Positions 1 to 64,000 of a stretch of DNA of 64,000 bases are shown here, one piece after another. The translations under genes were made by a program, and so were the position numbers. Within the stretch, counting starts at the first letter, position 1. Each line of letters opens with the position of its first letter. Source of the DNA: an uncultured Microthrixaceae bacterium (lineage in GTDB: Bacteria; Actinomycetota; Acidimicrobiia; Acidimicrobiales; Acidimicrobilacustridaceae); the NCBI GenBank assembly GCA_963788835.1, contig CAWBIF010000004.1, positions 476,581-540,580 on the forward strand, written 5' to 3'. The notes beneath the pieces are model-generated. The model saw only the letters and a list, made by a program, of their open reading frames with translations. It made no database searches and was not told where the DNA came from.

Positions 1-459
1 TCGCCGCGGCGAGGTCATCAGCGGGTGCAGCACCGAGAACTGGACGAAGCCGCCCGGCTGCAACACCCGCGCCACGTCTGCCAGGACGAGCTCGGGCTCG
101 GCCACATCCATCAAGCTCATGAAGGCGGTCACCGCGCCGAAGCATCCGTCGACGAAGGGCAGCCGCGCACCGTCGCCCACCACGAAGCGGATGGAGCCGG
201 CATCCTCGGCGGCTGCCCGGATGAACGTCTCGGAGATGTCGAGCGCCGCCACCCGCGCTCCGCGACCGGCGAGCAGGCGCGTGTTGTATCCCTCGCCGCA
301 CCCCACGTCGAGGCAGTGAAGGCCTTCGACATCCGGCAGCAGGTCGAAGAAGGCAGGCGAGTTGACGAGGTCGCGGAACACGTCGTACCCAGCCCGGGTG
401 AGGGCGGTCCACGCCGGCGCGTTGGCCTCCCACAGCGACCTGGTGTCCGGACTGGTCAT
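1..459 (-). CDS. Class I SAM-dependent methyltransferase (3' end runs off the window)
   Basis: The minus-strand frame is open from ATG 459-457 to position 1. Translation MTSPDTRSLWEANAPAWTALTRAGYDVF...HCLDVGCGEGYNTRLLAGRGARVAALDISE...VLQPGGFVQFSVLHP carries the DxGCGxG SAM-binding motif. It is missing from the ORF track only because no stop lies inside the window. Confidence 0.75.
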   Translation of the reverse strand, partial: MTSPDTRSLWEANAPAWTALTRAGYDVFRDLVNSPAFFDLLPDVEGLHCLDVGCGEGYNTRLLAGRGARVAALDISETFIRAAAEDAGSIRFVVGDGARLPFVDGCFGAVTAFMSLMDVAEPELVLADVARVLQPGGFVQFSVLHPLMTSPRR

Positions 460-510
460 CCGGTCATGCTGGCACGACGCCACGCCCGGCGAGTGACCAC
501 CGGCTCCTGA

Positions 511-1402
511 CTACCGCGGGGCGGAGGGCCAGTCGGCGAAGTCGAGACCGGTGAGGCGCTCGTAGGCCTCGACGTAGCGGTCGCGGGTGGCCACGACCAC
601 CTCGGCCGGCAGCGGCGGGGGTGGGGGCTGCTTGTTCCAGTCGAGGCCGTCGAGGTAGTCACGCACGGGCTGCTTGTCGAACGACGGCGGGGTCGAGCCC
701 GGGACCACCTGGTCGGCCGGCCAGAAGCGCGACGAGTCGGGCGTCAGCACCTCGTCGGCCACCACCAGCTCGCCGTCGACCAGGCCCAGCTCGAACTTGG
801 TGTCGGCGATGACGATGCCGCGCTCGAGCGCCCACGCCGCGCCTCGGCGGTACAGCTCGGTGCACACCTCGCGGGCCTGGGTGGCGATGTCGGTGCCCAC
901 CAGCTCGACCGCGCGCTCGAACGAGATGTTCTCGTCGTGGCCCTCGGCCGCCTTCGTCGACGGTGTGAACACGGGCTCGGGCAGCGCGGAGGACTCGAGC
1001 AGCCCCTCGGGCAGCGTCGTGCCGTGCATCGTGCCCTGGGTGCGGTACTCCTTCCACGCCGAGCCGGTGATGTAGCCCCGCACGATGCACTCGAGCGGCA
1101 GCATCTCGGCCGCGCCGACACAACATGACCCGTCCCGCCAGCTCGGGCTTCTGGGCGCCGGCGGGCAGGTCGTCGAGGTCGGTGGAGATGAGGTGGCTGG
1201 CCACGACGTCGGCGAGTTGGCTGAACCAGAACGCGGACATGGCGGTCAGCACGCGACCCTTGTCGTCGATGGGCTCGGCCATGACCACGTCGAAGGCGGA
1301 GATCCGATCGGACGTGACGAGCAGGAGCCGTCCGTCACCGGCGTCGTAGATGTCACGGACCTTCCCCGAGTACAGGTGGGGCAGGTCGATGTCGGTGGTC
1401 AC
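511..1402 (-). CDS. purC: SAICAR synthetase PurC, reading frame broken once at ~1108-1111
   Basis: GTG at 1402 is preceded by AGGAG. The N-terminal part [38 protein letters not shown]... is in one frame and the C-terminal part [20 protein letters not shown]...[25 protein letters not shown]... (ORF 511..1104) is in another. They join as ...[21 protein letters not shown]. Span length is 892 nt (1 mod 3), which fits one inserted base. Confidence 0.9.
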
Positions 1403-1415
1403 GGCAGGCTCCTGT

Positions 1416-2843
1416 TCAGAGGATGGGTGCGGGATGGTACGAGGCCGCTTCGGGATGGGCGGTGACCACGGGTTCGACGGCCGCGACGAACGCGGCGACC
1501 TGGTGTGGAGCGGCCCCGACGAAGTCGATCGGCTCGGCCAGCAGCCCACCGAGCGCATCGGCGTCGAGCCCGAGACGGGGGTCGCCGGCCAGGCGCTCGA
1601 CCAGGTCGTTGCCGGCGGCGCCCTGCTCGCGTTGGGCCAGCGCCACCGCCACCGAGTGCTCCTTGATGGCCTCGTGCGCCGCCTCGCGGCCCACGCCGGC
1701 GCGCACGGCCGCCATGAGGACCTTGGTCGAGGCCAGGAAGGGCAGGTACCGGTCGAGCTCGCGGCTGATCACCGCCGGGTAGGCACCGAAGTCGGCCAGC
1801 ACGGCCAGGAACGTCTCGAAGAGCCCGTCGGTGGCCAGGAACGCGTCGGGCAGCGCCACGCGGCGCACGACCGAGCAGCTCACGTCACCCTCGTTCCACT
1901 GGTCGCCGGCCAGGCCGGCCACCATCGTGAGGTAGCCGCGCAGGACGACCTCGAGGCCGTTGATGCGCTCGCACGAGCGAGTGTTCATCTTGTGGGGCAT
2001 GGCCGACGAGCCCACCTGGCCCGGAGCGAAGCCCTCGGTGGCCAGCTCGTGGCCGGCCATGAGCCGGATGGTCAGCGCCAGGCTCGACGGGCCGGCGGCC
2101 GCCTGCACGAGCGCGCTCACCACGTCGAGGTCGAGCGATCGCGGGTACACCTGGCCGACGTTGGTGAGCACGTGGTCGAAGCCGAGGTGCCGGGCCACCG
2201 CCCGCTCGAGCTCGTCGAGGCGTTCGAGGTCGCCGTCGAGCAGGTCGAGCTGGTCCTGTTGGGTGCCGACCGGACCCTTGAGTCCCCGCAGCGGGTACCG
2301 CTCGATCAGCTCGTCGATGCGGCGATAGGCGATGAGCACCTCCTCGCCGGCGTTGGCGAACCGCTTGCCGAGGGTCGTGGCCTGAGCCGCCACGTTGTGG
2401 CTGCGCCCGGTGATGACGAGCTCGGCGTGCTCGGCCGCCAGCCCGGCCAGTCGGGCCAGGGCGGTGACCATCCGATCGCGGATCAACTGCAACGACGAAC
2501 GGATCTGCAGCTGCTCGACGTTCTCGGTGAGGTCGCGCGAGGTCATCCCCTTGTGGGCGTGCTCGTAGCCGGCCAGCGCCGAGAACTCTTCGACGCGGGC
2601 CTTGACGTCGTGGCGCGTGACGCGCTCGCGGGCGTCGATCGAATCGAGATCGACGATGTCGACCGCCTTCTCGTACGCGTCGATGGCCTCGGCCGGCACG
2701 TCGACACCCAGCTCGCGCTGGGCCCGCAGCACCGCGATCCACAGACGCCGCTCGAGCACGATCTTGGTCTCGGGCGTCCAGCGGTCGACCATCTCGCGGC
2801 TGGCGTAGCGAGCGGCGAGCACGTTGGGCAGACCGGATGTCAC
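1416..2843 (-). CDS. purB: Adenylosuccinate lyase PurB
   Basis: Intact 475-aa ORF with typical PurB blocks ([40 protein letters not shown]). The stop lies 11 nt upstream of the purC start. Confidence 0.95.
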
Positions 2844-3028
2844 CCGACGATCCTATTCGGCCGCGGGCATAGGTCCATGAGCCCAACTCGTGGGCCGGAC
2901 GCCTCAAATAGGCCGGTCAGCGGCCCAGATCCGTAAAGGAGCGCGGACATCCCGCCGAAGGATCACCCGACACACCATCCGGAACGAACCCGCCGCCAGC
3001 CGGGCACGACCAATGCGAGGGATCCAGC

Positions 3029-3409
3029 ATGGAAGAACGTTGCGCCAGGCATCAGTTCGAAGCGGCGGAGGACGTCTGCCGCACCTGCGGTCACGACTTC
3101 TGCGGCGAGTGCCTCGTGTACGCGTTCGGCGCGGGCAAGCCCCCCTACTGCCTGTCGTGCGCCCTGGCCGCCTCGGGCGTCCGGTCGACCTCGACGGTGC
3201 GACCGGTCCGCACGAAGCGCGAGATCAAGGATCGCCACAAGCAGTGGTGCCGGGCCCGCAACTCCGGCCACCGCGAAGCCACCCGGGTCGAGATCTCGCC
3301 GTTCGACGAGTTCGTCCCCGCCGCCCCCGTTGCCGTGGCCACCGAGGAGAACCCCCTCGCCTGGCTGGACGACCACCTCGGCGGCACCGGCGAGCGCGTT
3401 CCGTTCTAG
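3029..3409 (+). CDS. Hypothetical small Cys-rich (zinc-ribbon-like) protein
   Basis: 126-aa ORF with GAGGGA 6 nt upstream of the ATG. The N-terminus has CxxC-type pairs (CRTCGHDFCGECLVYAFGAGKPPYCLSC). No family recognised. Confidence 0.5.
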   Translation: MEERCARHQFEAAEDVCRTCGHDFCGECLVYAFGAGKPPYCLSCALAASGVRSTSTVRPVRTKREIKDRHKQWCRARNSGHREATRVEISPFDEFVPAAPVAVATEENPLAWLDDHLGGTGERVPF

Positions 3410-3581
3410 CTGGCCCGGCGATGATCCGCCGGGCTGCCTTCGGCATCCTCGAACACCGCGCCAGCTGCTGCGCTCCGCTCCGCAGCGAACCGCCCGCTCT
3501 CTGGCCCGGCGATGATCCGCCGGGCTGCCTTCGGCATCCTCGAACACCACGCGAGCTGCTCCGCTCCGCTCCGCAGCGACG
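3410..3581. repeat. Two tandem copies of a 91-bp intergenic unit
   Basis: CTGGCCCGGCGATGATCCGCCGGGCTGCCTTCGGCATCCTCGAACACC... starts at 3410 and again at 3501. The first 48 nt are identical and the remainder has a few substitutions. It lies between convergent genes (3029..3409 plus strand, purE minus strand). Confidence 0.85.
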
Positions 3582-3584
3582 GGT

Positions 3585-4030
3585 CTAGCCCGCGGCGCGG
3601 CGGGCGCGGTCCTCGAGCAGCTTGGCGGCCAGGGCCTCGTCGCTGATGGCCAGCATCTCGACCACCAGCAGCGCGGCGTTGAGCGATCCGTCGATGGCCA
3701 CGGTGGCCACCGGGATGCCCTTCGGCATCTGCACGGTCGCGTAGAGCGCGTCGACCCCGTTGAGCGCGCCGCCGGACAGCGGCACGCCCACCACCGGCAG
3801 CGTGGTGTGGGCCGCGACCACGCCGGCCAGGTGCGCCGCCATGCCGGCGCCGCAGATGAAGGCGACGTAGCCCGACTCGCGGGCCGAGCTCACGAGTGCC
3901 ACCACCTCGGCCGGATTGCGGTGCGCGGACAGCACCCGCACATCCGCCTCGATGCCGAACGACTCGAGGACCTCGGATGCGGGGCGCATCTTGTCCCCGT
4001 CGTTGGCCGATCCCATCAGGACACCAACCT

Positions 4031-4034
<4 letters not shown>
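3585..4034 (-). CDS. purE: N5-carboxyaminoimidazole ribonucleotide mutase PurE
   Basis: GTG at 4034 with AGGAG upstream. Translation [16 protein letters not shown]...[23 protein letters not shown]...[14 protein letters not shown]. The long upstream extension of ORF 3585..5000 is out-of-frame overlap with purD. Confidence 0.9.
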
Positions 4035-6549
<2,515 letters not shown>

Positions 6550-6711
6550 TCATGCTCCTTCGGTGGCGTCGTCTTGCGGCGCGAGCCTAGTCGTCTGGCC
6601 GAGTCGCCTCGCCAGGTGGCCCCCGACGCGGAGGTGGGCCGGTCCGGAGACCGACCCACCCCCTCCCCATCAGTCATCGACCAAGGTCGATGCTCCCTCG
6701 CTTGAAGTGTT

Positions 6712-6756
6712 GACTAGTCGTCGACCTTCTCTATGGGTCGACTAGTCGTCGACCTT
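6712..6756 (-). terminator. Hairpin made from a duplicated 17-nt gene end (candidate terminator, no U-tract)
   Basis: GACTAGTCGTCGACCTT occurs at 6712-6728 and at 6740-6756. GTCGACC(6722-6728)/GGTCGAC(6737-6743) can pair across an 8-nt loop. The second copy contains the last codons and the stop of the surface protein. Confidence 0.3.
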
Positions 6757-9700
6757 TGCCGCGGCCACGAAGCAACCCCCGCCGAGCAGGAGCATGAAAC
6801 CGATCACCAGCAGGTAGATGGTGTCCGGTGCTCCGGTGCGGGGCAGGGTGGCGGCCTGAACGGTGGTCGGAGGCGTGGCGACCTCGCCGAGGACCTGCGC
6901 GAGCGGGTTCTTCAGCGTGACCGACACGTTGTTCTGGTCGCTGTTGGCGGCGATGGTGACCGTGTCGGACGGCGACCACACCGGCGTGCCCCACGTGAAG
7001 CCCGACCCGGCCGTGGCGGGCTTGGCCGTCTCGGAGAGCGTGCAGGTGGTGCCGATGGGCAGGCCGGTGACGCTCTTCGACTCGCCGTTGGTGATCACGA
7101 GATCACCGGACGAGCTGTCCGAGCAGGTGTAGTGGACCGTGAAGGTCGACCCGGCGACGTAGCCGGCGGTGGCCCCGGTGACCTGCTTGGTGACGGTGAA
7201 GCCACCCAGCACCCGCACCAGCGGGTTGGTCAGGTTGACACCGACCGTGTTCTCCGAGTCGTTGGTGGAGATGACCACCGTGCTCGACGGATCCCACGTC
7301 TCGGGACCCCAGGCGTAGCTGGCGTCCTTGGTGGCGGGCTTGGCGGTCTCCGACAGCGAGCACGAGGTGCCGATGGGCAGGCTGTCGACGCCGACGGTGG
7401 CCCCGTCGATCAGGGTCAGCGTGCCGTCGGTGCCGTCGGTGCACGAGTAGGCCACCGTGAAGGTCGACCCGGCGACGTAGCCGGCGGTCTCGCCGGTGAC
7501 GTGCTTGGTGACCGTGAAGCCACCCAGCACCCGCACCAGCGGGTTGGTCAGATCGACCCCGACGGTGTTGTTCGAGTCGTTCACCACGATGGTGAGCGAG
7601 CTCGACGGATCCCACGTCTCGGTGCCCCAGGCGTAGCTGGCGTCCTTGGTGGCGGGCTTGCCCGTCTCGGCCAGCGTGCAGGTGGTGCCGATGGGCAGGT
7701 TGTTGACCCCTGCTGTCGAGCCGTCGATCAACGACAGCGTGCCCGTCGAGCCGTCCGAGCAGCTGAACGACACGGTGAACTGCGAGCCGGCGACGTAGCC
7801 GGCGGTCTCGCCGGTGACGTGCTTGGTGACCGTGAAGCCACCCAACACCCGCACCAGCGGGTTGGTCAGGCTGACCGCCACCGTGTTGCCCGAGTCGTTC
7901 ACCACGATGGTGAGCGAGCTCGACGGATCCCACGTCTCGGTGCCCCAGGCGTAGCTGGCGTCCTTGGTGGCGGGCTTGCCCGTCTCGGCCAACGTGCAGG
8001 TGGTGCCGATGGGCAGAGCGCTGACGCCCTTGGTGGCCCCCGCGGTCAGCGACAGCGTGCCGGTCGAACCGTCGCTGCACGAGTACGAGACCGTGAAGCT
8101 CGAGCCGGCGACGTAGCCGTCGGTCTCGCCGGTGACGTGCTTGGTGACCGTGAAGCCACCGAGCACCCGCACCAGCGGGTTGGTCAGGCTGACCGCCACC
8201 GTGTTGCCCGAGTCGTTCACCACGATGGTGAGCGAGCTCGACGGATCCCACGTCTCGGTGCCCCAGGCGTAGCTGGCGTCCTTGGTGGCGGGCTTGCCCG
8301 TCTCGGCCAACGTGCAGGTGGTGCCGATCGGCAGGCCGTTGACGCCCGCGGTCGACCCGGCGGTCAGCGACAGCGTGCCCGTCGTGCCGTCCGAGCAGGT
8401 GAACGACACGGTGAAGTGCGAGCCGGCGACGTAGCCGTCGGTCTCACCCGTGACGTGCTTGGTGACCGTGAAGCCACCGAGCACCCGCACCAGCGGGTTG
8501 GTCAGGACCACGGCGACCACGTTGTTGGACGCGTTGGCCACGATGGTGAGCGAGCTGGACGGATCCCACGTCTCGGTGCCCCAGGCGTAGCTGGCGTCCT
8601 TGGTGGCGGGCTTGCCCGTCTCGGCCAGCGTGCAGGTGGTGAGCAGCGGCAGGCCGGTCACGGCCTTGGTGTCACCGTCGGCCAGGGTCAACGTGCCGTT
8701 GGCTCCGTTCGAGCACGAGTACGACACCGTGAACGTCGAGTCGCCGACGTAGCCGCCGGTCTCGCCGGTGACGTGCTTGGTGACCGTGAAGCCACCCTCG
8801 ACCCGGGCGATCGGGTTGGTCAGGGTGACCCCCACCGTGTTGCCCGAGTCGTTGGTGACGATCGTCACCACGTTGGAGGGGCTCCACGATTCGGGGCTGA
8901 AGACGTAGCTGGCGTCCTTGGTGGCGGGCTTGCCCGTCTCGGACAGCGTGCAGACCGTGCCGATCGGCAGGTTGCTGACGCCGGCGGTCCCACCGTCGAC
9001 GAGCAGCAGCGAACCGGACGAGCCGTCCGTGCAGGTGAACGACACCGTGAACTGCGAACCCGGGACGTAGCCGCCCGTCTCGCCGGTGACGTGCTTGGTG
9101 ACCGTGAAGCCACCGACCACCCGCACCAGCGGGTTGGTCAGCGACACGCCCACCGTGTTGTTCGAGTCGTTCACCACGATGGTGAGCGAGCTCGACGGCG
9201 ACCAGGTCTCGGTGCCCCAGGCGTAGCTGGCGTCCTTGGTGGCGGGCTTGCCCGTCTCGGACAGCGTGCAGGTGGTGCCGATCGGCAGGTTGTTGACCCC
9301 CGCCGTGGCGCCGTCGATCAGCGACAGCGTGCCGTCGGTGCCGTCCGAGCAGGTGTAGGTGACCGTGAACTGCGAGCCGGCCACATAGCCACCGGTCTGG
9401 CCGGTCACGTGCTTGGTGACCGTGAAGCCACCCAGCACCCGCACCAGCGGGTTGGTCAGCGACACGCCCACCGTGTTGTTCGAGTCGTTCACCACGATCG
9501 TGAGCGAGCTCGACGGCGACCAGGTCTCGGTGCCCCAGGCGTAGCTGGCGTCCTTGGTGGCGGGCTTGCCCGTCTCGGACAGCGTGCAGGTCGTGCCGAT
9601 GGGCAGGTTGTTGACCCCCGCGGTGGCGCCGTCGATCAGCGACAGCGTGCCGTCGGTGCCGTCCGAGCAGGTGTAGGTGACCGTGAACTGCGAGCCGGCC

Positions 9701-11125
9701 ACATAGCCCCCGGTCTGGCCGGTCACGTGCTTGGTGACCGTGAAGCCACCCAGCACCCGCACCAGCGGGTTGGTCAGGGTGACGCCCACGGTGTTGCCGG
9801 AGGTGTTGACGACGATGGTGAGCGAGCTCGACGGCGACCAGGTCTCGGTGCCCCAGGCGTAGCTGGCGTCCTTGGTGGCGGGCTTGCCCGTCTCGGACAG
9901 CGTGCAGGTGGTGCCGATCGGGAGGTTGCCCACCCCGGCGGTGTCGCCGTCCTTGAGGCTCAGGGTGCCGTCGGTGCCGTCCGAGCAGGTGTAGGTGACC
10001 GTGAACGTGCGAGCCGGCCACATAGCCCCCGGTCTGGCCGGTGACGTGCTTGGTGACCGTGAAGCCGCCGAGCACGCGGGTGATCGGGTTGTCGAGGGTG
10101 ACCGCCACGGTGTTGGCCGAGTTGTTGGCCACGATCGTGAGGGTGTTCGACGGGATCCAGGTCTCGGTGCCGTAGACGTAGCTGGCGTCCTTGGTCGGGG
10201 GCTTGGCGCCCTCGCTGAGGGTGCAGGTGGTGCCGATGGGCAGCGAGCTGACGCCCTTGGTGGCGCCGTCGACCAGGCTGAGGTCGCCGGAGGCTCCGTT
10301 CGAGCACGAGTAGGCGACGTCGAAGGTCGAGCCGGGGACGTACCCGGCGGTCTGGCCGGTCACGTGCTTGGTGACGGTGAAGCCCCCGAAGTCCGGGAAG
10401 GTGTTGACGACCGAGATGACGGCGGTCTTCGCGTCGGGCGACACCACCACGGTGCTCGGGGTGATGGTGACCGAGTCACCCGCAGGAGGCGACACCTCGC
10501 TGAGCGTGTAGGTGCCGAAGGGCAGGTGGCTGACCGAGACGGTCTGGCCGGCCTGCACCACCACGGTGCCCGACACGCCGTGGCCGTTGTTGTAGGCGAT
10601 CGTGTAATTGGTGCCGGGCGGGGGAGCGCTCTGGCCCACGACCGTCTTGGTGATCTTGAGCGTGCCGAAGCAGTCGCCGGTCAACTGCACGTTGGCCGAC
10701 GGCGGGTTCGTCTGCATGAAGTTGTCGGTCCAGGTCCCGGCCACGTCGAGCGTCACGTCGGGCGTGTTGCCCGGGATGCCCGTCGTGGTGAACTGGATCG
10801 CCTTGTTGGCCGGCACCACCGTGCCGCTCCCGTTGTAGGGCGTGCCGCCGTGGTAGTTGGCGTCCGCGGTGAGGTTGGTCGTCCCCACGTTGGGCGAGAC
10901 CGAGAAGGAGTGCACGATGCTGTCGAGGCTGTAGTCGTTGGTCAACGTCCACGTGATCGTGAAGGTCCCGTCCTCCTGGCAGCTGGCCACCCCGCCGAGC
11001 GACAGGCTGTGCGCCGACGCGCTCTGGGCGAAGCCCACCAGACCGGCCAGCATGGCGAGCACGAGGCTCGCGGACGCGGCGATCCGGAAATGCAACTTCA
11101 GACGGGGTGCGTGCTTCCTGGCCAA
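6742..11125 (-). CDS. LPXTG-anchored cell-surface protein (~1460 aa) with 11 tandem ~106-aa repeats; single frame break at ~10007
   Basis: TTG at 11125 with GAGGGAGA upstream. Signal peptide MARKHAPRLKLHFRIAASASLVLAMLAGLVGFAQSASA. N-terminal unique region, then 11 repeats (GGFTVTKHVTGxTxGYVAGSxFTVxYxCSDG...LPIGTTCTLSETGKPATKDASYAWGTETW...). C-terminal LPRTG (6846-6832), hydrophobic span and a KVDD tail. The two listed ORFs (8672..11125 and 6742..10023) join at 10007. Length is 4384 nt (1 mod 3). Confidence 0.85.
6904..10387. repeat. Coding tandem repeat array, 11 units of 318 bp
   Basis: Period measured directly: CCGCACCAGCGG at 9121 and at 9439. The units resemble DUF5979/SpaA-like prealbumin-fold domains; this family name is from memory and needs an HMM check. 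Confidence 0.85.
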
Positions 11126-11290
11126 CGTTGTCTCCCTCGGTGGCGGCGCAAACGCACGGCCATCGCCCCCACCACGAGAGATCGGCCCACGTCGTTTGAC
11201 GCCTGAGGGGCCGGGTTCGCTCTAGCTCCCCGCAGACCAAGCGACCAGTGACGCCTGCGGATCAACGCTTCCCCATACTGATGTTTCGCC

Positions 11291-12803
11291 CTACATGTTC
11301 GCCCTACACAGCCTGTCGTCGGTGGGGAGGACAGGCCGTCGCCGGACTCTATGACACTCTCCGTGACGAGCGCAACTGGAAGAGCGACGTTGGGTGGTCA
11401 GGTGGGCGTCGCCGCGGACCCCGCGCAGGCGTCGCGCCACCGCCACGATCACCATCGCCGCCGGGATCGGGATGAGCACGTTGATGGGCACGTGGAAGCG
11501 CGGATCGCCGAAGAAGGGCCACACCGAGATGACCACGGCGACGATCGACAGCAGCAGGAGCAGACGACGCCGGTCACCCCCGCGGACCAGCAGCGGGACC
11601 CCGAGGACGCGCGAGGACGAGGACCGTGTCGAAGTACTTGTCGGCGATGTTGCCGAGCGTCGTCGCGGTGTCGGCGGGGATGAAGGGATCGTCGCCGTAG
11701 GACTGCACCGCCGCGACGGCGTCGTGGTCGCCGGCGAACTCCCACCGCGTGCGGGCGACGCACCAGCTCGAGCTCTCGCACAGGGTGGTTGGCCGCCCAC
11801 TGCAGGGCCTGGTGGGTGAGGCGCGAGTTGCGGTCGGTCTCGAAGGCCGGGCGGCGTTCGATCTTGTTCTCCCCGAAGCAGCGCTTGGGGAAGGCGAAGT
11901 GTCCCTGGGCGCCCGGGTAGTTGCCGATGCACAGGTTGTCGCCGGTGGTGGTGCCGATGGGCAGGAAGGCGTGCATCACGACCTCGTTGCGGATCGTCCA
12001 GGGGACCATGAGGACGACCACGGCGCCCGCCACCACCGCGAACCGCTTCAGCGCCAGCGCCATGCCGCCGACCCGCCACATCGCGATCAGCACCATGGGC
12101 ACGATCAGCAGGGCGATGGGCCGGATCTGGATCGAGACGCCGAGCAGCAGGCCGAACGCGACCAACCGTCCCCACGAGGGATCGCGCGCGTTCCAGGGGT
12201 GCCAGCAGCCGACCAGCAGGGTCAGCAGGAGGAAGAAGTTGAACGTGGTCTCGGTGAGGATCGTCGCCGAGTGGAAGATCAGGCTGGGGAACAGCGCCAC
12301 GATGACCGCGGTCACGGCCCCCACCCAGGGGCCGACCAGCCGGCGACCGAGCACCCCGGCCAGGGCGATCGAGGCGGTGCTGAAGATCAGGTTCAGGGCG
12401 CCGGTGGCCGCGATCCAGTGGTTGGGGAACGGCGAGTGCTGCATGAACCAGAACCAGGCGCTCAGGATGACCGGGTACCCGATCGGGTAGTAGGCGGTCG
12501 GCTCGCCGTCCTTCAGGCGGTAGAAGCCGTCGCCGGTGACCGCTCGGCGCGAGTAGTAGAGGTAGAAGAACGGGTCGTGCAGCTTCAGCGGCGGCCGCAG
12601 CGGCGTAGACGATCCACCAGCACCGCAGCGCCGCACCCCACGAGCACCGCCAGCAGCAGGATGCGGCGGGGCCAGCTGCCCCAGAGGACCTCGGCCAGGC
12701 GCGCCGGTCTCGTGGGGTGGACCACGGGGGCCGTCTCGGTGGTCGTCACCGCGCCGTGGCCGGAGCCGGGTCCGGGGCCTCCGGTCGGGCCGGACAGGAT
12801 CAC
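11291..12803 (-). CDS. GT39/ArnT-PMT_2-like polytopic glycosyltransferase, several frame breaks, 3' end uncertain
   Basis: Pieces lie in three minus-strand frames. (1) MILSGPTGG...WPRRILLLAVLVGCGAAVLV from GTG 12803. (2) ...PLKLHDPFFYLYYSRRAVTGDGFYRLKDGEPTAYYPIGYPVILSAWFWF...IRPIALLIVPMVLIAMW...NLCIGNYPGAQGHFAFPKRCF in ORF 11449..12636. (3) ...LLLLLSIVAVVISVWPFFGDPRFHVPINVLIPIPAAMVIVAVARRL in ORF 11291..12175. Confidence 0.6.
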
Positions 12804-14160
12804 TCAGCCCTTCGGGACGAAGCCGCCGTCGCCCCGCACGGATCAGGCCGTCGACGGCGACCGCGGCCAGCAGGCAGAGCGCGCCCTCGGCGCTGGCCCG
12901 GAACCGGGTGGCCGCGTAGAAGAGCGCGCACGGTGGCGATCACGGTCAGCGATCGGGGCGAGCAGCGGGAAGACGGCCTCCCGCCGCCGGCGCAGCACGA
13001 CGCCTCCGGCGATCGCCAGCAGCGCCATCGGGTAGTAGGTGTAGAGCCCCCAGGTCGACACCCAGACCGTGGTGTTCTCGAGGTACACGTCGAGGTGGGC
13101 CTCCTGGCGAGGCCGGAACAGGCCGGTGATGCGGCCCACCCGGGCCGCGATGACGATCGGGATGCGGCTCTCGTGCGCCTTCATGTAGGTGAGCGCCCCG
13201 TGGAACTGGTCACGGTCGGCCGCGCCGTTGAAGGCGTACGGGCCGATGTCGTGCTGGTCGAGGATGGCCTGCCCGCAGGGGTAGTACCAGTACCCGATGA
13301 GGGGTCCCGTAGTACACCTGGTCGCAGTTCGACGTGGCCAGGGTGCCCCCGATGTTCTCGCGACAGCAGCACGGTGTGGTCGAAGCGGGCCAGGTTGAAC
13401 CCGATCCACGGGGCCAGGACCAGCACGGTCGCGCCCAGGCCGACGGCCAGGCGCCGGGCGCGGCGCCGGCCGGCGGCGCGGGGGTCAGCAGGGCCAGCGG
13501 GACGACGAGCATCAGCGGCCAGCAGGACCAGCTCGGAGCGCGAGAGCGCGGCGAAGCCGACCGCCGCACCCACCGCGGCCATCCGCCAGCGCGACGGTCG
13601 GTGCCAGTACCGGTAGGCCAGCCAGACGGCGATCAGCACGACGAGGATGACCATCGACTCGGACAGCAGCATGCCGTCGTAGCGCCACGCGTTCGGGTAG
13701 ACGGCCACGAGCAGGGCAGCCGAGGAGCCCGACCCGCTCGCCGGCGATCTCGCGCCCGGCCAGGCCGGCCACGACGACCGACGCCGCCCCGAGCAGGGTC
13801 GAGGCCAGCAGGTGCTCGGTGATGGTGCGGACGCCCGACCGCCGAGAACGCGGCCAGGTAGACGAGGTAGAGCGGCGGGTGGTCGGCCGCCTGCACCGAC
13901 TCGGTGGCGCGCGAAGGCGTAGGGGTTGATGAAGCCGTGGCCGGTGGCCAGCAGGTTGGCGCCCTGGTGGAAGTAGAGGGGGTCGCCGCCGTAGACGGTG
14001 TGCCGGCGGATGAACCAGACGTAGGCCACCCGGATGGCCAGGCCCCCGACCGCCACGGCCACGAGCAGGATCCGGAAGTGGCGACGTGAGAACGACCGCG
14101 GCCGTCGAGGTCCGCGGGTTCGGCGGGAGCGGCTTCGGCGACCGACCCCGGCTCAGCCAC
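12804..14160 (-). CDS. Second GT39/ArnT-like polytopic glycosyltransferase, many frame breaks, 3' end uncertain
   Basis: The GTG at 14160 overlaps the stop of the upstream acyltransferase (GTGGCTGA). Pieces: AVAVGGLAIRVAYVWFIRRHTVYGGDPLYFHQGANLLATGHGFINPYAF, ADHPPLYLVYLAAFSAVG, LLVAVYPNAWRYDGMLLSESMVILVVLIAVWLAYRYW, LVLAPWIGFNLARFDHTVLLS, GPLIGYWYYPCGQAILDQHDIGPYAFNG...HESRIPIVIAARVGRITGLFRP, spread over ORFs 12843..13409, 13181..14062, 13210..13569 and 13633..14160. Confidence 0.55.
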
Positions 14161-16202
14161 GCGAGTCGACGGGCAGCGGTGGCTGGCCGTTGGCGATGTC
14201 GATCAACGACTCGCCCAGCCAGGGGGCGAGCGCCAGTGCGGCGGGCTTGGTCCAGTGGATGCCGTCGGGCCGGTCGGCCGGGCTCATCTCGCCCTCGGGC
14301 AGCGTCCGCATGTGCGCCTGCGAGGTCGAGGATCATGGCCCGCGGCTTGGTGGCCACCACCTCTCGCACCAGCTGGTTGAACCGGTCCATCCGACTCGGA
14401 TCCTCCTCGGGGAACGGCCCCTTGAGCTGCTCGGTGATGCCGACGCGGATGTAGGGCTGCATCAGCCAGACCACCGTCGCCCCCTGTGCCGTCATCGTGT
14501 CGATCGCCTCGGAGATCTCGCCGCGGAGCCACTTGTCGTACACCGGATCGCCGATCGAGCGCCAGCGGTGTCGCCGGGGATCAGCCGGTCGGCGACGTCC
14601 CAGGTGCCGAACATCACCATGATCACCTGCGGGCGGATCTGCGTGATCTGCTTGGGGAAGATCGGTGGTCCAGTCGCAGTAGCCGTAGTCGGCGATGACC
14701 TGGCCGAGGTACTGGTACTCGCCGCCGCGCCCGACCGGGCACCCCAGCTTGCCGGCGTCCCACACCTGCATCCGGCCGGTGTCGGGTCCCCAGTGCACGA
14801 GCCCGTCGCCCAGCGTGAGCAGGGCCGAGTCGCCGAGCAGCAGCACCCGCGGCGCTTCGCCCGGGGCCAGCGGCACCTTCGGGACCATCGGCGCGGTGGC
14901 CACCCCGCCGACCGACACCGGGACGGGCCGGGTCGTGGTGGTCGGCGCCAGCGACGGCGGCGGCGCGGCGTGGGCTGGGCGAAGCTGATGAGGTCGGTCT
15001 GCGGCACGGCCGTCACGGCGAGACAGCGAGATCACGACGGCCGCGATCGCAGCCGCGCTGAGCATCGACGGGCGGACGCGGACCGGGAACCGTGCGCTGG
15101 CGGATGGGCACCTCGAGCAGACGGGCCGAGGCGATGGCCAGCGACCAGGGTCACGGCGAAGCGCAGCCCGAACAGCGGCCAGGGGTCGAGCCCGGTGCGC
15201 CGCGGGGTCAGCCACAGGTAGATGGGCCAGTGGAAGAGGTACACGCCGTAGCTGATGGCGCCGAGCCAGCGCAGCGGCGCGAATGGCGAGCGCCGATCGG
15301 ATGGGTCCGCGGCGGATGGCGGCCACGATGAACAGGCAGGACATGACGGCGTAGCCGGCCAGCCCGCCCTGGTAGAGCCAGAGGAGCGGCTGGGTGGTGC
15401 TCGACCCAGAGCACCAGGATCACGACCGGCGGCGACGAAGCCGGCGATCTCCCAGGCCCAGCGGGGCATCCGCAGCACGAACCCGGTGGGGTGGGCCAGC
15501 AGCCAGCGCCAGCAGCGCGCCGAGCAGCAGCTCGAGCGCTCGCGTGCCGGTGCCGTAGTAGACGCGGGACACGTCCTGGCCGGGCGAGTACAGGACCAGA
15601 ACATCGACGCCAGCGAGGCCAGCGAGCAGCAGGGCCAGCACGACGGCGACGGCGCGGCGCGAGCCCTTGAACACCTTGAAGGTCACGACCACGATCACCG
15701 GGAAGACCAGGTAGAACTGCTCCTCGATCGCGAGCGACCAGAAGTGCAGCACCGGCGACGGCGCCGCTGAAGAGCTGGGCGTAGGACTGGCCCGTCGCGA
15801 TGAAGCGCCAGTTGGCGACGTAGGCCAGCGCGGCCAGCACGTCGCCCCGCAGCGTGGCGAGCTGCCCGGGCGAGGCGACGAAGTACCCGAACAGCGACGA
15901 CGCCGAGCAGGCAGAGCAGCGACGCCGGCATCAGCCGGCGGTAGCGGCGACTCCAGAAGCCCCGGAGGCTGATCGAGCCCGCCGCTCGAGAACTCCCAGA
16001 TCAGCAGCAGGGTGATGAGGAAGCCCGAGAGGGTGAAGAAGGTCGAGACGCCGAGGAAGCCGCCCCGCGCCCACGTGAACCCGTTGTGGTAGAGCAGGAC
16101 GGCCAGCAGGGCCAGGCCCCGCAGCCCCTCGACGCCCGGCAGGAACGGGATCGTCGGGCGCTTCTCGTGCAGGCTGTCGATCACGGGGGTCGACCGGGCC
16201 AT
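14153..16202 (-). CDS. OafA-like O-acyltransferase (acyltransferase-3 membrane domain plus C-terminal SGNH/GDSL domain), many frame breaks
   Basis: ATG at 16202. N-terminus [64 protein letters not shown]. Later pieces [18 protein letters not shown] and [22 protein letters not shown] part [18 protein letters not shown]..., [10 protein letters not shown], ...[11 protein letters not shown]. The stop is read as ...PLPVDSRG* at 14155-14153. Confidence 0.7.
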
Positions 16203-16278
16203 CGAGCGCGCTCGATCGTCGCCGCGGCGCCAGTCACGGGGCGAGGTTAGTCCCGCGCCCGGGTACGGTCCTCGACAG

Positions 16279-17401
16279 GTGAACACCCGACCCGCGCCCC
16301 TCGGCTACCGCCCCGAGCTCGACGGATTGCGCGCGCTCGCCGTGTTGGCGGTGATGCTGTTCCACGCCAACGTGTCGTGGGCCAAGGGCGGTTTCCTGGG
16401 CGTCGACGTCTTCTTCGTGCTCAGCGGGTTCCTGATCACCCGGCTGCTGCTCGAGGAGCGCGAGGGACCGGCCACATCGCCCTGCTGCGCTTCTACCTCC
16501 GCCGGATCCTCCGCCTGTTCCCGGCGCTGGTCGTGGTGTCGCTGGCCGTCGCCATCTACGCGCCGATCTGGCTGCCCCACGACCAGGTGGTGCGCACGTG
16601 GCACGACGTGTTCGCCACCGCCACGTACCACATGAACTGGGTCCAGGCCCTGCACCCGCAGCCCCTGTTCGGGCTGCTCGACCACGCCTGGTCGCTCAGC
16701 ATCGAGGAGCAGTTCTACGTGATCTGGCCGATCGCTGCTCATCGTCGCCCACAAGGTCGGGGGCGTCAAGGGCGTCGGGCTGGTGGCCCTGGTCGGGGCG
16801 GCCGCGTCCGCCGGCCTCCGCGCCGGTGTTCGTGGCCCATCACGTGCCCGTGTGGCGCATCTACTACGGCCTCGACACCCACGCCGACGGCCTGCTGCTC
16901 GGGTGCGGGCTGGCCGCGCTCACCCTCCTGTGGCCGGGACTCCCCGCCAGCCTGACACGGGCGCGGTCAGCCGGTGGGTCGGGCCCGCCGCACTCGTCGG
17001 CGTCGGCCTGGCCGCTCGCAGGCGATCGGTCGCCAGCCGGGCTCTGACCAGTGGGGCTACCTCGTGTTCGTCGGCGGTGACCACCCTGCTCATCGCCGAC
17101 CTCTACGCCGGTGGGCTGACCAGCCGCCTGCTGCACCACCAGCCGCTGGTGGCCGTCGGGCGCATCTCCTACGGCCTGTACCTGTGGCACTGGCCGGTGT
17201 ACCTGGTGCTCAACGGCGGCCGGATCCACTGGGCGTTCGTCCCGCTCACGCTGCTTGCGCCTGGCCGTCAGCGGCGTTGTGGCGCTCGCCTCGTTCGTGC
17301 TCGTCGAGCAGCCCTTCCTCCGGCTCAAGGACCGCCTCGAGCCGGCGGTGCTGGCCCGTTCGCGGACAGGTGCAGAGCCGCCCGCGGCCGCCGCGGCCGA
17401 G

Positions 17402-17416
<15 letters not shown>
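16279..17416 (+). CDS. Acyltransferase family 3 membrane protein, several frame breaks
   Basis: GTG at 16279. [60 protein letters not shown], then [18 protein letters not shown]...[17 protein letters not shown] (ORF 16377..16955), then [18 protein letters not shown] (ORF 16783..17469). The end is read as ...[14 protein letters not shown]...ESGER* at 17414-17416. Divergent from the preceding acyltransferase. Confidence 0.65.
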
Positions 17417-19913
<2,497 letters not shown>

Positions 19914-19953
19914 GGACCGGCTCCAGGGCTGTGAACGGACGAAACGACTCAGG

Positions 19954-19976
19954 AAAGTTGATGGTCAGTGTATCAA
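19954..19976 (-). promoter_or_regulatory. HAIR-like (HspR operator-like) imperfect inverted repeat upstream of clpB
   Basis: Read on the minus strand: TTGATA-CACTGACCA-TCAACTTT, about 40 nt upstream of the clpB GTG. The same TTGATA-N9-TCAACTTT architecture occurs upstream of dnaK (34683-34705). Confidence 0.4.
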
Positions 19977-20257
19977 GTTTGGCGGACCCGTGAGGTCCGA
20001 CATGCGACCTCGACGACACGGTAGGCGGACGGCGCCCGACCACGACCTGAACAGGTCGCGAACATGTCCCGCCTGAAGCGGGGTAGGTCGATGGTCGGTC
20101 GCTAGCGTGGCGGGCACCGCGGCAACGGCCGCTGTGCCGCCAAGGAGGTCTGCCCACGATGGACACCCCGAGGTATCCACCTCCTCACGATTGGCTGCGC
20201 CTGCCCGCCATCCGCGACACCGACTGGGTCGAAGCCCGGTTCGGTCACAGCTGACCC

Positions 20258-21529
20258 GTGCCGGCCCCCACCCCCACCCTCACCCTGGCCGACGTCGACC
20301 GCTTCGTCGCCGCCCACGTGTTCGGCCCCTCGGCCGATCCCGACGGACTCGGCGTCGAGCTCGAGTGGCTGACCAGCCAGGGCCGCCGTGACCGCCGCCT
20401 CCCCGTCACCGAGGCCACCCGCCTCATCGACCGACTCTCGCCGCTCCCCGCCGGCAGCCTGCTCACCCTCGAGCCCGGCGGCCAGCTCGAGTTGAGCAGC
20501 GCTCCGTTCCGATCGATCGACGAGGTCTGCGCGGCGGCGACCTCCGATCTGGCCCTGCTCGACGCCGCGTGCGACGCCAGCCAGGTCGAGCTGATCGCGC
20601 TCGGCGCCGATCCGCTCCGTCCGCCCGAGCGCGTCGCCGTGGCGTCGCGGTACCAGGCGATGGAGCACTACTTCGACCAGCTCGGATCGGCCGGGCGCAC
20701 GATGATGTGCAACACCGCCGCCATCCAGGTGAACGTCGGCCTGGGCGAGCCCGACCAGGTGGCTGCGCGCTGGCGCCTGGCCAACCAGCTCGGGCCCACG
20801 CTGATCGCCTGCTTCGCCAACTCGCCGTTCGCCGGCGGGCTGCCGAGCGGATGGCAGTCGAGTCGTCTGCGCGCCTGGTGGGCGCTCGACCCGACCCGCT
20901 CGGCTCCGGTGCCGCTGCGACGTCGATCCGTCGTCGGCCTGGGCGCACTACGCGCTCGACGCCCGCGTCATGCTCATCCGTCTCGACGACGACCTGTGCC
21001 TCCCGATGAGCGAGCCCTTGAGCTTCGGCGACTGGCTCGCGCGACGGCCACGAGCTCGGGTGGCCGACCGAGGACGACCTGCGGTACCACCTCACGACGC
21101 TGTTCCCGCCGGTGCGCCCGAAGGGGTGGCTCGAGCTGCGCATGTTCGACGCGCTGCCCTCGCCCATGTGGCAGGTGGCGGTGGCCGTCACGTGCGCGGC
21201 GCTGACCGACGTCGCGCTCGGCGCCCGCGCTCGGCGAGGCGGTGGCGCCGACCGCCGACCTGTGGGTCGACGCCGCCCAGCTCGGCCTGGCCCACCCCGA
21301 CCTGGCCCGATCGGGCGTCGCCCTGTTCGACCTCGCGTTGGCCGCCCTGCGGCGCGCCCGTGTCGATCCCGACCGCATCGACCTCGTCGAGTGCTACGCC
21401 GATCGTTGGGTGCGCCGAGGGCGTTCCCCGGCCGACGACCGACTCGACGACTGGCGCCACAACGGCGACCTGTTCCCGCCCGCCGAGAGCGCGCGGTCCA
21501 CGCTGGCCACCAGCGAGCGGTCGGCGTGA
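20258..21529 (+). CDS. egtA: Glutamate-cysteine ligase family 2 protein EgtA, frame breaks in the middle third
   Basis: GTG at 20258. ...GVELEWLT...LTLEPGGQLELSS...YQAMEHYFDQLGSAGRTMMCNTAAIQVNVG..., then MLIRLDDDLCLPMSEPLSFGDWLA (ORF 20970), ...YHLTTLFPPVRPKGWLELRMFDALP (ORF 21112), and C-terminus in ORF 21242..21529. The stop overlaps the egtB start (GTGA). Confidence 0.8.
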
Positions 21530-22932
21530 CCGCGGTCGACACAACATCGACGTTCGACACCGCGGCGGTGGCCGCGGCGCTCGACCGCGCCCGCCGCCGC
21601 ACGCTCGGCCTGGTCGACAGCCTCAGCGAGGCCGAGCAGCGAGCCCAGGTGTCGCCCTTGATGTCGCCGTTCGTGTGGGACCTGGCCCACATCGGCAACT
21701 ACGAGGAGCTGTGGCTGCTGCGCGCCCTCGACGGCCGGGCGGCCATCGACCCGGCGCTCGACGACCTCTACAACGCGTTCGAGCACCCCCGCTGGGAGCG
21801 TCCCTCGCTCCCGATCCTCGGACCCGCGGAGACCCGTTCGTACCTCTCGACGGTGCGCGGCGCGCGTGCTCGACCTGCTCGCAGGGCTCGACCCGACCGA
21901 CCTCGGCGACGAGGCCGCCCGCCTGGTGGCCGACGGGTTCGTCTACGGCATGGTCCTGCAGCACGAGCACCAGCACGACGAGACCATCCTCGCCACCCAC
22001 CAGCTGCGCGGCTTCGACGCCACCCCGCCGCCCCGCTTGGCCCTCCCGACCGACGCCGCGGTCCACGACGCCGTCGACGCCACGGCCTCCGCGCCGACAT
22101 CCCCGCGCCGGGCGGCCCCTCCCATGCAGACGATCGACGGGGGACCCTTCGTCATGGGCACCTCGACCGAACCGTGGGCCTACGACAACGAGCGCCGCGC
22201 CCACGTCGTCGACCTGCCTCCCTTCCTGATCGACACGACTCCCGTCACCAACGAGGCCTACCTCGCGTTCATCGACGACGGCGGCTACGACGACGAGCGC
22301 CTGTGGCAGCCGGCCGGCTGGGCCTGGCGCACAGAGCAGGGCCTTGTCGCAGCCGCAGTTCTGGCTGCGCCGAGGGCGAGGGCGGGTGCAGCGTGCTGCG
22401 CTTCGGCCGTCAGCTCGACCTCGCGGCGCACCTCGACGAGCCGGTCCAGCACGTGTGCTGGTACGAGGCCGATGCGTTCGCCCGGTGGGCCGGCAAGCGG
22501 CTGCCGACCGAGGCCGAGTGGGAGAAGGCAGCGGTGGGTCGCCCCGACGCTCCCGACCCCGACGTCGACCGCGAGCCGTCTCGCTGGCCGTGGGGCGACG
22601 CGGCGCCCACCTCGGCGCGGGCCAACCTCGGCCAGATCAGCGACGGTCCCGCGCCGGTCACCGCCCGGCCCGACGGCGCCAGCCCGTGGGGTTGCCTGGC
22701 CATGATCGGCGACGTCTGGGAGTGGACGTCGTCGGACTTCATGCCCTATCCCGGCTTCGAGGCCTGGCCCTACCGCGAGTACTCCGAGGTCTTCTGGGGC
22801 CCCGAGTACAAGGTCCTGCGCGGCGGGTCGTGGGCCACCGATCCGGTCGCCGTGCGCGCGACGTTCCGCAACTGGGACTACCCGATCCGCCGCCAGATCT
22901 TCGCCGGCTTCCGCTGCGCCCGCGACGCCTGA
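21526..22932 (+). CDS. egtB: Hercynine oxygenase / sulfoxide synthase EgtB (DinB_2 plus FGE-sulfatase domains), frame breaks
   Basis: VTAVDTTSTFD...SPLMSPFVWDLAHIGNYEELWLL, VYGMVLQHEHQHDETIL, GGPFVMGT...AYDNERRAHVVDLPPFLIDTTPVTN, VCWYEADAFARWAGKRLPTEAEWEKAA, GDVWEWTSSDF..VLRGGSWAT. Spread over ORFs 21112..22932 and 21866..22705. Confidence 0.85.
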   Translation: MTAVDTTSTFDTAAVAAALDRARRRTLGLVDSLSEAEQRAQVSPLMSPFVWDLAHIGNYEELWLLRALDGRAAIDPALDDLYNAFEHPRWERPSLPILGPAETRSYLSTVRGARARPARRARPDRPRRRGRPPGGRRVRLRHGPAARAPARRDHPRHPPAARLRRHPAAPLGPPDRRRGPRRRRRHGLRADIPAPGGPSHADDRRGTLRHGHLDRTVGLRQRAPRPRRRPASLPDRHDSRHQRGLPRVHRRRRLRRRAPVAAGRLGLAHRAGPCRSRSSGCAEGEGGCSVLRFGRQLDLAAHLDEPVQHVCWYEADAFARWAGKRLPTEAEWEKAAVGRPDAPDPDVDREPSRWPWGDAAPTSARANLGQISDGPAPVTARPDGASPWGCLAMIGDVWEWTSSDFMPYPGFEAWPYREYSEVFWGPEYKVLRGGSWATDPVAVRATFRNWDYPIRRQIFAGFRCARDA

Positions 22933-22935
22933 GCC

Positions 22936-23712
22936 ATGTGCCGCCTGCTCGCCTACGTGGGTCCTCCGTCGCGGCCTCGACCGTCGTCACCGATCCGCCC
23001 TTCTCGCTGCTCGCCCAGTGCACCGCGGCGCGGCAGCAGACGAGCGGCTGCGAGAATCCCGACGGTTGGGGGATCGGCTGGTACGAGGGCGGACAGGCGA
23101 CGCCCCACCGCTATCGCACCACCACACCGCTCGACGCGGACGACGCCGGCCGGGCCGACCTGGCCGACATCGTCTCGGGACACTTCGTCGCCCACATCCG
23201 CCACAAGTCGCCGGGGTCGCCCACCGAGGTCGCCGGCAACGCACCCTTCGTCGATGGCCCCTGGATGTTCGCCCACAACGGCTTCGTCGAGGGATACCGC
23301 GATGGCCGCCGCGAGCAGTTGCACGCGCAGCTCAGCCCGTCACGCCGGTCGGCGTTGACCGGCGACGCCGACAGCGAGGTGATCTTCGCCCTCGTGCTCG
23401 ATCGCCTCGACGCCGGCGCATCCCCCCTCGACGCCGTGCGCGAGGTGGTCACCGGGCTCGGCGAAGGCCGGTACAACATCGTGCTCACCGACGGCGCGCA
23501 GCTGGTGGCGTGCCGTTGGGACAACTCGCTGGTCGTGCGCCGCGACCACCCGGTGGCCGGTGGGCTGGTCGATCGCCTCCGAGCCCTACGACGACGATCC
23601 GGGCTGGCAGGTCGTTCCGGATCGCTCGTTCGTGGGTATGGACGATGCCGGCCTGACGATCACCCCACCCGGTTCCCCCTTCGATGCCACCACTGCGGAG
23701 GCGCTCCCATGA
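22936..23712 (+). CDS. egtC: Class-II glutamine amidotransferase-type amidohydrolase EgtC, frame breaks
   Basis: ATG 22936 gives MCRLLAYVG (catalytic Cys2). It continues in another frame as ...[32 protein letters not shown]...[10 protein letters not shown]...[20 protein letters not shown]...DSEVIFAL. The end ...TAEALP* overlaps the egtD ATG (ATGA at 23709-23712). Confidence 0.8.
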
Positions 23713-24703
23713 CCGAACCCCACGAGTCCTCCCGAGTGCGCGTCGACGTGCTGATGGGCCCGACCGATCTCGACGACGCGCTGCGCGCCGACGTGCGACA
23801 CGGGCCTCACGTCGACGCCGAAGGAGCTGCCGCCCAAGTGGTTCTACGACGACCGCGGCTGCGAGCTGTTCGACGCAGATCACCCGCCTCCCCGAGTACT
23901 ACCCGACCGAGCGCGAGCGGGCGATCCTGCGCGCCGAGGCGGCCTCGATCGCCGAGGTGTCCCGGGCCGACACGCTGGTCGAGCTCGGCTCGGGCACGTC
24001 CGACAAGACACGGGTCCTGCTCGACGCGCTCGCCGCGGGCGGGCGCCTCGAGCGCTTCGTGCCCTTCGAGATCAGCGAGACCACGCTGCGCGCCGCGGCC
24101 GCGGCCATCGCGGAGGAGTACCCCGGCATCGACGTCCACGCCGTGGTCGGCGACTTCGAGCGCCACCTCGGCGACCTCCCCTCGGGCGGCACGCGCCTCA
24201 TCGCCTTCCTCGGCGGCACCATCGGCAACTTCGCGCCCGCCGAGCGCAAGCGCTTCCTGGCCGACCTGGCCGACACCATGAGGCCGGGCGACCACTTCCT
24301 GCTCGGCACCGACCTGGTCAAGGACGTCGACCGGCTCGAGGCCGCCTACGACGACGCGCAGGGCGTGACCGCCGAGTTCAACCTCAACGTGCTGCACGTG
24401 GTCAACCGCGAGCTCGACGCCGACTTCGACGTCGACGCGCTTCGCCCACGTGGCCCGCTTCGACCGTGACGAGGAGTGGATCGAGATGCGGCTGCGTGTC
24501 GCTGGCCGACCAGAAGGTCGACGATCGGCGCCCTGCACCTCGACGTCGAGTTCGCCGAGGGCGAGGAGATGCGCACCGAGATCAGCGCCAAGTTCCGTCG
24601 ACCCGGCATCGAGGCCGAGCTGGCCGGCGCCGGCCTGCGCCTCGAGCGCTGGATGACCGACCCCGACGGGGACTTCGCCCTCAGCCTGTCGGTGCGCGAG
24701 TAG
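23709..24703 (+). CDS. egtD: Histidine N-alpha-methyltransferase EgtD, frame breaks
   Basis: [14 protein letters not shown]..., then [51 protein letters not shown]...[19 protein letters not shown]...[10 protein letters not shown]...[24 protein letters not shown] (ORF 23684..24469) and ...[20 protein letters not shown]...[14 protein letters not shown] (ORF 24476..24703). Confidence 0.85.
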
Positions 24704-24714
24704 CACTCGCCCAC

Positions 24715-24731
24715 CGAGGGGCGACCCCTCG
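24715..24731. terminator. GC-rich hairpin between convergent egtD and the SRPBCC gene
   Basis: CGAGGGG-cga-CCCCTCG: a 7-bp perfect stem and 3-nt loop, 12 nt after the egtD stop and about 20 nt after the stop of the opposing gene. Confidence 0.5.
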
Positions 24732-24752
24732 CCTACATGCGTCGATCTCCGC

Positions 24753-25217
24753 CTATCCCTCGGGCCGCTGCTCGACCTCGGCCTTGATGCGCTCGAGGGT
24801 GGTGCGCATGCCGTTGCGGTTGGTCTTGCCGCGCGCCCATCCGAGCAACGCCCAGTAGAGGCGCAGCCCCAGGGTCGGCTTCAGCGCGAACGACTCGGTG
24901 ACGTCGGTACCGTCGCCCGACGGCTCGAGCCGGTAGCTCCAGACGTTGAGCGGCGTCGCGCCGTTGCCCACCCCGAAGGCGAACTCGCGGCCGGGCTCGC
25001 TGGCCGTCACCGTGCAGGTCGTCCAGTAGATCGGGCCCTTGCCGTTGCGCTTGACGTGGCCGCGGAACTGGGCCCCGACCGCGGGTCCGGTGGCGGGTTC
25101 GACCCATACCGCCTCGAAGGTCTCGGGGCTGTAGCGGCCGATCTTGGTGACGTCGCTCACCAGATCCCACACCTGGTCGGGGGGTGCGTCCATGTGAACC
25201 GTCACCGAGTCGTGCAT
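24753..25217 (-). CDS. SRPBCC-superfamily (polyketide cyclase/dehydrase-like) protein
   Basis: Intact 154-aa ORF: MHDSVTVHMDAPPDQVWDLVSDVTKIGRYSPE...; length and N-terminal pattern are typical of the family. Confidence 0.75.
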   Translation of the reverse strand: MHDSVTVHMDAPPDQVWDLVSDVTKIGRYSPETFEAVWVEPATGPAVGAQFRGHVKRNGKGPIYWTTCTVTASEPGREFAFGVGNGATPLNVWSYRLEPSGDGTDVTESFALKPTLGLRLYWALLGWARGKTNRNGMRTTLERIKAEVEQRPEG

Positions 25218-25249
25218 GCGGTCACCCTATGGCTGATCGGGTCGCCCGC

Positions 25250-26068
25250 TCAGCGCTGCTTGCCCAGGCGGGCACCGTGGATCGACATACCCCCGTCGAT
25301 GCAGATCGTCTGGCCGGTGATGTAGCGGGCCTGCGGCGAGACGAGGAAGGACACGAGGTCGGCGACGTCCTGGGGCTCGCCCACGTAGGGCGTCAGCAGG
25401 TTGGACGAGTAGGCCTCGAGCAGGGCCGGCGGGATCTGGGCCCGCACGGGGTCGGTCAGGATCAGACCCGGCATGATGGCGTTGACGCGCACACCCTGGC
25501 GCCCGTACTGCGTGGCGACGTACTTCGTGAACGTGGTGATGGCCGACTTCGACACGCTGTAGGCGGTGCGCGTCAGGTCGCCGCTCATCGCCGCGCCCGA
25601 CGACATGTTGATGACCGCCGCCCCCGCCGCGCTCGACCATGTGCGGGATGGCGTGCTTGCACGTGAGCATCTGGCTGCGCAGGTTGACCGACATCATCTG
25701 GTCCCAGACCTCGACGGTCATGTCGACGACCGCCTGGTCCTGCGCCAGGACCGCGGCCGCGGTCAGCGCCGCGTTGTTGTCGAGGATGTCGATCCCGCCG
25801 AAGCGGTCGACGGTGGTGCGGATCATGGCGACCACCTCGTCCTCGTCGTCGAGGTCGACCGGCACCGCCGCCGCCTCGCCCCCCATCGCCTCGATCTCGT
25901 CGGCCACGCGGATGGCTCCCACCTCGTCGAGGTCGGCCACCGCGACCTGCGCCCCCTCGCCGGCGAGCTCGAGGCCACCGCCCGGCCGATGCCCCCTGCG
26001 CCGCCGGTGACGATGGCGACCTGGCCGGCGAATCGCCGGTCGTCGGTGAGCGGGGCGGGCAGCGTCAT
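25250..26068 (-). CDS. Short-chain dehydrogenase/reductase (SDR), frame breaks
   Basis: ATG at 26068. ...FAGQVAIVTGGAGGIGRA (TGxxxGxG), ...GGIDILDNNAAL (NNAG-like), ...SSGAAMSGDLTRTAYSVSKSAI (S...YxxxK), ...ITGQTICIDGGMS. Pieces in ORFs 25823..27088 (tail), 25227..26204 and 25250..25606. Confidence 0.8.
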
Positions 26069-26202
26069 GGGCGCCGAGCGTACCGGTCGCCAATCCCGGC
26101 CACCGTTGGCGGTCGCGGCCGGACGACCCGTAGGCTGAACGCACCTCGAGCGGGCGGGCTCGAGGCTTCGACACACCACGGTCACAGGGGGAACGCGTCG
26201 AC

Positions 26203-26804
26203 ATGCCGCGGATCGCACCGATTCCGTTCGAGAACCTCGAGCGCCGAGTCGCGTCGGATCATCGACGACGGGTTCGGTGAGGGCCTCTACTCGACGCAGG
26301 TGCCGTTGCAGATCTTCGCCTACCGCACCGCGCAGCTCGCCTCGGTGCACGAGCTCCGCACCAGCCGCGGCGGAGGCACGCTGATCGGCGGTCGCATCCT
26401 CGAGCTGATCCGGATCCGCAGCGCGCAGCTGGGCGAGTGCCAGCCCTGCATGCAGTCCCGCAAGCACGACTCGATCACCGACGAGGACGTGGCCTGCCTG
26501 CTGGCGCCCGGCCACGACGAGCTCGACGAGCAGGAGCGCATGGCCATCGAGTTCCTCGACCTGCTGTCCGCCGACCACTACGCCATCGACCGTGCGTTCT
26601 ACGAGCGCCTGGCCGAGGTGTTCACCGCGGCCCAGATCGTCGAGCTCGGGCTTCGCCTGCGCCAACACGATGGGCGTCCACCGCTTCCTGCACACGCTCG
26701 ACCTGTACGGCACCGAACCTCCGGTGATCGAGTACGACCCGAGCGAGGTCGACAGCAGGAAGGACCTGCGAGCGAACGAGGCCGGGGAGCCGATCCACCC
26801 GTGA
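26203..26804 (+). CDS. Carboxymuconolactone decarboxylase (AhpD-like) family protein, two frame breaks
   Basis: ATG 26203 (MPRIAPIPFENL...), ...LELIRIRSAQLGECQPCMQSRK... (CxxC-type core, ORF 26300), C-terminus ...ANTMGVHRFLHTLDLYG...EPIHP* (ORF 26592..26804). The stop overlaps the next gene's GTG (GTGA). Confidence 0.6.
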
Positions 26805-27782
26805 CCGCGGTCTTCGTCACCGGCGCGACCGGGCTGACCGGATCGAACGTCTGCGAGCAGTTGATCAAGCGGGGCGACACGGTCCGCGCGCTGGTGCGAC
26901 CGACGTCGGACACGGGGGCGCTGGCCGAGATGGGCGTCGACCTGGTCAGCGGCGACATCACCGAGCTCGACGACGTGAAACGAGCGGCCGAGGGTTGCGA
27001 GGTGGCCATCCACACCGCGGCTCTGCTCGGCGCGTCGAACCAGGACCTCACCGAGTTCCAGGCCGTCAACACCACCGGCACCACCCACGTGCTCGACGCG
27101 GCCGCGTCGGTCGGCATGCGGCGCGTCGTGGCGCTGAGCACGGGCACGTTCTTCGACACGTCGGGCGGCGGTCGGCCTCGAGGACGCGCCGGTCGCCGAG
27201 CAGACGAGCGACGATCCCTACAACCAGACCAAGCTGGCGGCCTTCAACGAAGCGCACGCCCGCGCCGCCGCCGGCCAGGACGTCGTCACCTGCCACCCGG
27301 GCGCCATCTTCGGCCCGGCTCCGGTCGTGAGCCGCGCCCTGGCCATGACCAGCTTCAACCGGGTGCTGCGCGGCGCACTGCGGGGGAAGCTCTCGGCCTA
27401 CCTGCGGTTCCCCGTCTCGTGGGTGCTGGCCACCGACGTGGCGTGGGGCTCGATCGCCGCCCTCGACCGGGGCGTGTCAGGCGAGCGCTACATGCTGCAG
27501 GGGCGGCCCGAGGACGTCATCAGCATCGCCGAGTGCTGCAACAAGCTCTGCGCCCTGGCCGGGGTCGACCACCACGTGCAGGACCTCGAGCCGTCCGATG
27601 ACCCCGAGTTGATCGCCGCCTTCGGTCCGACGCTCGTCGCCATCGCCGCCAAGCAGTCGAGCACCGGTCCCGGCGCAGGCCAGCCCCGCACCGCCGACCG
27701 CCTCGGCTACGACCCCACATCGCTCGACGACGGTCTGGCGCAGCTCCTCGCATGGCTGCGCGGCCTCGGCCAGATCGACTGA
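26801..27782 (+). CDS. NAD-dependent epimerase/dehydratase-family (extended SDR) protein, frame breaks
   Basis: VTAVFVTGATGLTGSNVCEQLIKRGDTVRALVR (GxxGxxG Rossmann), ...VAIHTAALLG...GTTHVLDAAASVGMRRVVALST. C-terminal third in ORF 27327..27782. Confidence 0.75.
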
Positions 27783-27881
27783 CGGACGCGAGGGAGGGGA
27801 CCTGGCCCCACGCCATCGACCACCTGGTGGGCGGCAATCCCCGACGCGCCGATGGTCCTGCCCGACCGCTCGGAGGCCGAG

Positions 27882-28340
27882 CTAGGGCTCGACCACGACC
27901 CGGTCGCCCACCGCGACCGGACCTGGCTCGAGCACCGACGCGTACAGGCGGCTCAGGCCCGGATTCACGTCGTGGTCGATGCGGCTGAAGGCGCGATCGG
28001 CGAACCACTGGGCGTTCTTTGCGCACGGCGTGGCGTGCGACGAGATCTCGGCCAGCACCCCACCGATCCGCACGATCGTGCCCGGGCGCAGGGTGGCCCA
28101 GTCGAGGCCGGCGACGGTGATGTTCTCGCCGGCCTGGCCGGCTGCGATCGGGTGGCCCTCGGCCTGGAGCCCGGCGATGACCTCGGTGCTCCAGAGGCAC
28201 AACGCCTGGAACGGTCGGCCGTGGTGGCGGCGGTCGCCCTGCGTGTCGCCGACCGCGCCCGACCATCCGACGGTGAACGCCTCGACCCCGAGCTTGGGCA
28301 CGCCCCCGCCCGACACCGCGAGGTGCGAGACGGTGCCCAC
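27882..28340 (-). CDS. MOSC domain protein (YiiM-like)
   Basis: Intact 152-aa ORF from GTG 28340: ...VSGGGVPK...GDTQGDRRHHGRPFQALCLWS...AGQAGENITVAGLDW..LRPG...ISSHATPCAKN.... Confidence 0.8.
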   Translation of the reverse strand: MGTVSHLAVSGGGVPKLGVEAFTVGWSGAVGDTQGDRRHHGRPFQALCLWSTEVIAGLQAEGHPIAAGQAGENITVAGLDWATLRPGTIVRIGGVLAEISSHATPCAKNAQWFADRAFSRIDHDVNPGLSRLYASVLEPGPVAVGDRVVVEP

Positions 28341-28881
28341 CTGCCTGGGCGCCCCGTGCGCCGAGCCCGACTCGGATGCGACCCACGTCGTGGAGGTGGT
28401 GGCTCGCGTCGTGGATGGCGTGGCGACCGATCCAGCCGAGGTCGACCGTGCGGCCGTCGAAGGTGACCGTGGCCAGGGGCCACTCGTCCACCGGCGTCGC
28501 CCGCAGTCGGTCGCGGAGCTGCTCGGCCTCGTCGCCCATCCGGTCGAGGACCGCGGGCAGATCCACCCGGCGAGCGGTCGTCTCGAAGCGCGACGGCGGC
28601 GCGGATCCGAGATCGACGCCGGGCGAGCTCACCGCGGAGTCGACCAGGAAGCGGGCGCCGAAGAGGGTCTCGCGGACGTGATCCGCATACTCGGCGATCG
28701 ACCACTGCTCGGGGCTCGGGCGCGTCTGCAGCACACGCTCGTCGACCCCCTCGATGGAGAGATCCCAGAGCACGCGCACGATGCCGACGGTGGTGAGCAC
28801 GTCCTGGTCGGTCCACCGGCTGCCGTCGAACCGGCATTCGTCGCAGCGTTCGACCAGCACGGGACGAGTGTCGCGCACCAC
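28341..28881 (-). CDS. DinB-superfamily-like hypothetical protein (stop not found; may be fused to or frame-shifted into the MOSC gene)
   Basis: GTG GTG at 28881/28878. VVRDTRPVLVERCDECRFDGSRWTDQDVL...EQWSIAEYADHVRETL...IGRHAIHDASHHLHDVGRI. No stop codon occurs in any frame between this domain and the MOSC start. Confidence 0.45.
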
Positions 28882-28898
28882 CGCGGACCGACCAACTG

Positions 28899-28957
28899 CG
28901 AAACTGGGCGTCGAAACGCGCGAAAGCAGCACGCAAAGATGCCCGGTTTCGAGGGAG
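28899..28957 (+). repeat. Copy A of a 59-nt structured repeat (hairpin abutting the RBS of gene 28961)
   Basis: CGAAACTGGGC(28899-28909) pairs with GCCCGGTTTCG(28941-28951). About 80 percent identical to copy B at 29406-29464. Confidence 0.8.
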
Positions 28958-28960
28958 AAC

Positions 28961-29377
28961 ATGGGGACGATCTACGACGACATCGCGACGGCGGCAGACG
29001 CCATCGCCGCCGAGCTGACCGGCCACGGATACGGCCTCGACTTCACGCTCGACAGCCTGGCCGAGATCGACCGGTTCCTGGACGAGAACAGCACGCCCGA
29101 GACGGCCGAGACCGGCAGCCTGCTGTCGGATCGGCTCGGCCAGTGGCTGTTCGCGCTCGGCGCCTATTCGGGTGAGGTGGTCCGGCGCGCCGTGGGTGGG
29201 CGGTGGCGTTGGGAGGGCGCCGACGACGACAAGGCGGCCTCGACCGACACCGAGCTGGTGCTGCCCGACGGCTCGATCATCTGGCCGCTGCAGCGCGTCT
29301 GGAAGCGGCTGATGAACGGCGACGACGACAGCGTCGCGGCGTGGGGCCGCGAGATGATCGACGCCGTCTCCGGCTGA
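28961..29377 (+). CDS. Hypothetical protein (138 aa)
   Basis: ATG 28961 preceded by GAGGGAGAAC. MGTIYDDIATAADAIAAELTGHGYGLDFTLDSLAEIDRFLDEN... Acidic and soluble, no family recognised. Intact. Confidence 0.6.
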   Translation: MGTIYDDIATAADAIAAELTGHGYGLDFTLDSLAEIDRFLDENSTPETAETGSLLSDRLGQWLFALGAYSGEVVRRAVGGRWRWEGADDDKAASTDTELVLPDGSIIWPLQRVWKRLMNGDDDSVAAWGREMIDAVSG

Positions 29378-29405
29378 TCGGCGGGCTCCCCCTCCCGAAC
29401 CCCTC

Positions 29406-29464
29406 CGAAACTGGGCGTGAAAACGCGCGAAGACGCCACGCAAAGATGCCCAGTTTGCGGAGAT
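29406..29464 (+). repeat. Copy B of the 59-nt structured repeat
   Basis: CCGAAACTGGGC(29405-29416) pairs with GCCCAGTTTgCGG(29448-29460), with one bulged G. It lies between the convergent ends of gene 28961..29377 and hspR. Confidence 0.8.
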
Positions 29465-29471
29465 CGGGGGG

Positions 29472-29867
29472 TCAGCGGTCGCTGAAGATGGCGGCGTCGC
29501 GGCCGTACAGGGCGACGGTCTGGGTGAACGGGACGAGGTCGCGGCGGTACTTGCGGTGGGTCTGCTCGACCGCCTCGCTGGCCGCCGAGCGGGTGCGCTC
29601 GAGCTCGTGGCGGAGCTGCTCGTTCTCGGCCTCGAGCTCGAGCACGCGCTTGACCCCGGCCAGGTTGAGGCCCGACTCGGTCAGGTCCTGGATGCGCTGC
29701 AGCAGCCGGATGTCGTCGTCGCTGTAGCGGCGGCTGCCGCCACCCGTTCGAGCGGGTTCGAGCAGGCCCTTGCGCTCGTAGATGCGCAGCGTCTGCGGAT
29801 GCACGCCGGCCAGCTCGGCCGCCACCGAGATCACGTACACGGCACGGGCACGACGGTCGTCGCTCAT
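29472..29867 (-). CDS. hspR: MerR-family heat-shock repressor HspR
   Basis: 131 aa from ATG 29867: ...YVISVAAELAGVHPQTLRIYERKGLLEPARTGGGSRRYSDDDIRLLQRIQDLT.... Last gene of the dnaK operon. It is the tail of the artefactual 868-aa ORF 29472..32078. Confidence 0.9.
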   Translation of the reverse strand: MSDDRRARAVYVISVAAELAGVHPQTLRIYERKGLLEPARTGGGSRRYSDDDIRLLQRIQDLTESGLNLAGVKRVLELEAENEQLRHELERTRSAASEAVEQTHRKYRRDLVPFTQTVALYGRDAAIFSDR

Positions 29868-29937
29868 GACGCAAAGCCTCCCCGGGCGGTGCGGCCCACC
29901 ACCCGAACGTAGGCGACGGAGCGCCCTGGGAGCGCGA

Positions 29938-30821
29938 TCACGGCCACAGGGGTTCGACCCCGAGCAGCTCGGCCAGCCGCTCGTTGTGCGGCCGGTAGTG
30001 GTCGCGCAGCTCGTCGAGGGCGTCGCGATCGGCGGCCTTGACCGTGGGCGTCGGGAACTTGGGAGCGCCGGCCGCGCTCGGGTGTGCTCCAGTTGCGGAA
30101 CGAGCCGTGCGTCCACGGGTCGAGGTCGGCGAACTGCTCGAGCTGGGCCACCGACGTGGCCGGGTCGGCGAACAGCTCGTCGGAGCGCAGGATGAGCACG
30201 CGATCGCGGGGATAGCGCTCGAGCCAGCGCGGGAGCTGCTCGTCGTAGCGGCCGCGGGCCCGGTACGAGTAGCGCAGCAGCGGACCCTCGTCGATGCTGC
30301 GCCCGGCGGCGACATCGTCGAGGGCCGCATCGACGCGATCGGACTCGGCTGCCAGCGCGTCGCGGAACGACGAGCTGCTCGAAGCCGAGACGGGTCATGT
30401 GCTGCCAGTGCGAGATGGCGCGCTCGACGGGCTCGCGCAGGAGCACGACGATGCGGGCGTCGGGCACGGCCTCGGCCGCCCGGGCCGGCGCCTGCGGGTG
30501 GAAGAGGTAGTCGGGGGTGGCTTCGAAGGTCAGGCTCGATCGCCGCAGCGGGAAGTGGCCGCGGTACCAGCGCTCGCCGTTGTCGAAGCGACGGGAGAAG
30601 TACTCGGTCTCCTTGCGCACGCTGGCCACCACCTGCGGGTGGCCGCCGAGGTAGCGGTAGAGCGAGCTGGTGCCACCCCGCTGCGTGCCGATGATGAGCA
30701 GGTCGGGCAGCCGGCGCCAGCGCGCGGTCGGCTCGCGGAGGCGGAGACGGGCCCGGGCGATGCGCCGCTTCTGGTCGACGGTGAGGTGGGAACGGACCAC
30801 GTCACCGGACCGGAAGGCCAT
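29938..30821 (-). CDS. Sulfotransferase-family protein, frame breaks
   Basis: ATG at 30821. ...LPDLLIIGTQRGGTSSLYRYL (5'-PSB loop), ...ARIVVLLREPVERAISHWQH (3'-PB-type RxxxxxxS), ...VLILRSDELFADPATSVAQLEQFADL (ORF 29864..30199), C-terminus ...DALDELRDHYRPHNERLAELLGVEPLWP* (ORF 29938..30330). Confidence 0.75.
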
Positions 30822-30928
30822 CGGCGGATGATACCGGCGGGCCGCCGACGGCCTCGGGGGCTCGGCGCCGGTCGGGCGCGGGCGTGCGCCCGACCGTCCG
30901 GGGACCGCGACCGGATCGGCGGACCCGG

Positions 30929-32078
30929 TCAGACGCCCAGATGGGCTCGGGGTGAGTCGGGGCTGACCTCGGCCAGCGCCTCGACGGCGCGCCGCTCGTC
31001 GGCGGTCAGCTTCTGGGGCACGGCCACCTCGACGGTGACGAGCAGGTCGCCGCGGCCCTTCTTGGTCGTCGACGCCGCGCCCCTTGACCCGGAACACCCG
31101 GCCCGAGTTGGTGCCGGCGGGCAGCTTGAGCGTGACCGGCTCGCCCTCGAGGGTCGGGACCTTGATCTTGGCGCCGAGCGCGGCCTCGGGATAGGTGACG
31201 GGCACCGTGAGGGTGAGGTTGCGGCCGTCGCGACCGAAGATCTTGTCCGTGGCCGACGTGGGCGACGACGTAGAGATCGCCCGGCGGGCCCACCGTTGCG
31301 ACCGGGCCCGCCCCGACCCTTGAGCCGGATGCGCTGGCCGTCGTTGACCCCGGCCGGGATGCGCACCTTGACCTGGCGCGGCCGGCGCTCGAGCCCGCGC
31401 CCGTGACAGGTCGGGCAGGGGTCGGTGATGATCGTGCCCCGCCCGCCGCAGCTCGGGGCACGGCGAGCTGAACGAGAAGAAGCCCTGGTTGTCGTCGAGC
31501 ACGCCGCGGCCGTTGCAGCGGGGGCACGTCGTCGGTGCGGTGCCCGGCTTGGCGCCGCTGCCGTGGCAGGTCGAGCAGGCCGCCTCGGACACGAGGTTGA
31601 CCGACGTCTCGACCCCGTTGACCGCGTCGAGGAACGACAGGTGCAGCTCGGCCTCGAGGTCGTCGCCGCGCTGGGGCCCGGGCCCGCGCGACGCGCCCCC
31701 GGGCGTCGTGTTGCGACGCCCGCCGCGACCGAACAGCCCGCCGAGCAGGTCGTTGATGTCGGTCGACGTGTAGGTGAAGGCGCCATCGGCGCCGGGCCCG
31801 CCCCCGAATCCGCCGCCCATGCCGCCCATGCCACCCATGGGACCGAGCTTGCGCACCTCGTCGTACTCCTTGCGCTTGGCCTCGTCGCCCACGACGTCGT
31901 AGGCGGCCGAGACCTCCTTGAAGCGGTCTTCGGCGCTCGGATCGTCGGGGTTGGCGTCGGGATGCAGCTCGCGGGCCAGCTTGCGGTACGCGCGCGTGAT
32001 CTCCTTCTGGGACGCGGCGTCAGAGACGCCGAGCGTCTTGTAGTAGTCCTTCTCGAACCATTCGCGCTGTGGCGCCAA
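30929..32078 (-). CDS. dnaJ: Co-chaperone DnaJ, frame breaks
   Basis: ATG at 32078. J-domain [35 protein letters not shown]-rich linker, zinc-finger [12 protein letters not shown]...CPRCNGRG, ...CPTCHGRG..., C-terminus ...[28 protein letters not shown]...* (ORF 30929..31834). Confidence 0.9.
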
Positions 32079-32134
32079 CGGCCTGCTCTCCTGTTCCTCG
32101 TTCTCCGCGTGTGGCCGTGGCCGCCGGACCGGGC

Positions 32135-32756
32135 CTAGCCCTTGACCTTGACCATGGCCGGACGCAGCACGCGTCCCTTCCAGAGGTAGCCGGTGCGCAG
32201 GCTCTCGGTGACGACGCTCTCGCCGCCCTCACCGGGCTCGTGGAGCACCGCCTCGTGCAGCAGCGGGTCGAAGGCCTCGCCCTCGACCACCATGGGCTCG
32301 AGGCCCTGCTTCGGCCAGCGTCTCGAGCAGCATCTTCGAGATCGGGCCCACATCGGTGGCCTCGTGGACGACAGCGGCATCGCATGCGTCGAGCACCGGC
32401 AGCAGCGACACCACCAGGGCCTCGGAGGCCCGCTCGCGGGTCTCGTGCTCGGCCTTGGCCGTGCGCTTGCGGAAGTTGTCGAACTCGGCCTTGACCCGCT
32501 GCAGGGCCTCGCGGTACTCGTCGCGCTCGGCCTGGGCCGCCCGCGTCGGGTCGTCGTCGACGACGATGATCTCGCCGGGATCGCCGGTGTCGCCCGACGA
32601 GAGGTCGGAATCGGGATCGTCGTCGCCGCGCATCACCTCGTCGAGCGACGGCGAGCGCGTCGTCGATGGACCTCGAACCGGGCGCGCCGGGCTCGTGCGC
32701 CCGGCCCGCCGGTCGCGACGGGACCGTCCTGTCTGATCGTCGGTCGGGTCAGCCAT
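32135..32756 (-). CDS. grpE: Nucleotide exchange factor GrpE, one frame break at ~32312
   Basis: ATG at 32756. ...YREALQRVKAEFDNFRKRTAKAEHE...LLPVLDACD... (ORF 32229..32756) joins ...KQGLEPMVVEGEAFDPLLHEAVLHEP...GYLWKGRVLRPAMVKVKG* (ORF 32135..32380). 622 nt (1 mod 3). Confidence 0.85.
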
Positions 32757-32758
32757 GC

Positions 32759-34616
<1,858 letters not shown>

Positions 34617-34676
34617 GATGTTTCTCCTGGGAGTGCGGGTGGATAGGGTGGAGGTCGAAAGCTTGCGTTGCGCTCC

Positions 34677-34705
34677 ACGATAAAAGTTGAGTCGCTGATT
34701 ATCAA
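34677..34705 (-). promoter_or_regulatory. Candidate dnaK promoter (TTGATA-17 nt-TATCGT) with a HAIR-like operator in the spacer
   Basis: Minus-strand reading: TTGATA(34705-34700) ATCAGCGACTCAACTTT TATCGT(34682-34677), about 60 nt upstream of the dnaK ATG. ACTCAAC matches 6 of 7 positions of the HAIR half-site ACTCAAG. Confidence 0.45.
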
Positions 34706-34800
34706 CTCGGGGGCCCGGATTGTGGCAGATTCCGGGGACGGGCGCTCCGATTCCGCGCCAGTCCTGCCTGCCGGGGCGCTTTCTGGCTAGGGTCCGAGCC

Positions 34801-35598
34801 GTGAGCCACTCGCTGATCCTGCTGCGCCACGGCCAGAGCACCTGGAACCTGCTGAACCTCTTCACGGGCTGGTACGACGCCGATCTCACCGACCAGGGCG
34901 AGGCCGAGGCGCCGGCCGCCGGGCCAGGCGCTGGCCGAGGCCGGGGTGCGCGCCCGACGTCCTGCACACCTCGCGTGCAGGTCCGGGCCATCCGCACCGC
35001 CGACCTGGCCCTCGACGAGATGGGCCGGCTCTGGCTGCCGGTCCGGCGGCAGCTGGCGGCTGAACGAGCGCCACTACGGCGCCCTGCAGGGCAAGGACAA
35101 GAAGCAGACCACCGACGAGTTCGGCGCCGAGCAGGTGAAGATCTGGCGCCGCAGCTACGACATCGCCCCGCCGCCGCTCGACGCCGACGACGAGCGACAC
35201 CCCCGCTTCGATCCCCGCTACGCCGACCTGGCCCCCGACCTGCTGCCGGCCACCGAGTGCCTCGCGGACGTCGTCGCCCGCATGCTGCCGTACTGGTACG
35301 ACGACATCGTCCCCGACCTGGCCGCCGGCCACACCGTGCTCGTGGTCGCCCACGGCAACAGCCTGCGGGCGCTGGTCAAGCACCTCGACGGCATCTCCGA
35401 CGACGACATCGCCGAGCTCAACCTGCCCACCGGCGTGCCCGATCCGCTACGAGCTGGGCGCCGACTTCGCGCCCGCTCGAGGCGCTGCCGATCGACGAGC
35501 GCTACCTGGGCGACGTCGAGGCGGCCCGCGCCGCGGCCGAGGCGGTGGCCCAGCAGGCGACCGGCGGTCAGGCCTCGCGGACCGTCTCGCCCGGGTAG
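34801..35598 (+). CDS. gpmA: 2,3-bisphosphoglycerate-dependent phosphoglycerate mutase GpmA, frame breaks
   Basis: GTG at 34801. [37 protein letters not shown] (RHGxS/TxWN), ...[19 protein letters not shown]...VKIWRRSYD...[24 protein letters not shown] (ORF 34946), end ...[18 protein letters not shown]... (ORF 34720..35598). Confidence 0.8.
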
Positions 35599-36122
35599 CC
35601 CTCGGAGGGGAACGAGCCGTTGGCCGTCTGGCCGGCCAGCGCCTCGAGCAGGTAGCCGCGGGAGCGCACCGTCTTGATCGACAGGCCAGCGGGGCGATGC
35701 GGCGACGCAGCCGCAGCACGTGCACGTCGAGGGCGTTGCGGCCGGGCGCGCCCTTGGGCCAGCCCGACCGCGCCAGCTGGTCGCGGCTCACCACGGTCTC
35801 GTAGCGCTCGAGCAGCGCCGACATCAGCCGGGCCTCGACCGGCGGGCAGCGACACCCACCCGCCGGAGAAGCGCAGCAGGCCGTCGTGGTCGAGGTCGGG
35901 TCGCTCGCTGCCGCTGGGCGAGGTCGGCGCCGGGCCAGGCCGTCGACGCGGGCCCGCACGTCGGCCTCGTCGACCGGCACCCGGATCCAGTCCTCGAGGC
36001 GGTCGTCGCAGCGCGGCGCGGCCGCGCCGCCCTCGACCAGGAGCAGCCGGGTTCGGCCCTCCTCGACGCAGCCGCTGCCGGCGCGGTTCCTCGAGCGGCC
36101 AGCGCAGGAGCACCACGTCCAT
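35568..36122 (-). CDS. Winged-helix (OmpR/PhoB-type DNA-binding domain) transcriptional regulator, frame breaks
   Basis: ATG 36122 (MDVVLLRWP...), ...[42 protein letters not shown]..., ...[53 protein letters not shown] / [16 protein letters not shown].... Pieces in ORFs 35568..36377 and 35447..36286. Confidence 0.6.
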
Positions 36123-36269
36123 GCGCCCGACGGTACGGGACGAACATTTCGCGACTGTTTCCCGCCGGTGAACGGCGGCCGGCGCCGCGACGGCCGTTGA
36201 CCTGCCGGTATCCGGCCGCGACCGAGCGGTGTCCCGGCACGACCGGCGGCCGCCTCTATGCTCCGGGTC

Positions 36270-36699
36270 ATGGCGACCCAGGGCACCTACCTCGAGCAGC
36301 TGGCGACGGTTCCGCTGCTCTCGTCGTTCTCGAAGCGCGAGCTGACCGAAGGTGGCCCGGGCCGCCGACGAGGTCACGTGTCAAGGCCGGCCGCGAGGTC
36401 GTGGTCGAGGGCAAGGTGGGCCACGAGTGCTTCGTCGATCCTGAGCGGCGAGGCCAGCGGTGTCCCGCGAGGGCAACGTCATCGCCACGATCGGGGCCGG
36501 CGACCACTTCGGCGAGCTGGCGCTGCTCGACGGCGGGCCCCGCACGGCCACGGTCACGGCCACCACCGACCTCGACCTGCTCGTGCTCGGCCAGCGCCAG
36601 TTCCTCGGCCTGCTCGAGGAGCTGCCGGCGCTGAGCCGCAAGATGCTGGCCACCCTGGCCGGGCAGGTCCGGCGGCTCGACGACCACCTCTACGGCTAG
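36270..36699 (+). CDS. Cyclic-nucleotide-binding domain protein, frame breaks
   Basis: MATQGTYLEQLATVPLLSSFSKRELT..., ...GREVVVEGKVGHECFVILSGEA..., ...IATIGAGDHFGELALLDGGPRTATVTATTDLDLLVLGQRQFLGLLEELPALSRKMLATLAGQVRRL* (FGELAL...RTA signature). Confidence 0.65.
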
Positions 36700-36783
36700 C
36701 GCCGCGCCCGCGCCGGCCGGCGTGGGTCGGGCCCCGGTCCATTGCAGTCCGGGCCTCGCGCCGCGAGTACGTTCGGCGTCCGT

Positions 36784-39005
36784 ATGGGATCCAAGTTCGG
36801 CACCGCCCGCAAGATCATCCTCGGCATCGGCATCGCGTTCGCCATCGTCACGGTGGCCTCGGGGATCAGCGGCTGGATCTTCTCGTCGTCCCAGGTCGAC
36901 CACTCGACCAAGACCCGCGAGGTCTTCGTCGGCATCCCGGGCTCGCTGATCGTCGTCTTCTACATCGTCGTGCCGATCCTGCTCGTCTACGGGGCGGTGC
37001 TCTTCGCGCAGCGCACCAAGAACTGGGAGCGGGGCCGCCCCGACAACCGGGCCACCACCTCGGCCAGAACGTCAAGCGGCGCCTCGCGCGACTTCCGCGC
37101 CGGCGTCTACATGCAGACGCTGCTGCGCGATCCCGCCGCCGGCATCATGCACTCGCTCATCTACTTCAGCTTCCTCGTGCTGCTCGGCGGTCACCACGGT
37201 GCTCGAGATCAACCACCAGCTGCCGACCAGCCTCAAGTTCCTGCACGGCAGCGTGTACGAGGGCTACTCGTTCGTCGGCGACCTGGCCGGGCTCGACCTT
37301 CCTCATCGGCGTGGTGTGGGCCCTCGTGCGCCGCTACATCCAGCGGCCCTACCGCATCCGCATCAAGACCAAGCCCGAGCACGCGGTGATCCTGCTCACG
37401 TTCCTGAGCTTCGGCGTGACCGGCTTCCTCACCGAGGCCTACCGCATCGCCATGGTCGGGCGACCCACCTTCGAGAAGTGGTCGTTCGTCGGCTGCCCGC
37501 TGTCCGACCTGGTCAAGAACACGCTCGCACCTGGTCGGCTGGCACGAGTTCTGGTGGATGGTGCACGTCGTGACGTTCTTCGTCTTCCTGGCCATCCTGC
37601 CGACCACGATGCTGCGCCACATGTTCACGTCGCCGCTCAACATGTACCTGCGCGACCGCGACCGCCCCAAGGGCGCCATGAAGCCGATGCCCAACCTGAT
37701 GGAGACCGAGCTCGAGAGCTTCGGCGCCTCCACCATCGAGGACTTCACCTGGAAGCAGCTGCTCGACACCGACGCCTGCACCATGTGCGGCCGCTGCACG
37801 TCGCGTGTGCCCGGCGCACGCCACCGGCAAGCCGCTCGACCCGCGCGAGATCGTGCTCAAGACGGGCGAGGTCATGGCCCGCACCGGCGACCCGGCCGTG
37901 TCGCCGCCCATCGGGGTCGACGCCGAGCATCGTCATGACCGCCGACTCGGTGTTCGAGCGCATCACCGCCGAAGAGGTCTGGGCGTGCACGTCGTGCAAG
38001 GCCTGCGACGAGATCTGCCCGGTCAACATCGAGATCCTCGACAAGATCCTCGACATGCGGCGCTACCTGTCGCTGATGGAGTCGAACTTCCCGACCGAGC
38101 TGGGCAACGCCTACCGCGGCATGGAGAACTCGGGCAACCCGTGGGGCATGAGCCAGGCCGACCGGGCCGACTGGGCCGACAAGCTCGAGGGCATCGAGAT
38201 CGTCGACGGCACCAGCCCGCTCGAGGCCGAGTACCTCTACTGGGTCGGGTGCGCCGGCTCGTTCGACGACAAGAACAAGAAGGTCACCCAGGCCATGTCG
38301 AAGCTGATGCAGCGGGCCGGCATCTCCTTCGCCATCCTCGGCCCGGCCGAGATGTGCACCGGCGACCCGGCCCGCCGCTCGGGCAACGAGTACATCTTCC
38401 AGATGCTGGCCATGCAGAACATCGAGACGCTCGACGGCATGGGCGTGAAGAAGATCGTCACGCAGTGCCCGCACTGCTTCAACACGCTGCAGCAACGAGT
38501 ACCCGCAGCTCGGCGGCCACTACGAGGTCGTGCACCACAGCCAGTTCCTCGAGCAGCTCATCGAGACGGGCAAGCTCGACCTGACCGACGCCCGCCTCGA
38601 CGAGCGCATCGTGTACCACGACTCCTGCTACCTCGGCCGCCACAACGACGTGTACCTCGCGCCCCGCAAGGTGATCGGATCGCTGGCCGGCGTCGAGATC
38701 GTCGAGGCCGAGCGCAACGGCACCAAGGGCATGTGCTGCGGCGCCGGCGGCGCCCGCATGTGGATGGAGGAGTCGATCGGCAAGCAGGTCAACGTCGAGC
38801 GCAGCCAGGAGCTGATCGCCACCGGGCGCCAGCCGGATCGCCACCGCCTGCCCGTTCTGCTACATCATGATCGACGACGGGGTGAAGAGCCAGGGCTGGA
38901 GGAGGACGAGATCTGAAGGTGGCCGACATCTCCATGCACCTCCTCGAGGCCATCGAGCAGGGCGAGCAGAAGAGCGAGCTCATTGCTGAGACGGTCCAAG
39001 ACTGA
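36784..39005 (+). CDS. Membrane-anchored Fe-S / CCG-domain oxidoreductase (HdrD/GlpC-like, mycobacterial Rv0338c-type), frame breaks
   Basis: ATG at 36784. N-terminal TM helices (IILGIGIAFAIVTVASGISGW, SLIVVFYIVVPILLVYGAVLF, IMHSLIYFSFLVLLG...). Two ferredoxin-type motifs (CTMCGRCTS.CP, CTSCKACDEICP). Two CCG modules (YWVGCAGSFD...IVTQCPHCFNTL; VYHDSCYLGRHN...GMCCGAGG...ACPFCYIMIDD). Reconstructed end ...VADISMHLLEAIEQGEQKSELIAETVQD* at 39003-39005. Confidence 0.8.
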
Positions 39006-39048
39006 TCGGGCGGGCACGCCCGCTCCGACCCCCAGCGTCTCGAAGGGC

Positions 39049-39485
39049 GTGCTGGTCGTCAACGACGACGAGGACATGTGCGAGCTGCTGTGCCGGGTGC
39101 TGCAGTCCACGCCACCAGCTCGTCGCCTTCCGCGCCCACAGCTCGCGACGGCGCCCTCGAAGAGCTCGACCGACGCATCAGGCGTCGATCGACGCGGTTG
39201 TCCTCGACTTCACCGGCGGCACGGCCACCAGCTTCGCCGTGCTCGAGGCGATCCGGCGGCGGCCCGAGCTCGGCAACCCGGCGGTGATCATCGTCGCCAC
39301 GACCACCGCCAACCGCGTGCTGGCCTTCGACTCGGGGGTCGACGAGTTCGTGACCCGGCCCTTCCACGCCGACGACTTCCTCAACGCTGGTCAACATCGT
39401 GCTGGCCCGCACCCCCGAGGAGCGCGAGGCCTACCGCGCGCACCAGACCATCGCCGGCCGCGGGTTGACCGACCTGCAGGACTGA
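39049..39485 (+). CDS. CheY-like response-regulator receiver domain protein, frame breaks; start uncertain (GTG 39049 or TTG 38983)
   Basis: ...VLVVNDDEDMCELLCRVLQS..., ...AVVLDFTGGTATSFAVLEAIRRRPELGNPAVIIVATTTANRVLAFDSGVDEFVTRPFHADDFL..., end read as ...REAYRAHQTIAGRGLTDLQD* (stop 39483-39485). Confidence 0.55.
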
Positions 39486-39488
39486 CGG

Positions 39489-40062
39489 TCAGGCCTTGTC
39501 GGTGAAGTTCTCCCAGTAGCGGCTCGGGCGGGGCCCGCGCTGGCCCTGGTACTTGGACCCGACCTCGGCCGACCCGTAGGGCACGTCGGCGGGCGTGGTC
39601 ATGCGGATGAACGAGATCTGGCCGATCTTCATGCCCGGGTAGAGCGTGATGGGCAGGTTGGCCACGTTGGACAGCTCGAGGGTGAGCTGGCCGTCCCAGC
39701 CGGCGTCGACGAACCCGGCGGTCGAGTGGATGAGCAGTCCGAGTCGGCCGAGGCTGGACTTGCCCTCCAGCCGGGCGACGAGGTCGGTCGGCAGGGCGAC
39801 GCGCTCGAGGGTCGAGCCGAGCACGAACTCGCCGGGATGGAGGATGAACGCGTCCTCCTCGGCGATCTCGACCAGCTCGGTGAGCTCCTCGAGGTTCTGC
39901 TTCACGTCGATGTAGCCGAGCGTGTGGTTGCGGAACACACGGAAGTAGCGATCGATGTGCAGGTCGACCGACGACGGTTGGATGCAGGTGAGGTCGAGCG
40001 GGATCGATCACGATGCGCCCGGCGTCGAGCTCCTCGCGGATGGTGCGATCGGACAGGATCAT
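39489..40062 (-). CDS. dcd: dCTP deaminase, one frame break at ~40000
   Basis: ATG at 40062. [21 protein letters not shown] / [33 protein letters not shown]...[17 protein letters not shown]...[35 protein letters not shown]...ISFIRM.... 574 nt (1 mod 3). Confidence 0.9.
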
Positions 40063-40141
40063 CGGCGGGACGTTAGTGCAGGCCCGGTCGGGGCCCGTCC
40101 TACGATGACGCCGACGCCAGCGGCGCAGGGGGACACGCGAG

Positions 40142-41366
40142 ATGGACGGCGAGCAGGCGATCTGGAACCCGGCGGCCATCGACGTGGGGCTCGACGCCCG
40201 GGCGGCCACCTTCGAGAACCCGACGGGCGACCGGGGCGCCGGCGGCGTCGGCCCACGGGGGCCGCAAGGGCGCCCCCAGCCGGCGGATCCGGTCCGGCGA
40301 GCGGGTCGTGCTGGCCGACCTCGCCGGACCGGGCGTGATCCGCCACCTGTGGATGACCTTCCCGCCCGCCCGACCCGAGCAGATGCGGGGCCTGGTGCTC
40401 GAGGTGTTCTACGACGACCGCGACGAGCCGAGCGTGTCGGTGCCGTGCCTCGACTTCTTCGGTCTGCCCCACGGGCGCCCGGTGGCGTACCACTCGGCCC
40501 TGACCGCGGTGAACGAGGGGCGCGGGTTCAACAGCTACGTCCCGATGCCGTTCCGTCGGCGGGTGCGCGTCGAGGTGGTCAACGGCTCGCCCCGGACCAC
40601 GACGCTCTACTACCAGGTCGACTACACGCTGCAGGCCGAGCTCGATCCCGCGCTCGGCCACCTGCACGTCGCGTTCCGGCGCGAGAACCCGACCGTGGCG
40701 CGCCGTGACGTCGTGATCACCGAGGGCCTGCGGGGACCGGGTCGGTTCCTCGGCTGCGTGATCGGCGTGCGGGTGCTCGACGAGGGCGCGTGGTACGGCG
40801 AGGGCGAGGTGAAGGTGTACCGCGACGGCGACGACGAGCTCCCGACCATCTGCGGCACCGGGCTCGAGGACTACGTCGGCAGCGCGTGGGGGATGGGCCC
40901 GCACGCGACGCCCTACGGCGGCGCCCCGCTGGTCGTCGGCCGCGGCGACGTGACGAGCCCGCTCGGCGGCTCCCCCGACTTCGTCGGCTTCTACCGGTGG
41001 CACCTGCCCGACCCGATCATGTTCACGACCGACCTGCGCGTCACGATCCAGCAGATCGGCGCCGCCTTCTTCGGCGCCGGCCAGGAGGCCGAGCTGGCCG
41101 CCTACGAGCAGAGCCACCCCGTGGCCGGAGAAGGATGGATGCGCGACCTCGGACCCGGGCTGTTGGCCTGGGGAATCGTCGAGCGGGTGGACGACTACTG
41201 CGCCACCTCGTTCGTCTACTGCGCAGAGCCCCAGTCGGTCGCACGGGTCGATCTGGACGTGGCTCTGGCCGACATCGCCCGCCGCGACTACGAGCTGGCG
41301 TCGCCCTTCGAGCTGCTGGGCGGCGTCGCCCCGCCCGACCAGGCGGCGGTCCCGCCGCGGTCGTAG
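40142..41366 (+). CDS. DUF2961-family protein (GH172-like), one frame break at ~40248
   Basis: ATG at 40142. ...ATFENPTGDRGAGG / AHGGRKGAPSRRIRSGERVVLADLAGPGVIRHLWMTF...FFGLPHG...NSYVPMPF...LYYQVDY...WYGEGEVKVYRDGDDELPTICGTGLEDY.... 1225 nt (1 mod 3). Confidence 0.75.
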
Positions 41367-41397
41367 GCTCGCCGGCAGTCGATCCAGGGGGACGATC

Positions 41398-42223
41398 ATG
41401 GCGACCCAGACGAGCGTGGACTTCATGGATCCGGCCAACAAGGACTTCGTGTTGGCGACGTTGCAGGCCGAGATCGACCAGACCTTCGATCTGGTCGCGG
41501 ACCCGGCCCGCTGGGAGGCGCCGACCGCGTGTGAGGGCTGGGAGGTGCGCGACATCATCGGGCACCTCACCGATGCGACCGAGGGCTACTTCCCGGGCTT
41601 CGACATCGCCCGCAACGGCGGGACGCCTGACCACCGCTCGGCCTGGCCGGCATGGCGGTGCGGGCCGACGAGCACGCCCGGGCCTTCCGCAGCCTCTCGC
41701 GCGACGAGATGCTCGCTCGCCTCAAGGTCGATTCGGAGCGGGCGATGGCCATCTTCACGTCGCTCTCGGACGACGACTGGACCGGGCTCATCGTCTCGCA
41801 TCCGTACATGGGTCCGCTGCCCGCGATGTTCTACCCGATGTTCCAGCTGGTCGACTACACGGTGCACACGTGGGACATCCGCGAGGGCATCGGCCAGCCC
41901 CACGCGCTGTCGGGCGACGCCACCGATCTGCTGGTGCCGATCATCTTCATCCTCTGGCAGGCCACCGCCGACACCTCCTCGCGTGACCACGCCGTACACG
42001 GTGGGCGTGCACACGAGCGGCCGCAACGGCGGCGACATGCGCGTCGACGTGTCGAGCGAGGGCATGCAGTACGCGCCGGGCCCGATCGACGACTGCGCGC
42101 GCCATCCTCGAGCTCGACCCGGCCACCTTGGTGCTGACCGGCTACGGGCGGGTCAACGGCGGCACGGTCCGCGGCAACCGGCAGATGGCCAGCGACTTCA
42201 GGTCCCTGTTCTTCGCGATCTGA
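41398..42223 (+). CDS. Maleylpyruvate-isomerase-family mycothiol-dependent enzyme-like protein (DinB/TIGR03083-type), frame breaks
   Basis: MATQTSVDFMD...ARWEAPTACEGWEVRDIIGHLTDATEGY..., ...DDWTGLIVSHPYMGPLPAMFYPMFQLVDYTVHTWDIREGIGQ... (ORF 41652), end read as ...RQMASDFRSLFFAI*. Confidence 0.6.
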
Positions 42224-42233
42224 GAGGTCGGGC

Positions 42234-43798
42234 TTGGAGCGGACGATCCCCCGGCTGTTGCGGGCCGCGGTCGACGACGTCCCTGACCAGGTCTGGCTGC
42301 TGACCGACGACGCCGAGCACACCTACGCCGGCGCGCTCGACCAGATCGAGCGCGCCGCCGCCGCCCTGCGGTTCGCCGGCGTCAGGCGTGGGCGATCGCG
42401 TGCTCGTGACCGCCCGCAACACCGATCGCTACCTGCTGAGCTGGTTCGCCCTGATGGAGGTGGGCGCCGTCGCAGGTGCCGCTCAACCCGCAGAGCACCG
42501 AGGCCGAGCTGCCGGGGCTTCGTCGAGCAGGTGGCGCCGGCGGCCATCCTCACCGACGGCGCACTGGCTGGCGACGGTCGACGCCGCCGCGGGTCACCGC
42601 GGATTCGACGCGCCGCGGCGGACCGGACATCGGTCGCCTCGACGTGGACGAGATCTTCACCGCCGAGCCCGACGGCCACGGACCGGCCGACGTCGATCCG
42701 AGCGACGTGGCGGTGATGATCCCGACCTCGGGCACGACGGGTCGCTCGAAGCTCGTGATGCAGACGCACCTCGCCTACGTGATGGCGGGCGAGGGGTTCC
42801 CCTACTGGATGCAGCTCGACGCGACCGATCGGCTGATCACGTCGTTGCCGCTCTTCCACATCAACGCGCCCGCCTACTCGACGCTCGGATCGATCGCCGC
42901 CCGGGCCAGCCTGGCGCTGCTGCCGGGGTTCTCGGCCAGCGGGTTCCTCGACGCGGCCCGGCGGTTCGGCGCCACCGAGTTCAACTCCATCGGCGCCATG
43001 CTCGAGATCCTCATGCGCCAGCCGCGCCGGGACGACGACGCCGACAACCCGCTGCGCCGCTGCTACACGGGACCCACGCCCGAGCGCGACCGCCAGCTCG
43101 AGATCGAGGAGCGGTTCGGGATCGAGATCGTGTGCGGCTACGGGCTGTCCGAGTCGCCCTACGCGCTGATGTGGCGCCGCGGCGAGCGGCCCTACGGCAC
43201 GCTCGGGTCGGTCCGCCAGCACCCCGAGCTGGGCGAGGTCAACGAGGCGCGGGTGGTGGACGGCGGCGGCGTCGAGGTCGGGGACGGCGAGATCGGCGAG
43301 CTCGAGCTGCGCAACCCGGCCATCATGCGCGGCTACTACGAGATGCCCGACGAGACCGCCGCGGTCGTGCACGACGGATGGTTGCGCACCGGCGATCTCG
43401 TCAGCGACAACGGCGACGGGACCTACACGTTCGTCGGGCCGGGTCAAGGAGGTCATCCGGCGGCGGGGCGAGAACCTGTCGCCGGCCGAGGTCGAGGCCG
43501 CGCTCGAACGGCACCCCGACGTGGCCGAGGCCGCGGTCGATCGGCCGTTCCGTCCGAGCTGTCCGAGGACGACGTCAAGGCGTTCGTGCTGGCCGCGCCC
43601 GGACGCACGGTCGACCCGGCCGCGCTGCGGAGCTTCGCCGCCGAGCAGCTGGCCGCCTTCAAGGTGCCGCGCTACATCGAGGTGGTCGACGAGCTGCCGC
43701 ACGGACCCGACGGGCCGGCTGACCAAGCACCAGCTCCCCCTCGAGCGCACGCCGACGCAGAGGTGGACTTCGAGGCCGCGTCCGGTCAGGCTCGGTAG
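42234..43798 (+). CDS. AMP-dependent acyl-CoA synthetase/ligase, frame breaks
   Basis: TTG at 42234. ...VAVMIPTSGTTGRSKLVMQTH (AMP motif I), ...GYGLSESP..., ...WLRTGDLVSDNGDGTYTFVG / R.KEVIRRRGENLSPAEVEAAL...FKVPRYIEVVDELP.... Main piece is ORF 42476..43798. Confidence 0.8.
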
Positions 43799-44607
43799 AT
43801 GGACGGCGACGACGTGGCTGCACACCTGGATCGGCTCGTCCGACCCCGAGCACATCTCGGTGGCGGGCCGCGACCTGCCGGGCGAGGTCATGGGGAAGCT
43901 CACGCTCACCGAGCTGTCCTACCTGCTCGTCACCCGGCGAGAGCCGACACCCGGCCAGCGCCGCCTGGTCGACGCCGTGCTGGTGTCGCTGGCCGACCAC
44001 GGGCTCACGCCCGAGCGCGCTCGCCGACCCGACTGACCTACACGGGCGCGCCCGAGTCGATCCAGGGCGCGGTGGCCGCCGGTCTGCTGGGGGCGGGCAG
44101 CGTCTTCCTCGGCCCGACCGGTGACACCGCCCAGTTCCTCGCCGACGCGCTGGCGCTCGGCGGAGGCGCGGCCGAGCTCGACGACGACGAGCTGCGGGCC
44201 GATCGCCGCATCCGCGGTCGTGACGCGGCGCGCGGCCGGTCTGCGCGTGCCGGGGCTCGGCCACCCGGTGCACGGGACGGCGATCCGCGGACGCCGCGCC
44301 TCTACGAGCTGGCGGCCGCCGAAGGTCTGCTCGGTCCGCACCTGCGGCTGCTGGCGCTGGTCGCCGAGGCGCAGGCCGAGGCCAGCGGGCAACACCTGAC
44401 CGGTCAACGGCGCCGGGCGCCGGCGGGGCGGCGCTGCTCGACGCCGGCGTGCCGGTGTCAGCCGTCCGGGGCATGGCGTTGATCGCCCGGACGGCGGGAC
44501 TCGTCGCGCACCTGGTCGAGGAGGCCGAATCGCCGATCGGCATGCCGCTGTGGCTCGAAGTCGAACGCCGGGCGAACGAGGCCGAGCCACCCGGCGAGGG
44601 TGGCTGA
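43799..44607 (+). CDS. Citrate-synthase-superfamily citryl-CoA-lyase-like protein, frame breaks
   Basis: ATG at 43799 (frame break within the first ~15 nt). ...WIGSSDPEHISVAGRDLPGEVMGKLTLTELSYLLVTRREPTPGQRRLVDAVLVSLADHGLTP / ...LTYTGAPESIQGAVAAGLLGAGSVFLGPTGD... / ...VPGLGHPVH...DPRTPRLYELA... End read as ...MPLWLEVERRANEAEPPGEGG* (44605-44607). Confidence 0.6.
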
Positions 44608-44637
44608 GCCGCGCTCTGGCTCGTGCGGGCCGTGCGA

Positions 44638-44895
44638 TCAGGAAGCGGTGCGCACCCGCTGGTCGTCGCGCAGGTCGATGACCATGGGCTGGCTCTCGGG
44701 GACCCAGGCCTCGGTCTCGTCGTCCCACACGATCCAGCAGCCGTGGACCTCGTCCCACTGCGCCTTGTCATCGGGACGCACGGGCGGCTCGGGGATGGCG
44801 ATCGGGCCGTCGGCCGAGTCGGCCAGCGCGTCGGGAGAAGGCGCGGCGGCCGTGATGATGACGATCTGGTTGGGGGTGTGTCCGGTGGTTCCCAT
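44638..44895 (-). CDS. Hypothetical small protein (85 aa)
   Basis: Intact ORF. GGTAGGAGCTG lies immediately upstream of the ATG at 44895. No family recognised. Confidence 0.5.
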   Translation of the reverse strand: MGTTGHTPNQIVIITAAAPSPDALADSADGPIAIPEPPVRPDDKAQWDEVHGCWIVWDDETEAWVPESQPMVIDLRDDQRVRTAS

Positions 44896-45035
44896 GACCA
44901 GCTCCTACCCCGCCGGCGCTCCAGCTACCCCGAGCCGGGCGACGGCTGGACGCCTGACATCGACTTCGGCGGCCCAGGAGCGGTCGCGTAAGATGCTCTG
45001 GCTCCCGGGCGCGTGACCGGCCCGGGTTCGGTTCT

Positions 45036-45106
45036 GCGGGTGTAGTTCAGAGGCAGAACATCAGCTTCCCAAGCTGAGAACGCGAGTTCGATTCTCGTCA
45101 CCCGCT
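45036..45106 (+). tRNA. tRNA-Gly (anticodon CCC)
   Basis: GCGGGTG acceptor pairs with CACCCGC. D-arm TAGTTCAGAGGCAGAACA. Anticodon stem-loop CAGC-TTCCCAA-GCTG. T-arm GCGAGTTCGATTCTCGT. CCA is not encoded. Confidence 0.9.
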
Positions 45107-45113
45107 CTCTCTC
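45096..45113 (+). repeat. attL-like 18-nt direct repeat (tRNA 3' end plus 7 nt)
   Basis: CGTCACCCGCTCTCTCTC, identical to 52848-52865. Confidence 0.8.
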
Positions 45114-45672
45114 CGAAGTCGGCCTGTTTCCGCAGGTCAGAGCCCTGGTATGAGCTTTCGCGTGCCATGGCCGTCGGGCGGGATCGCACATCCATGGCAC
45201 ATGGCCCTGCTGCCGTCGGCCCCGGGAACAGTCTGGATGGGCTCGCCGCTGACCCGGTCCCGAACGCGAATGCCCCTACCGCCAGCGACCGCTGGAGCCA
45301 GCACAGGAGCAGCCGCCGGCCATGCTCCCTCCGAGGAACTGTTGGATCTGCCGTTCCTAGCGTCGGAGCACATCCCCGACAACGTCTCCGACTTCAGACC
45401 GAAGGTTGCAAGGGCAGCTTCGATGGGACTTCGACGCCGACGGTTGACACGGCTCCCGGACCCGCGCTCGGAGCGAGCCCCTAGCTGAAGTGCCGATGTG
45501 ATGCGGCTCTCTGTTGCATGCGCTGTGCATGGGTGGCGACAGACATCTGCATCCCGCGACCCAGATGGTGGATGGCGCCGAGGGACGTCGGCTGTTTGAG
45601 CCTCGACCGCTTCGGCCTTCGACCTCGAAATCGAGGGCATTCGAATCAACGGTGTGCAAGGGAGATGGACTC

Positions 45673-46230
45673 ATGGCCGAGCTGAACGGCTCCAAGACGA
45701 GCGACGGTGTCGACAGCGGCGTGACGCGTCTGGCTACCGCGACGTTGCGGAGTGCACACGGCATCGAGATTCGGTCAGCAACACTCGCGGACGGCGCCGA
45801 AATCGGCATGATGTTCGCCCGCTGCAGTAGGGACGCCCGTTACGGTCGGTTCCTGGCTCCACTGGCGACGCTTCCAGCCGATCACCTCGCGCAGGTGCTG
45901 GCAGCGCAACCCGGGACCGAGTCCTGGCTCGGTGTCACGACGAGCCACCCGGCGATGATCGTGGCGTTGGGGAGCTGGGTCGCCTGCGGCGACGAGGCAG
46001 AGCTGGCCGTGCTGGTCGAGGACCAGTGGCAACGCCACGGAGCCGGGACGGCCCTCTTGCAGGTAATGGCCGACCGTACGCTCGCGGCCGGCTTCCGTCG
46101 GCTGACCGCCACCGTGCTCACCGAGTCTCGTCACGTGCTGGGCATGCTTCGTGCCGCATTCGGTGAGCTCTCGATCGAGACCGACGGGTACCTGTGCCGG
46201 GTCACGATCGAGCGCGGCCAAGGTGGGTGA
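45673..46230 (+). CDS. GNAT-family N-acetyltransferase
   Basis: ATG 45673 preceded by AAGGGAGA. ...AELAVLVEDQWQRHGAGTALLQVMADRTLAAGFRRLTATVL (Q/RxxGxG/A acetyl-CoA motif). The upstream part of ORF 45514..46230 lacks an RBS. Confidence 0.8.
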   Translation: MAELNGSKTSDGVDSGVTRLATATLRSAHGIEIRSATLADGAEIGMMFARCSRDARYGRFLAPLATLPADHLAQVLAAQPGTESWLGVTTSHPAMIVALGSWVACGDEAELAVLVEDQWQRHGAGTALLQVMADRTLAAGFRRLTATVLTESRHVLGMLRAAFGELSIETDGYLCRVTIERGQGG

Positions 46231-46444
46231 TCGGGGAGGTTCTTCCGGATCGCCCTGGTCCTGGCGCGCTGCAGTGGCCGATCAGCGCGGTCGCGACCTG
46301 ATCGCCGATGCCGAGTCTTGGCGGCTGGCGCGCTCCTCGTCGGTTGGTCCGCTCGTGCGAAGGTCCCCGGGGAAGCGTCGGATTTGGCCCCGACTGCAGG
46401 AGCTCGTGAGGAGAGTCATGAAGCGAGCCATCGGCGCGTGGCCT

Positions 46445-49432
46445 TCAACCGTTGAGCCGGTCGGCTATCGCGCCCTGGACGTGGGCCACGATGGCTTGCC
46501 CCCGCATGGCTGCGCCCCGTGCCTCGGCATCGGAGAGGCGGTCGGGTCCGAGCGCGTCGCGAAGTTGTTCGAGGATCGCACCCACTCGGCGGAGGTCGGA
46601 TGCCTCGATGGGCAAAGCGAGCTCGGCTGAGGCCACGCGAACCGCGCCGTGGATCACCGCCGCGTCCTCGTAGTCGCCGCGTTGCGCCAGCACGCTCGCC
46701 ACGTGACGCATGGTCAGCCACTGGTTGGCCCAGTCGCCTGCCCGGTACCAGGTGTCGATCACCTCGGCGGCCAGGCGCAACGCCGCGTCGAGGTCGCCGC
46801 GGCGTCCAGCCAACGACACCAGCTCGGTTCGGGCAAAGGCGACGAGCCAACGATTGTTGACCGCCGCGGCACAGCCGATCGACTCCTCGAGCATCGAAGC
46901 GGCACGGCCGGGGTCAAGGGATTCGAGTGTGATCGCACGGGCGTAGAGCGCCGAGGCCAGCGAGGTCGGGTGCTGGGTGCGCCGTGCAATGGTGAGTGCC
47001 TCCTCGGCCAGCTGGAGGCTCTCCTCGGCGCGCGCCGCGCTGGCCAAACCGACCGATGCCATGTACAGGGCGTGCACGAGTCGGGCCTCGTCTGTGCTCG
47101 TCCTCGCCGCGTGCACCATCCGTTGACAGACGGTTGCGGCCTGGTCGGCGAGGCCTCGGTAGTAGAAGACGTTGCCCATCGTCCTCCAAGGAAGGCCAGA
47201 CGGGGCGACCCCCATCTGATACTCGAGTGCCAGCGACCGTTCGGCGAGCGCCAGCGCCCCTCCGAGATCGCCACGCACGAACCTCCCGTAGCTCGCCGTG
47301 GCCAGAGCCATCGGCAAGAGGGGGTGTGTCTCGGCGCCTTCCATGGCGATGCTGGCCTCGGCCCAGGTGAAGAGTTCGTAGCGCATGTGGCGGAACGCGA
47401 ACTCACGGGGCTCGACCACCAGGCGCAGTGCGGCATCAGCGTCGCCCAGTCCGAGGGCCCGACGGTGAGCCAGCCGCAGGTCGTCGAAGGCGTCCTCCAT
47501 TCGGCGAGCCCACTGGGCCTCGTCAGGGCCATCGAGGCCGGATCCCGCCTCCTCGGCTGTCACGACCGCATGGGCCATGTGGCACTGCTGTAGCTCGGCG
47601 GTGTTACCCGCGGCGTCGAGGCGCGCTCGGCCGAACTCCCGCAGGGTCTCCAGGAGCGAGAAGCGGGTGGGTGACCGACTCGTGTCGGCCATCACCATGG
47701 ACTTGTCGATCAGCGCCGGTAGGAACGTGGTCGCGGTGGCCCCGAAGGCATCGTCGACGCACACGCGCTCGACGTCCGCGGCGGTGAACTTCCCGGCGAA
47801 GATCGAGAGCCGGTCGAACAGTGACTGCTCGGCCCCGTCCAACATCTCATAGGACCACTCGACCGTGGCCAGGAGCGTCTGATGGCGTGAGTCACCGCGG
47901 CTGCCGGAGGTCAGCAGAGTGAACCGCTCATCAAGCCGGTTCGCCAGCTCTTTCGGCGTCATCGAGCGCACAAGTGGCGCGGCGAGCTCGATGGCGAGGG
48001 GGACCCCGTCCAGGCGCCGGCAGATCTCCACTATGAAGGGGGCGGCCTCCGCGGTCAGCGAGAAATTCGGATGGGCGGCGGCCGCGCGCTCCACAAATAG
48101 TCGGACGGCCGGCGACGTGAGCGCTGCGCCTGGGTCGAGTTCGTCGACGGACGGGAGCTCGAGTGGCCCGACCGGCCACACCGATTCCCCGTAGGAGGCC
48201 AGCGGCTCACGACTCGTAGCCAGCACCTGGACACCTGGGCATCCGCGGAGGATCGTCTCCGCGATCGGGCCGACGGCACCCAGCACGTGCTCGCAGTTGT
48301 CCAGCACGACCAACAGGCGCCGGGGCTTGAGCACCTCGACGAGCCCGACCAGCGTGGACGGCTCCCGGCGGGGTTGCACGTCGAGAGCGGCGGTGATTGC
48401 GTCTGCTGCCAACCCAGACTCTCGGACCGCCGTCAGATCGCAGACCCACACCCCATCGGGATACGTCTCGGCCACCATGGCTGCCAAGCCGAACGCGAGT
48501 CGCGTTTTGCCGACGCCGCCGGGTCCGGTCAGGGTCAGTAGGCGCGCGGTGCCTAGACGTTCGGCCAACTGAGCGACTTCGAGGTCGCGCCCGATGAAGC
48601 TGTTGACCGGCGCCGGAAGGTTCCCCCGTCCGACGGCACCATCGGACGAAGATGTGACGGCCGCCGCGGAGCCGACGGTCGAGTCCGCATCGAGGCCCGG
48701 ATCCTGGAGAAGGATGCGGCTTTCGAGATCGACGAGCGCCGCCGATGGTTCCAGACCTAGTTCGCTCCCGAGCTCCGTTCGGAAGCGCTGGTAAACTCTG
48801 AGCGCTTCGGGCTGACGTCCGCAGTGGTAGAGCGCAAGCATCTGTTGAGCCCGGAACCGCTCGCGTAGAGGCCACTCGATGATGCAGCGCTCCACGATCT
48901 CGATCACCGCGGCGTCGTCGCCAAGCGCGAGGCGGGCATCGATGAGTCCCTCGAGCGAGCGTTGGCGGATCTCCTCCAAGCGTGTGGCTTCGGCCTGCAG
49001 TGCGAGGTCGTCGACGAACTCCCCGAACGCCCGGCCGCCACGCCACCAGCCGAGCCCCTCCAGGAGGAGGTCAGCGGCCTTGGCGGGATCTGTTGCAAGC
49101 ACCCGCAAGGCATCGGCGACCTGACGCTCGAAGCGGGAGGCGTCGATCTCGTCGGACTCGACTCGCAGGACATAGCCCCCTGGTCTGGTCTGCACGCGCT
49201 CTTGCTCGGGGCCGAGGTCGCTTCGCAAGCGGGACACGTAGCTCTGGACCGTTCCGGACGCGCGCAACGGCGGCTCGTCGCCGAAGAGCGCGTCGACAAG
49301 CTGGTGGACGGAGACGACCACATTGCGATGGAGCAGGAGCGTGGCCAGCAACAGCCGCCGACGCGACCCCCGCACCGTCACCAGACGGTGCTCGGAGACA
49401 ACCTCCAACGGCCCGAGGACCAGGAACTCCAT
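46445..49432 (-). CDS. AfsR/SARP-family regulator (OmpR-type wHTH, BTAD, NB-ARC-type ATPase and TPR domains), 995 aa
   Basis: ATG 49432 preceded by GGGAG. MEFLVLGPLEVVSEHRLVTVRGSRRRLLLATLLLHRN...YVSRLRSDLG...GGYVLRV (wHTH); ...ALYHCGRQPEALRVYQRFRTELGSELGLEPSAAL (BTAD); LLTLTGPGGVGKTRLA (P-loop), ...LLVVLDNCEHV (Walker B-like); repetitive helical C-terminal half. The whole 3 kb is uninterrupted. Confidence 0.9.
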   Translation of the reverse strand: MEFLVLGPLEVVSEHRLVTVRGSRRRLLLATLLLHRNVVVSVHQLVDALFGDEPPLRASGTVQSYVSRLRSDLGPEQERVQTRPGGYVLRVESDEIDASRFERQVADALRVLATDPAKAADLLLEGLGWWRGGRAFGEFVDDLALQAEATRLEEIRQRSLEGLIDARLALGDDAAVIEIVERCIIEWPLRERFRAQQMLALYHCGRQPEALRVYQRFRTELGSELGLEPSAALVDLESRILLQDPGLDADSTVGSAAAVTSSSDGAVGRGNLPAPVNSFIGRDLEVAQLAERLGTARLLTLTGPGGVGKTRLAFGLAAMVAETYPDGVWVCDLTAVRESGLAADAITAALDVQPRREPSTLVGLVEVLKPRRLLVVLDNCEHVLGAVGPIAETILRGCPGVQVLATSREPLASYGESVWPVGPLELPSVDELDPGAALTSPAVRLFVERAAAAHPNFSLTAEAAPFIVEICRRLDGVPLAIELAAPLVRSMTPKELANRLDERFTLLTSGSRGDSRHQTLLATVEWSYEMLDGAEQSLFDRLSIFAGKFTAADVERVCVDDAFGATATTFLPALIDKSMVMADTSRSPTRFSLLETLREFGRARLDAAGNTAELQQCHMAHAVVTAEEAGSGLDGPDEAQWARRMEDAFDDLRLAHRRALGLGDADAALRLVVEPREFAFRHMRYELFTWAEASIAMEGAETHPLLPMALATASYGRFVRGDLGGALALAERSLALEYQMGVAPSGLPWRTMGNVFYYRGLADQAATVCQRMVHAARTSTDEARLVHALYMASVGLASAARAEESLQLAEEALTIARRTQHPTSLASALYARAITLESLDPGRAASMLEESIGCAAAVNNRWLVAFARTELVSLAGRRGDLDAALRLAAEVIDTWYRAGDWANQWLTMRHVASVLAQRGDYEDAAVIHGAVRVASAELALPIEASDLRRVGAILEQLRDALGPDRLSDAEARGAAMRGQAIVAHVQGAIADRLNG

Positions 49433-49472
49433 TCTCTCAGGCTCCCATGTATCGGCCACCGGCACAGTACGA

Positions 49473-49516
49473 CGCATCCACCTTGCAACCCGTATGCATG
49501 ACGGCTGCAACGTCCT
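49473..49516. promoter_or_regulatory. Four (C/T)GCA motifs phased at exactly 11 bp in the SARP/tautomerase divergent intergenic region
   Basis: CGCA 49473, TGCA 49484, TGCA 49495, TGCA 49506. Units are CGCATCCACCT / TGCAACCCGTA / TGCATGACGGC / TGCAACGTCCT. Function is inferred only. Confidence 0.3.
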
Positions 49517-49572
49517 CCGAGGAGCCTGCCCCCATGCGAGACACCCTGTCCGCCGTAACAAGGAGACCATCG

Positions 49573-49800
49573 ATGCCATTCGTCAACGTCAAGCTCATCC
49601 AAGGCGTGTTCGACGCCGAGCAGAAGCAGGACATGATCACCAAGCTCACCGACACCATGGTGTCGATCGAGGGCGAAAACATGCGCCCCGTCACCTGGGT
49701 GGTGATCGAGGAGGTGGCCAGCGGCGAGTGGGGCATCGGCGGCAACCGCCTCACCACCGCCGATGTGAAGGCCCTCGCAGCCGGCGTGACGGTTGGCTGA
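49573..49800 (+). CDS. 4-oxalocrotonate tautomerase-family protein (75 aa)
   Basis: AGGAG lies 7 nt upstream of ATG 49573. MPFVNVKLIQGVFDAEQKQDMITKLTDTMVSIEG... (Pro at position 2; size and pattern typical). Confidence 0.85.
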   Translation: MPFVNVKLIQGVFDAEQKQDMITKLTDTMVSIEGENMRPVTWVVIEEVASGEWGIGGNRLTTADVKALAAGVTVG

Positions 49801-49903
49801 CCGTCCGCCAAGCATTCGGGACGGGTGCCGCGCTCGGCACCCGTCCCTCCCGATTCGTTGCTGGGACTCACACCCAGCCGTGCCTGACCGCTAAGGGGCC
49901 GAG

Positions 49904-50836
49904 TTGAAGTTCGGAGCCCATTTGCCGCTGATGGATTTCGGCGGTCATCCATACACGATGAGACATCTCGCCGGCTACGCCCGGGGAGCAGTCGAGTTGG
50001 GGTTCGAGACGCTCGCAGCGAATGACCATCTCGCCTTTGGGTCGCCATGGCTCGACGGCCCGACCGCGCTGGCCTCGGTGATCGGTGACTCCGGGTCGAT
50101 GAAACTTGCCACGACGGTGTCGCTCCCGGTGGTCCGTGGCCCAATGCAGGTGGCGAAGGCCATGGCCGCGATCGACCGACTCTCCGGCGGCCGAGCCGTG
50201 GTCGCGGTGGGGGCTGGCTCGTATCGGCCTGACTACGAGATCGCGGGCATCGACTTCGGCGAGCGATGGAAACGTCTGGACGAGGTCGTGCAGACCATGC
50301 GGGCTCTCTGGGGCGTGGACCAGAAGCCGTTCGTAGGCCGCTTCTACTCGACGGAGGGCATCGATTTGCTGCCGAAGCCCGCACAGCTGGGCGGTCCACC
50401 GATCTGGATCGGCAGTTGGGGATCAGACGCCGGCCTGCGTCGCACCGCCCGCCTCGCCGACGGATGGCTGGCATCGGCCTACAACACCACGCCCGCCGAG
50501 TTCGCGGTCGCTTGGGCCGCGCTCCAGCAGCTCCTCTCCGACGAGGGCAAGGACCCCGATACTTTTCCGAACGCCCTGGCGACAATGTGGTTCCACATCA
50601 CCGACGACCCCGACGATGTCGACCAGATCTTCCGGCACCGGCTGGCACCAACCATCCACCGGCCTGAAGCGATCCTCAGGGAACGGCTCCCCGTGGGTCC
50701 GGCGGCAGCCTTCGCAGACAAGCTCAGCGCCTTCCGGGACGCCGGCGTCCAACAGGTGCTCATCTGGCCCGTCACAGACGAGCTGCACCAACTCGAGCTG
50801 TTCTGCCAGCAAGTGCTTCCCCTCCTCACCAACTAG
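49904..50836 (+). CDS. Luciferase-like monooxygenase (LLM-class, flavin/F420-dependent) oxidoreductase
   Basis: Intact 310-aa ORF (TTG start). MKFGAHLPL...LGFETLAANDHL...RAVVAVGAG...PPIWIGSWGSDAGLRRTARLADGWLAS.... Confidence 0.85.
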   Translation: MKFGAHLPLMDFGGHPYTMRHLAGYARGAVELGFETLAANDHLAFGSPWLDGPTALASVIGDSGSMKLATTVSLPVVRGPMQVAKAMAAIDRLSGGRAVVAVGAGSYRPDYEIAGIDFGERWKRLDEVVQTMRALWGVDQKPFVGRFYSTEGIDLLPKPAQLGGPPIWIGSWGSDAGLRRTARLADGWLASAYNTTPAEFAVAWAALQQLLSDEGKDPDTFPNALATMWFHITDDPDDVDQIFRHRLAPTIHRPEAILRERLPVGPAAAFADKLSAFRDAGVQQVLIWPVTDELHQLELFCQQVLPLLTN

Positions 50837-51004
50837 TGCAGCCGGACTCAACCACTCCACGGGTGCCACCGGCGCACTGTCCTGCGCACCAGGCGCGAGG
50901 TCTCGCGACCGCTGTGGACGGACATGATGTGAGGCGAGGCACCGTCACGTTTGAATCGCCACAATGATCCACCGGCCAGTAACCGCGCCGAGTGAGGAGG
51001 CCTG

Positions 51005-52009
51005 TTGACGCACCCTGAGCCTCCTCGCTTCCCGGGGCAATTCGCAGCCGCGCCCGCCGCCGCGGCCAACGGGCCCGCGCTTGCGGTCGACCACCTGACC
51101 AAGCGCTTCGGTGAGAGAACCGCGTTCTCCGAGGTCTCGTTCGAAGTCGCTCATGGTGAGGTGTTCGGGTTCTTGGGTCCGAACGGCGCAGGTAAATCAA
51201 CCGCAGTGCGTACTCTCGGCACGCTCATCACGCCGACCTCGGGCTCGGCGACCGTCGCGGGCATCCCACTTTCCCAGGAGAACGGAGTGGAGATCCGCCG
51301 ACGCATCGCGGTGATGCCCGAGGCGCCAGGGCTTTATCTTCGACTGACCGTGACTGAGAACTTGGAGTTCTTCGCCGATCTCTACGGTTTGCATCAGGCA
51401 GGGACGCGCATCAGTGAGGCACTCGACGCGGTCAATCTCGGAGATCGTGCCGCAGATGTGTGTGGGGGTCTTTCGAAGGGGCTTCGCCAGCGGGTGGGAC
51501 TAGCTCGGACGATGCTGTGCGACCCGGAGATCATGTTCCTCGACGAGCCGACATCGGGCCTCGACCCAGTGGCTGCGCGCGAGGTTCACGAGTTGATCAT
51601 CGGCCTGAGGCAGAAAGGAGTGACGATCTTTCTCACTACCCACCGGCTTGACGAAGCCGAGAAGTTGTGTGATCGGGTGGCCTTCTTGAATACGACGCTG
51701 CGTAGCATCGGTCGTCCGGCGGAGCTCCGACGGCAGCTGTTCACGCGCGCACTTCTCGTCAAGACCGCTGCGTCGATCGGCCATCCCGACCAGCTCTTTG
51801 CCGCGATCGGAGGTGTTGAGAGTTGGCGCTCCGATGATCCGGGCTCCTACGTGCTCTCCGTATCCGATCCCGGCGTCGTTGCACCCGAAGTGACGCGGGC
51901 ACTCGTTGGCGTCGGGGCCGACGTCCTGTTCATCGGCGAGGCGCAACATTCGCTCGAAGACGTTTATCTCGAGCTGATCAGCGACGATGTCGAGGGCCGC
52001 AAATCATGA
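51005..52009 (+). CDS. ABC transporter ATP-binding protein (ABC-2/DrrA-like exporter type)
   Basis: GAGGAGG upstream of TTG 51005. Walker A GPNGAGKST, Q-loop, signature LSKGLRQRVGLA, Walker B IMFLDEPTSGLD, H-loop TTHRLDEAE. The stop overlaps the permease start. Confidence 0.9.
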   Translation: MTHPEPPRFPGQFAAAPAAAANGPALAVDHLTKRFGERTAFSEVSFEVAHGEVFGFLGPNGAGKSTAVRTLGTLITPTSGSATVAGIPLSQENGVEIRRRIAVMPEAPGLYLRLTVTENLEFFADLYGLHQAGTRISEALDAVNLGDRAADVCGGLSKGLRQRVGLARTMLCDPEIMFLDEPTSGLDPVAAREVHELIIGLRQKGVTIFLTTHRLDEAEKLCDRVAFLNTTLRSIGRPAELRRQLFTRALLVKTAASIGHPDQLFAAIGGVESWRSDDPGSYVLSVSDPGVVAPEVTRALVGVGADVLFIGEAQHSLEDVYLELISDDVEGRKS

Positions 52010-52743
52010 GGGGGCTCGACGCGCAACGCGTCCGCGCGGTCGTGCGCAAGGAGCTGAGGGAATACCGGCGGAAACGGTCCATCGTCGTGACGATGGCGGT
52101 GCTTCCGATCGTCTTTCTCATCCAGCCGACGCTTGCCGTCTTCCTCGCACCGGCCACCTCCGATGACACCTACTACCGTGTTCCGCTCCTGCTCCTTCTC
52201 CTGATTTCGGTCATCATCCCCTCGACTCTCGCCGCATATTCGGTGGTCGGCGAGCGTGAGCAGGGCACTCTCGAGCCGTTGCTCACCACGCCAATTCGCA
52301 GACAAGAGTTCATCGCGGGCAAGGCGGCCGCAGTCATGATCCCCTCAGTCGCCGTTGCGTACTCGGTGTACGCGCTTTTCCTCGGCGTCGTTCGGCTGTT
52401 CGCCAAACCGGCAACGTCCAACGCAGTGTTCCACCAGGGCCCGGTTCTCGTCGCGCTGATCCTCTTCACCCCTCTGCTGGCCGGCTGGGCCGTCGTGGTC
52501 GGAATGGCGATCTCTGTTCGTGCGAACGAAGTCCGCGTCGCGCAGCAGCTCGGGACCCTCGCCAGCTTTCCGCCCTTCGGTGTGGTCGTCCTGTTCGCGG
52601 TCGGCGTCATCCACCCGACACTCACGGTCGCGATCCTGTTGGCGGTCGGACTGTTGGCGATCGACCTGCGCGCCCTACGCATCGTCGCGAAGATGTTCAA
52701 CAGGGAACGTCTCGTCACCGGAACAACCGCCACCCGATCTTGA
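52006..52743 (+). CDS. ABC-2-type transporter permease
   Basis: Intact 245-aa ORF with about six hydrophobic spans, translationally coupled to the ATPase (ATGA overlap at 52006-52009). Confidence 0.8.
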   Translation: MRGLDAQRVRAVVRKELREYRRKRSIVVTMAVLPIVFLIQPTLAVFLAPATSDDTYYRVPLLLLLLISVIIPSTLAAYSVVGEREQGTLEPLLTTPIRRQEFIAGKAAAVMIPSVAVAYSVYALFLGVVRLFAKPATSNAVFHQGPVLVALILFTPLLAGWAVVVGMAISVRANEVRVAQQLGTLASFPPFGVVVLFAVGVIHPTLTVAILLAVGLLAIDLRALRIVAKMFNRERLVTGTTATRS

Positions 52744-52847
52744 AGAAGTGGGCACCACGCCTTCGGACGGAGAAGTTCCCCCCGGAGCTAGATCGTGCGC
52801 TGAGAGGCGGCCCGCCATCGCACACTGATCGCGCATCCGCAGTCATC

Positions 52848-52865
52848 CGTCACCCGCTCTCTCTC
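52848..52865 (+). repeat. attR-like 18-nt direct repeat
   Basis: CGTCACCCGCTCTCTCTC, identical to 45096-45113. Confidence 0.8.
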
Positions 52866-52870
52866 GCCCG

Positions 52871-52889
52871 GTTCGTTCTCGTCGTGACC
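52871..52889 (+). repeat. Degenerate second copy of the tRNA-Gly T-arm/acceptor 3' half
   Basis: GTTCGTTCTCGTCGTGACC compared with tRNA 45086-45102 GTTCGATTCTCGTCACC. Confidence 0.5.
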
Positions 52890-52910
52890 TGGCCGAACGC
52901 AGCATCGTCC

Positions 52911-54851
52911 TCACGGTGTGGTCAAACTCGGTCGGCGTGGCGTCGTCGTGTGGGGCCCGCGACCCTCCGGCGTCGTGGTCGGTTCGAACGCGGGCGAGGA
53001 GGGCCGAGCAGTCGACCAGAGCAGGCATTGGATGCTCGCCGCGGCCGCCAGGAGGCCGACGAGCGCGATGGGCAGGAGCAGCCGACCCCCCGTCGCCAGG
53101 TCGGCCGGGTAGTGCGCCGGCATGCACATGTCGTGGCAGAGGTTGGTCGGTCCCATGGGATAGGTGACCCACAAGCAGAGCGCGACCTGGATGGCGACGA
53201 ACGCCCCGAGCAGCCGATCCGACAACGCGAACGCGGCGCCGGACGCGAGTGTGACGGCGAGCAACAGGACGATCGCGTACGAGCCGTTGAACGTCGAGGT
53301 GAGCGCGATCGGCGGGCCGAACTCGACGATCACCCACACGACCAGGGGCACGAGCGTGGCGGCGCCGAGCACGTACACCGAGCGAGGGATGCGACGCCGG
53401 AGCAGCAGTAGCGGCGAGGCCAGCAGCAGCAGCCCACCACCCCAGGCGACCGCGCTCTCCTGGGTCCTGAGGATCCGCAGTCGCAGCCCCAGCCCGTCGT
53501 GGTCGGTCCCGAGCAACAGCCGGACGTCGAAGAGCGCGGCGATGTTGTCGTAGCGATGCCGAAGCCATCCACGCACGCCGAGCGCGGCGTAGCGCTCGCG
53601 CATGAGATGCAGCAGGGAGCCGTGCTGCGGTCCCATGACGCCGGCGAGGTGCCACTCGAGCTCGGCCGAGCCCGTCGTGTTGAACCACGTGCGGTAGATG
53701 ATCCAGGGCACCGCCATCGCCGCCGCCCCCACCGCCGCCGCCCCGAGCCGGCGCCACAGTCCCGTCGGGATGCCCAACGCAACCACGACGACCGCCAACG
53801 AGAGTGCGGCGTACGCGCCGCCGGGGTGGGCCATGAGCGAGGCTGCCGCGAGCAGCCCGATGATCCCCCAGTCGGTGGTGTCCATCGCGTGCGTCCCCAC
53901 ATCGAGCAGCAGCGCGATGGCGAGCAAGCTCAGGGCCGCGCTGTACAGCTTGGGGTACACGAAGATCACATTCGGCACGAGGAAGCCGGTGAACGTCACG
54001 AGAGCCCACGCGCCGAGCAAGCGGCGTCGTCGGAGTCCGACGGCCACGAAGACCGCCACCATGGCGACGACCGAGAGGCTATCGACGACCGCCGAGGACA
54101 CCTGGTAGCCGAACGAGCGGTCGGCGCTCAACGCGTAGATGGGCATGGTCACCGCGGCCTGCAACGGAGGCCGGTCGGCCAGCGGCCAGCCGAGGGCCTT
54201 TGGTCGCAGGTCCTCGCGCGCGTCGGCCCGTGTCTCCCACACCCAGGGGAAGAGGTTGTCGGCGGTGCCGAACACCGAGCGCTCGGACAACAGCGCCGAG
54301 TCGGCCATGCCCCCGTGCAGGGTCAGCATCGACATGCACATGACCGCGGTGGTCACGGCGAGCAACACCACCGCCGCCACCCGCGCCAGGGTGCGCAGCG
54401 CCAGTCCGCTCGCGGTGGTGATCGCCACCGCCGCAACCACGTAGGCGACGCCGGCGGCGATCCGCCCCAACGTCGGGTCTGCGACCCACGCCCACCACAC
54501 GAGCCAGCTCACGAGGGCGCCCGCGCCGAGAACCCCTGCGAGTCCACGGACGAGGCCCACGTCGGCACGCCGGCGCCACACCACCGCGCCGATCGCGAAG
54601 CCGGGGGCGAACATGACGACCGAGCCGGCCAGCGCTGTCATCGACAGGCCAGCGGCGCCTCGCAGCGCCCCCGAGTTCCGGTAGACGTGGGTCCCCAGCC
54701 ACACCCCGACCGGCGCCAGCCCAAGGCAGACGCCGAGCGCGGCCCGGACAGCAGGCCGGGGCGATGGCGCACTCACCGCCGCATCATACGAGTGGCGCGC
54801 GTCGGCCTCGGACCGCCAAGGTCGTGGCGCTGCTAGCGTCCGGGCGATCAC
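52911..54851 (-). CDS. Hypothetical polytopic membrane protein (about 14 or more hydrophobic spans); true start probably internal
   Basis: Uninterrupted 646-aa ORF dominated by hydrophobic segments. No family recognised; a GT-C-like fold is only a guess. The annotated GTG lies 13 nt from the divergent gene's start, so the start is doubtful. Confidence 0.55.
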   Translation of the reverse strand: MIARTLAAPRPWRSEADARHSYDAAVSAPSPRPAVRAALGVCLGLAPVGVWLGTHVYRNSGALRGAAGLSMTALAGSVVMFAPGFAIGAVVWRRRADVGLVRGLAGVLGAGALVSWLVWWAWVADPTLGRIAAGVAYVVAAVAITTASGLALRTLARVAAVVLLAVTTAVMCMSMLTLHGGMADSALLSERSVFGTADNLFPWVWETRADAREDLRPKALGWPLADRPPLQAAVTMPIYALSADRSFGYQVSSAVVDSLSVVAMVAVFVAVGLRRRRLLGAWALVTFTGFLVPNVIFVYPKLYSAALSLLAIALLLDVGTHAMDTTDWGIIGLLAAASLMAHPGGAYAALSLAVVVVALGIPTGLWRRLGAAAVGAAAMAVPWIIYRTWFNTTGSAELEWHLAGVMGPQHGSLLHLMRERYAALGVRGWLRHRYDNIAALFDVRLLLGTDHDGLGLRLRILRTQESAVAWGGGLLLLASPLLLLRRRIPRSVYVLGAATLVPLVVWVIVEFGPPIALTSTFNGSYAIVLLLAVTLASGAAFALSDRLLGAFVAIQVALCLWVTYPMGPTNLCHDMCMPAHYPADLATGGRLLLPIALVGLLAAAASIQCLLWSTARPSSPAFEPTTTPEGRGPHTTTPRRPSLTTP

Positions 54852-54864
54852 AGGGGGGTGGGCC

Positions 54865-56725
54865 GTGGTCCGTAGATTCGTGTCGGTGGCGTTGGCTGGT
54901 TGTGTGTTCGCGGCGCTCGCTTCGGTGATGGTGGCGGTCGCGCCGGCGGCGGGGGCGGCGGGGGTGGTGACGACCTACCCGTTGCCGGTCGCCGGGACCG
55001 TGCAGGGCGTCGCGACCGGTCCGGACGGCAACGTGTGGTTCACCGAGGACAACACGGCCACGGTGGCGCAGATCGGTCGCGTGACCCCTGACGGCACGTT
55101 CACGATGTTCCCCCTGCCGGCGGGCGCGGATCCGTTCGGCATCACGGCGGGCCCGGACGGCGCGATGTGGTTCACCGACTTCGGGACGGCGTCGTTGGGC
55201 AAGGTCACGATGGCGGGGACGATCTCGGAGGTCCCGATGACGGGCACCGTGGACGGGACACCGACCGCGCTGAAGGCGTATTCGATCACGGCCGGCCCGG
55301 ACGGGAACCTGTGGGTCACGAGCGATGCGAACTTCGTAGCTCGGGTGGACCCCACCGGTGCCTACACGGCGTTCGACGTCGGCTCCGACAGCTGCGACGC
55401 CGGGTTCTGTGTGTCCACCGAGGTGGGGGCCCTCGTGACCGGGCCCGATGGGCGCATCTGGTTCTCGGATGACGTCGTAGATGAGGGACCTCACTCGGGC
55501 TCCGTTGCGTTGTGGGTGGGATCCGTGGACACGTCCGGCAACCTCGGTGTGTTCGTGTATGCCGGCAGCCCGGAAGCGGGATCCGGCATCACGGTGGGAC
55601 CGGACAGCAACATCTGGTTCCTCGGACAATGGGGCAACGAGGCGCTGTACACCCCGACGACGGGAGCATCGGAGTTCGGGGCCGTGTCCTATTCGCTGCC
55701 GTTCCCGGAGCCTTCGGGCTATCCGGTCGACATCGCGTCCGGTCCCGACAGCCGTCTGTGGATCACACAGGACCCGGGCAACGTGATCGACGCGATCACG
55801 ACGTCGGGCACCGCCTCGGTCTACGCCCTGCCGTCGGGCACCGACCCGACCTACATCACCCAGGGTTCCGACGGCAACATGTGGTTCTCCGGCGTCGGGG
55901 TGATCGGCAAGATCACGACCGACACCGGGGCGTCGCCCCCCGCGGCGCCCCAGTCGGTGACCGCGGTCGCGGGCGACAGCTCGGCGTCGGTGTCGTTCGC
56001 GCCACCAGCCAGCGACGGCGGCTCACCCATCAAGACCTACACGGTCACCTCGTCGCCCGGTGGCATCACCGCCTCCGGCTCAGGCTCGCCGATCCTCGTG
56101 CCCGGACTCACCAACGGCGTCTCCTACGACTTCACGGTCACCGCCACCAACGGTGTCGCCACCGGCCCACCCTCATTGCCGTCGAACCCCGTCACCCCGA
56201 CGGCGCTGCAGATGTCGCCCAAGCCCTTGCACCAGGGCTGGGTCGGCCAGTCCTACGGGCGCGCCCTCGCCGCCAGGGGCGGGCTCGTGCCCTACACCTT
56301 CAGCCTCGATTCGGGCGTCCTACCGCCAGGCCTCGTCCTGTCGGCCGACGGCAGGATCACCGGCACCCCTACCGCCACCGGCAACTACGCGTTCACCGCG
56401 CGTGTGACCGACTCGGCCAGCCCCGCCGGCAGCGTGACCTCGACCTACACCATCGACATCGGCGTCGGGCTCTACCCGCACACCCTGCCCACCGGCACCC
56501 ACGGTCAGGCCTACTCGCACGCGCTCGAGCGCGCAGGGCGGCACCGGCCCCTACGTCTTCACGCAGACCGGCGGGACGCTGCCACCCGGGCTGGGCCTCT
56601 CTTCGGACGGCACCGTCGCGGGCATGCCCTCGATCGCCGGCCAATGGACCTTCACCGTCGAAGTCACCGACTCCTCCGGCCCTGCTCTCACCTCCACCCG
56701 CAACATCACCATCGCGATCACCTGA
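54865..56725 (+). CDS. Secreted Vgb/streptogramin-lyase-like beta-propeller protein with FN3 and two Ig-like (He_PIG-type) domains; one frame break at ~56525
   Basis: GTG 54865 with AGGGGGG upstream. Signal peptide MVRRFVSVALAGCVFAALASVMVAVAPAAGAAG. Seven blades (GPDGNVWFTE, GPDGAMWFTD, GPDGNLWVTS, GPDGRIWFSD, GPDSNIWFLG, GPDSRLWITQ, GSDGNMWFSG). FN3 (PAAPQSVTAVAGDSSASVSFAPPASDGGSPIKTYTV...). Then ...YTFSLDSGVLPPGLVLSADGRITGTP... and ...YVFTQTGGTLPPGLGLSSDGTVAGMP...ITIAIT* (third frame, stop 56723-56725). 1861 nt (1 mod 3). Confidence 0.75.
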
Positions 56726-56755
56726 CGGCTGGGAAGCTTCCAGCTCGACTGCTCG

Positions 56756-57817
56756 TCACACCTCGGCGAGCACCACCCGGACGCCGAGGAGGCGGATCGG
56801 CCGGTCGAGGGGGAAACGACCGAGCACGACGAGGGCCCTGGTCGCCACCAGCTCGGCATCGGTGGACGGCGCGTCGAGCTTGCTGATCTTGGTGCGCGTG
56901 AAGAAGCTGGCCGTGCGCACCTTGACGGCGACGTGGGTGACCACACGACCCTCGGCCACGACCGACGCCGTGACCTCGCGGGCCAGGTCGGCCACGTGGC
57001 GCTCGATCTCGAGCCGGTCGACGAGGTCGCGGGTGAAGGTGATCTCGCGACTGCGGCCCTTGGCCACGCGGGGCTCGCCGCGGATGGGCGACACGTTGCC
57101 GCCCATGGCGAGCAGCTTGAGGTTGGGCCCGATCGTCGGGCCGAACTCGGCAGCCAGCGCTCGGTGGTCCGACGCGGCCAGCTGGGCGACGGTCGTCAGA
57201 CCGAGATCGCCGAGCCGTCGCTCGGTGCGGCTGCCGATGCCGTTGAGCGCGGTCACCGGTTCGGCACCCATCGTCGCGAGCCAGGTGTCGAACGTCAGGC
57301 GGGCGATGCCACCGGGCTTGGCGAAGCCGGTGGCGGTCTTGGCCTGCACGCGCGTCTGGCCGATGCCGACCGCACACGTCAGGCCGGTCTCGCCGAGGAC
57401 GCGCGCCTTGATGTCGGCGGCGAGCGCCTCGGGGTCGTCGGTGTTCACCCCGAGGTAGGCCTCGTCCCAGCCCAGCACCTCGACCGGGACGCCCAACGAG
57501 CGCAGGACCGCCATGACCTCCTCGGAGGCCTCGTCGTAGGCGGTCCGATCCGACGGCAGGAACACCGCATCGGGACAGCGCCGCCGCGCCTCGCCGAGCG
57601 GCATGCCCGAGTGCACGCCGAACGCCCGGGCCTCGTACGAGGCGGTGGCCACGACCTGGCGGGGCCGACCGGGGTTGCCGTCGCCGCCGACGACCACCGG
57701 CCGACCGGCCAGCTCGGGGCGCCGCCGCACCTCGACCGCCGACAGGAAGTGGTCGAGGTCGAGGTGGAGCACCCATTCGTCGGGACGGACCTCGGCCGCG
57801 GGCCCCCTCGGCACCAT
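56756..57817 (-). CDS. dinB: DNA polymerase IV (Y-family) DinB
   Basis: ATG at 57817. ...WVLHLDLDHFLSAVEVRRRPELAGRPVVVGG...VVATASYEARAFGVHSGMP...EVLGWDEAYLGV...CAVGIGQTRVQAKTATGFAKPGG.... It is the 3' third of the artefactual 1016-aa ORF 56756..59806. Confidence 0.9.
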   Translation of the reverse strand: MVPRGPAAEVRPDEWVLHLDLDHFLSAVEVRRRPELAGRPVVVGGDGNPGRPRQVVATASYEARAFGVHSGMPLGEARRRCPDAVFLPSDRTAYDEASEEVMAVLRSLGVPVEVLGWDEAYLGVNTDDPEALAADIKARVLGETGLTCAVGIGQTRVQAKTATGFAKPGGIARLTFDTWLATMGAEPVTALNGIGSRTERRLGDLGLTTVAQLAASDHRALAAEFGPTIGPNLKLLAMGGNVSPIRGEPRVAKGRSREITFTRDLVDRLEIERHVADLAREVTASVVAEGRVVTHVAVKVRTASFFTRTKISKLDAPSTDAELVATRALVVLGRFPLDRPIRLLGVRVVLAEV

Positions 57818-57925
57818 GGCGGCGACGATACCGAGCACGTCGAACGACCTGCCCACCTGGGTTGCACTAAGTTTCGGAGTTAGTCTCGATAAGTCGCTCG
57901 ACGTCATGTCCGGGGGGATCGGCGC

Positions 57926-59257
57926 ATGTGGATGCGGAACAACCGACGTAGGTACGTCCTGCTGGCAACGATGTGCATGTTGCTCGGGGCGTGCACCGCC
58001 AAGTCGGCGGGCAGCGGTGCCAGTCCCACGACCGGCAGTGGCGGCGCGGGGGGAGGCGCCGGCAACACCGTCGGCATCACCGCGACCACGATCAAGGTCT
58101 CGATGATCTCGGCCGACCTGTCGCAGCTGAGCTCGCAGCACCTGGCCCCCGAGATCGGCAACGCCGCCAAGACGATGCAGGCGGTCGTGGCCGACATCAA
58201 CAGCCATGGCGGGGTGGCCGGGCGACAGATCGAGCTCATCTCGCACGTGCTCCACGGGACCGACGCCATCCTCAACCCCGATCTCGGTCGGCAGGCCTGC
58301 GTGCAGGCCACTGAGGACGACAAGCCGTTCGCCGTGATCATCACCGCGTCGATCCCCGCTGCGCTGGTGCAGTGCGTGGCGGCCGATCACGACGTGATCA
58401 CCATCACGATGGACAGCTGGCCGACCAGCCTCTACGCCGCGGCCAAGGGCCGTTTGTTCTCGCTGGCCTCGCACATCTCGATCGGAGAGAACAGCGAGTA
58501 CCAGGCCTGGCCAGGCGTGCTCAACGACGCTGGATTGCTCAAGGGCAAGAAGATCGGCATCATCCGCCAGGACCTCGCCGACCAGCAGGAAGTCACCGAC
58601 CACGCGCTCGTCCCCGGCATCAAAGCCCTCGGGTACAAGGTCTCGGCCGAGGCGGTGCTTCCTTGCCCCGCGGGCTCCGTGACCTGTACGCAGCAGACCG
58701 TGGCCATACAGCGCATGCAGGACGCGGGCGTCAACGTCGTCTTCCTCGTCGCTCAGACGCTGGCCGGCTCGTCCACCGTCGAAGCGGCGCAGACCCTCGG
58801 CTACAAACCGCAATGGATGTCCATCGGGAACAACGTCACCAACACCGTCGCCAAGTTCTACGCGAACGCCAAGCAGAACTACAACGGCGCCTATGGGCTC
58901 GACACCAACTTCACCGACACGACTGACGCCGCCGCCAGCTGCAACCAGATCGCGGCGGCCGGCGGCGCCGAGAAGTTCCCGCCAAACACAGATGGCTACG
59001 GCTTCACCGGGGTGACCTGCATGCAGATGCAGGCGTTGGCGCAAGCCATCAAGGCCGTGAAGGGCACCCTCGATCAGGCTTCGGCAATAGCCGCGCTGCA
59101 GCAGCTCGATCCGGTGCTCATGATTTCCGGGCCCCCCGGCTCGATCAGCGAGCAGAAGCACTACGCCGGGACCTCGGTGTTCATCTCGAGGTATTCGGCC
59201 GCGACGCAGACCTTCCAGCCGATCGACCACCAGAAGCCGATCACCATCGCCCCCTGA
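57926..59257 (+). CDS. ABC transporter substrate-binding lipoprotein (LivK/Peripla_BP_6-like)
   Basis: Intact 443 aa. Lipobox in MWMRNNRRRYVLLATMCMLLGAC. Gly/Ser linker, then a periplasmic-binding-protein-like fold. First gene of the importer cluster. Confidence 0.8.
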   Translation: MWMRNNRRRYVLLATMCMLLGACTAKSAGSGASPTTGSGGAGGGAGNTVGITATTIKVSMISADLSQLSSQHLAPEIGNAAKTMQAVVADINSHGGVAGRQIELISHVLHGTDAILNPDLGRQACVQATEDDKPFAVIITASIPAALVQCVAADHDVITITMDSWPTSLYAAAKGRLFSLASHISIGENSEYQAWPGVLNDAGLLKGKKIGIIRQDLADQQEVTDHALVPGIKALGYKVSAEAVLPCPAGSVTCTQQTVAIQRMQDAGVNVVFLVAQTLAGSSTVEAAQTLGYKPQWMSIGNNVTNTVAKFYANAKQNYNGAYGLDTNFTDTTDAAASCNQIAAAGGAEKFPPNTDGYGFTGVTCMQMQALAQAIKAVKGTLDQASAIAALQQLDPVLMISGPPGSISEQKHYAGTSVFISRYSAATQTFQPIDHQKPITIAP

Positions 59258-59273
59258 GGCTCGGAGAAGATCA

Positions 59274-61472
59274 GTGAGCGATCCGGACGAGAGACCCGAT
59301 CCGGCGACCGAGGTCGCGTCGCTCGCGGCCGCCGTCTTCGAACAGGACACCCGGCGGGCCGAGGCCACGATCGCCCCTGAAGTCCTTCTGGCTGACGCCG
59401 AGCTGCCCGGCGTCGGCGACGACGCCATGTCGCTGAGTGACGCCGTGCAGATCGGCGGCCTGCGCACCATCACGATCATCGGGCTGCTCGGGGCCGCCCT
59501 GGTCATGGACGGCGGCGTGTTCAACGTGCTGGCTCCCGACATCCAGACGACGCTCCACGTCTCCGACGTCGTGTTGGGCGCGATCGGGGGCGCCACCGGC
59601 GTGCTGTTCGTGCTCGGCGCCATCCCCATGTCGTCGCTGTCGGACCGCATGTCTCGCAAGCAGCTGATCGCCATCACGATGACGATCTGGTCGGTCATCA
59701 TCATGCTCACCGGGGCCGTGCAGAGCGTTCTGCAGATGTTCATCGTCCGCCTGGGTGCAGGCCTCGGCCAGTCGGCGTCGCTTCCGGTGAGCGCTCCCTT
59801 GCTCATCGATGCCTACCCGATTCCGGCCCGCGGCCGGGTGTTCGCGGTGTTCGGCGGCTCGCAGGCGATCGGTACGATGATCGCCCCGTTCCTGGCCGGA
59901 TCGGTGGCGGCTCTGGCCGGAGGGGGCAGCGGCTGGCGACTCCCGTTCGTGCTGTTGGGGCTTCTCGCACTTCCTGTCGCACTGTCGGCCACCACCATCA
60001 AGGAACCCCGGCGCGGCCGCTACGAGATGCAGTCGGTGCTCGGCGAGGAACTCCCCGAGGTGGTGGATGAGCTGCCCATCTCGCTGTCGGTCGCCTTCGA
60101 GCGCCTTCGGCAGATCAAGAGCTTCTACTACTTCCTGGTCGGCATGGCCGCCCTGGGCTTCGCCCTGTTCAGCGCGCCGCTCTTCCTCAGCCTCTACTTC
60201 GATCATGACCTCGGGCTGGATGCCTTCCAACGGGGCGTCGTGGGCACGCTCATCGCCATCCCCACGCTCATCGCCATCGCCATCGCGGGTCGTCGATCCG
60301 ACGCCCTGTTCCGCAGGAGCCCGCCAGCCGCCATGGCCTTCGTCGGACTGCTCGTCGCCCTCTTCGGCGTCCTGCTGGTCGTCGCCATCTCGATGCCCAA
60401 CATCTGGACCACCGTCCCGGTACTGGCGCTCGCAACGGCCTGCGCCCAGGCGGCGTTCGTCATCCTGCCCGCGGTGGTCTCGACCATCATCCCGTACCGC
60501 CTGCGGGCCCGCGGCACGGCGATGGTCGGCATCTACGTGTTCCTCTTCGGCTCCTTCTTCGGGGCCATCCTGACCGGGCTGCTCAGCGACGCCTACGGCC
60601 CGCGCGCGGCGATCGCCATCGTGGCGCTGCCCGCGGCGCTCATCGGTGGCGGGCTCATCGCGCTCGGCGCCCGCCACATCCGCGACGACATGGCCATGGT
60701 GGTCGAGGACCTCCGCGAGGAGAGCGACGAGCTCGAGCGCATGCAGCAACCCGAGGCCGTGGTCCCCGTGCTACAGGTACGAAACCTCGACTTCTCCTAC
60801 GGCAAGGTCCAAATCCTGTTCGGCGTCGGGTTCGACGTGCACGAGGGCGAGACGCTCGCTCTGTTGGGCACCAACGGCGCCGGCAAGTCGACGTTGCTCC
60901 GCGTCATCAGCGGACTCGGCGTACCCGAGCGAGGAGTGGTGCGCCTGCGCGGCCGGACGATCACCTACGCCGACCCCGAGCTGCGCGTCCGAGTCGGACT
61001 GGTCCAGCTCATCGGCGGAGGCGCCACCTTCGGCCCGCTCACCGTGCACGAGAACCTGCAGATGGCCGCGTTCCTCTATGACCGGAAGGAGCAGATCCGA
61101 CGGATCGCCAAGGCGGTCGCGCTGTTCCCGATGCTCGAGGAGCGATTCGACACCGCGGCCGACGACCTGTCCGGCGGCCAGCAGCAGATGTTGGCGCTGG
61201 CCATGACGATGGTGCACGAGCCCGAGCTCCTGATCATCGACGAGCTGTCCCTCGGCCTGGCTCCCGTCGTCGTGCAACAGGTCCTCGAGGCGGTGCAGCA
61301 CCTCCGCGACGCCGGCGTCACGATGATCATCGTCGAGCAGTCGCTGAACGTCGCGCTCGCCATCGCCGATCGAGCCCTCTTCATGGAGAAGGGTGAGATC
61401 CGCTTCGAAGGATCGACCGCCGAACTGGCAGCCCGGGACGATCTCGCCCGTGCCGTCTTCCTGGGACGCTGA
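59274..61472 (+). CDS. Fusion protein: MFS-type 12-TM domain (N-terminal, ~480 aa) plus LivF-like ABC ATPase (C-terminal, ~240 aa)
   Basis: Uninterrupted 732-aa ORF, GGAGAAGA upstream of GTG 59274. N-terminal part is MFS-like (…SLSDRMSRKQLIAITMTIW…, 12 hydrophobic spans). C-terminal part has Walker A GTNGAGKST, signature LSGGQQQMLALA, Walker B LLIIDELSLGLAP and IVEQS. Confidence 0.8.
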   Translation: MSDPDERPDPATEVASLAAAVFEQDTRRAEATIAPEVLLADAELPGVGDDAMSLSDAVQIGGLRTITIIGLLGAALVMDGGVFNVLAPDIQTTLHVSDVVLGAIGGATGVLFVLGAIPMSSLSDRMSRKQLIAITMTIWSVIIMLTGAVQSVLQMFIVRLGAGLGQSASLPVSAPLLIDAYPIPARGRVFAVFGGSQAIGTMIAPFLAGSVAALAGGGSGWRLPFVLLGLLALPVALSATTIKEPRRGRYEMQSVLGEELPEVVDELPISLSVAFERLRQIKSFYYFLVGMAALGFALFSAPLFLSLYFDHDLGLDAFQRGVVGTLIAIPTLIAIAIAGRRSDALFRRSPPAAMAFVGLLVALFGVLLVVAISMPNIWTTVPVLALATACAQAAFVILPAVVSTIIPYRLRARGTAMVGIYVFLFGSFFGAILTGLLSDAYGPRAAIAIVALPAALIGGGLIALGARHIRDDMAMVVEDLREESDELERMQQPEAVVPVLQVRNLDFSYGKVQILFGVGFDVHEGETLALLGTNGAGKSTLLRVISGLGVPERGVVRLRGRTITYADPELRVRVGLVQLIGGGATFGPLTVHENLQMAAFLYDRKEQIRRIAKAVALFPMLEERFDTAADDLSGGQQQMLALAMTMVHEPELLIIDELSLGLAPVVVQQVLEAVQHLRDAGVTMIIVEQSLNVALAIADRALFMEKGEIRFEGSTAELAARDDLARAVFLGR

Positions 61473-61473
61473 C

Positions 61474-64000
61474 GTGCTCGGAGCGCTGCTCGCCATCGGC
61501 TTCCCCAAACAGGTCATCTTGTCGGGCGCCATCACGGGACTCACCTATGGGGTGATGGCGGTCGGTGTCGTCCTCGTGTTCCGATCGACGAGGGTGATCA
61601 ACTTCGCCATCGGCGAGATGGGCGGCTTCGCGGCCGCGCTCCTGTACCGGCTCGTGATCGATTGGAACGCCCCGTTCTGGCTGTCGTTGGCCATCGGCAT
61701 CGTGGTCGGTGCCTTGATCGGTGCCGCCCTCGAGCTGGTGATCGTGCGTCGACTGTTCTCCGCACCACGGGTGATCCTTCTCGTCGCGCTCATCGGTGCC
61801 GCGCAGCTGCTGCTCTTCTTCGAGGTGATCCTTCCGAACATCACCGAGGTTCGGCCGTACCCGACGGCGTTCACGGGGTCATGGCGGGTCGGGGGCCTCC
61901 TGATCCAAGGGCCCGAGCTGACGGTCATCGTGGTGATCCCGATCCTGGTCATCGCGTTGACGCTCTTCCTCAACCGCACGAAGTACGGACTGGCGATCCG
62001 AGCGTCGGCCGCCAACGCTGACGCAGCCCGCCTGTCGGGGATCAACATCAAGCGCATGTCGACGATCGTGTGGGTGATCGCCGGCGGGCTGGCCGCCACC
62101 GCGGCGATGCTGTTCGGACCGCTCAACCCCGACGCCGGCTCAGCCCTGGGGGTCGGACCGGGGCTGCTGCTGCGAGTGCTGGCCGCCGCGCTCATCGGCG
62201 GCATGGTGTCGATGCCCCTCGCCTTCGCCGGCGGCATCGCCATCGGGGTGGCCGAGGCCCTCATCGACTACAACTTCAACGCCCAGCGCGGGCTGCTGGA
62301 CCTGGTGCTCTTCGTCCTCGTCCTCGTCACGCTGTTGGTCAGCGGTCGACGGCGTGTGCTGGCCGAGGCGGGGTCGGGCCGATGGTCGTTCGCGCCGCGC
62401 ATCCGGCCCGTCCCGGCGGCGCTTCAGTCCAAGTGGTGGGTCCGGTCGCTACCGGCGTTCGGCATCGGCTTCGTGGCCCTCGTGGCCCTGTTCCCCCTCG
62501 TCTTCCTCCACCTGCCGTCCGAGCAATCGTCGTGGAGCAGAGTGCTTCTCTACGCGATGGTGGCCCTGTCGCTGACCGTGCTCACCGGATGGGCCGGCCA
62601 GCTCTCCTTGGGACAGTTCGCGTTCGTCGGGGTCGGCGGCCTCACCACCGCGGCCCTCGTGCACGCCGGGATCGGATTCTTCCCCGCGTTGTTCCTCGCC
62701 GCCTGCGTCACCGCCATCGCCGCCATCGTCGTCGGCGCTCCCGCCCTGCGGCGGCCCGGCCTCTACCTCGCCGTCACCACGTTCGCGTTCGCCGTGATGA
62801 CCGCGTCATGGTTCTTGTGGCTCGACGTCTTCCTCCACGGCAACGTCCAGGCCCAACTACCGCGCCAGATCGTGCCCGTCCCCGAGGCGTTGTTCAGCCA
62901 CGGCTGGTCCCTCGCCCCCGAGGGCAGCTACTACACCATCTGCCTGATCGCGCTCGGTGCCGTGCTCATCGGCGTCGCGCTCCTGCAGCGCAGTCGGCTC
63001 GGGCGGTCGATGATCGCGGTGCGCGACAACGAGCGGGCTGCCGCGTCACTGGGGATCTCACCCACCTCGGTGAAGCTGACGGCGTTCGGGATCGGAGGTT
63101 GGATCGCCGGTCTGGCCGGAGGGCTCCTGGTGGGACTGCTCACGGCGGCCGCACCGGGGGACTTCCCGGCCACCGAGTCGCTGCGGGTCATATCGATCGT
63201 GGTCATCGGCGGGCTCTCGTCGGTGGGCGGCGCGGTGCTGGGCGCCTTCTTCGTCGTCGGGCTCCCCGAGCTCTTCAACAACAGCGTCCAGATCGGGCTG
63301 CTGACCAGCGGGGCCGGCATGCTCGTCCTCCTCCTGTACTTCCCGGGCGGACTCGTGCAGGTGCTCTACAACCTCCGCGACGCCGCCTTCGCCTTCCTCG
63401 CCAGGCGGATGCCCGACGTCCCCGCTCCGGTGATCGAGAGCCAGGCGCTTCCGGCGCGGCTCAGCCTCACCCGTCGTGAGGTCCCCGCCGAGCTGGATGC
63501 CGTTCTCCGGCTGACCGACCTGTCGGTCAGCTTCGGGTCACGGCTGGTCGTCGCCGACGTGAACCTGCTCGTTCGCCCGGGCGAGGTGGTCGGGCTGATC
63601 GGTGCCAACGGCGCCGGCAAGTCCACGCTCATGAACGCCGCCGGCGGGTACGTCCGGAGCCACGGCCGCGTCGAGATCCTCGGCCACGACGTCCGGCACC
63701 TCTCGCCGACGAAGCGGTCCCGCCTCGGACTCGGCCGGTCCTTCCAGGGCGCCGAGCTCTTCCAGGACCTCACGGTGCGCGAGACGGTCGGGCTGGCCGT
63801 ACCCGGCGTCCGCCCGTGGCGTCGAGGCACCCGATCAGAGGCCGACGAGGTCCTGACGTTCCTCGGGCTGGGTTCGTTCGCCGACCGGTTCATCAACGAG
63901 CTCTCGACGGGGACCCGACGAGTGGTCGAGCTGGCCTGCCTCATGACGTCCGGGGCGAGCGTCCTCTGCCTCGATGAGCCCACCGCCGGCATCGCCCAGC
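61474..64000 (+). CDS. Fusion protein LivH-like permease plus LivM-like permease plus LivG-like ATPase (3' end beyond window)
   Basis: My own translation from GTG 61474 (2 nt after the preceding stop) stays open to position 64000. VLGALLAIGFPKQVILSGAITGLTYGVMAVGVVLVFRSTRVINFAIGEMG... (LivH), ...LTGWAGQLSLGQFAFVGVGG...IAVRDNERAAASLGISPTSVKLTAFGIGGWIAGLAGGL... (LivM), ...LRLTDLSVSFGSRLVVADVNLLVRPGEVVGLIGANGAGKSTL...LDEPTAGIAQ (LivG). Not in the ORF track because it has no stop in the window. Confidence 0.8.
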   Translation, partial: MLGALLAIGFPKQVILSGAITGLTYGVMAVGVVLVFRSTRVINFAIGEMGGFAAALLYRLVIDWNAPFWLSLAIGIVVGALIGAALELVIVRRLFSAPRVILLVALIGAAQLLLFFEVILPNITEVRPYPTAFTGSWRVGGLLIQGPELTVIVVIPILVIALTLFLNRTKYGLAIRASAANADAARLSGINIKRMSTIVWVIAGGLAATAAMLFGPLNPDAGSALGVGPGLLLRVLAAALIGGMVSMPLAFAGGIAIGVAEALIDYNFNAQRGLLDLVLFVLVLVTLLVSGRRRVLAEAGSGRWSFAPRIRPVPAALQSKWWVRSLPAFGIGFVALVALFPLVFLHLPSEQSSWSRVLLYAMVALSLTVLTGWAGQLSLGQFAFVGVGGLTTAALVHAGIGFFPALFLAACVTAIAAIVVGAPALRRPGLYLAVTTFAFAVMTASWFLWLDVFLHGNVQAQLPRQIVPVPEALFSHGWSLAPEGSYYTICLIALGAVLIGVALLQRSRLGRSMIAVRDNERAAASLGISPTSVKLTAFGIGGWIAGLAGGLLVGLLTAAAPGDFPATESLRVISIVVIGGLSSVGGAVLGAFFVVGLPELFNNSVQIGLLTSGAGMLVLLLYFPGGLVQVLYNLRDAAFAFLARRMPDVPAPVIESQALPARLSLTRREVPAELDAVLRLTDLSVSFGSRLVVADVNLLVRPGEVVGLIGANGAGKSTLMNAAGGYVRSHGRVEILGHDVRHLSPTKRSRLGLGRSFQGAELFQDLTVRETVGLAVPGVRPWRRGTRSEADEVLTFLGLGSFADRFINELSTGTRRVVELACLMTSGASVLCLDEPTAGIAQ

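Follow-up and report, generated by a model that had tools for sequence, protein, structure and literature searches.

The dense reading-frame breaks at positions 11,291–44,607 of the window, the 64,000-nt stretch of DNA analyzed here, are very probably errors in the deposited consensus and not mutations in the organism. We delimited this zone, without assigning it to a strand, by a GC3-phase HMM, tblastn and four-way DNA alignments, and treated positions 1–11,290 and 44,608–64,000 as its flanks. The coding frame was found to change every ~400 bp within ~11.6–44.4 kb, compared to every ~1.5 kb in both flanks. The HMM partitioned positions 11,625–44,408 into 80 phase segments (2.4 per kb), and placed only 8 segments in positions 1–11,624 (0.7 per kb) and 12 in positions 44,409–64,000 (0.6 per kb). 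Indels private to the window were counted in alignments with three same-genus genomes. The zone carries ~107 private indels of a length that is not a multiple of three in 24.5 kb of aligned sequence (4.4 per kb), of which 83 insert and 10 delete a single base, a ratio of ~8:1. The first and the last private indels of the zone are both insertions, at 11,609 and 44,418. The same count gave 3 private frame-changing indels in 5.9 kb aligned in the left flank and no private single-base indel in the 7.2 kb of the right flank alignable with relatives. The original prediction had confined the dense breaks to ~11.3–44.6 kb and proposed counting frame-restoring edits per kb in each region; within the window, these counts bear out the confinement. 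On the scale of the genome the zone is not set apart, being one of ~46 similar patches.

To locate the breaks in individual genes, the window was searched by tblastn with proteins from a clean same-genus genome, and the resulting frame pieces were counted. Pfam scans of the orthologues and of the window ORFs agreed with the gene identities assigned earlier from the sequence. A PMT_2-type glycosyltransferase gene (12,793–14,083, minus strand; Pfam of the orthologue) is in 3 pieces, and a gene for a large membrane protein (14,168–16,151, minus strand; orthologue of 696 amino acids) has many private single-base insertions. These are followed by clpB (17,432–19,928, minus strand; tblastn and alignment), which its six private indels split into 7 pieces. 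The ergothioneine synthesis genes egtA-egtB-egtC-egtD (20,273–24,691, plus strand; tblastn, alignment and Pfam of orthologues) gave 4 pieces for EgtA, 3 for EgtB and 2 for EgtC, and private insertions are present in EgtD. The egtC break, for which a 1-nt deletion or a 2-nt insertion had been suggested, coincides with a private 1-nt deletion at 22,965. A stretch that is non-syntenic to the relatives fetched (24,700–29,450, no strand assigned) switches phase every 150–1,000 bp and includes an SDR gene (25,227–26,204, minus strand). In the hspR-dnaJ-grpE-dnaK chaperone operon (29,475–34,826, minus strand; tblastn, alignment and Pfam), DnaK is in 3 pieces, GrpE and DnaJ are in 2 each, and HspR is recovered as one HSP. 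The histidine-phosphatase-type phosphoglycerate mutase gene gpmA (34,789–35,559, plus strand; tblastn and Pfam) is in 4 pieces, and the gene for a membrane Fe-S/CCG-domain oxidoreductase (36,721–39,002, plus strand; tblastn, alignment and Pfam) is in 9, with all 8 of its shifts being +1. The dCTP deaminase gene dcd (39,504–40,083, minus strand; tblastn and Pfam) consists of 2 pieces separated by one +1 break near 40,000, and the DUF2961 gene (40,077–41,366, plus strand; alignment and Pfam) has one private insertion at 40,247. The final block of the patch (41,420–44,565, plus strand), which includes an AMP-binding acyl-CoA ligase gene (42,455–43,798, plus strand; Pfam), contains 14 private single-base insertions, ending with the one at 44,418. 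Genes with a single break had been predicted to carry +1 insertions, and this was the case for the purC-region break at 1,112 and for dcd, grpE and the DUF2961 gene.

The left flank, not assigned to a strand, is clean: purB and purA are intact, with PurA and PurB each recovered as one full-length HSP, and the insertion at 1,112 is private to the window. The surface protein described earlier as having a single break is encoded on the minus strand from 6,742 to ~11,125; it contains DUF5979 repeats, its break lies near 10,010, and it is absent from the relatives fetched. The right flank, likewise clean and without strand assignment, contains tRNA-Gly(CCC) at 45,036–45,107, followed by an 11.6-kb lower-GC segment that is not at that place in the relatives fetched and, after it, by dinB and transporter genes. 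On either side, the patch borders on a segment that these relatives lack, at 6.7–11.3 kb and 45.1–56.7 kb. An integrase or mobile-element boundary at the right edge was considered and rejected, no integrase being found among the ORFs scanned.

The coding sequence beneath the breaks appears to be under normal constraint. In clpB, we identified six private single-base indels, 5 of them insertions and 1 a deletion, and none in four relatives. When read through these six indels, ClpB forms one stop-free open frame of 852 codons, which shares 93% identity, across 99% of its length, with intact ClpBs of 825–827 amino acids. At columns invariant in 60 homologues the read-through protein has no private residue, where single homologues have 0–5. 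Column-wise translation of the zone revealed 3 stops in 7,555 aligned codons, similar to the sister genomes, and an amino-acid identity to the clean relative G006 equal to or higher than that of the sister species G002. GC3 periodicity is fully kept across the frame breaks. Private substitutions at the first two codon positions initially seemed raised in the zone, suggesting an excess of substitution errors, but neither the invariant ClpB columns nor the column-wise translation shows any excess; the raised count probably came from local misalignment beside indels. The damage in the zone is of indels only, with stops and substitutions not elevated. A search of 5.8 billion proteins with the read-through ClpB found no independent sequence of the same species that would allow a base-by-base comparison, the best match being 93% identical.

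The genome from which the window was taken is an Acidimicrobiales metagenome-assembled genome (MAG) of 4.3 Mb and 71% GC in 4 contigs. Two-state segmentation of the whole genome assigned ~46% of it to ~46 dense patches (median length, 27.5 kb); the zone corresponds to the patch at 488–519 kb of its contig. Phase changes in clean 10-kb bins are balanced (215 of +1 versus 212 of −1), and those in dense bins show an excess of +1 (1098 versus 644). GC content was considered as a cause: dense bins are slightly richer in GC (0.72 versus 0.70; Spearman 0.46), but a higher GC3 in itself makes the phase detector more sensitive. Essential genes are broken both in the zone (dnaK, clpB) and elsewhere: the GyrA and SecA domains, which lie in other dense patches, are split into 7 and 4 frame pieces, respectively. 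RpoB, RpoC and AlaS, located in clean parts, are intact. We found no intact second copies in the genome, the only paralogues elsewhere being 66–79% identical. Haplotigs or duplicates were rejected as a cause, since comparison of the genome with itself shows no long duplicated segments. Repeat copies in the genome, considered as an internal measure of the error, differ by substitutions as well as indels and so gave no such measure. Marker completeness is 54% and contamination 0.09%; the genome encodes 57 tRNAs, which cover each of the 20 amino acids, as well as a complete 16S rRNA.

Further evidence was provided by the other assemblies of the genus. Same-genus genomes in 20 contigs or fewer have 54–86% completeness, and those in 60–690 contigs have 87–95%. 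The indels of the window are missing at the same sites in three or four relatives. In the same alignments, two few-contig sisters, G002 and G003, have their own private single-base insertions at other places (29 and 37, respectively), and G006 (110 contigs, 95% complete) carries none. The frame-break pattern follows assembly type, not phylogeny. Taken together, the private nature of the indels, the ~8:1 predominance of insertions, the lack of a stop or substitution excess, the breakage of essential single-copy genes, the extension to ~46% of the genome and the 54% completeness support the view, put forward in the original prediction, that the breaks are uncorrected indel errors.

The small number of contigs suggests that this assembly was built from long reads. 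The residual errors of nanopore MAGs are reported to be mainly indels, most severe where coverage is low, and correcting frameshifts is reported to increase CheckM completeness (PMC8103633, PMC9262707). The IDEEL test measures indels that fragment genes in long-read MAGs, and frameshift-aware tools such as proovframe, MEGAN-LR or Kastor can repair them (PMC9262707, PMC8103633, PMC12007338, PMC12818350). As in long-read (nanopore or PacBio CLR) MAGs, where the effect is reportedly stronger in low-coverage parts, single-base indels private to the assembly fragment otherwise conserved genes, and marker completeness is depressed despite high contiguity. In contrast to the classical nanopore error, which concerns homopolymer length and is often a deletion, insertions here predominate ~8:1 and homopolymers are avoided. 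Moreover, the quality here is not uniform along the contig but alternates in long blocks with sharp edges and a median length of 27.5 kb. Sharp borders between clean and dense sequence and patches of tens of kb resemble the unpolished or gap-filled long-read stretches of hybrid assemblies. However, ~0.4% indels with no detectable substitution errors is far below raw-read error, which argues that the patch went through some consensus step. In ~46 patches the consensus very probably kept spurious extra single bases, roughly one per 200–250 bp; each shifts the reading frame, with the consequence that gene callers and marker-gene counts see fragments. The underlying clpB, dnaK, dnaJ, grpE, egtABCD, gpmA, dcd and other genes are thus very probably intact in the cell. 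The sharp boundaries would fit the uneven polishing or chimeric consensus suggested in the original prediction. Candidate causes of the abrupt change in quality at ~11.5 and 44.5 kb are a locally reduced depth of usable reads, polishing that failed or a mixed-strain consensus.

The inserted bases themselves bear on the kind of error involved. The inserted base is unlike both of its neighbors in 52 of 64 cases (81%), compared to 58% of background positions; the remaining 12 lie in runs of 2–3 bases, and none lies in a longer run. This depletion in runs rules out homopolymer-length error, the classical nanopore signature. The missing signature weakens the case for the usual nanopore failure at homopolymers but leaves that for an artefact untouched. 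A sequence motif or methylation site as the cause was likewise rejected, no positional bias being detected from −5 to +5 around the 83 sites. The insertions fall on the three codon junction types 31, 20 and 13 times, and 80% abut a third codon position, versus 67% expected. Where the inserted base abuts and differs from a third-position base, it would provide a synonymous alternative in 56 of 65 cases, against a null of 44.3 ± 3.8 (P = 0.001).

The avoidance of homopolymers and the adjacency to synonymous sites give a hint of a strain-mixed consensus. This possible but doubtful variant of the artefact reading supposes that two or more close, co-occurring strains were merged in the patch, with both alleles of a SNP kept side by side. 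By the same tentative account, a substitution polymorphism would become a 1-nt insertion, and clean regions would be either specific to one strain, such as the flanking island and the surface-protein gene, or identical between strains. In addition to the properties of the inserted bases, the lack of a motif, the absence of substitution errors at conserved residues and the edging of the patch by segments absent from the relatives fetched, the right one beside tRNA-Gly, fit a merging of strains. Nevertheless, only 7 of the 65 implied allele pairs are transitions (11%), versus ~29% of real between-species differences in the genus, and variable sites may be favored when the aligner decides which of two neighboring bases to label 'inserted'. 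Furthermore, the core genes past the two islands (0.5–6.6 and 56.7–64 kb), which would be expected in a second strain too, are clean, and we know of no documented consensus caller that acts in this way.

Massive recent pseudogenization, in which the indels would be real products of reductive decay in large genomic blocks, is very unlikely. The frame breaks are certainly present in the deposited sequence, and genuine genome decay with many frameshift-interrupted genes occurs in Mycobacterium leprae and recent obligate symbionts. Real decay, however, is also accompanied by stop codons, by substitutions and deletions and by an erosion of codon bias; it leaves essential genes untouched and is common to close relatives. 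None of these further traits was seen here. The essential, single-copy genes gyrA, secA and dnaK are shattered with no second copy, constraint on the coding sequence is normal, and the original argument that such pseudogenization is implausible stands. Bacterial mutation is generally deletion-biased, contrary to the excess of insertions in the zone. The sharp boundaries with interleaved clean blocks, and the dependence on assembly type, also argue against decay.

It is still less probable that the extra bases are truly in the DNA of part of the population, for example in a polyploid or mixed population in which intact copies complement the frameshifted ones; if so, the patchwork would represent large blocks of recent insertion-biased mutagenesis and not sequencing error. 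Real insertions bypassed at expression by quadruplet decoding, programmed +1 frameshifting or RNA-level correction would explain why nearly all shifts are +1 and why skipping one base per site restores perfect proteins, but this is the least credible reading, because the 83 sites share no codon, slippery motif or context and occur at all three codon junctions, none of the 57 tRNAs identified by ARAGORN has an enlarged anticodon, and the insertions stop abruptly at the patch borders and are absent from rpoB, rpoC, alaS and the clean same-genus genome.

Read as a consensus artefact, the finding matters only for data hygiene and database quality. The genome seems to be used as the representative of its species, because the collection searched contains a single genome for each species. 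About half of its genes will be annotated wrongly, as fragments or pseudogenes, and the 54% completeness understates what is probably a near-complete genome. Until the assembly is re-polished, claims of pseudogenes, gene loss or domain fusion that draw on it should be discounted, the stop-free run-on ORFs in the zone being one example. The same discounting applies to G002 and G003, with their own private insertions, and probably also to G001, G004, G009 and G013, other genomes of the genus that combine few contigs with low completeness. Single-base insertions outside homopolymers, preferentially beside synonymous sites, may help to diagnose such patches.

The window is C4:476,581-540,580 of a genome (G000; 4.32 Mb in 4 contigs, 71% GC, no N) whose ClpB homologues place it in the Acidimicrobiales. 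Third codon positions are ~90% G+C in this genome, so base composition by itself reveals the coding phase. An HMM with three phase states divided the window into 100 phase segments, 8 of them in 1-11,624, 80 in 11,625-44,408 and 12 in 44,409-64,000, and the switch rate was 0.7 per kb in the left flank, 2.4 in the zone and 0.6 in the right flank. The window was also searched by tblastn with the proteins of the syntenic contig of G006, a clean, fragmented genome of the same genus whose own phase profile is normal. ClpB was recovered as 7 pieces that alternate between frames, the Fe-S/CCG oxidoreductase as 9, EgtA and GpmA as 4 each, DnaK and EgtB as 3 each, and DnaJ, GrpE, EgtC and Dcd as 2 each; PurA and PurB of the left flank gave one full-length HSP apiece. 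The original prediction of dense frame breaks in this zone was thus upheld by both methods, and its gene names by Pfam scans of the orthologues and the window ORFs. Taken together, the HMM segments, the tblastn pieces and the Pfam assignments establish that the frame breaks are a real observation, far beyond chance.

Across the whole genome, the phase HMM revealed that clean blocks, with 5-10 switches per 10 kb, alternate with dense ones, with 20-35, on each of the four contigs. Phase changes of +1 and -1 were balanced in clean bins (215 vs 212), which is the expectation for gene boundaries; dense bins had an excess of +1 (1098 vs 644). Two-state segmentation defined 46 dense patches covering 46% of the genome (median length 27.5 kb, range ~5 to 213 kb), and the zone corresponds to the patch at C4:488-519 kb. 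A GyrA domain in 7 frame pieces (C4:678.8-680.2 kb) and a SecA domain in 4 (C3:513.8-514.9 kb), both inside dense patches, together with intact RpoB, RpoC, AlaS and one DnaE, provide independent homology confirmation of this patchwork. The genome table gives a completeness of 54.06% and a contamination of 0.09%. Since G000 encodes a full 16S rRNA and 57 tRNAs that together serve all 20 amino acids, the 54% completeness is due to marker genes being broken rather than to DNA being absent. Separately, we observed that contig C3 opens with 4.1 kb (C3:1-4117) that are an inverted copy of C3:1,325,668-1,329,789, a segment ~8 kb from the far end of that contig. Identity between the copies is 97.3%, with 104 substitutions and 24 short indels separating them; the pair may be a true inverted repeat or may have arisen by fold-back during assembly.

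Alignments of the syntenic blocks with G006 and with the few-contig relatives G002 and G003 (72-87% DNA identity to the window) were used to count indel runs that occur in a single sequence. The 24.5 kb aligned in the zone contained ~107 window-private runs not a multiple of three, including 83 single-base insertions and 10 single-base deletions, an excess of insertions of ~8:1. The private insertions of the zone span 11,609 (first) to 44,418 (last). Only 3 window-private indels were found in 5.9 kb of the left flank, and 7.2 kb of the right flank contained no single-base indels and one 7-nt intergenic insert. Of the window's private indels, 5 insertions and 1 deletion fall in clpB, a gene in which four relatives have none. 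These alignments bear out the earlier inferences that genes with a single break carry one extra base and that egtC has a 1-nt deletion, which lies at 22,965.

Both flanks carry further features. On the left, a very large repetitive surface protein (6,742-11,125, minus strand), which combines a SpaA-type prealbumin fold with at least 10 repeats of DUF5979, is absent from three relatives at the same position; its gene has an unusual codon composition (GC1 0.53, GC2 0.61, GC3 0.92) and a single frame break near 10,010. On the right, ~11.6 kb of DNA with a lower GC content (0.65-0.69), not found at the same place in relatives, comes after tRNA-Gly(CCC) (45,036-45,107); tRNA gene and segment together occupy 45,036-56,750. 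The segment encodes an intact BTAD/AfsR-type regulator of 1,044 aa, a luciferase-like monooxygenase, an ABC-2 transporter pair and a Vgb-lyase/fn3/He_PIG protein, and looks like a genomic island; no integrase was detected in its scanned ORFs. Two plus-strand ORFs in the clean flank, at 59,274-61,472 (732 aa; MFS_1 and ABC ATPase) and 61,393-63,999 (>869 aa; two BPD_transp_2 permease domains and ABC ATPase), join domains usually found on separate proteins, and could be true fusions or adjacent genes merged through a lost stop.

The error pattern tracks assembly type, not phylogeny. Genomes of the genus in 20 or fewer contigs are 54-86% complete, and those in 60-690 contigs 87-95%. In the same alignments G002 has 29 private single-base insertions of its own, G003 has 37 and G006 has 0; those of G002 and G003 lie at other places than the window's, 7 from G002 falling in the window's clean right flank. 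Several few-contig genomes among G001, G003, G004, G009 and G013 have a completeness of 56-63%, and the private single-base insertions of G003 likewise occur in patches. The whole set probably shares one common sequencing/assembly pipeline and the same defect. In nanopore MAGs, indels are the chief residual error and are worse when coverage is low, and frameshift correction lifts CheckM completeness, which is exactly the situation seen here (PMC8103633; PMC9262707). In a soil study, megabase contigs required proovframe ahead of CheckM (PMC12818350).

Classical homopolymer error was rejected as the source of the inserted bases, 52/64 of which are unlike both neighbours, vs 58% of background positions. 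A search from -5 to +5 around the insertion sites yielded no motif. Insertions abut a third codon position in 80% of cases vs 67% expected, and where the inserted base abuts and differs from the third position it would give a synonymous alternative in 56/65 cases (null 44.3 +/- 3.8, P = 0.001). These properties hint at a mixed-strain consensus in which strain SNPs were turned into insertions, and the patch borders fit such an origin because the patch is flanked by two segments absent from the fetched relatives, the DUF5979 surface-protein gene (6.7-11.3 kb) and the lower-GC segment after the tRNA-Gly(CCC). However, transitions make up 11% of the implied changes vs 29% of the real differences between members of the genus, the aligner may be biased in picking the 'inserted' base, and the adjoining core genes are clean. 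We regard strain mixture as a possible but rather doubtful cause, and low local depth or failed polishing as at least as likely.

Real decay is expected to leave nonsense and missense changes as well as indels. Read through its six indels, ClpB forms a single stop-free frame of 852 codons; the product aligns over 99% of its length with intact ClpBs of 825-827 aa at 93% identity, and it has no private residue at columns invariant in 60 homologues (single homologues have 0-5). When 7,555 aligned codons of the zone were translated column by column, ignoring indels, they gave 3 stops, the sister genomes being alike, and an amino-acid identity to G006 at least equal to that of the sister species G002. 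Frame-shifting indels are therefore the only damage. Neither a second copy of the zone in the G000 genome nor, among ClpB homologues, an independent sequence from the same species was found. Real mass pseudogenisation is highly improbable, since essential genes are among those shattered, the other signs of decay are absent and assembly type is linked to the frame breaks. Still less likely is recoding or quadruplet decoding, given that the insertion sites have no shared context, G000 has no tRNA with an enlarged anticodon and the effect ends abruptly at the patch borders. With damage confined to indels and tied to assembly type, the evidence favours sequence error rather than decay, supporting the original prediction of uncorrected indel errors; the zone is not a biological feature.

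Follow-up and report, generated by a model that had tools for sequence, protein, structure and literature searches.

How did a 7.7-kb block of accessory genes come to lie directly behind an intact tRNA-Gly(CCC) gene, between two copies of that gene's 3' end and without an integrase of its own, and could it still move? The question was raised by an earlier note on this locus, made from the letters, which described an island bounded by an exact 18-nt direct repeat and accompanied by the scar of an older event. We followed it up with profile searches of the window (i.e., the whole 64-kb stretch of DNA that was analysed, to which all coordinates refer) and with comparisons of related loci from Acidimicrobiia. 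The window itself belongs to a Microthrixaceae-like MAG of this class.

An exact direct repeat at the 3' end of tRNA-Gly(CCC)

The features that define the boundaries of the island are the following:
45036-45106, + strand: intact tRNA-Gly(CCC) gene, the integration target on the attL side
45096-45113, + strand: left copy of the 18-nt repeat (last 11 nt of the tRNA, then 7 nt of trailer)
52848-52865, + strand: right copy of the repeat, of attR type, an exact match to the left copy
52870-52889, + strand: degenerate copy of the tRNA T-arm/acceptor 3' half (13/14 match, one gap), possibly an older att scar

The tRNA gene was placed at 45036-45107 by ARAGORN and at 45036-45106 by Rfam (RF00005, 68.3 bits), and its 72-nt sequence has the same letters in 97 Acidimicrobiia genome stretches. 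The 18-mer CGTCACCCGCTCTCTCTC occurs in exactly two copies, both on the + strand and thus in direct orientation, at the positions originally described and 7.75 kb apart; identity breaks off sharply at 18 nt on both sides, with no alignment past the 18-mer. The window has no third exact copy and 108 related loci have none, and shuffles lead to an expectation of 0.26 sites in the window at up to 3 mismatches. The 18-mer includes a (CT)4 run.

Comparison of related loci supports the view that the repeat is an att-type signature of integration at the tRNA 3' end. When exact copies of the 12-nt tRNA-end core were counted across 99 tRNA-anchored sequences (98 loci and the window), we found 7 in the 384 kb downstream of the tRNA vs. 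0 in the 354 kb upstream. The second, degenerate tRNA copy is also present (52871-52883, GTTCG-TTCTCGTC; 13/14 T-arm positions with one gap), but its proposed status as an older scar is weakly significant, the same score being attained by 0.16% of 35-nt windows.

The island carries compositionally deviant, modular cargo

Between the two repeat copies we annotated six genes:
45514-46230, + strand: GNAT-like acetyltransferase ORF (weak; Pfam Acetyltransf_1, E = 8e-4, under the curated cut-off)
46445-49579, - strand: AfsR/SARP-family regulator with winged-helix, BTAD, STAND NTPase and TPR repeats (Pfam, NCBIfam)
49576-49800, + strand: small protein of the 4-oxalocrotonate tautomerase family (Pfam Tautomerase, E = 8e-14; TIGR00013)
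49904-50836, + strand: F420-type LLM (luciferase-like) oxidoreductase (Pfam, TIGR03619)
51005-52009, + strand: DrrA-like ABC ATPase (Pfam, NCBIfam)
52006-52743, + strand: ABC-2 permease (Pfam, NCBIfam)

Pfam and NCBIfam searches thus bore out the cargo list of the earlier note in full (GNAT, AfsR/SARP, tautomerase, LLM oxidoreductase and ABC-2 exporter), with a weak match for the GNAT; this ORF also had an NCBIfam Pat-like hit (E = 9e-7), and its true start is probably near 45673. The cargo probably serves small-molecule sensing, detoxification and efflux rather than mobility. A role of the SARP/STAND and ABC genes in anti-phage defence was considered and dropped, PADLOC having returned nothing specific.

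The island differs from its surroundings in composition. Its GC content of 0.664 is the lowest among 226 windows of 7.7 kb (median 0.703) and falls to 0.647 in the right half, which puts a number on the A/T-richness that had previously been noticed by eye. GC3 is 0.72-0.81 in the island genes (0.81 in the GNAT-like ORF, 0.72 in the ABC ATPase and 0.81 in the permease), the tautomerase excepted (0.91), vs. 0.90-0.95 in the flanking backbone genes. A sliding-window analysis of tetranucleotides likewise found a shift, with the deviation exceeding 1 SD at 50.5-53.5 kb only; the ABC ATPase and permease genes (51005-52743), which deviate by more than 1 SD, are the most AT-rich part of the island.

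We infer that a SARP-tautomerase regulator module, the F420-type LLM oxidoreductase and a DrrAB-like exporter make up a mosaic cargo. The regulator and tautomerase genes form a conserved divergent pair in 4 other contigs, while relatives of the LLM gene (81-91.5% nucleotide identity) occur in three unrelated settings and match the window over 49891-50846 only; this gene behaves as a single-gene module. Because each module has relatives in unrelated contexts, the cargo need not have come as one unit. SARP-type cargo was also found at L079/L017, a degraded member of the integrative family described below, and possibly at L023 and L031; with 3-4 cases in about 97 loci, which is not clearly over a rough chance estimate, we treat SARP genes as recurrent island cargo as an anecdote.

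The same tRNA gene is an integration hot spot in related genomes

The island contains neither integration nor transfer genes by Pfam and the family integrase HMM. Pfam searches of all ORFs near the island ends returned no integrase, excisionase or transposase; relatives' integrases had no match in the island by tblastn; and for the stretch just 3' of the tRNA (45107-45800; the earlier note had suggested a search of 45107-45672), Pfam (E <= 10, all ORFs), tblastn and the family HMM were all negative for an integrase or a remnant of one. A frameshift-tolerant search of the six-frame translation with that HMM detected no integrase anywhere in the window (best E = 0.35, outside the island), while in a positive control the same model picked out a remnant in another genome at 1.7e-13. 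The absence of mobility enzymes that had been reported from the letters therefore holds. IS elements, too, are missing from the segment and its ends, as are transposases and terminal inverted repeats; the absence of the last two led us to reject a transposon origin of the repeat.

Related genomes present a different picture of the same site. In about 20 of 97 related species, a tyrosine integrase of one family lies within 2 kb 3' of the identical tRNA. These integrases (44-97% identity), which we call L001-type, lie 65-1830 nt downstream of tRNA-Gly(CCC); in the Microthrixaceae MAG represented by L001/L019 (about 83% nucleotide identity, 10 kb of upstream synteny), the integrase is found at +171 from an identical tRNA. 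Upstream of the tRNA gene lies dcd, which encodes dCTP deaminase; in the closest relatives of the window a GH172 gene separates the two. In canonical islands of the family the attR is a tRNA fragment of 42-47 nt, as in L079 (at +4642), L097 (at +5866) and the near-conspecific contig L005, and all mapped attRs start in the anticodon stem or loop. Shorter tRNA-end copies, of 15-16 nt, were found in L033 and L091. From these comparisons, tRNA-Gly(CCC) is a major hot spot of integration in uncultured Acidimicrobiia, used by one tyrosine-integrase family.

Both island ends resemble the arms of integrative elements

Two features that adjoin the repeat copies on the inner side of the island connect it to this family:
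45114-45205, + strand: element-type left arm ('F'), with motif CAGGTCAG at 45133-45140 and box GCACATCCATGGCACAT at 45186-45202
52813-52847, + strand: right-arm boxes, adjoining the right repeat copy and aligning to the right arm of the L005 element

The left arm shares homology of about 85% with the DNA that follows the tRNA in L070 and L023. Across related loci, the C[AT]GGTCA motif after the tRNA is associated with the integrase (12/22 vs. 4/48, odds ratio 13, p = 5e-5), and since 10 of the 22 motif-bearing loci elsewhere lack an integrase, integrase-less remnants are common. Intact members of the family have the motif at +11 to +13, as part of a stable hairpin (z = -4.6 to -6.9), vs. +25 in the window, where the hairpin has decayed (z about 0). 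The 17-mer box GCACATCCATGGCACAT recurs at +66 to +79 in the integrase-bearing loci L064 and L098, and an exact copy lies in the right arm of the L005 element. At the other end of the island, 52813-52847 aligns without gaps to the GGCACATCC repeats of the L005 right arm (26/35 positions; score 30 vs. 18.1 +/- 2.4 in shuffles), a score equalled by 0/500 shuffles. The window's two arms share a 12-mer with one mismatch, which is not significant by our estimate.

We also considered whether CAGGTCAG might be the native trailer of the tRNA. This reading was largely rejected because the motif tracks the integrase and is missing from the native flank past the attR in L079 and L097. A diverged look-alike of CAGGTCAG in L071, which has no integrase, leaves some doubt on that rejection.

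A near-conspecific contig carries different DNA at the same site

L005 (94-96% nucleotide identity) lacks the entire 7.7-kb cargo, which is in fact absent from all 108 related loci. Homology between L005 and the window restarts at 52894, past the repeat and the scar, and covers 52894-54833 and 56754-61684; the difference between the two begins and ends no more than about 30-40 nt from the two repeat copies. In place of the cargo, L005 has a 42-nt attR followed by a TetR gene and a gene for a 238-aa protein, and it shows tandem accretion of elements at the tRNA site. The 238-aa gene was compared with the ABC-2 permease as a possible diverged allele, and this was rejected. The left arm of the window resembles that of L070, another species (about 85%), more than that of L005 (about 68% over 34 nt).

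The comparison with close relatives that the earlier note had called for thus showed the cargo to be absent from L005, but L005 is differently occupied and a precise empty attB was not recovered. Specifically, the exact empty site (tRNA...CGCTCTCTCTC joined directly to GCCCGGTTCG) was not found among the relatives searched, and the 24-mer of the attB/attR junction had no match in JGI metagenomes.

Differences between strains and between species are also seen to the right of the repeat:
52911-56886, no single strand: variable DNA outside the repeat-bounded unit, with a gene for a 646-aa membrane protein (- strand) and a Vgb_lyase-family gene (+ strand)

The 646-aa protein has two real homologues only and is nearly strain-specific (a scan of genome contigs with this protein found nothing), and L005 has no Vgb-like gene, its backbone homology restarting at 56754. 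In L071 a periplasmic-binding-protein gene follows 3.4 kb after the tRNA; in the window this gene starts at 57926, with homology from about 57860. The strain-variable region thus reaches past the repeat-bounded unit, to about 56750.

A decayed element is the preferred explanation

Taking the repeat, the arms and the related loci together, we consider that 45114-52847 is probably what remains, after decay and loss of the integrase, of a site-specific integrative element (or of several in tandem) at the tRNA-Gly(CCC) hot spot. The element would have integrated by a tyrosine-recombinase crossover inside the tRNA gene, with the 3' part of the tRNA regenerated from its own attP; later the integrase would have been lost, probably along with most of the displaced tRNA fragment, and the removal of about 124 nt, joining the arm boxes to ...CGTCACCCGCTC, is a possible cause. 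The island is probably fixed by now, its right end being without the anticodon-loop crossover region used by intact members. The earlier note had left the choice between a fixed fossil and an element moved by a recombinase in trans; with a right end that holds 11 nt of tRNA and 7 nt of flanking DNA vs. an attR of 42-47 nt in intact members, the fossil seems more likely and movement in trans is less favoured.

Several observations speak against such a remnant. An anticodon-loop crossover followed by a deletion leaves unexplained the 6-7 nt of identity past the tRNA end (TCTCTC), the right copy has 11 nt of tRNA, unlike intact members, and the exact empty site did not turn up, L005 being alternatively occupied. 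The left arm shared at about 85% with L023 and L070 could mean vertical inheritance, and the cargo modules have relatives in unrelated contexts.

We also weighed other histories. One is that the 18-nt repeat is itself a complete att core, duplicated by a crossover in the T-stem or 3' end, and that the island is CIME-like and can still be excised and moved by an integrase in trans or by a related, co-integrating element. Such a core would account for the abrupt end of identity at either edge of the 18-mer and for the 7 nt that match past the tRNA; short repeats (16-20 bp) from a tRNA 3' end are a classical mark of islands whose crossover lies in the T-stem, genomes of the lineage (L033 and L091) have tRNA-end copies of 15-16 nt, arm-type boxes lie at both ends of the island, and presence or absence at strain level suggests recent turnover. 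We nevertheless think it unlikely that the island is still mobilizable, given that every mapped attR of the family is a 42-47-nt fragment from the anticodon stem or loop, that the 64-kb window has no integrase, that the post-tRNA hairpin has decayed (z about 0 vs. -4.6 to -6.9), and that no second copy and no attP junction turned up in any searched collection. It is highly improbable that the repeat arose by chance or by misassembly. The assembly, a MAG from error-prone long reads, does have many indel errors (dnaK, dnaJ, grpE and others are frame-split vs. intact genes in a relative) and the repeat includes a (CT)4 run, but the number of exact 18-mers expected by chance is essentially zero, the overlap with the tRNA 3' end has the place and direction that an att site should have, exact tRNA-end copies are found downstream only across the 99 tRNA-anchored sequences, and the right-hand junction region is borne out at 96% identity by L005, an independent contig from short reads.

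Alternatively, the region may be a composite, in which the 18-mer was left by an earlier element while the cargo arrived piecemeal or was swapped by homologous or illegitimate recombination anchored on the conserved tRNA. The modular cargo fits this (the SARP-tautomerase pair in 4 other contexts, the LLM gene in 3 others with gene-confined homology), as do the extension of the variable region past the repeat to about 56750, the different composition of the two island halves, and the left arm, whose greater similarity to L070 than to the conspecific L005 suggests imported DNA. Against it, the difference from L005 is bounded within about 30-40 nt of the repeat copies, both ends resemble element arms, and neither IS elements nor transposases nor terminal inverted repeats occur in the segment or at its ends; we regard a composite origin as unlikely.

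Significance and comparison with known systems

Taken alone, the locus is an ordinary decayed genomic island, and its main value is its context: a hot spot marked by one integrase family and by recognisable attP-arm signatures, about half of whose signature-bearing sites are without an integrase. This can help to annotate MAGs, in which islands of this kind would escape finders that rely on an integrase, Islander among them; it also draws attention to regulator and efflux cargo that varies between strains of an abundant soil lineage. A more far-reaching proposal is that uncultured Acidimicrobiia harbour a phylum-wide, tRNA-Gly(CCC)-specific integrative family with many integrase-less derivatives, this island among them, and that such derivatives are exchanged between strains via integrases in trans or tRNA-anchored recombination. 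We find this doubtful; if true, SARP-type STAND regulators and efflux/detoxification cassettes would be shuttled through soil populations.

Among the systems closest to the island are the L001-type elements, with which it has in common the target tRNA, the post-tRNA motif CAGGTCAG and the box GCACATCCATGGCACAT about 79 nt after the tRNA; the degraded member L079/L017 likewise carries a SARP-type gene. It differs from them in having no integrase within 2 kb, the motif at +25, a decayed hairpin, and 11 nt of tRNA in its attR where theirs have 42-47 nt. Classical pathogenicity islands, such as the Yersinia HPI at tRNA-Asn and the PAIs of E. coli 536, are bounded by direct repeats of 16-20 bp at tRNA 3' ends, and carry or carried P4-type integrases beside the tRNA; they belong to Proteobacteria and their cargo is virulence-related. 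A short tRNA-3'-end repeat bounding accessory cargo is what the window island, with its 18 bp, has in common with them.

Islander (Hudson, Lau and Williams) recognises island ends by a regenerated tRNA gene and a displaced fragment, and yielded 1836 islands with sites of the T-stem crossover type vs. 2083 centred on the anticodon, with filters that need an integrase gene (PMC4383910). Like islands of this type, the window island has an intact tRNA at one end and a direct 3' fragment at the other, as well as accessory, compositionally deviant cargo that varies among close relatives; unlike them, it has no integrase, its fragment holds 11 nt of tRNA, and identity extends 7 nt past the gene.

CIMEs are ICEs or IMEs in a decayed state, with attL and attR kept but the genes for integration and transfer gone; they were defined in ICE/IME systems of Firmicutes, and their mobilization was shown by experiment (PMC5704250). 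By contrast, the attR of the window island looks truncated against functional family members, and no conjugation or mobilization genes are known for the L001-type family. Similarities with CIMEs are the loss of integration genes between att-like repeats at both ends and, as L005 illustrates for this site, a hot spot shared with integrase-bearing elements that accrete in tandem.

An exact direct repeat and atypical composition beside tRNA-Gly(CCC)

To characterise the island lying 3' of tRNA-Gly(CCC), we combined exact repeat matching with ARAGORN, Rfam (where the tRNA was the sole match), Pfam and NCBIfam, the last two providing the gene identities, while PADLOC returned nothing specific. The features discussed below are as follows.

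45036-45106/7, plus strand: tRNA-Gly(CCC), ARAGORN and Rfam
45096-45113, plus strand: 18-mer CGTCACCCGCTCTCTCTC, left copy
45133-45140: C[AT]GGTCA motif
45186-45202 (+79): 17-mer box GCACATCCATGGCACAT
45514-46230: GNAT-like ORF, weak
46445-49579, minus strand: AfsR/SARP regulator with BTAD, STAND NTPase domain and TPR repeats
49576-49800: 4-OT-family tautomerase
49904-50836: F420-type LLM oxidoreductase
51005-52743: DrrA-like ABC ATPase and ABC-2 permease
52848-52865, plus strand: 18-mer CGTCACCCGCTCTCTCTC, right copy

The earlier note had claimed an exact direct repeat, an accessory cargo of these same genes and, by eye, an A/T-richer right half, and all three were borne out (the GNAT weakly). 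Each repeat copy consists of 11 nt of the tRNA followed by 7 nt of its trailer, and in local alignment the identity between the two regions ended at exactly 18 nt. No third exact copy was found within the window, where shuffles gave an expectation of 0.26 sites at three mismatches, and the 18-mer was absent from all 108 loci fetched. The GC content of 45114-52847 was 0.664, the lowest among 226 windows of equal size (median 0.703), falling to 0.647 in the right half; GC3 was 0.72-0.81 in island genes (0.91 in the tautomerase) and 0.90-0.95 in flanking backbone genes, and tetranucleotide deviation above 1 SD was confined to the ABC genes. Elsewhere, the strongest tetranucleotide deviation of the window (6000-11500; L1 distance up to 0.47, mean 0.24) coincided with a 1093-aa ORF (6742-10023, minus strand) of odd codon-position GC (GC1 0.52, GC3 0.96).

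The same note had also proposed an older att-like scar just past the right copy. The candidate, 52870-52889, agreed with the tRNA T-arm at 13/14 positions with one gap, a score reached by 0.16% of 35-nt windows, making a second degenerate tRNA copy plausible but weak. In two related loci, L033 (~1920-2030) and L091 (~2645-2770; both in tRNA-oriented coordinates), the tRNA was followed directly by two tandem 54-58-nt units, each with 15-16 nt of tRNA 3'-end sequence (TCTCGTCACCCGCTC) as its last part. The L091 flank past the last unit copy matched the tRNA flank of L014, a locus without such units, and these units may represent either att scars in miniature or repeats of a tRNA fragment.

Frame-independent searches for a recombinase

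DnaK, DnaJ, GrpE and a Fer4/CCG protein of L001, a Microthrixaceae MAG relative, matched the window as several adjacent pieces in different frames. This pattern spanned 31000-39500 (dnaJ, grpE, dnaK and the Fer4/CCG gene, with dnaK broken at ~33740 and ~34566) and 42388-44600, and recurred left of the tRNA, in the AMP-binding and citrate-synthase-like genes. Since essential genes cannot all be pseudogenes, it points to many indel errors in what is probably a long-read MAG; apparent frameshifts in the latter two genes should therefore not be taken as decay, and ORF-level absences were rechecked by searches independent of frame. Pfam (E <= 10) detected no recombinase in any ORF near either island end, and tblastn with a relative's integrase gave no match. 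We also built an HMM from 12 integrases of the family targeting tRNA-Gly(CCC) and ran it on all six translated frames of the window, where nothing scored better than E = 0.35, a hit outside the island; as a positive control, the same HMM picked up a degraded integrase remnant in the related locus L079 (E = 1.7e-13). By all three approaches the island is thus integrase-less, as had been proposed.

A tyrosine-integrase family at the same tRNA in relatives

With the 72-nt tRNA as query, a scan limited to one genome for each species yielded 97 stretches, nearly all from Acidimicrobiia or Microthrixaceae MAGs (many of them 'MFD' MAGs). The linkage between dcd (dCTP deaminase) and tRNA-Gly(CCC) was widely conserved, at times with a GH172 gene between them; the window's own GH172 gene (40308-41366) matched a 1.30-Mb NCBI/ENA contig at 100%, and its relatives were found at 81-86%. 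The MAG relative (L001/L019) was syntenic with window 31023-41321 at ~83% nucleotide identity and carried an identical tRNA, a 381-aa tyrosine integrase at +171 and then unknown genes; in this example (L001 11470-12857) the cargo genes had no name in PHROG or Pfam. In ~20 species, integrases of this type (44-97% identity) lay 65-1830 nt past the tRNA (further examples being L085, L024, L073, L098 and L064). Where the far end was in range (L079, +4642; L097, +5866), attR was a 42-47-nt tRNA fragment beginning in the anticodon stem or loop, like the anticodon-centred class of islands described by Islander (PMC4383910). Together, these comparisons indicate one tyrosine-integrase element family targeting tRNA-Gly(CCC) across Acidimicrobiia.

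Two further features of these loci deserve mention. L079 1109-5870 (same sequence in L017) is a 4.6-kb island with the tRNA at one end and a 47-nt attR at the other, and its sole contents are the remnant of an integrase and a gene for a 991-aa SARP/BTAD-NTPase-TPR protein with 35% identity to that of the window. L079 thus offers an independent case of a decayed island carrying cargo of this kind. On the other side of the tRNA, GH172 and the tRNA are separated in the window (41348-44895) and L023 by a stretch of ~3.7 kb that is missing in L001. It comprises an MDMPI-like ORF, an AMP-binding enzyme, a citrate-synthase-like gene and a small 85-aa gene. A homologue of the last gene occupies the dcd-GH172 interval in L001 and L023 and adjoins the tRNA in L053, L070 and L085.

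Both island ends resemble element arms

The motif C[AT]GGTCA was found within 40 nt past the tRNA in 12/16 loci with an integrase versus 10/54 without. Put differently, an integrase was present in 12/22 motif-bearing loci versus 4/48 motif-less ones (odds ratio 13, p = 5e-5), and the four integrase loci lacking it had variant motifs. In L079 and L097 the motif did not occur in native flank past attR, and was therefore probably brought in by the element. In intact elements it forms part of a highly stable hairpin that immediately follows the regenerated tRNA (z = -4.6 to -6.9); this hairpin has decayed in the window and L070 (z about 0).

L023 and L070 also have the box GCACATCCATGGCACAT, at +75 to +79, two loci with an integrase (L098 and L064) have it at +66 to +79, and an exact copy occurs in the right arm of the element on L005, a near-conspecific contig, ~110 nt ahead of its attR. 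Such a spread would be expected if both attP arms carried protein-binding sites of the arm type. At the other end of the island, the 35 nt directly left of the right repeat copy (52813-52847) matched the L005 right-arm repeats at 26/35 positions without gaps (score 30, versus 18.1 +/- 2.4 in shuffles; reached by 0/500). Both island ends therefore look, by these alignments, like element arms. The boxes precede CGTCACCCGCTC by ~124 nt in L005 and abut it in the window.

Strain-level replacement within a larger variable region

Only two real homologues were found for the 646-aa membrane protein right of the island, one of them (97% identity) on L005, an independent short-read contig matching window 52894-54833 at 96% and 56754-61684 at 94%. 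In window orientation, the order on L005 is an element with an integrase, an attR formed by an exact 42-nt fragment of tRNA-Gly, a short stretch of flank similar to window 45108-45141, TetR and 238-aa genes (1.5 kb) and the 646-aa gene. Divergence from the window starts ~30 nt past the left repeat copy and stops ~30 nt past the right one, just beyond the candidate scar, a pattern that shows the repeat-bounded interval to have been replaced at strain level and elements to have accreted in tandem at the site. As for the empty tRNA-Gly site sought among relatives, none of the 7.7-kb cargo occurs in L005, but its site is differently occupied rather than exactly empty, and a 24-mer across the predicted attB/attR junction was unmatched in JGI metagenomes.

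A Vgb_lyase-family gene with fn3 and He_PIG domains (54865-56886) is missing from L005, which has 5 kb in its place (4990-9899; MimR/GerE regulator, aldo-keto reductase, NAD-binding protein, DUF1275, THAP4-like), making this a second segment that varies between strains. The periplasmic-binding-protein gene beyond it (ORF 57926-59257; homology from ~57860) lies only 3.4 kb past the tRNA in L071. Given this spacing, the absent Vgb_lyase gene and the nearly strain-specific 646-aa gene, the repeat-bounded island is the tRNA-proximal part of a larger variable stretch, 45108 to ~56750.

The cargo itself appears to be a mosaic. The divergent SARP-tautomerase pair (46445-49800) is kept in four JGI contigs (L105-L108; 62-68% and 81-88% amino-acid identity, respectively), with different neighbours in each and no integrase in any, which suggests a regulator-target module; in L108 it adjoins tRNA-Lys(TTT). 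Relatives of the LLM gene (L003, L004, L104; 81-91.5% nucleotide identity) occupy three unrelated contexts, with homology restricted to 49891-50846 and ending no more than ~13 nt from the start and stop codons. Upstream, L003 carries an IS481-family transposase.

Origin and mobility of the island

The repeat probably marks former att sites of site-specific integration, a reading supported by the relatives, L005 and the arm-like ends. We propose that an element of the tRNA-Gly(CCC) integrase family, or a tandem of them, entered the tRNA gene and regenerated its 3' part, the integrase being later lost together with most of attR; a ~124-nt deletion at the right end would have left only 11 nt of tRNA there. 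This deletion does not fully account for the shared TCTCTC trailer. A chance or artefactual repeat is very improbable: across 99 tRNA-anchored sequences (98 loci and the window), the 12-nt core CGTCACCCGCTC had 7 exact copies downstream of the tRNA versus 0 in equal upstream DNA, so such copies are att-related rather than background.

It is possible, if unlikely, that the history is composite and the repeat does not bound one unit. Somewhat less likely still is the main rival, in which the 18-mer is a complete core of T-stem or 3'-end type and the island is CIME-like (as defined in PMC5704250) and movable in trans; the sharp identity boundaries of the 18-mer and the 7 identical nt past the tRNA end favour it, whereas the architecture of mapped family members speaks against it. 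Between the proposed alternatives of a fixed fossil and a recombinase supplied in trans, the former is preferred: the right end lacks the anticodon-loop region, the apparent crossover place of intact members, and no integrase lies nearby, so the island is most likely now fixed.

As its most useful by-product, this analysis outlines a tRNA-Gly(CCC) element family that is widespread in uncultured Acidimicrobiia. Compared with known systems, the island is CIME-like by anatomy: integrase-less, decayed and located at a tRNA hot spot.
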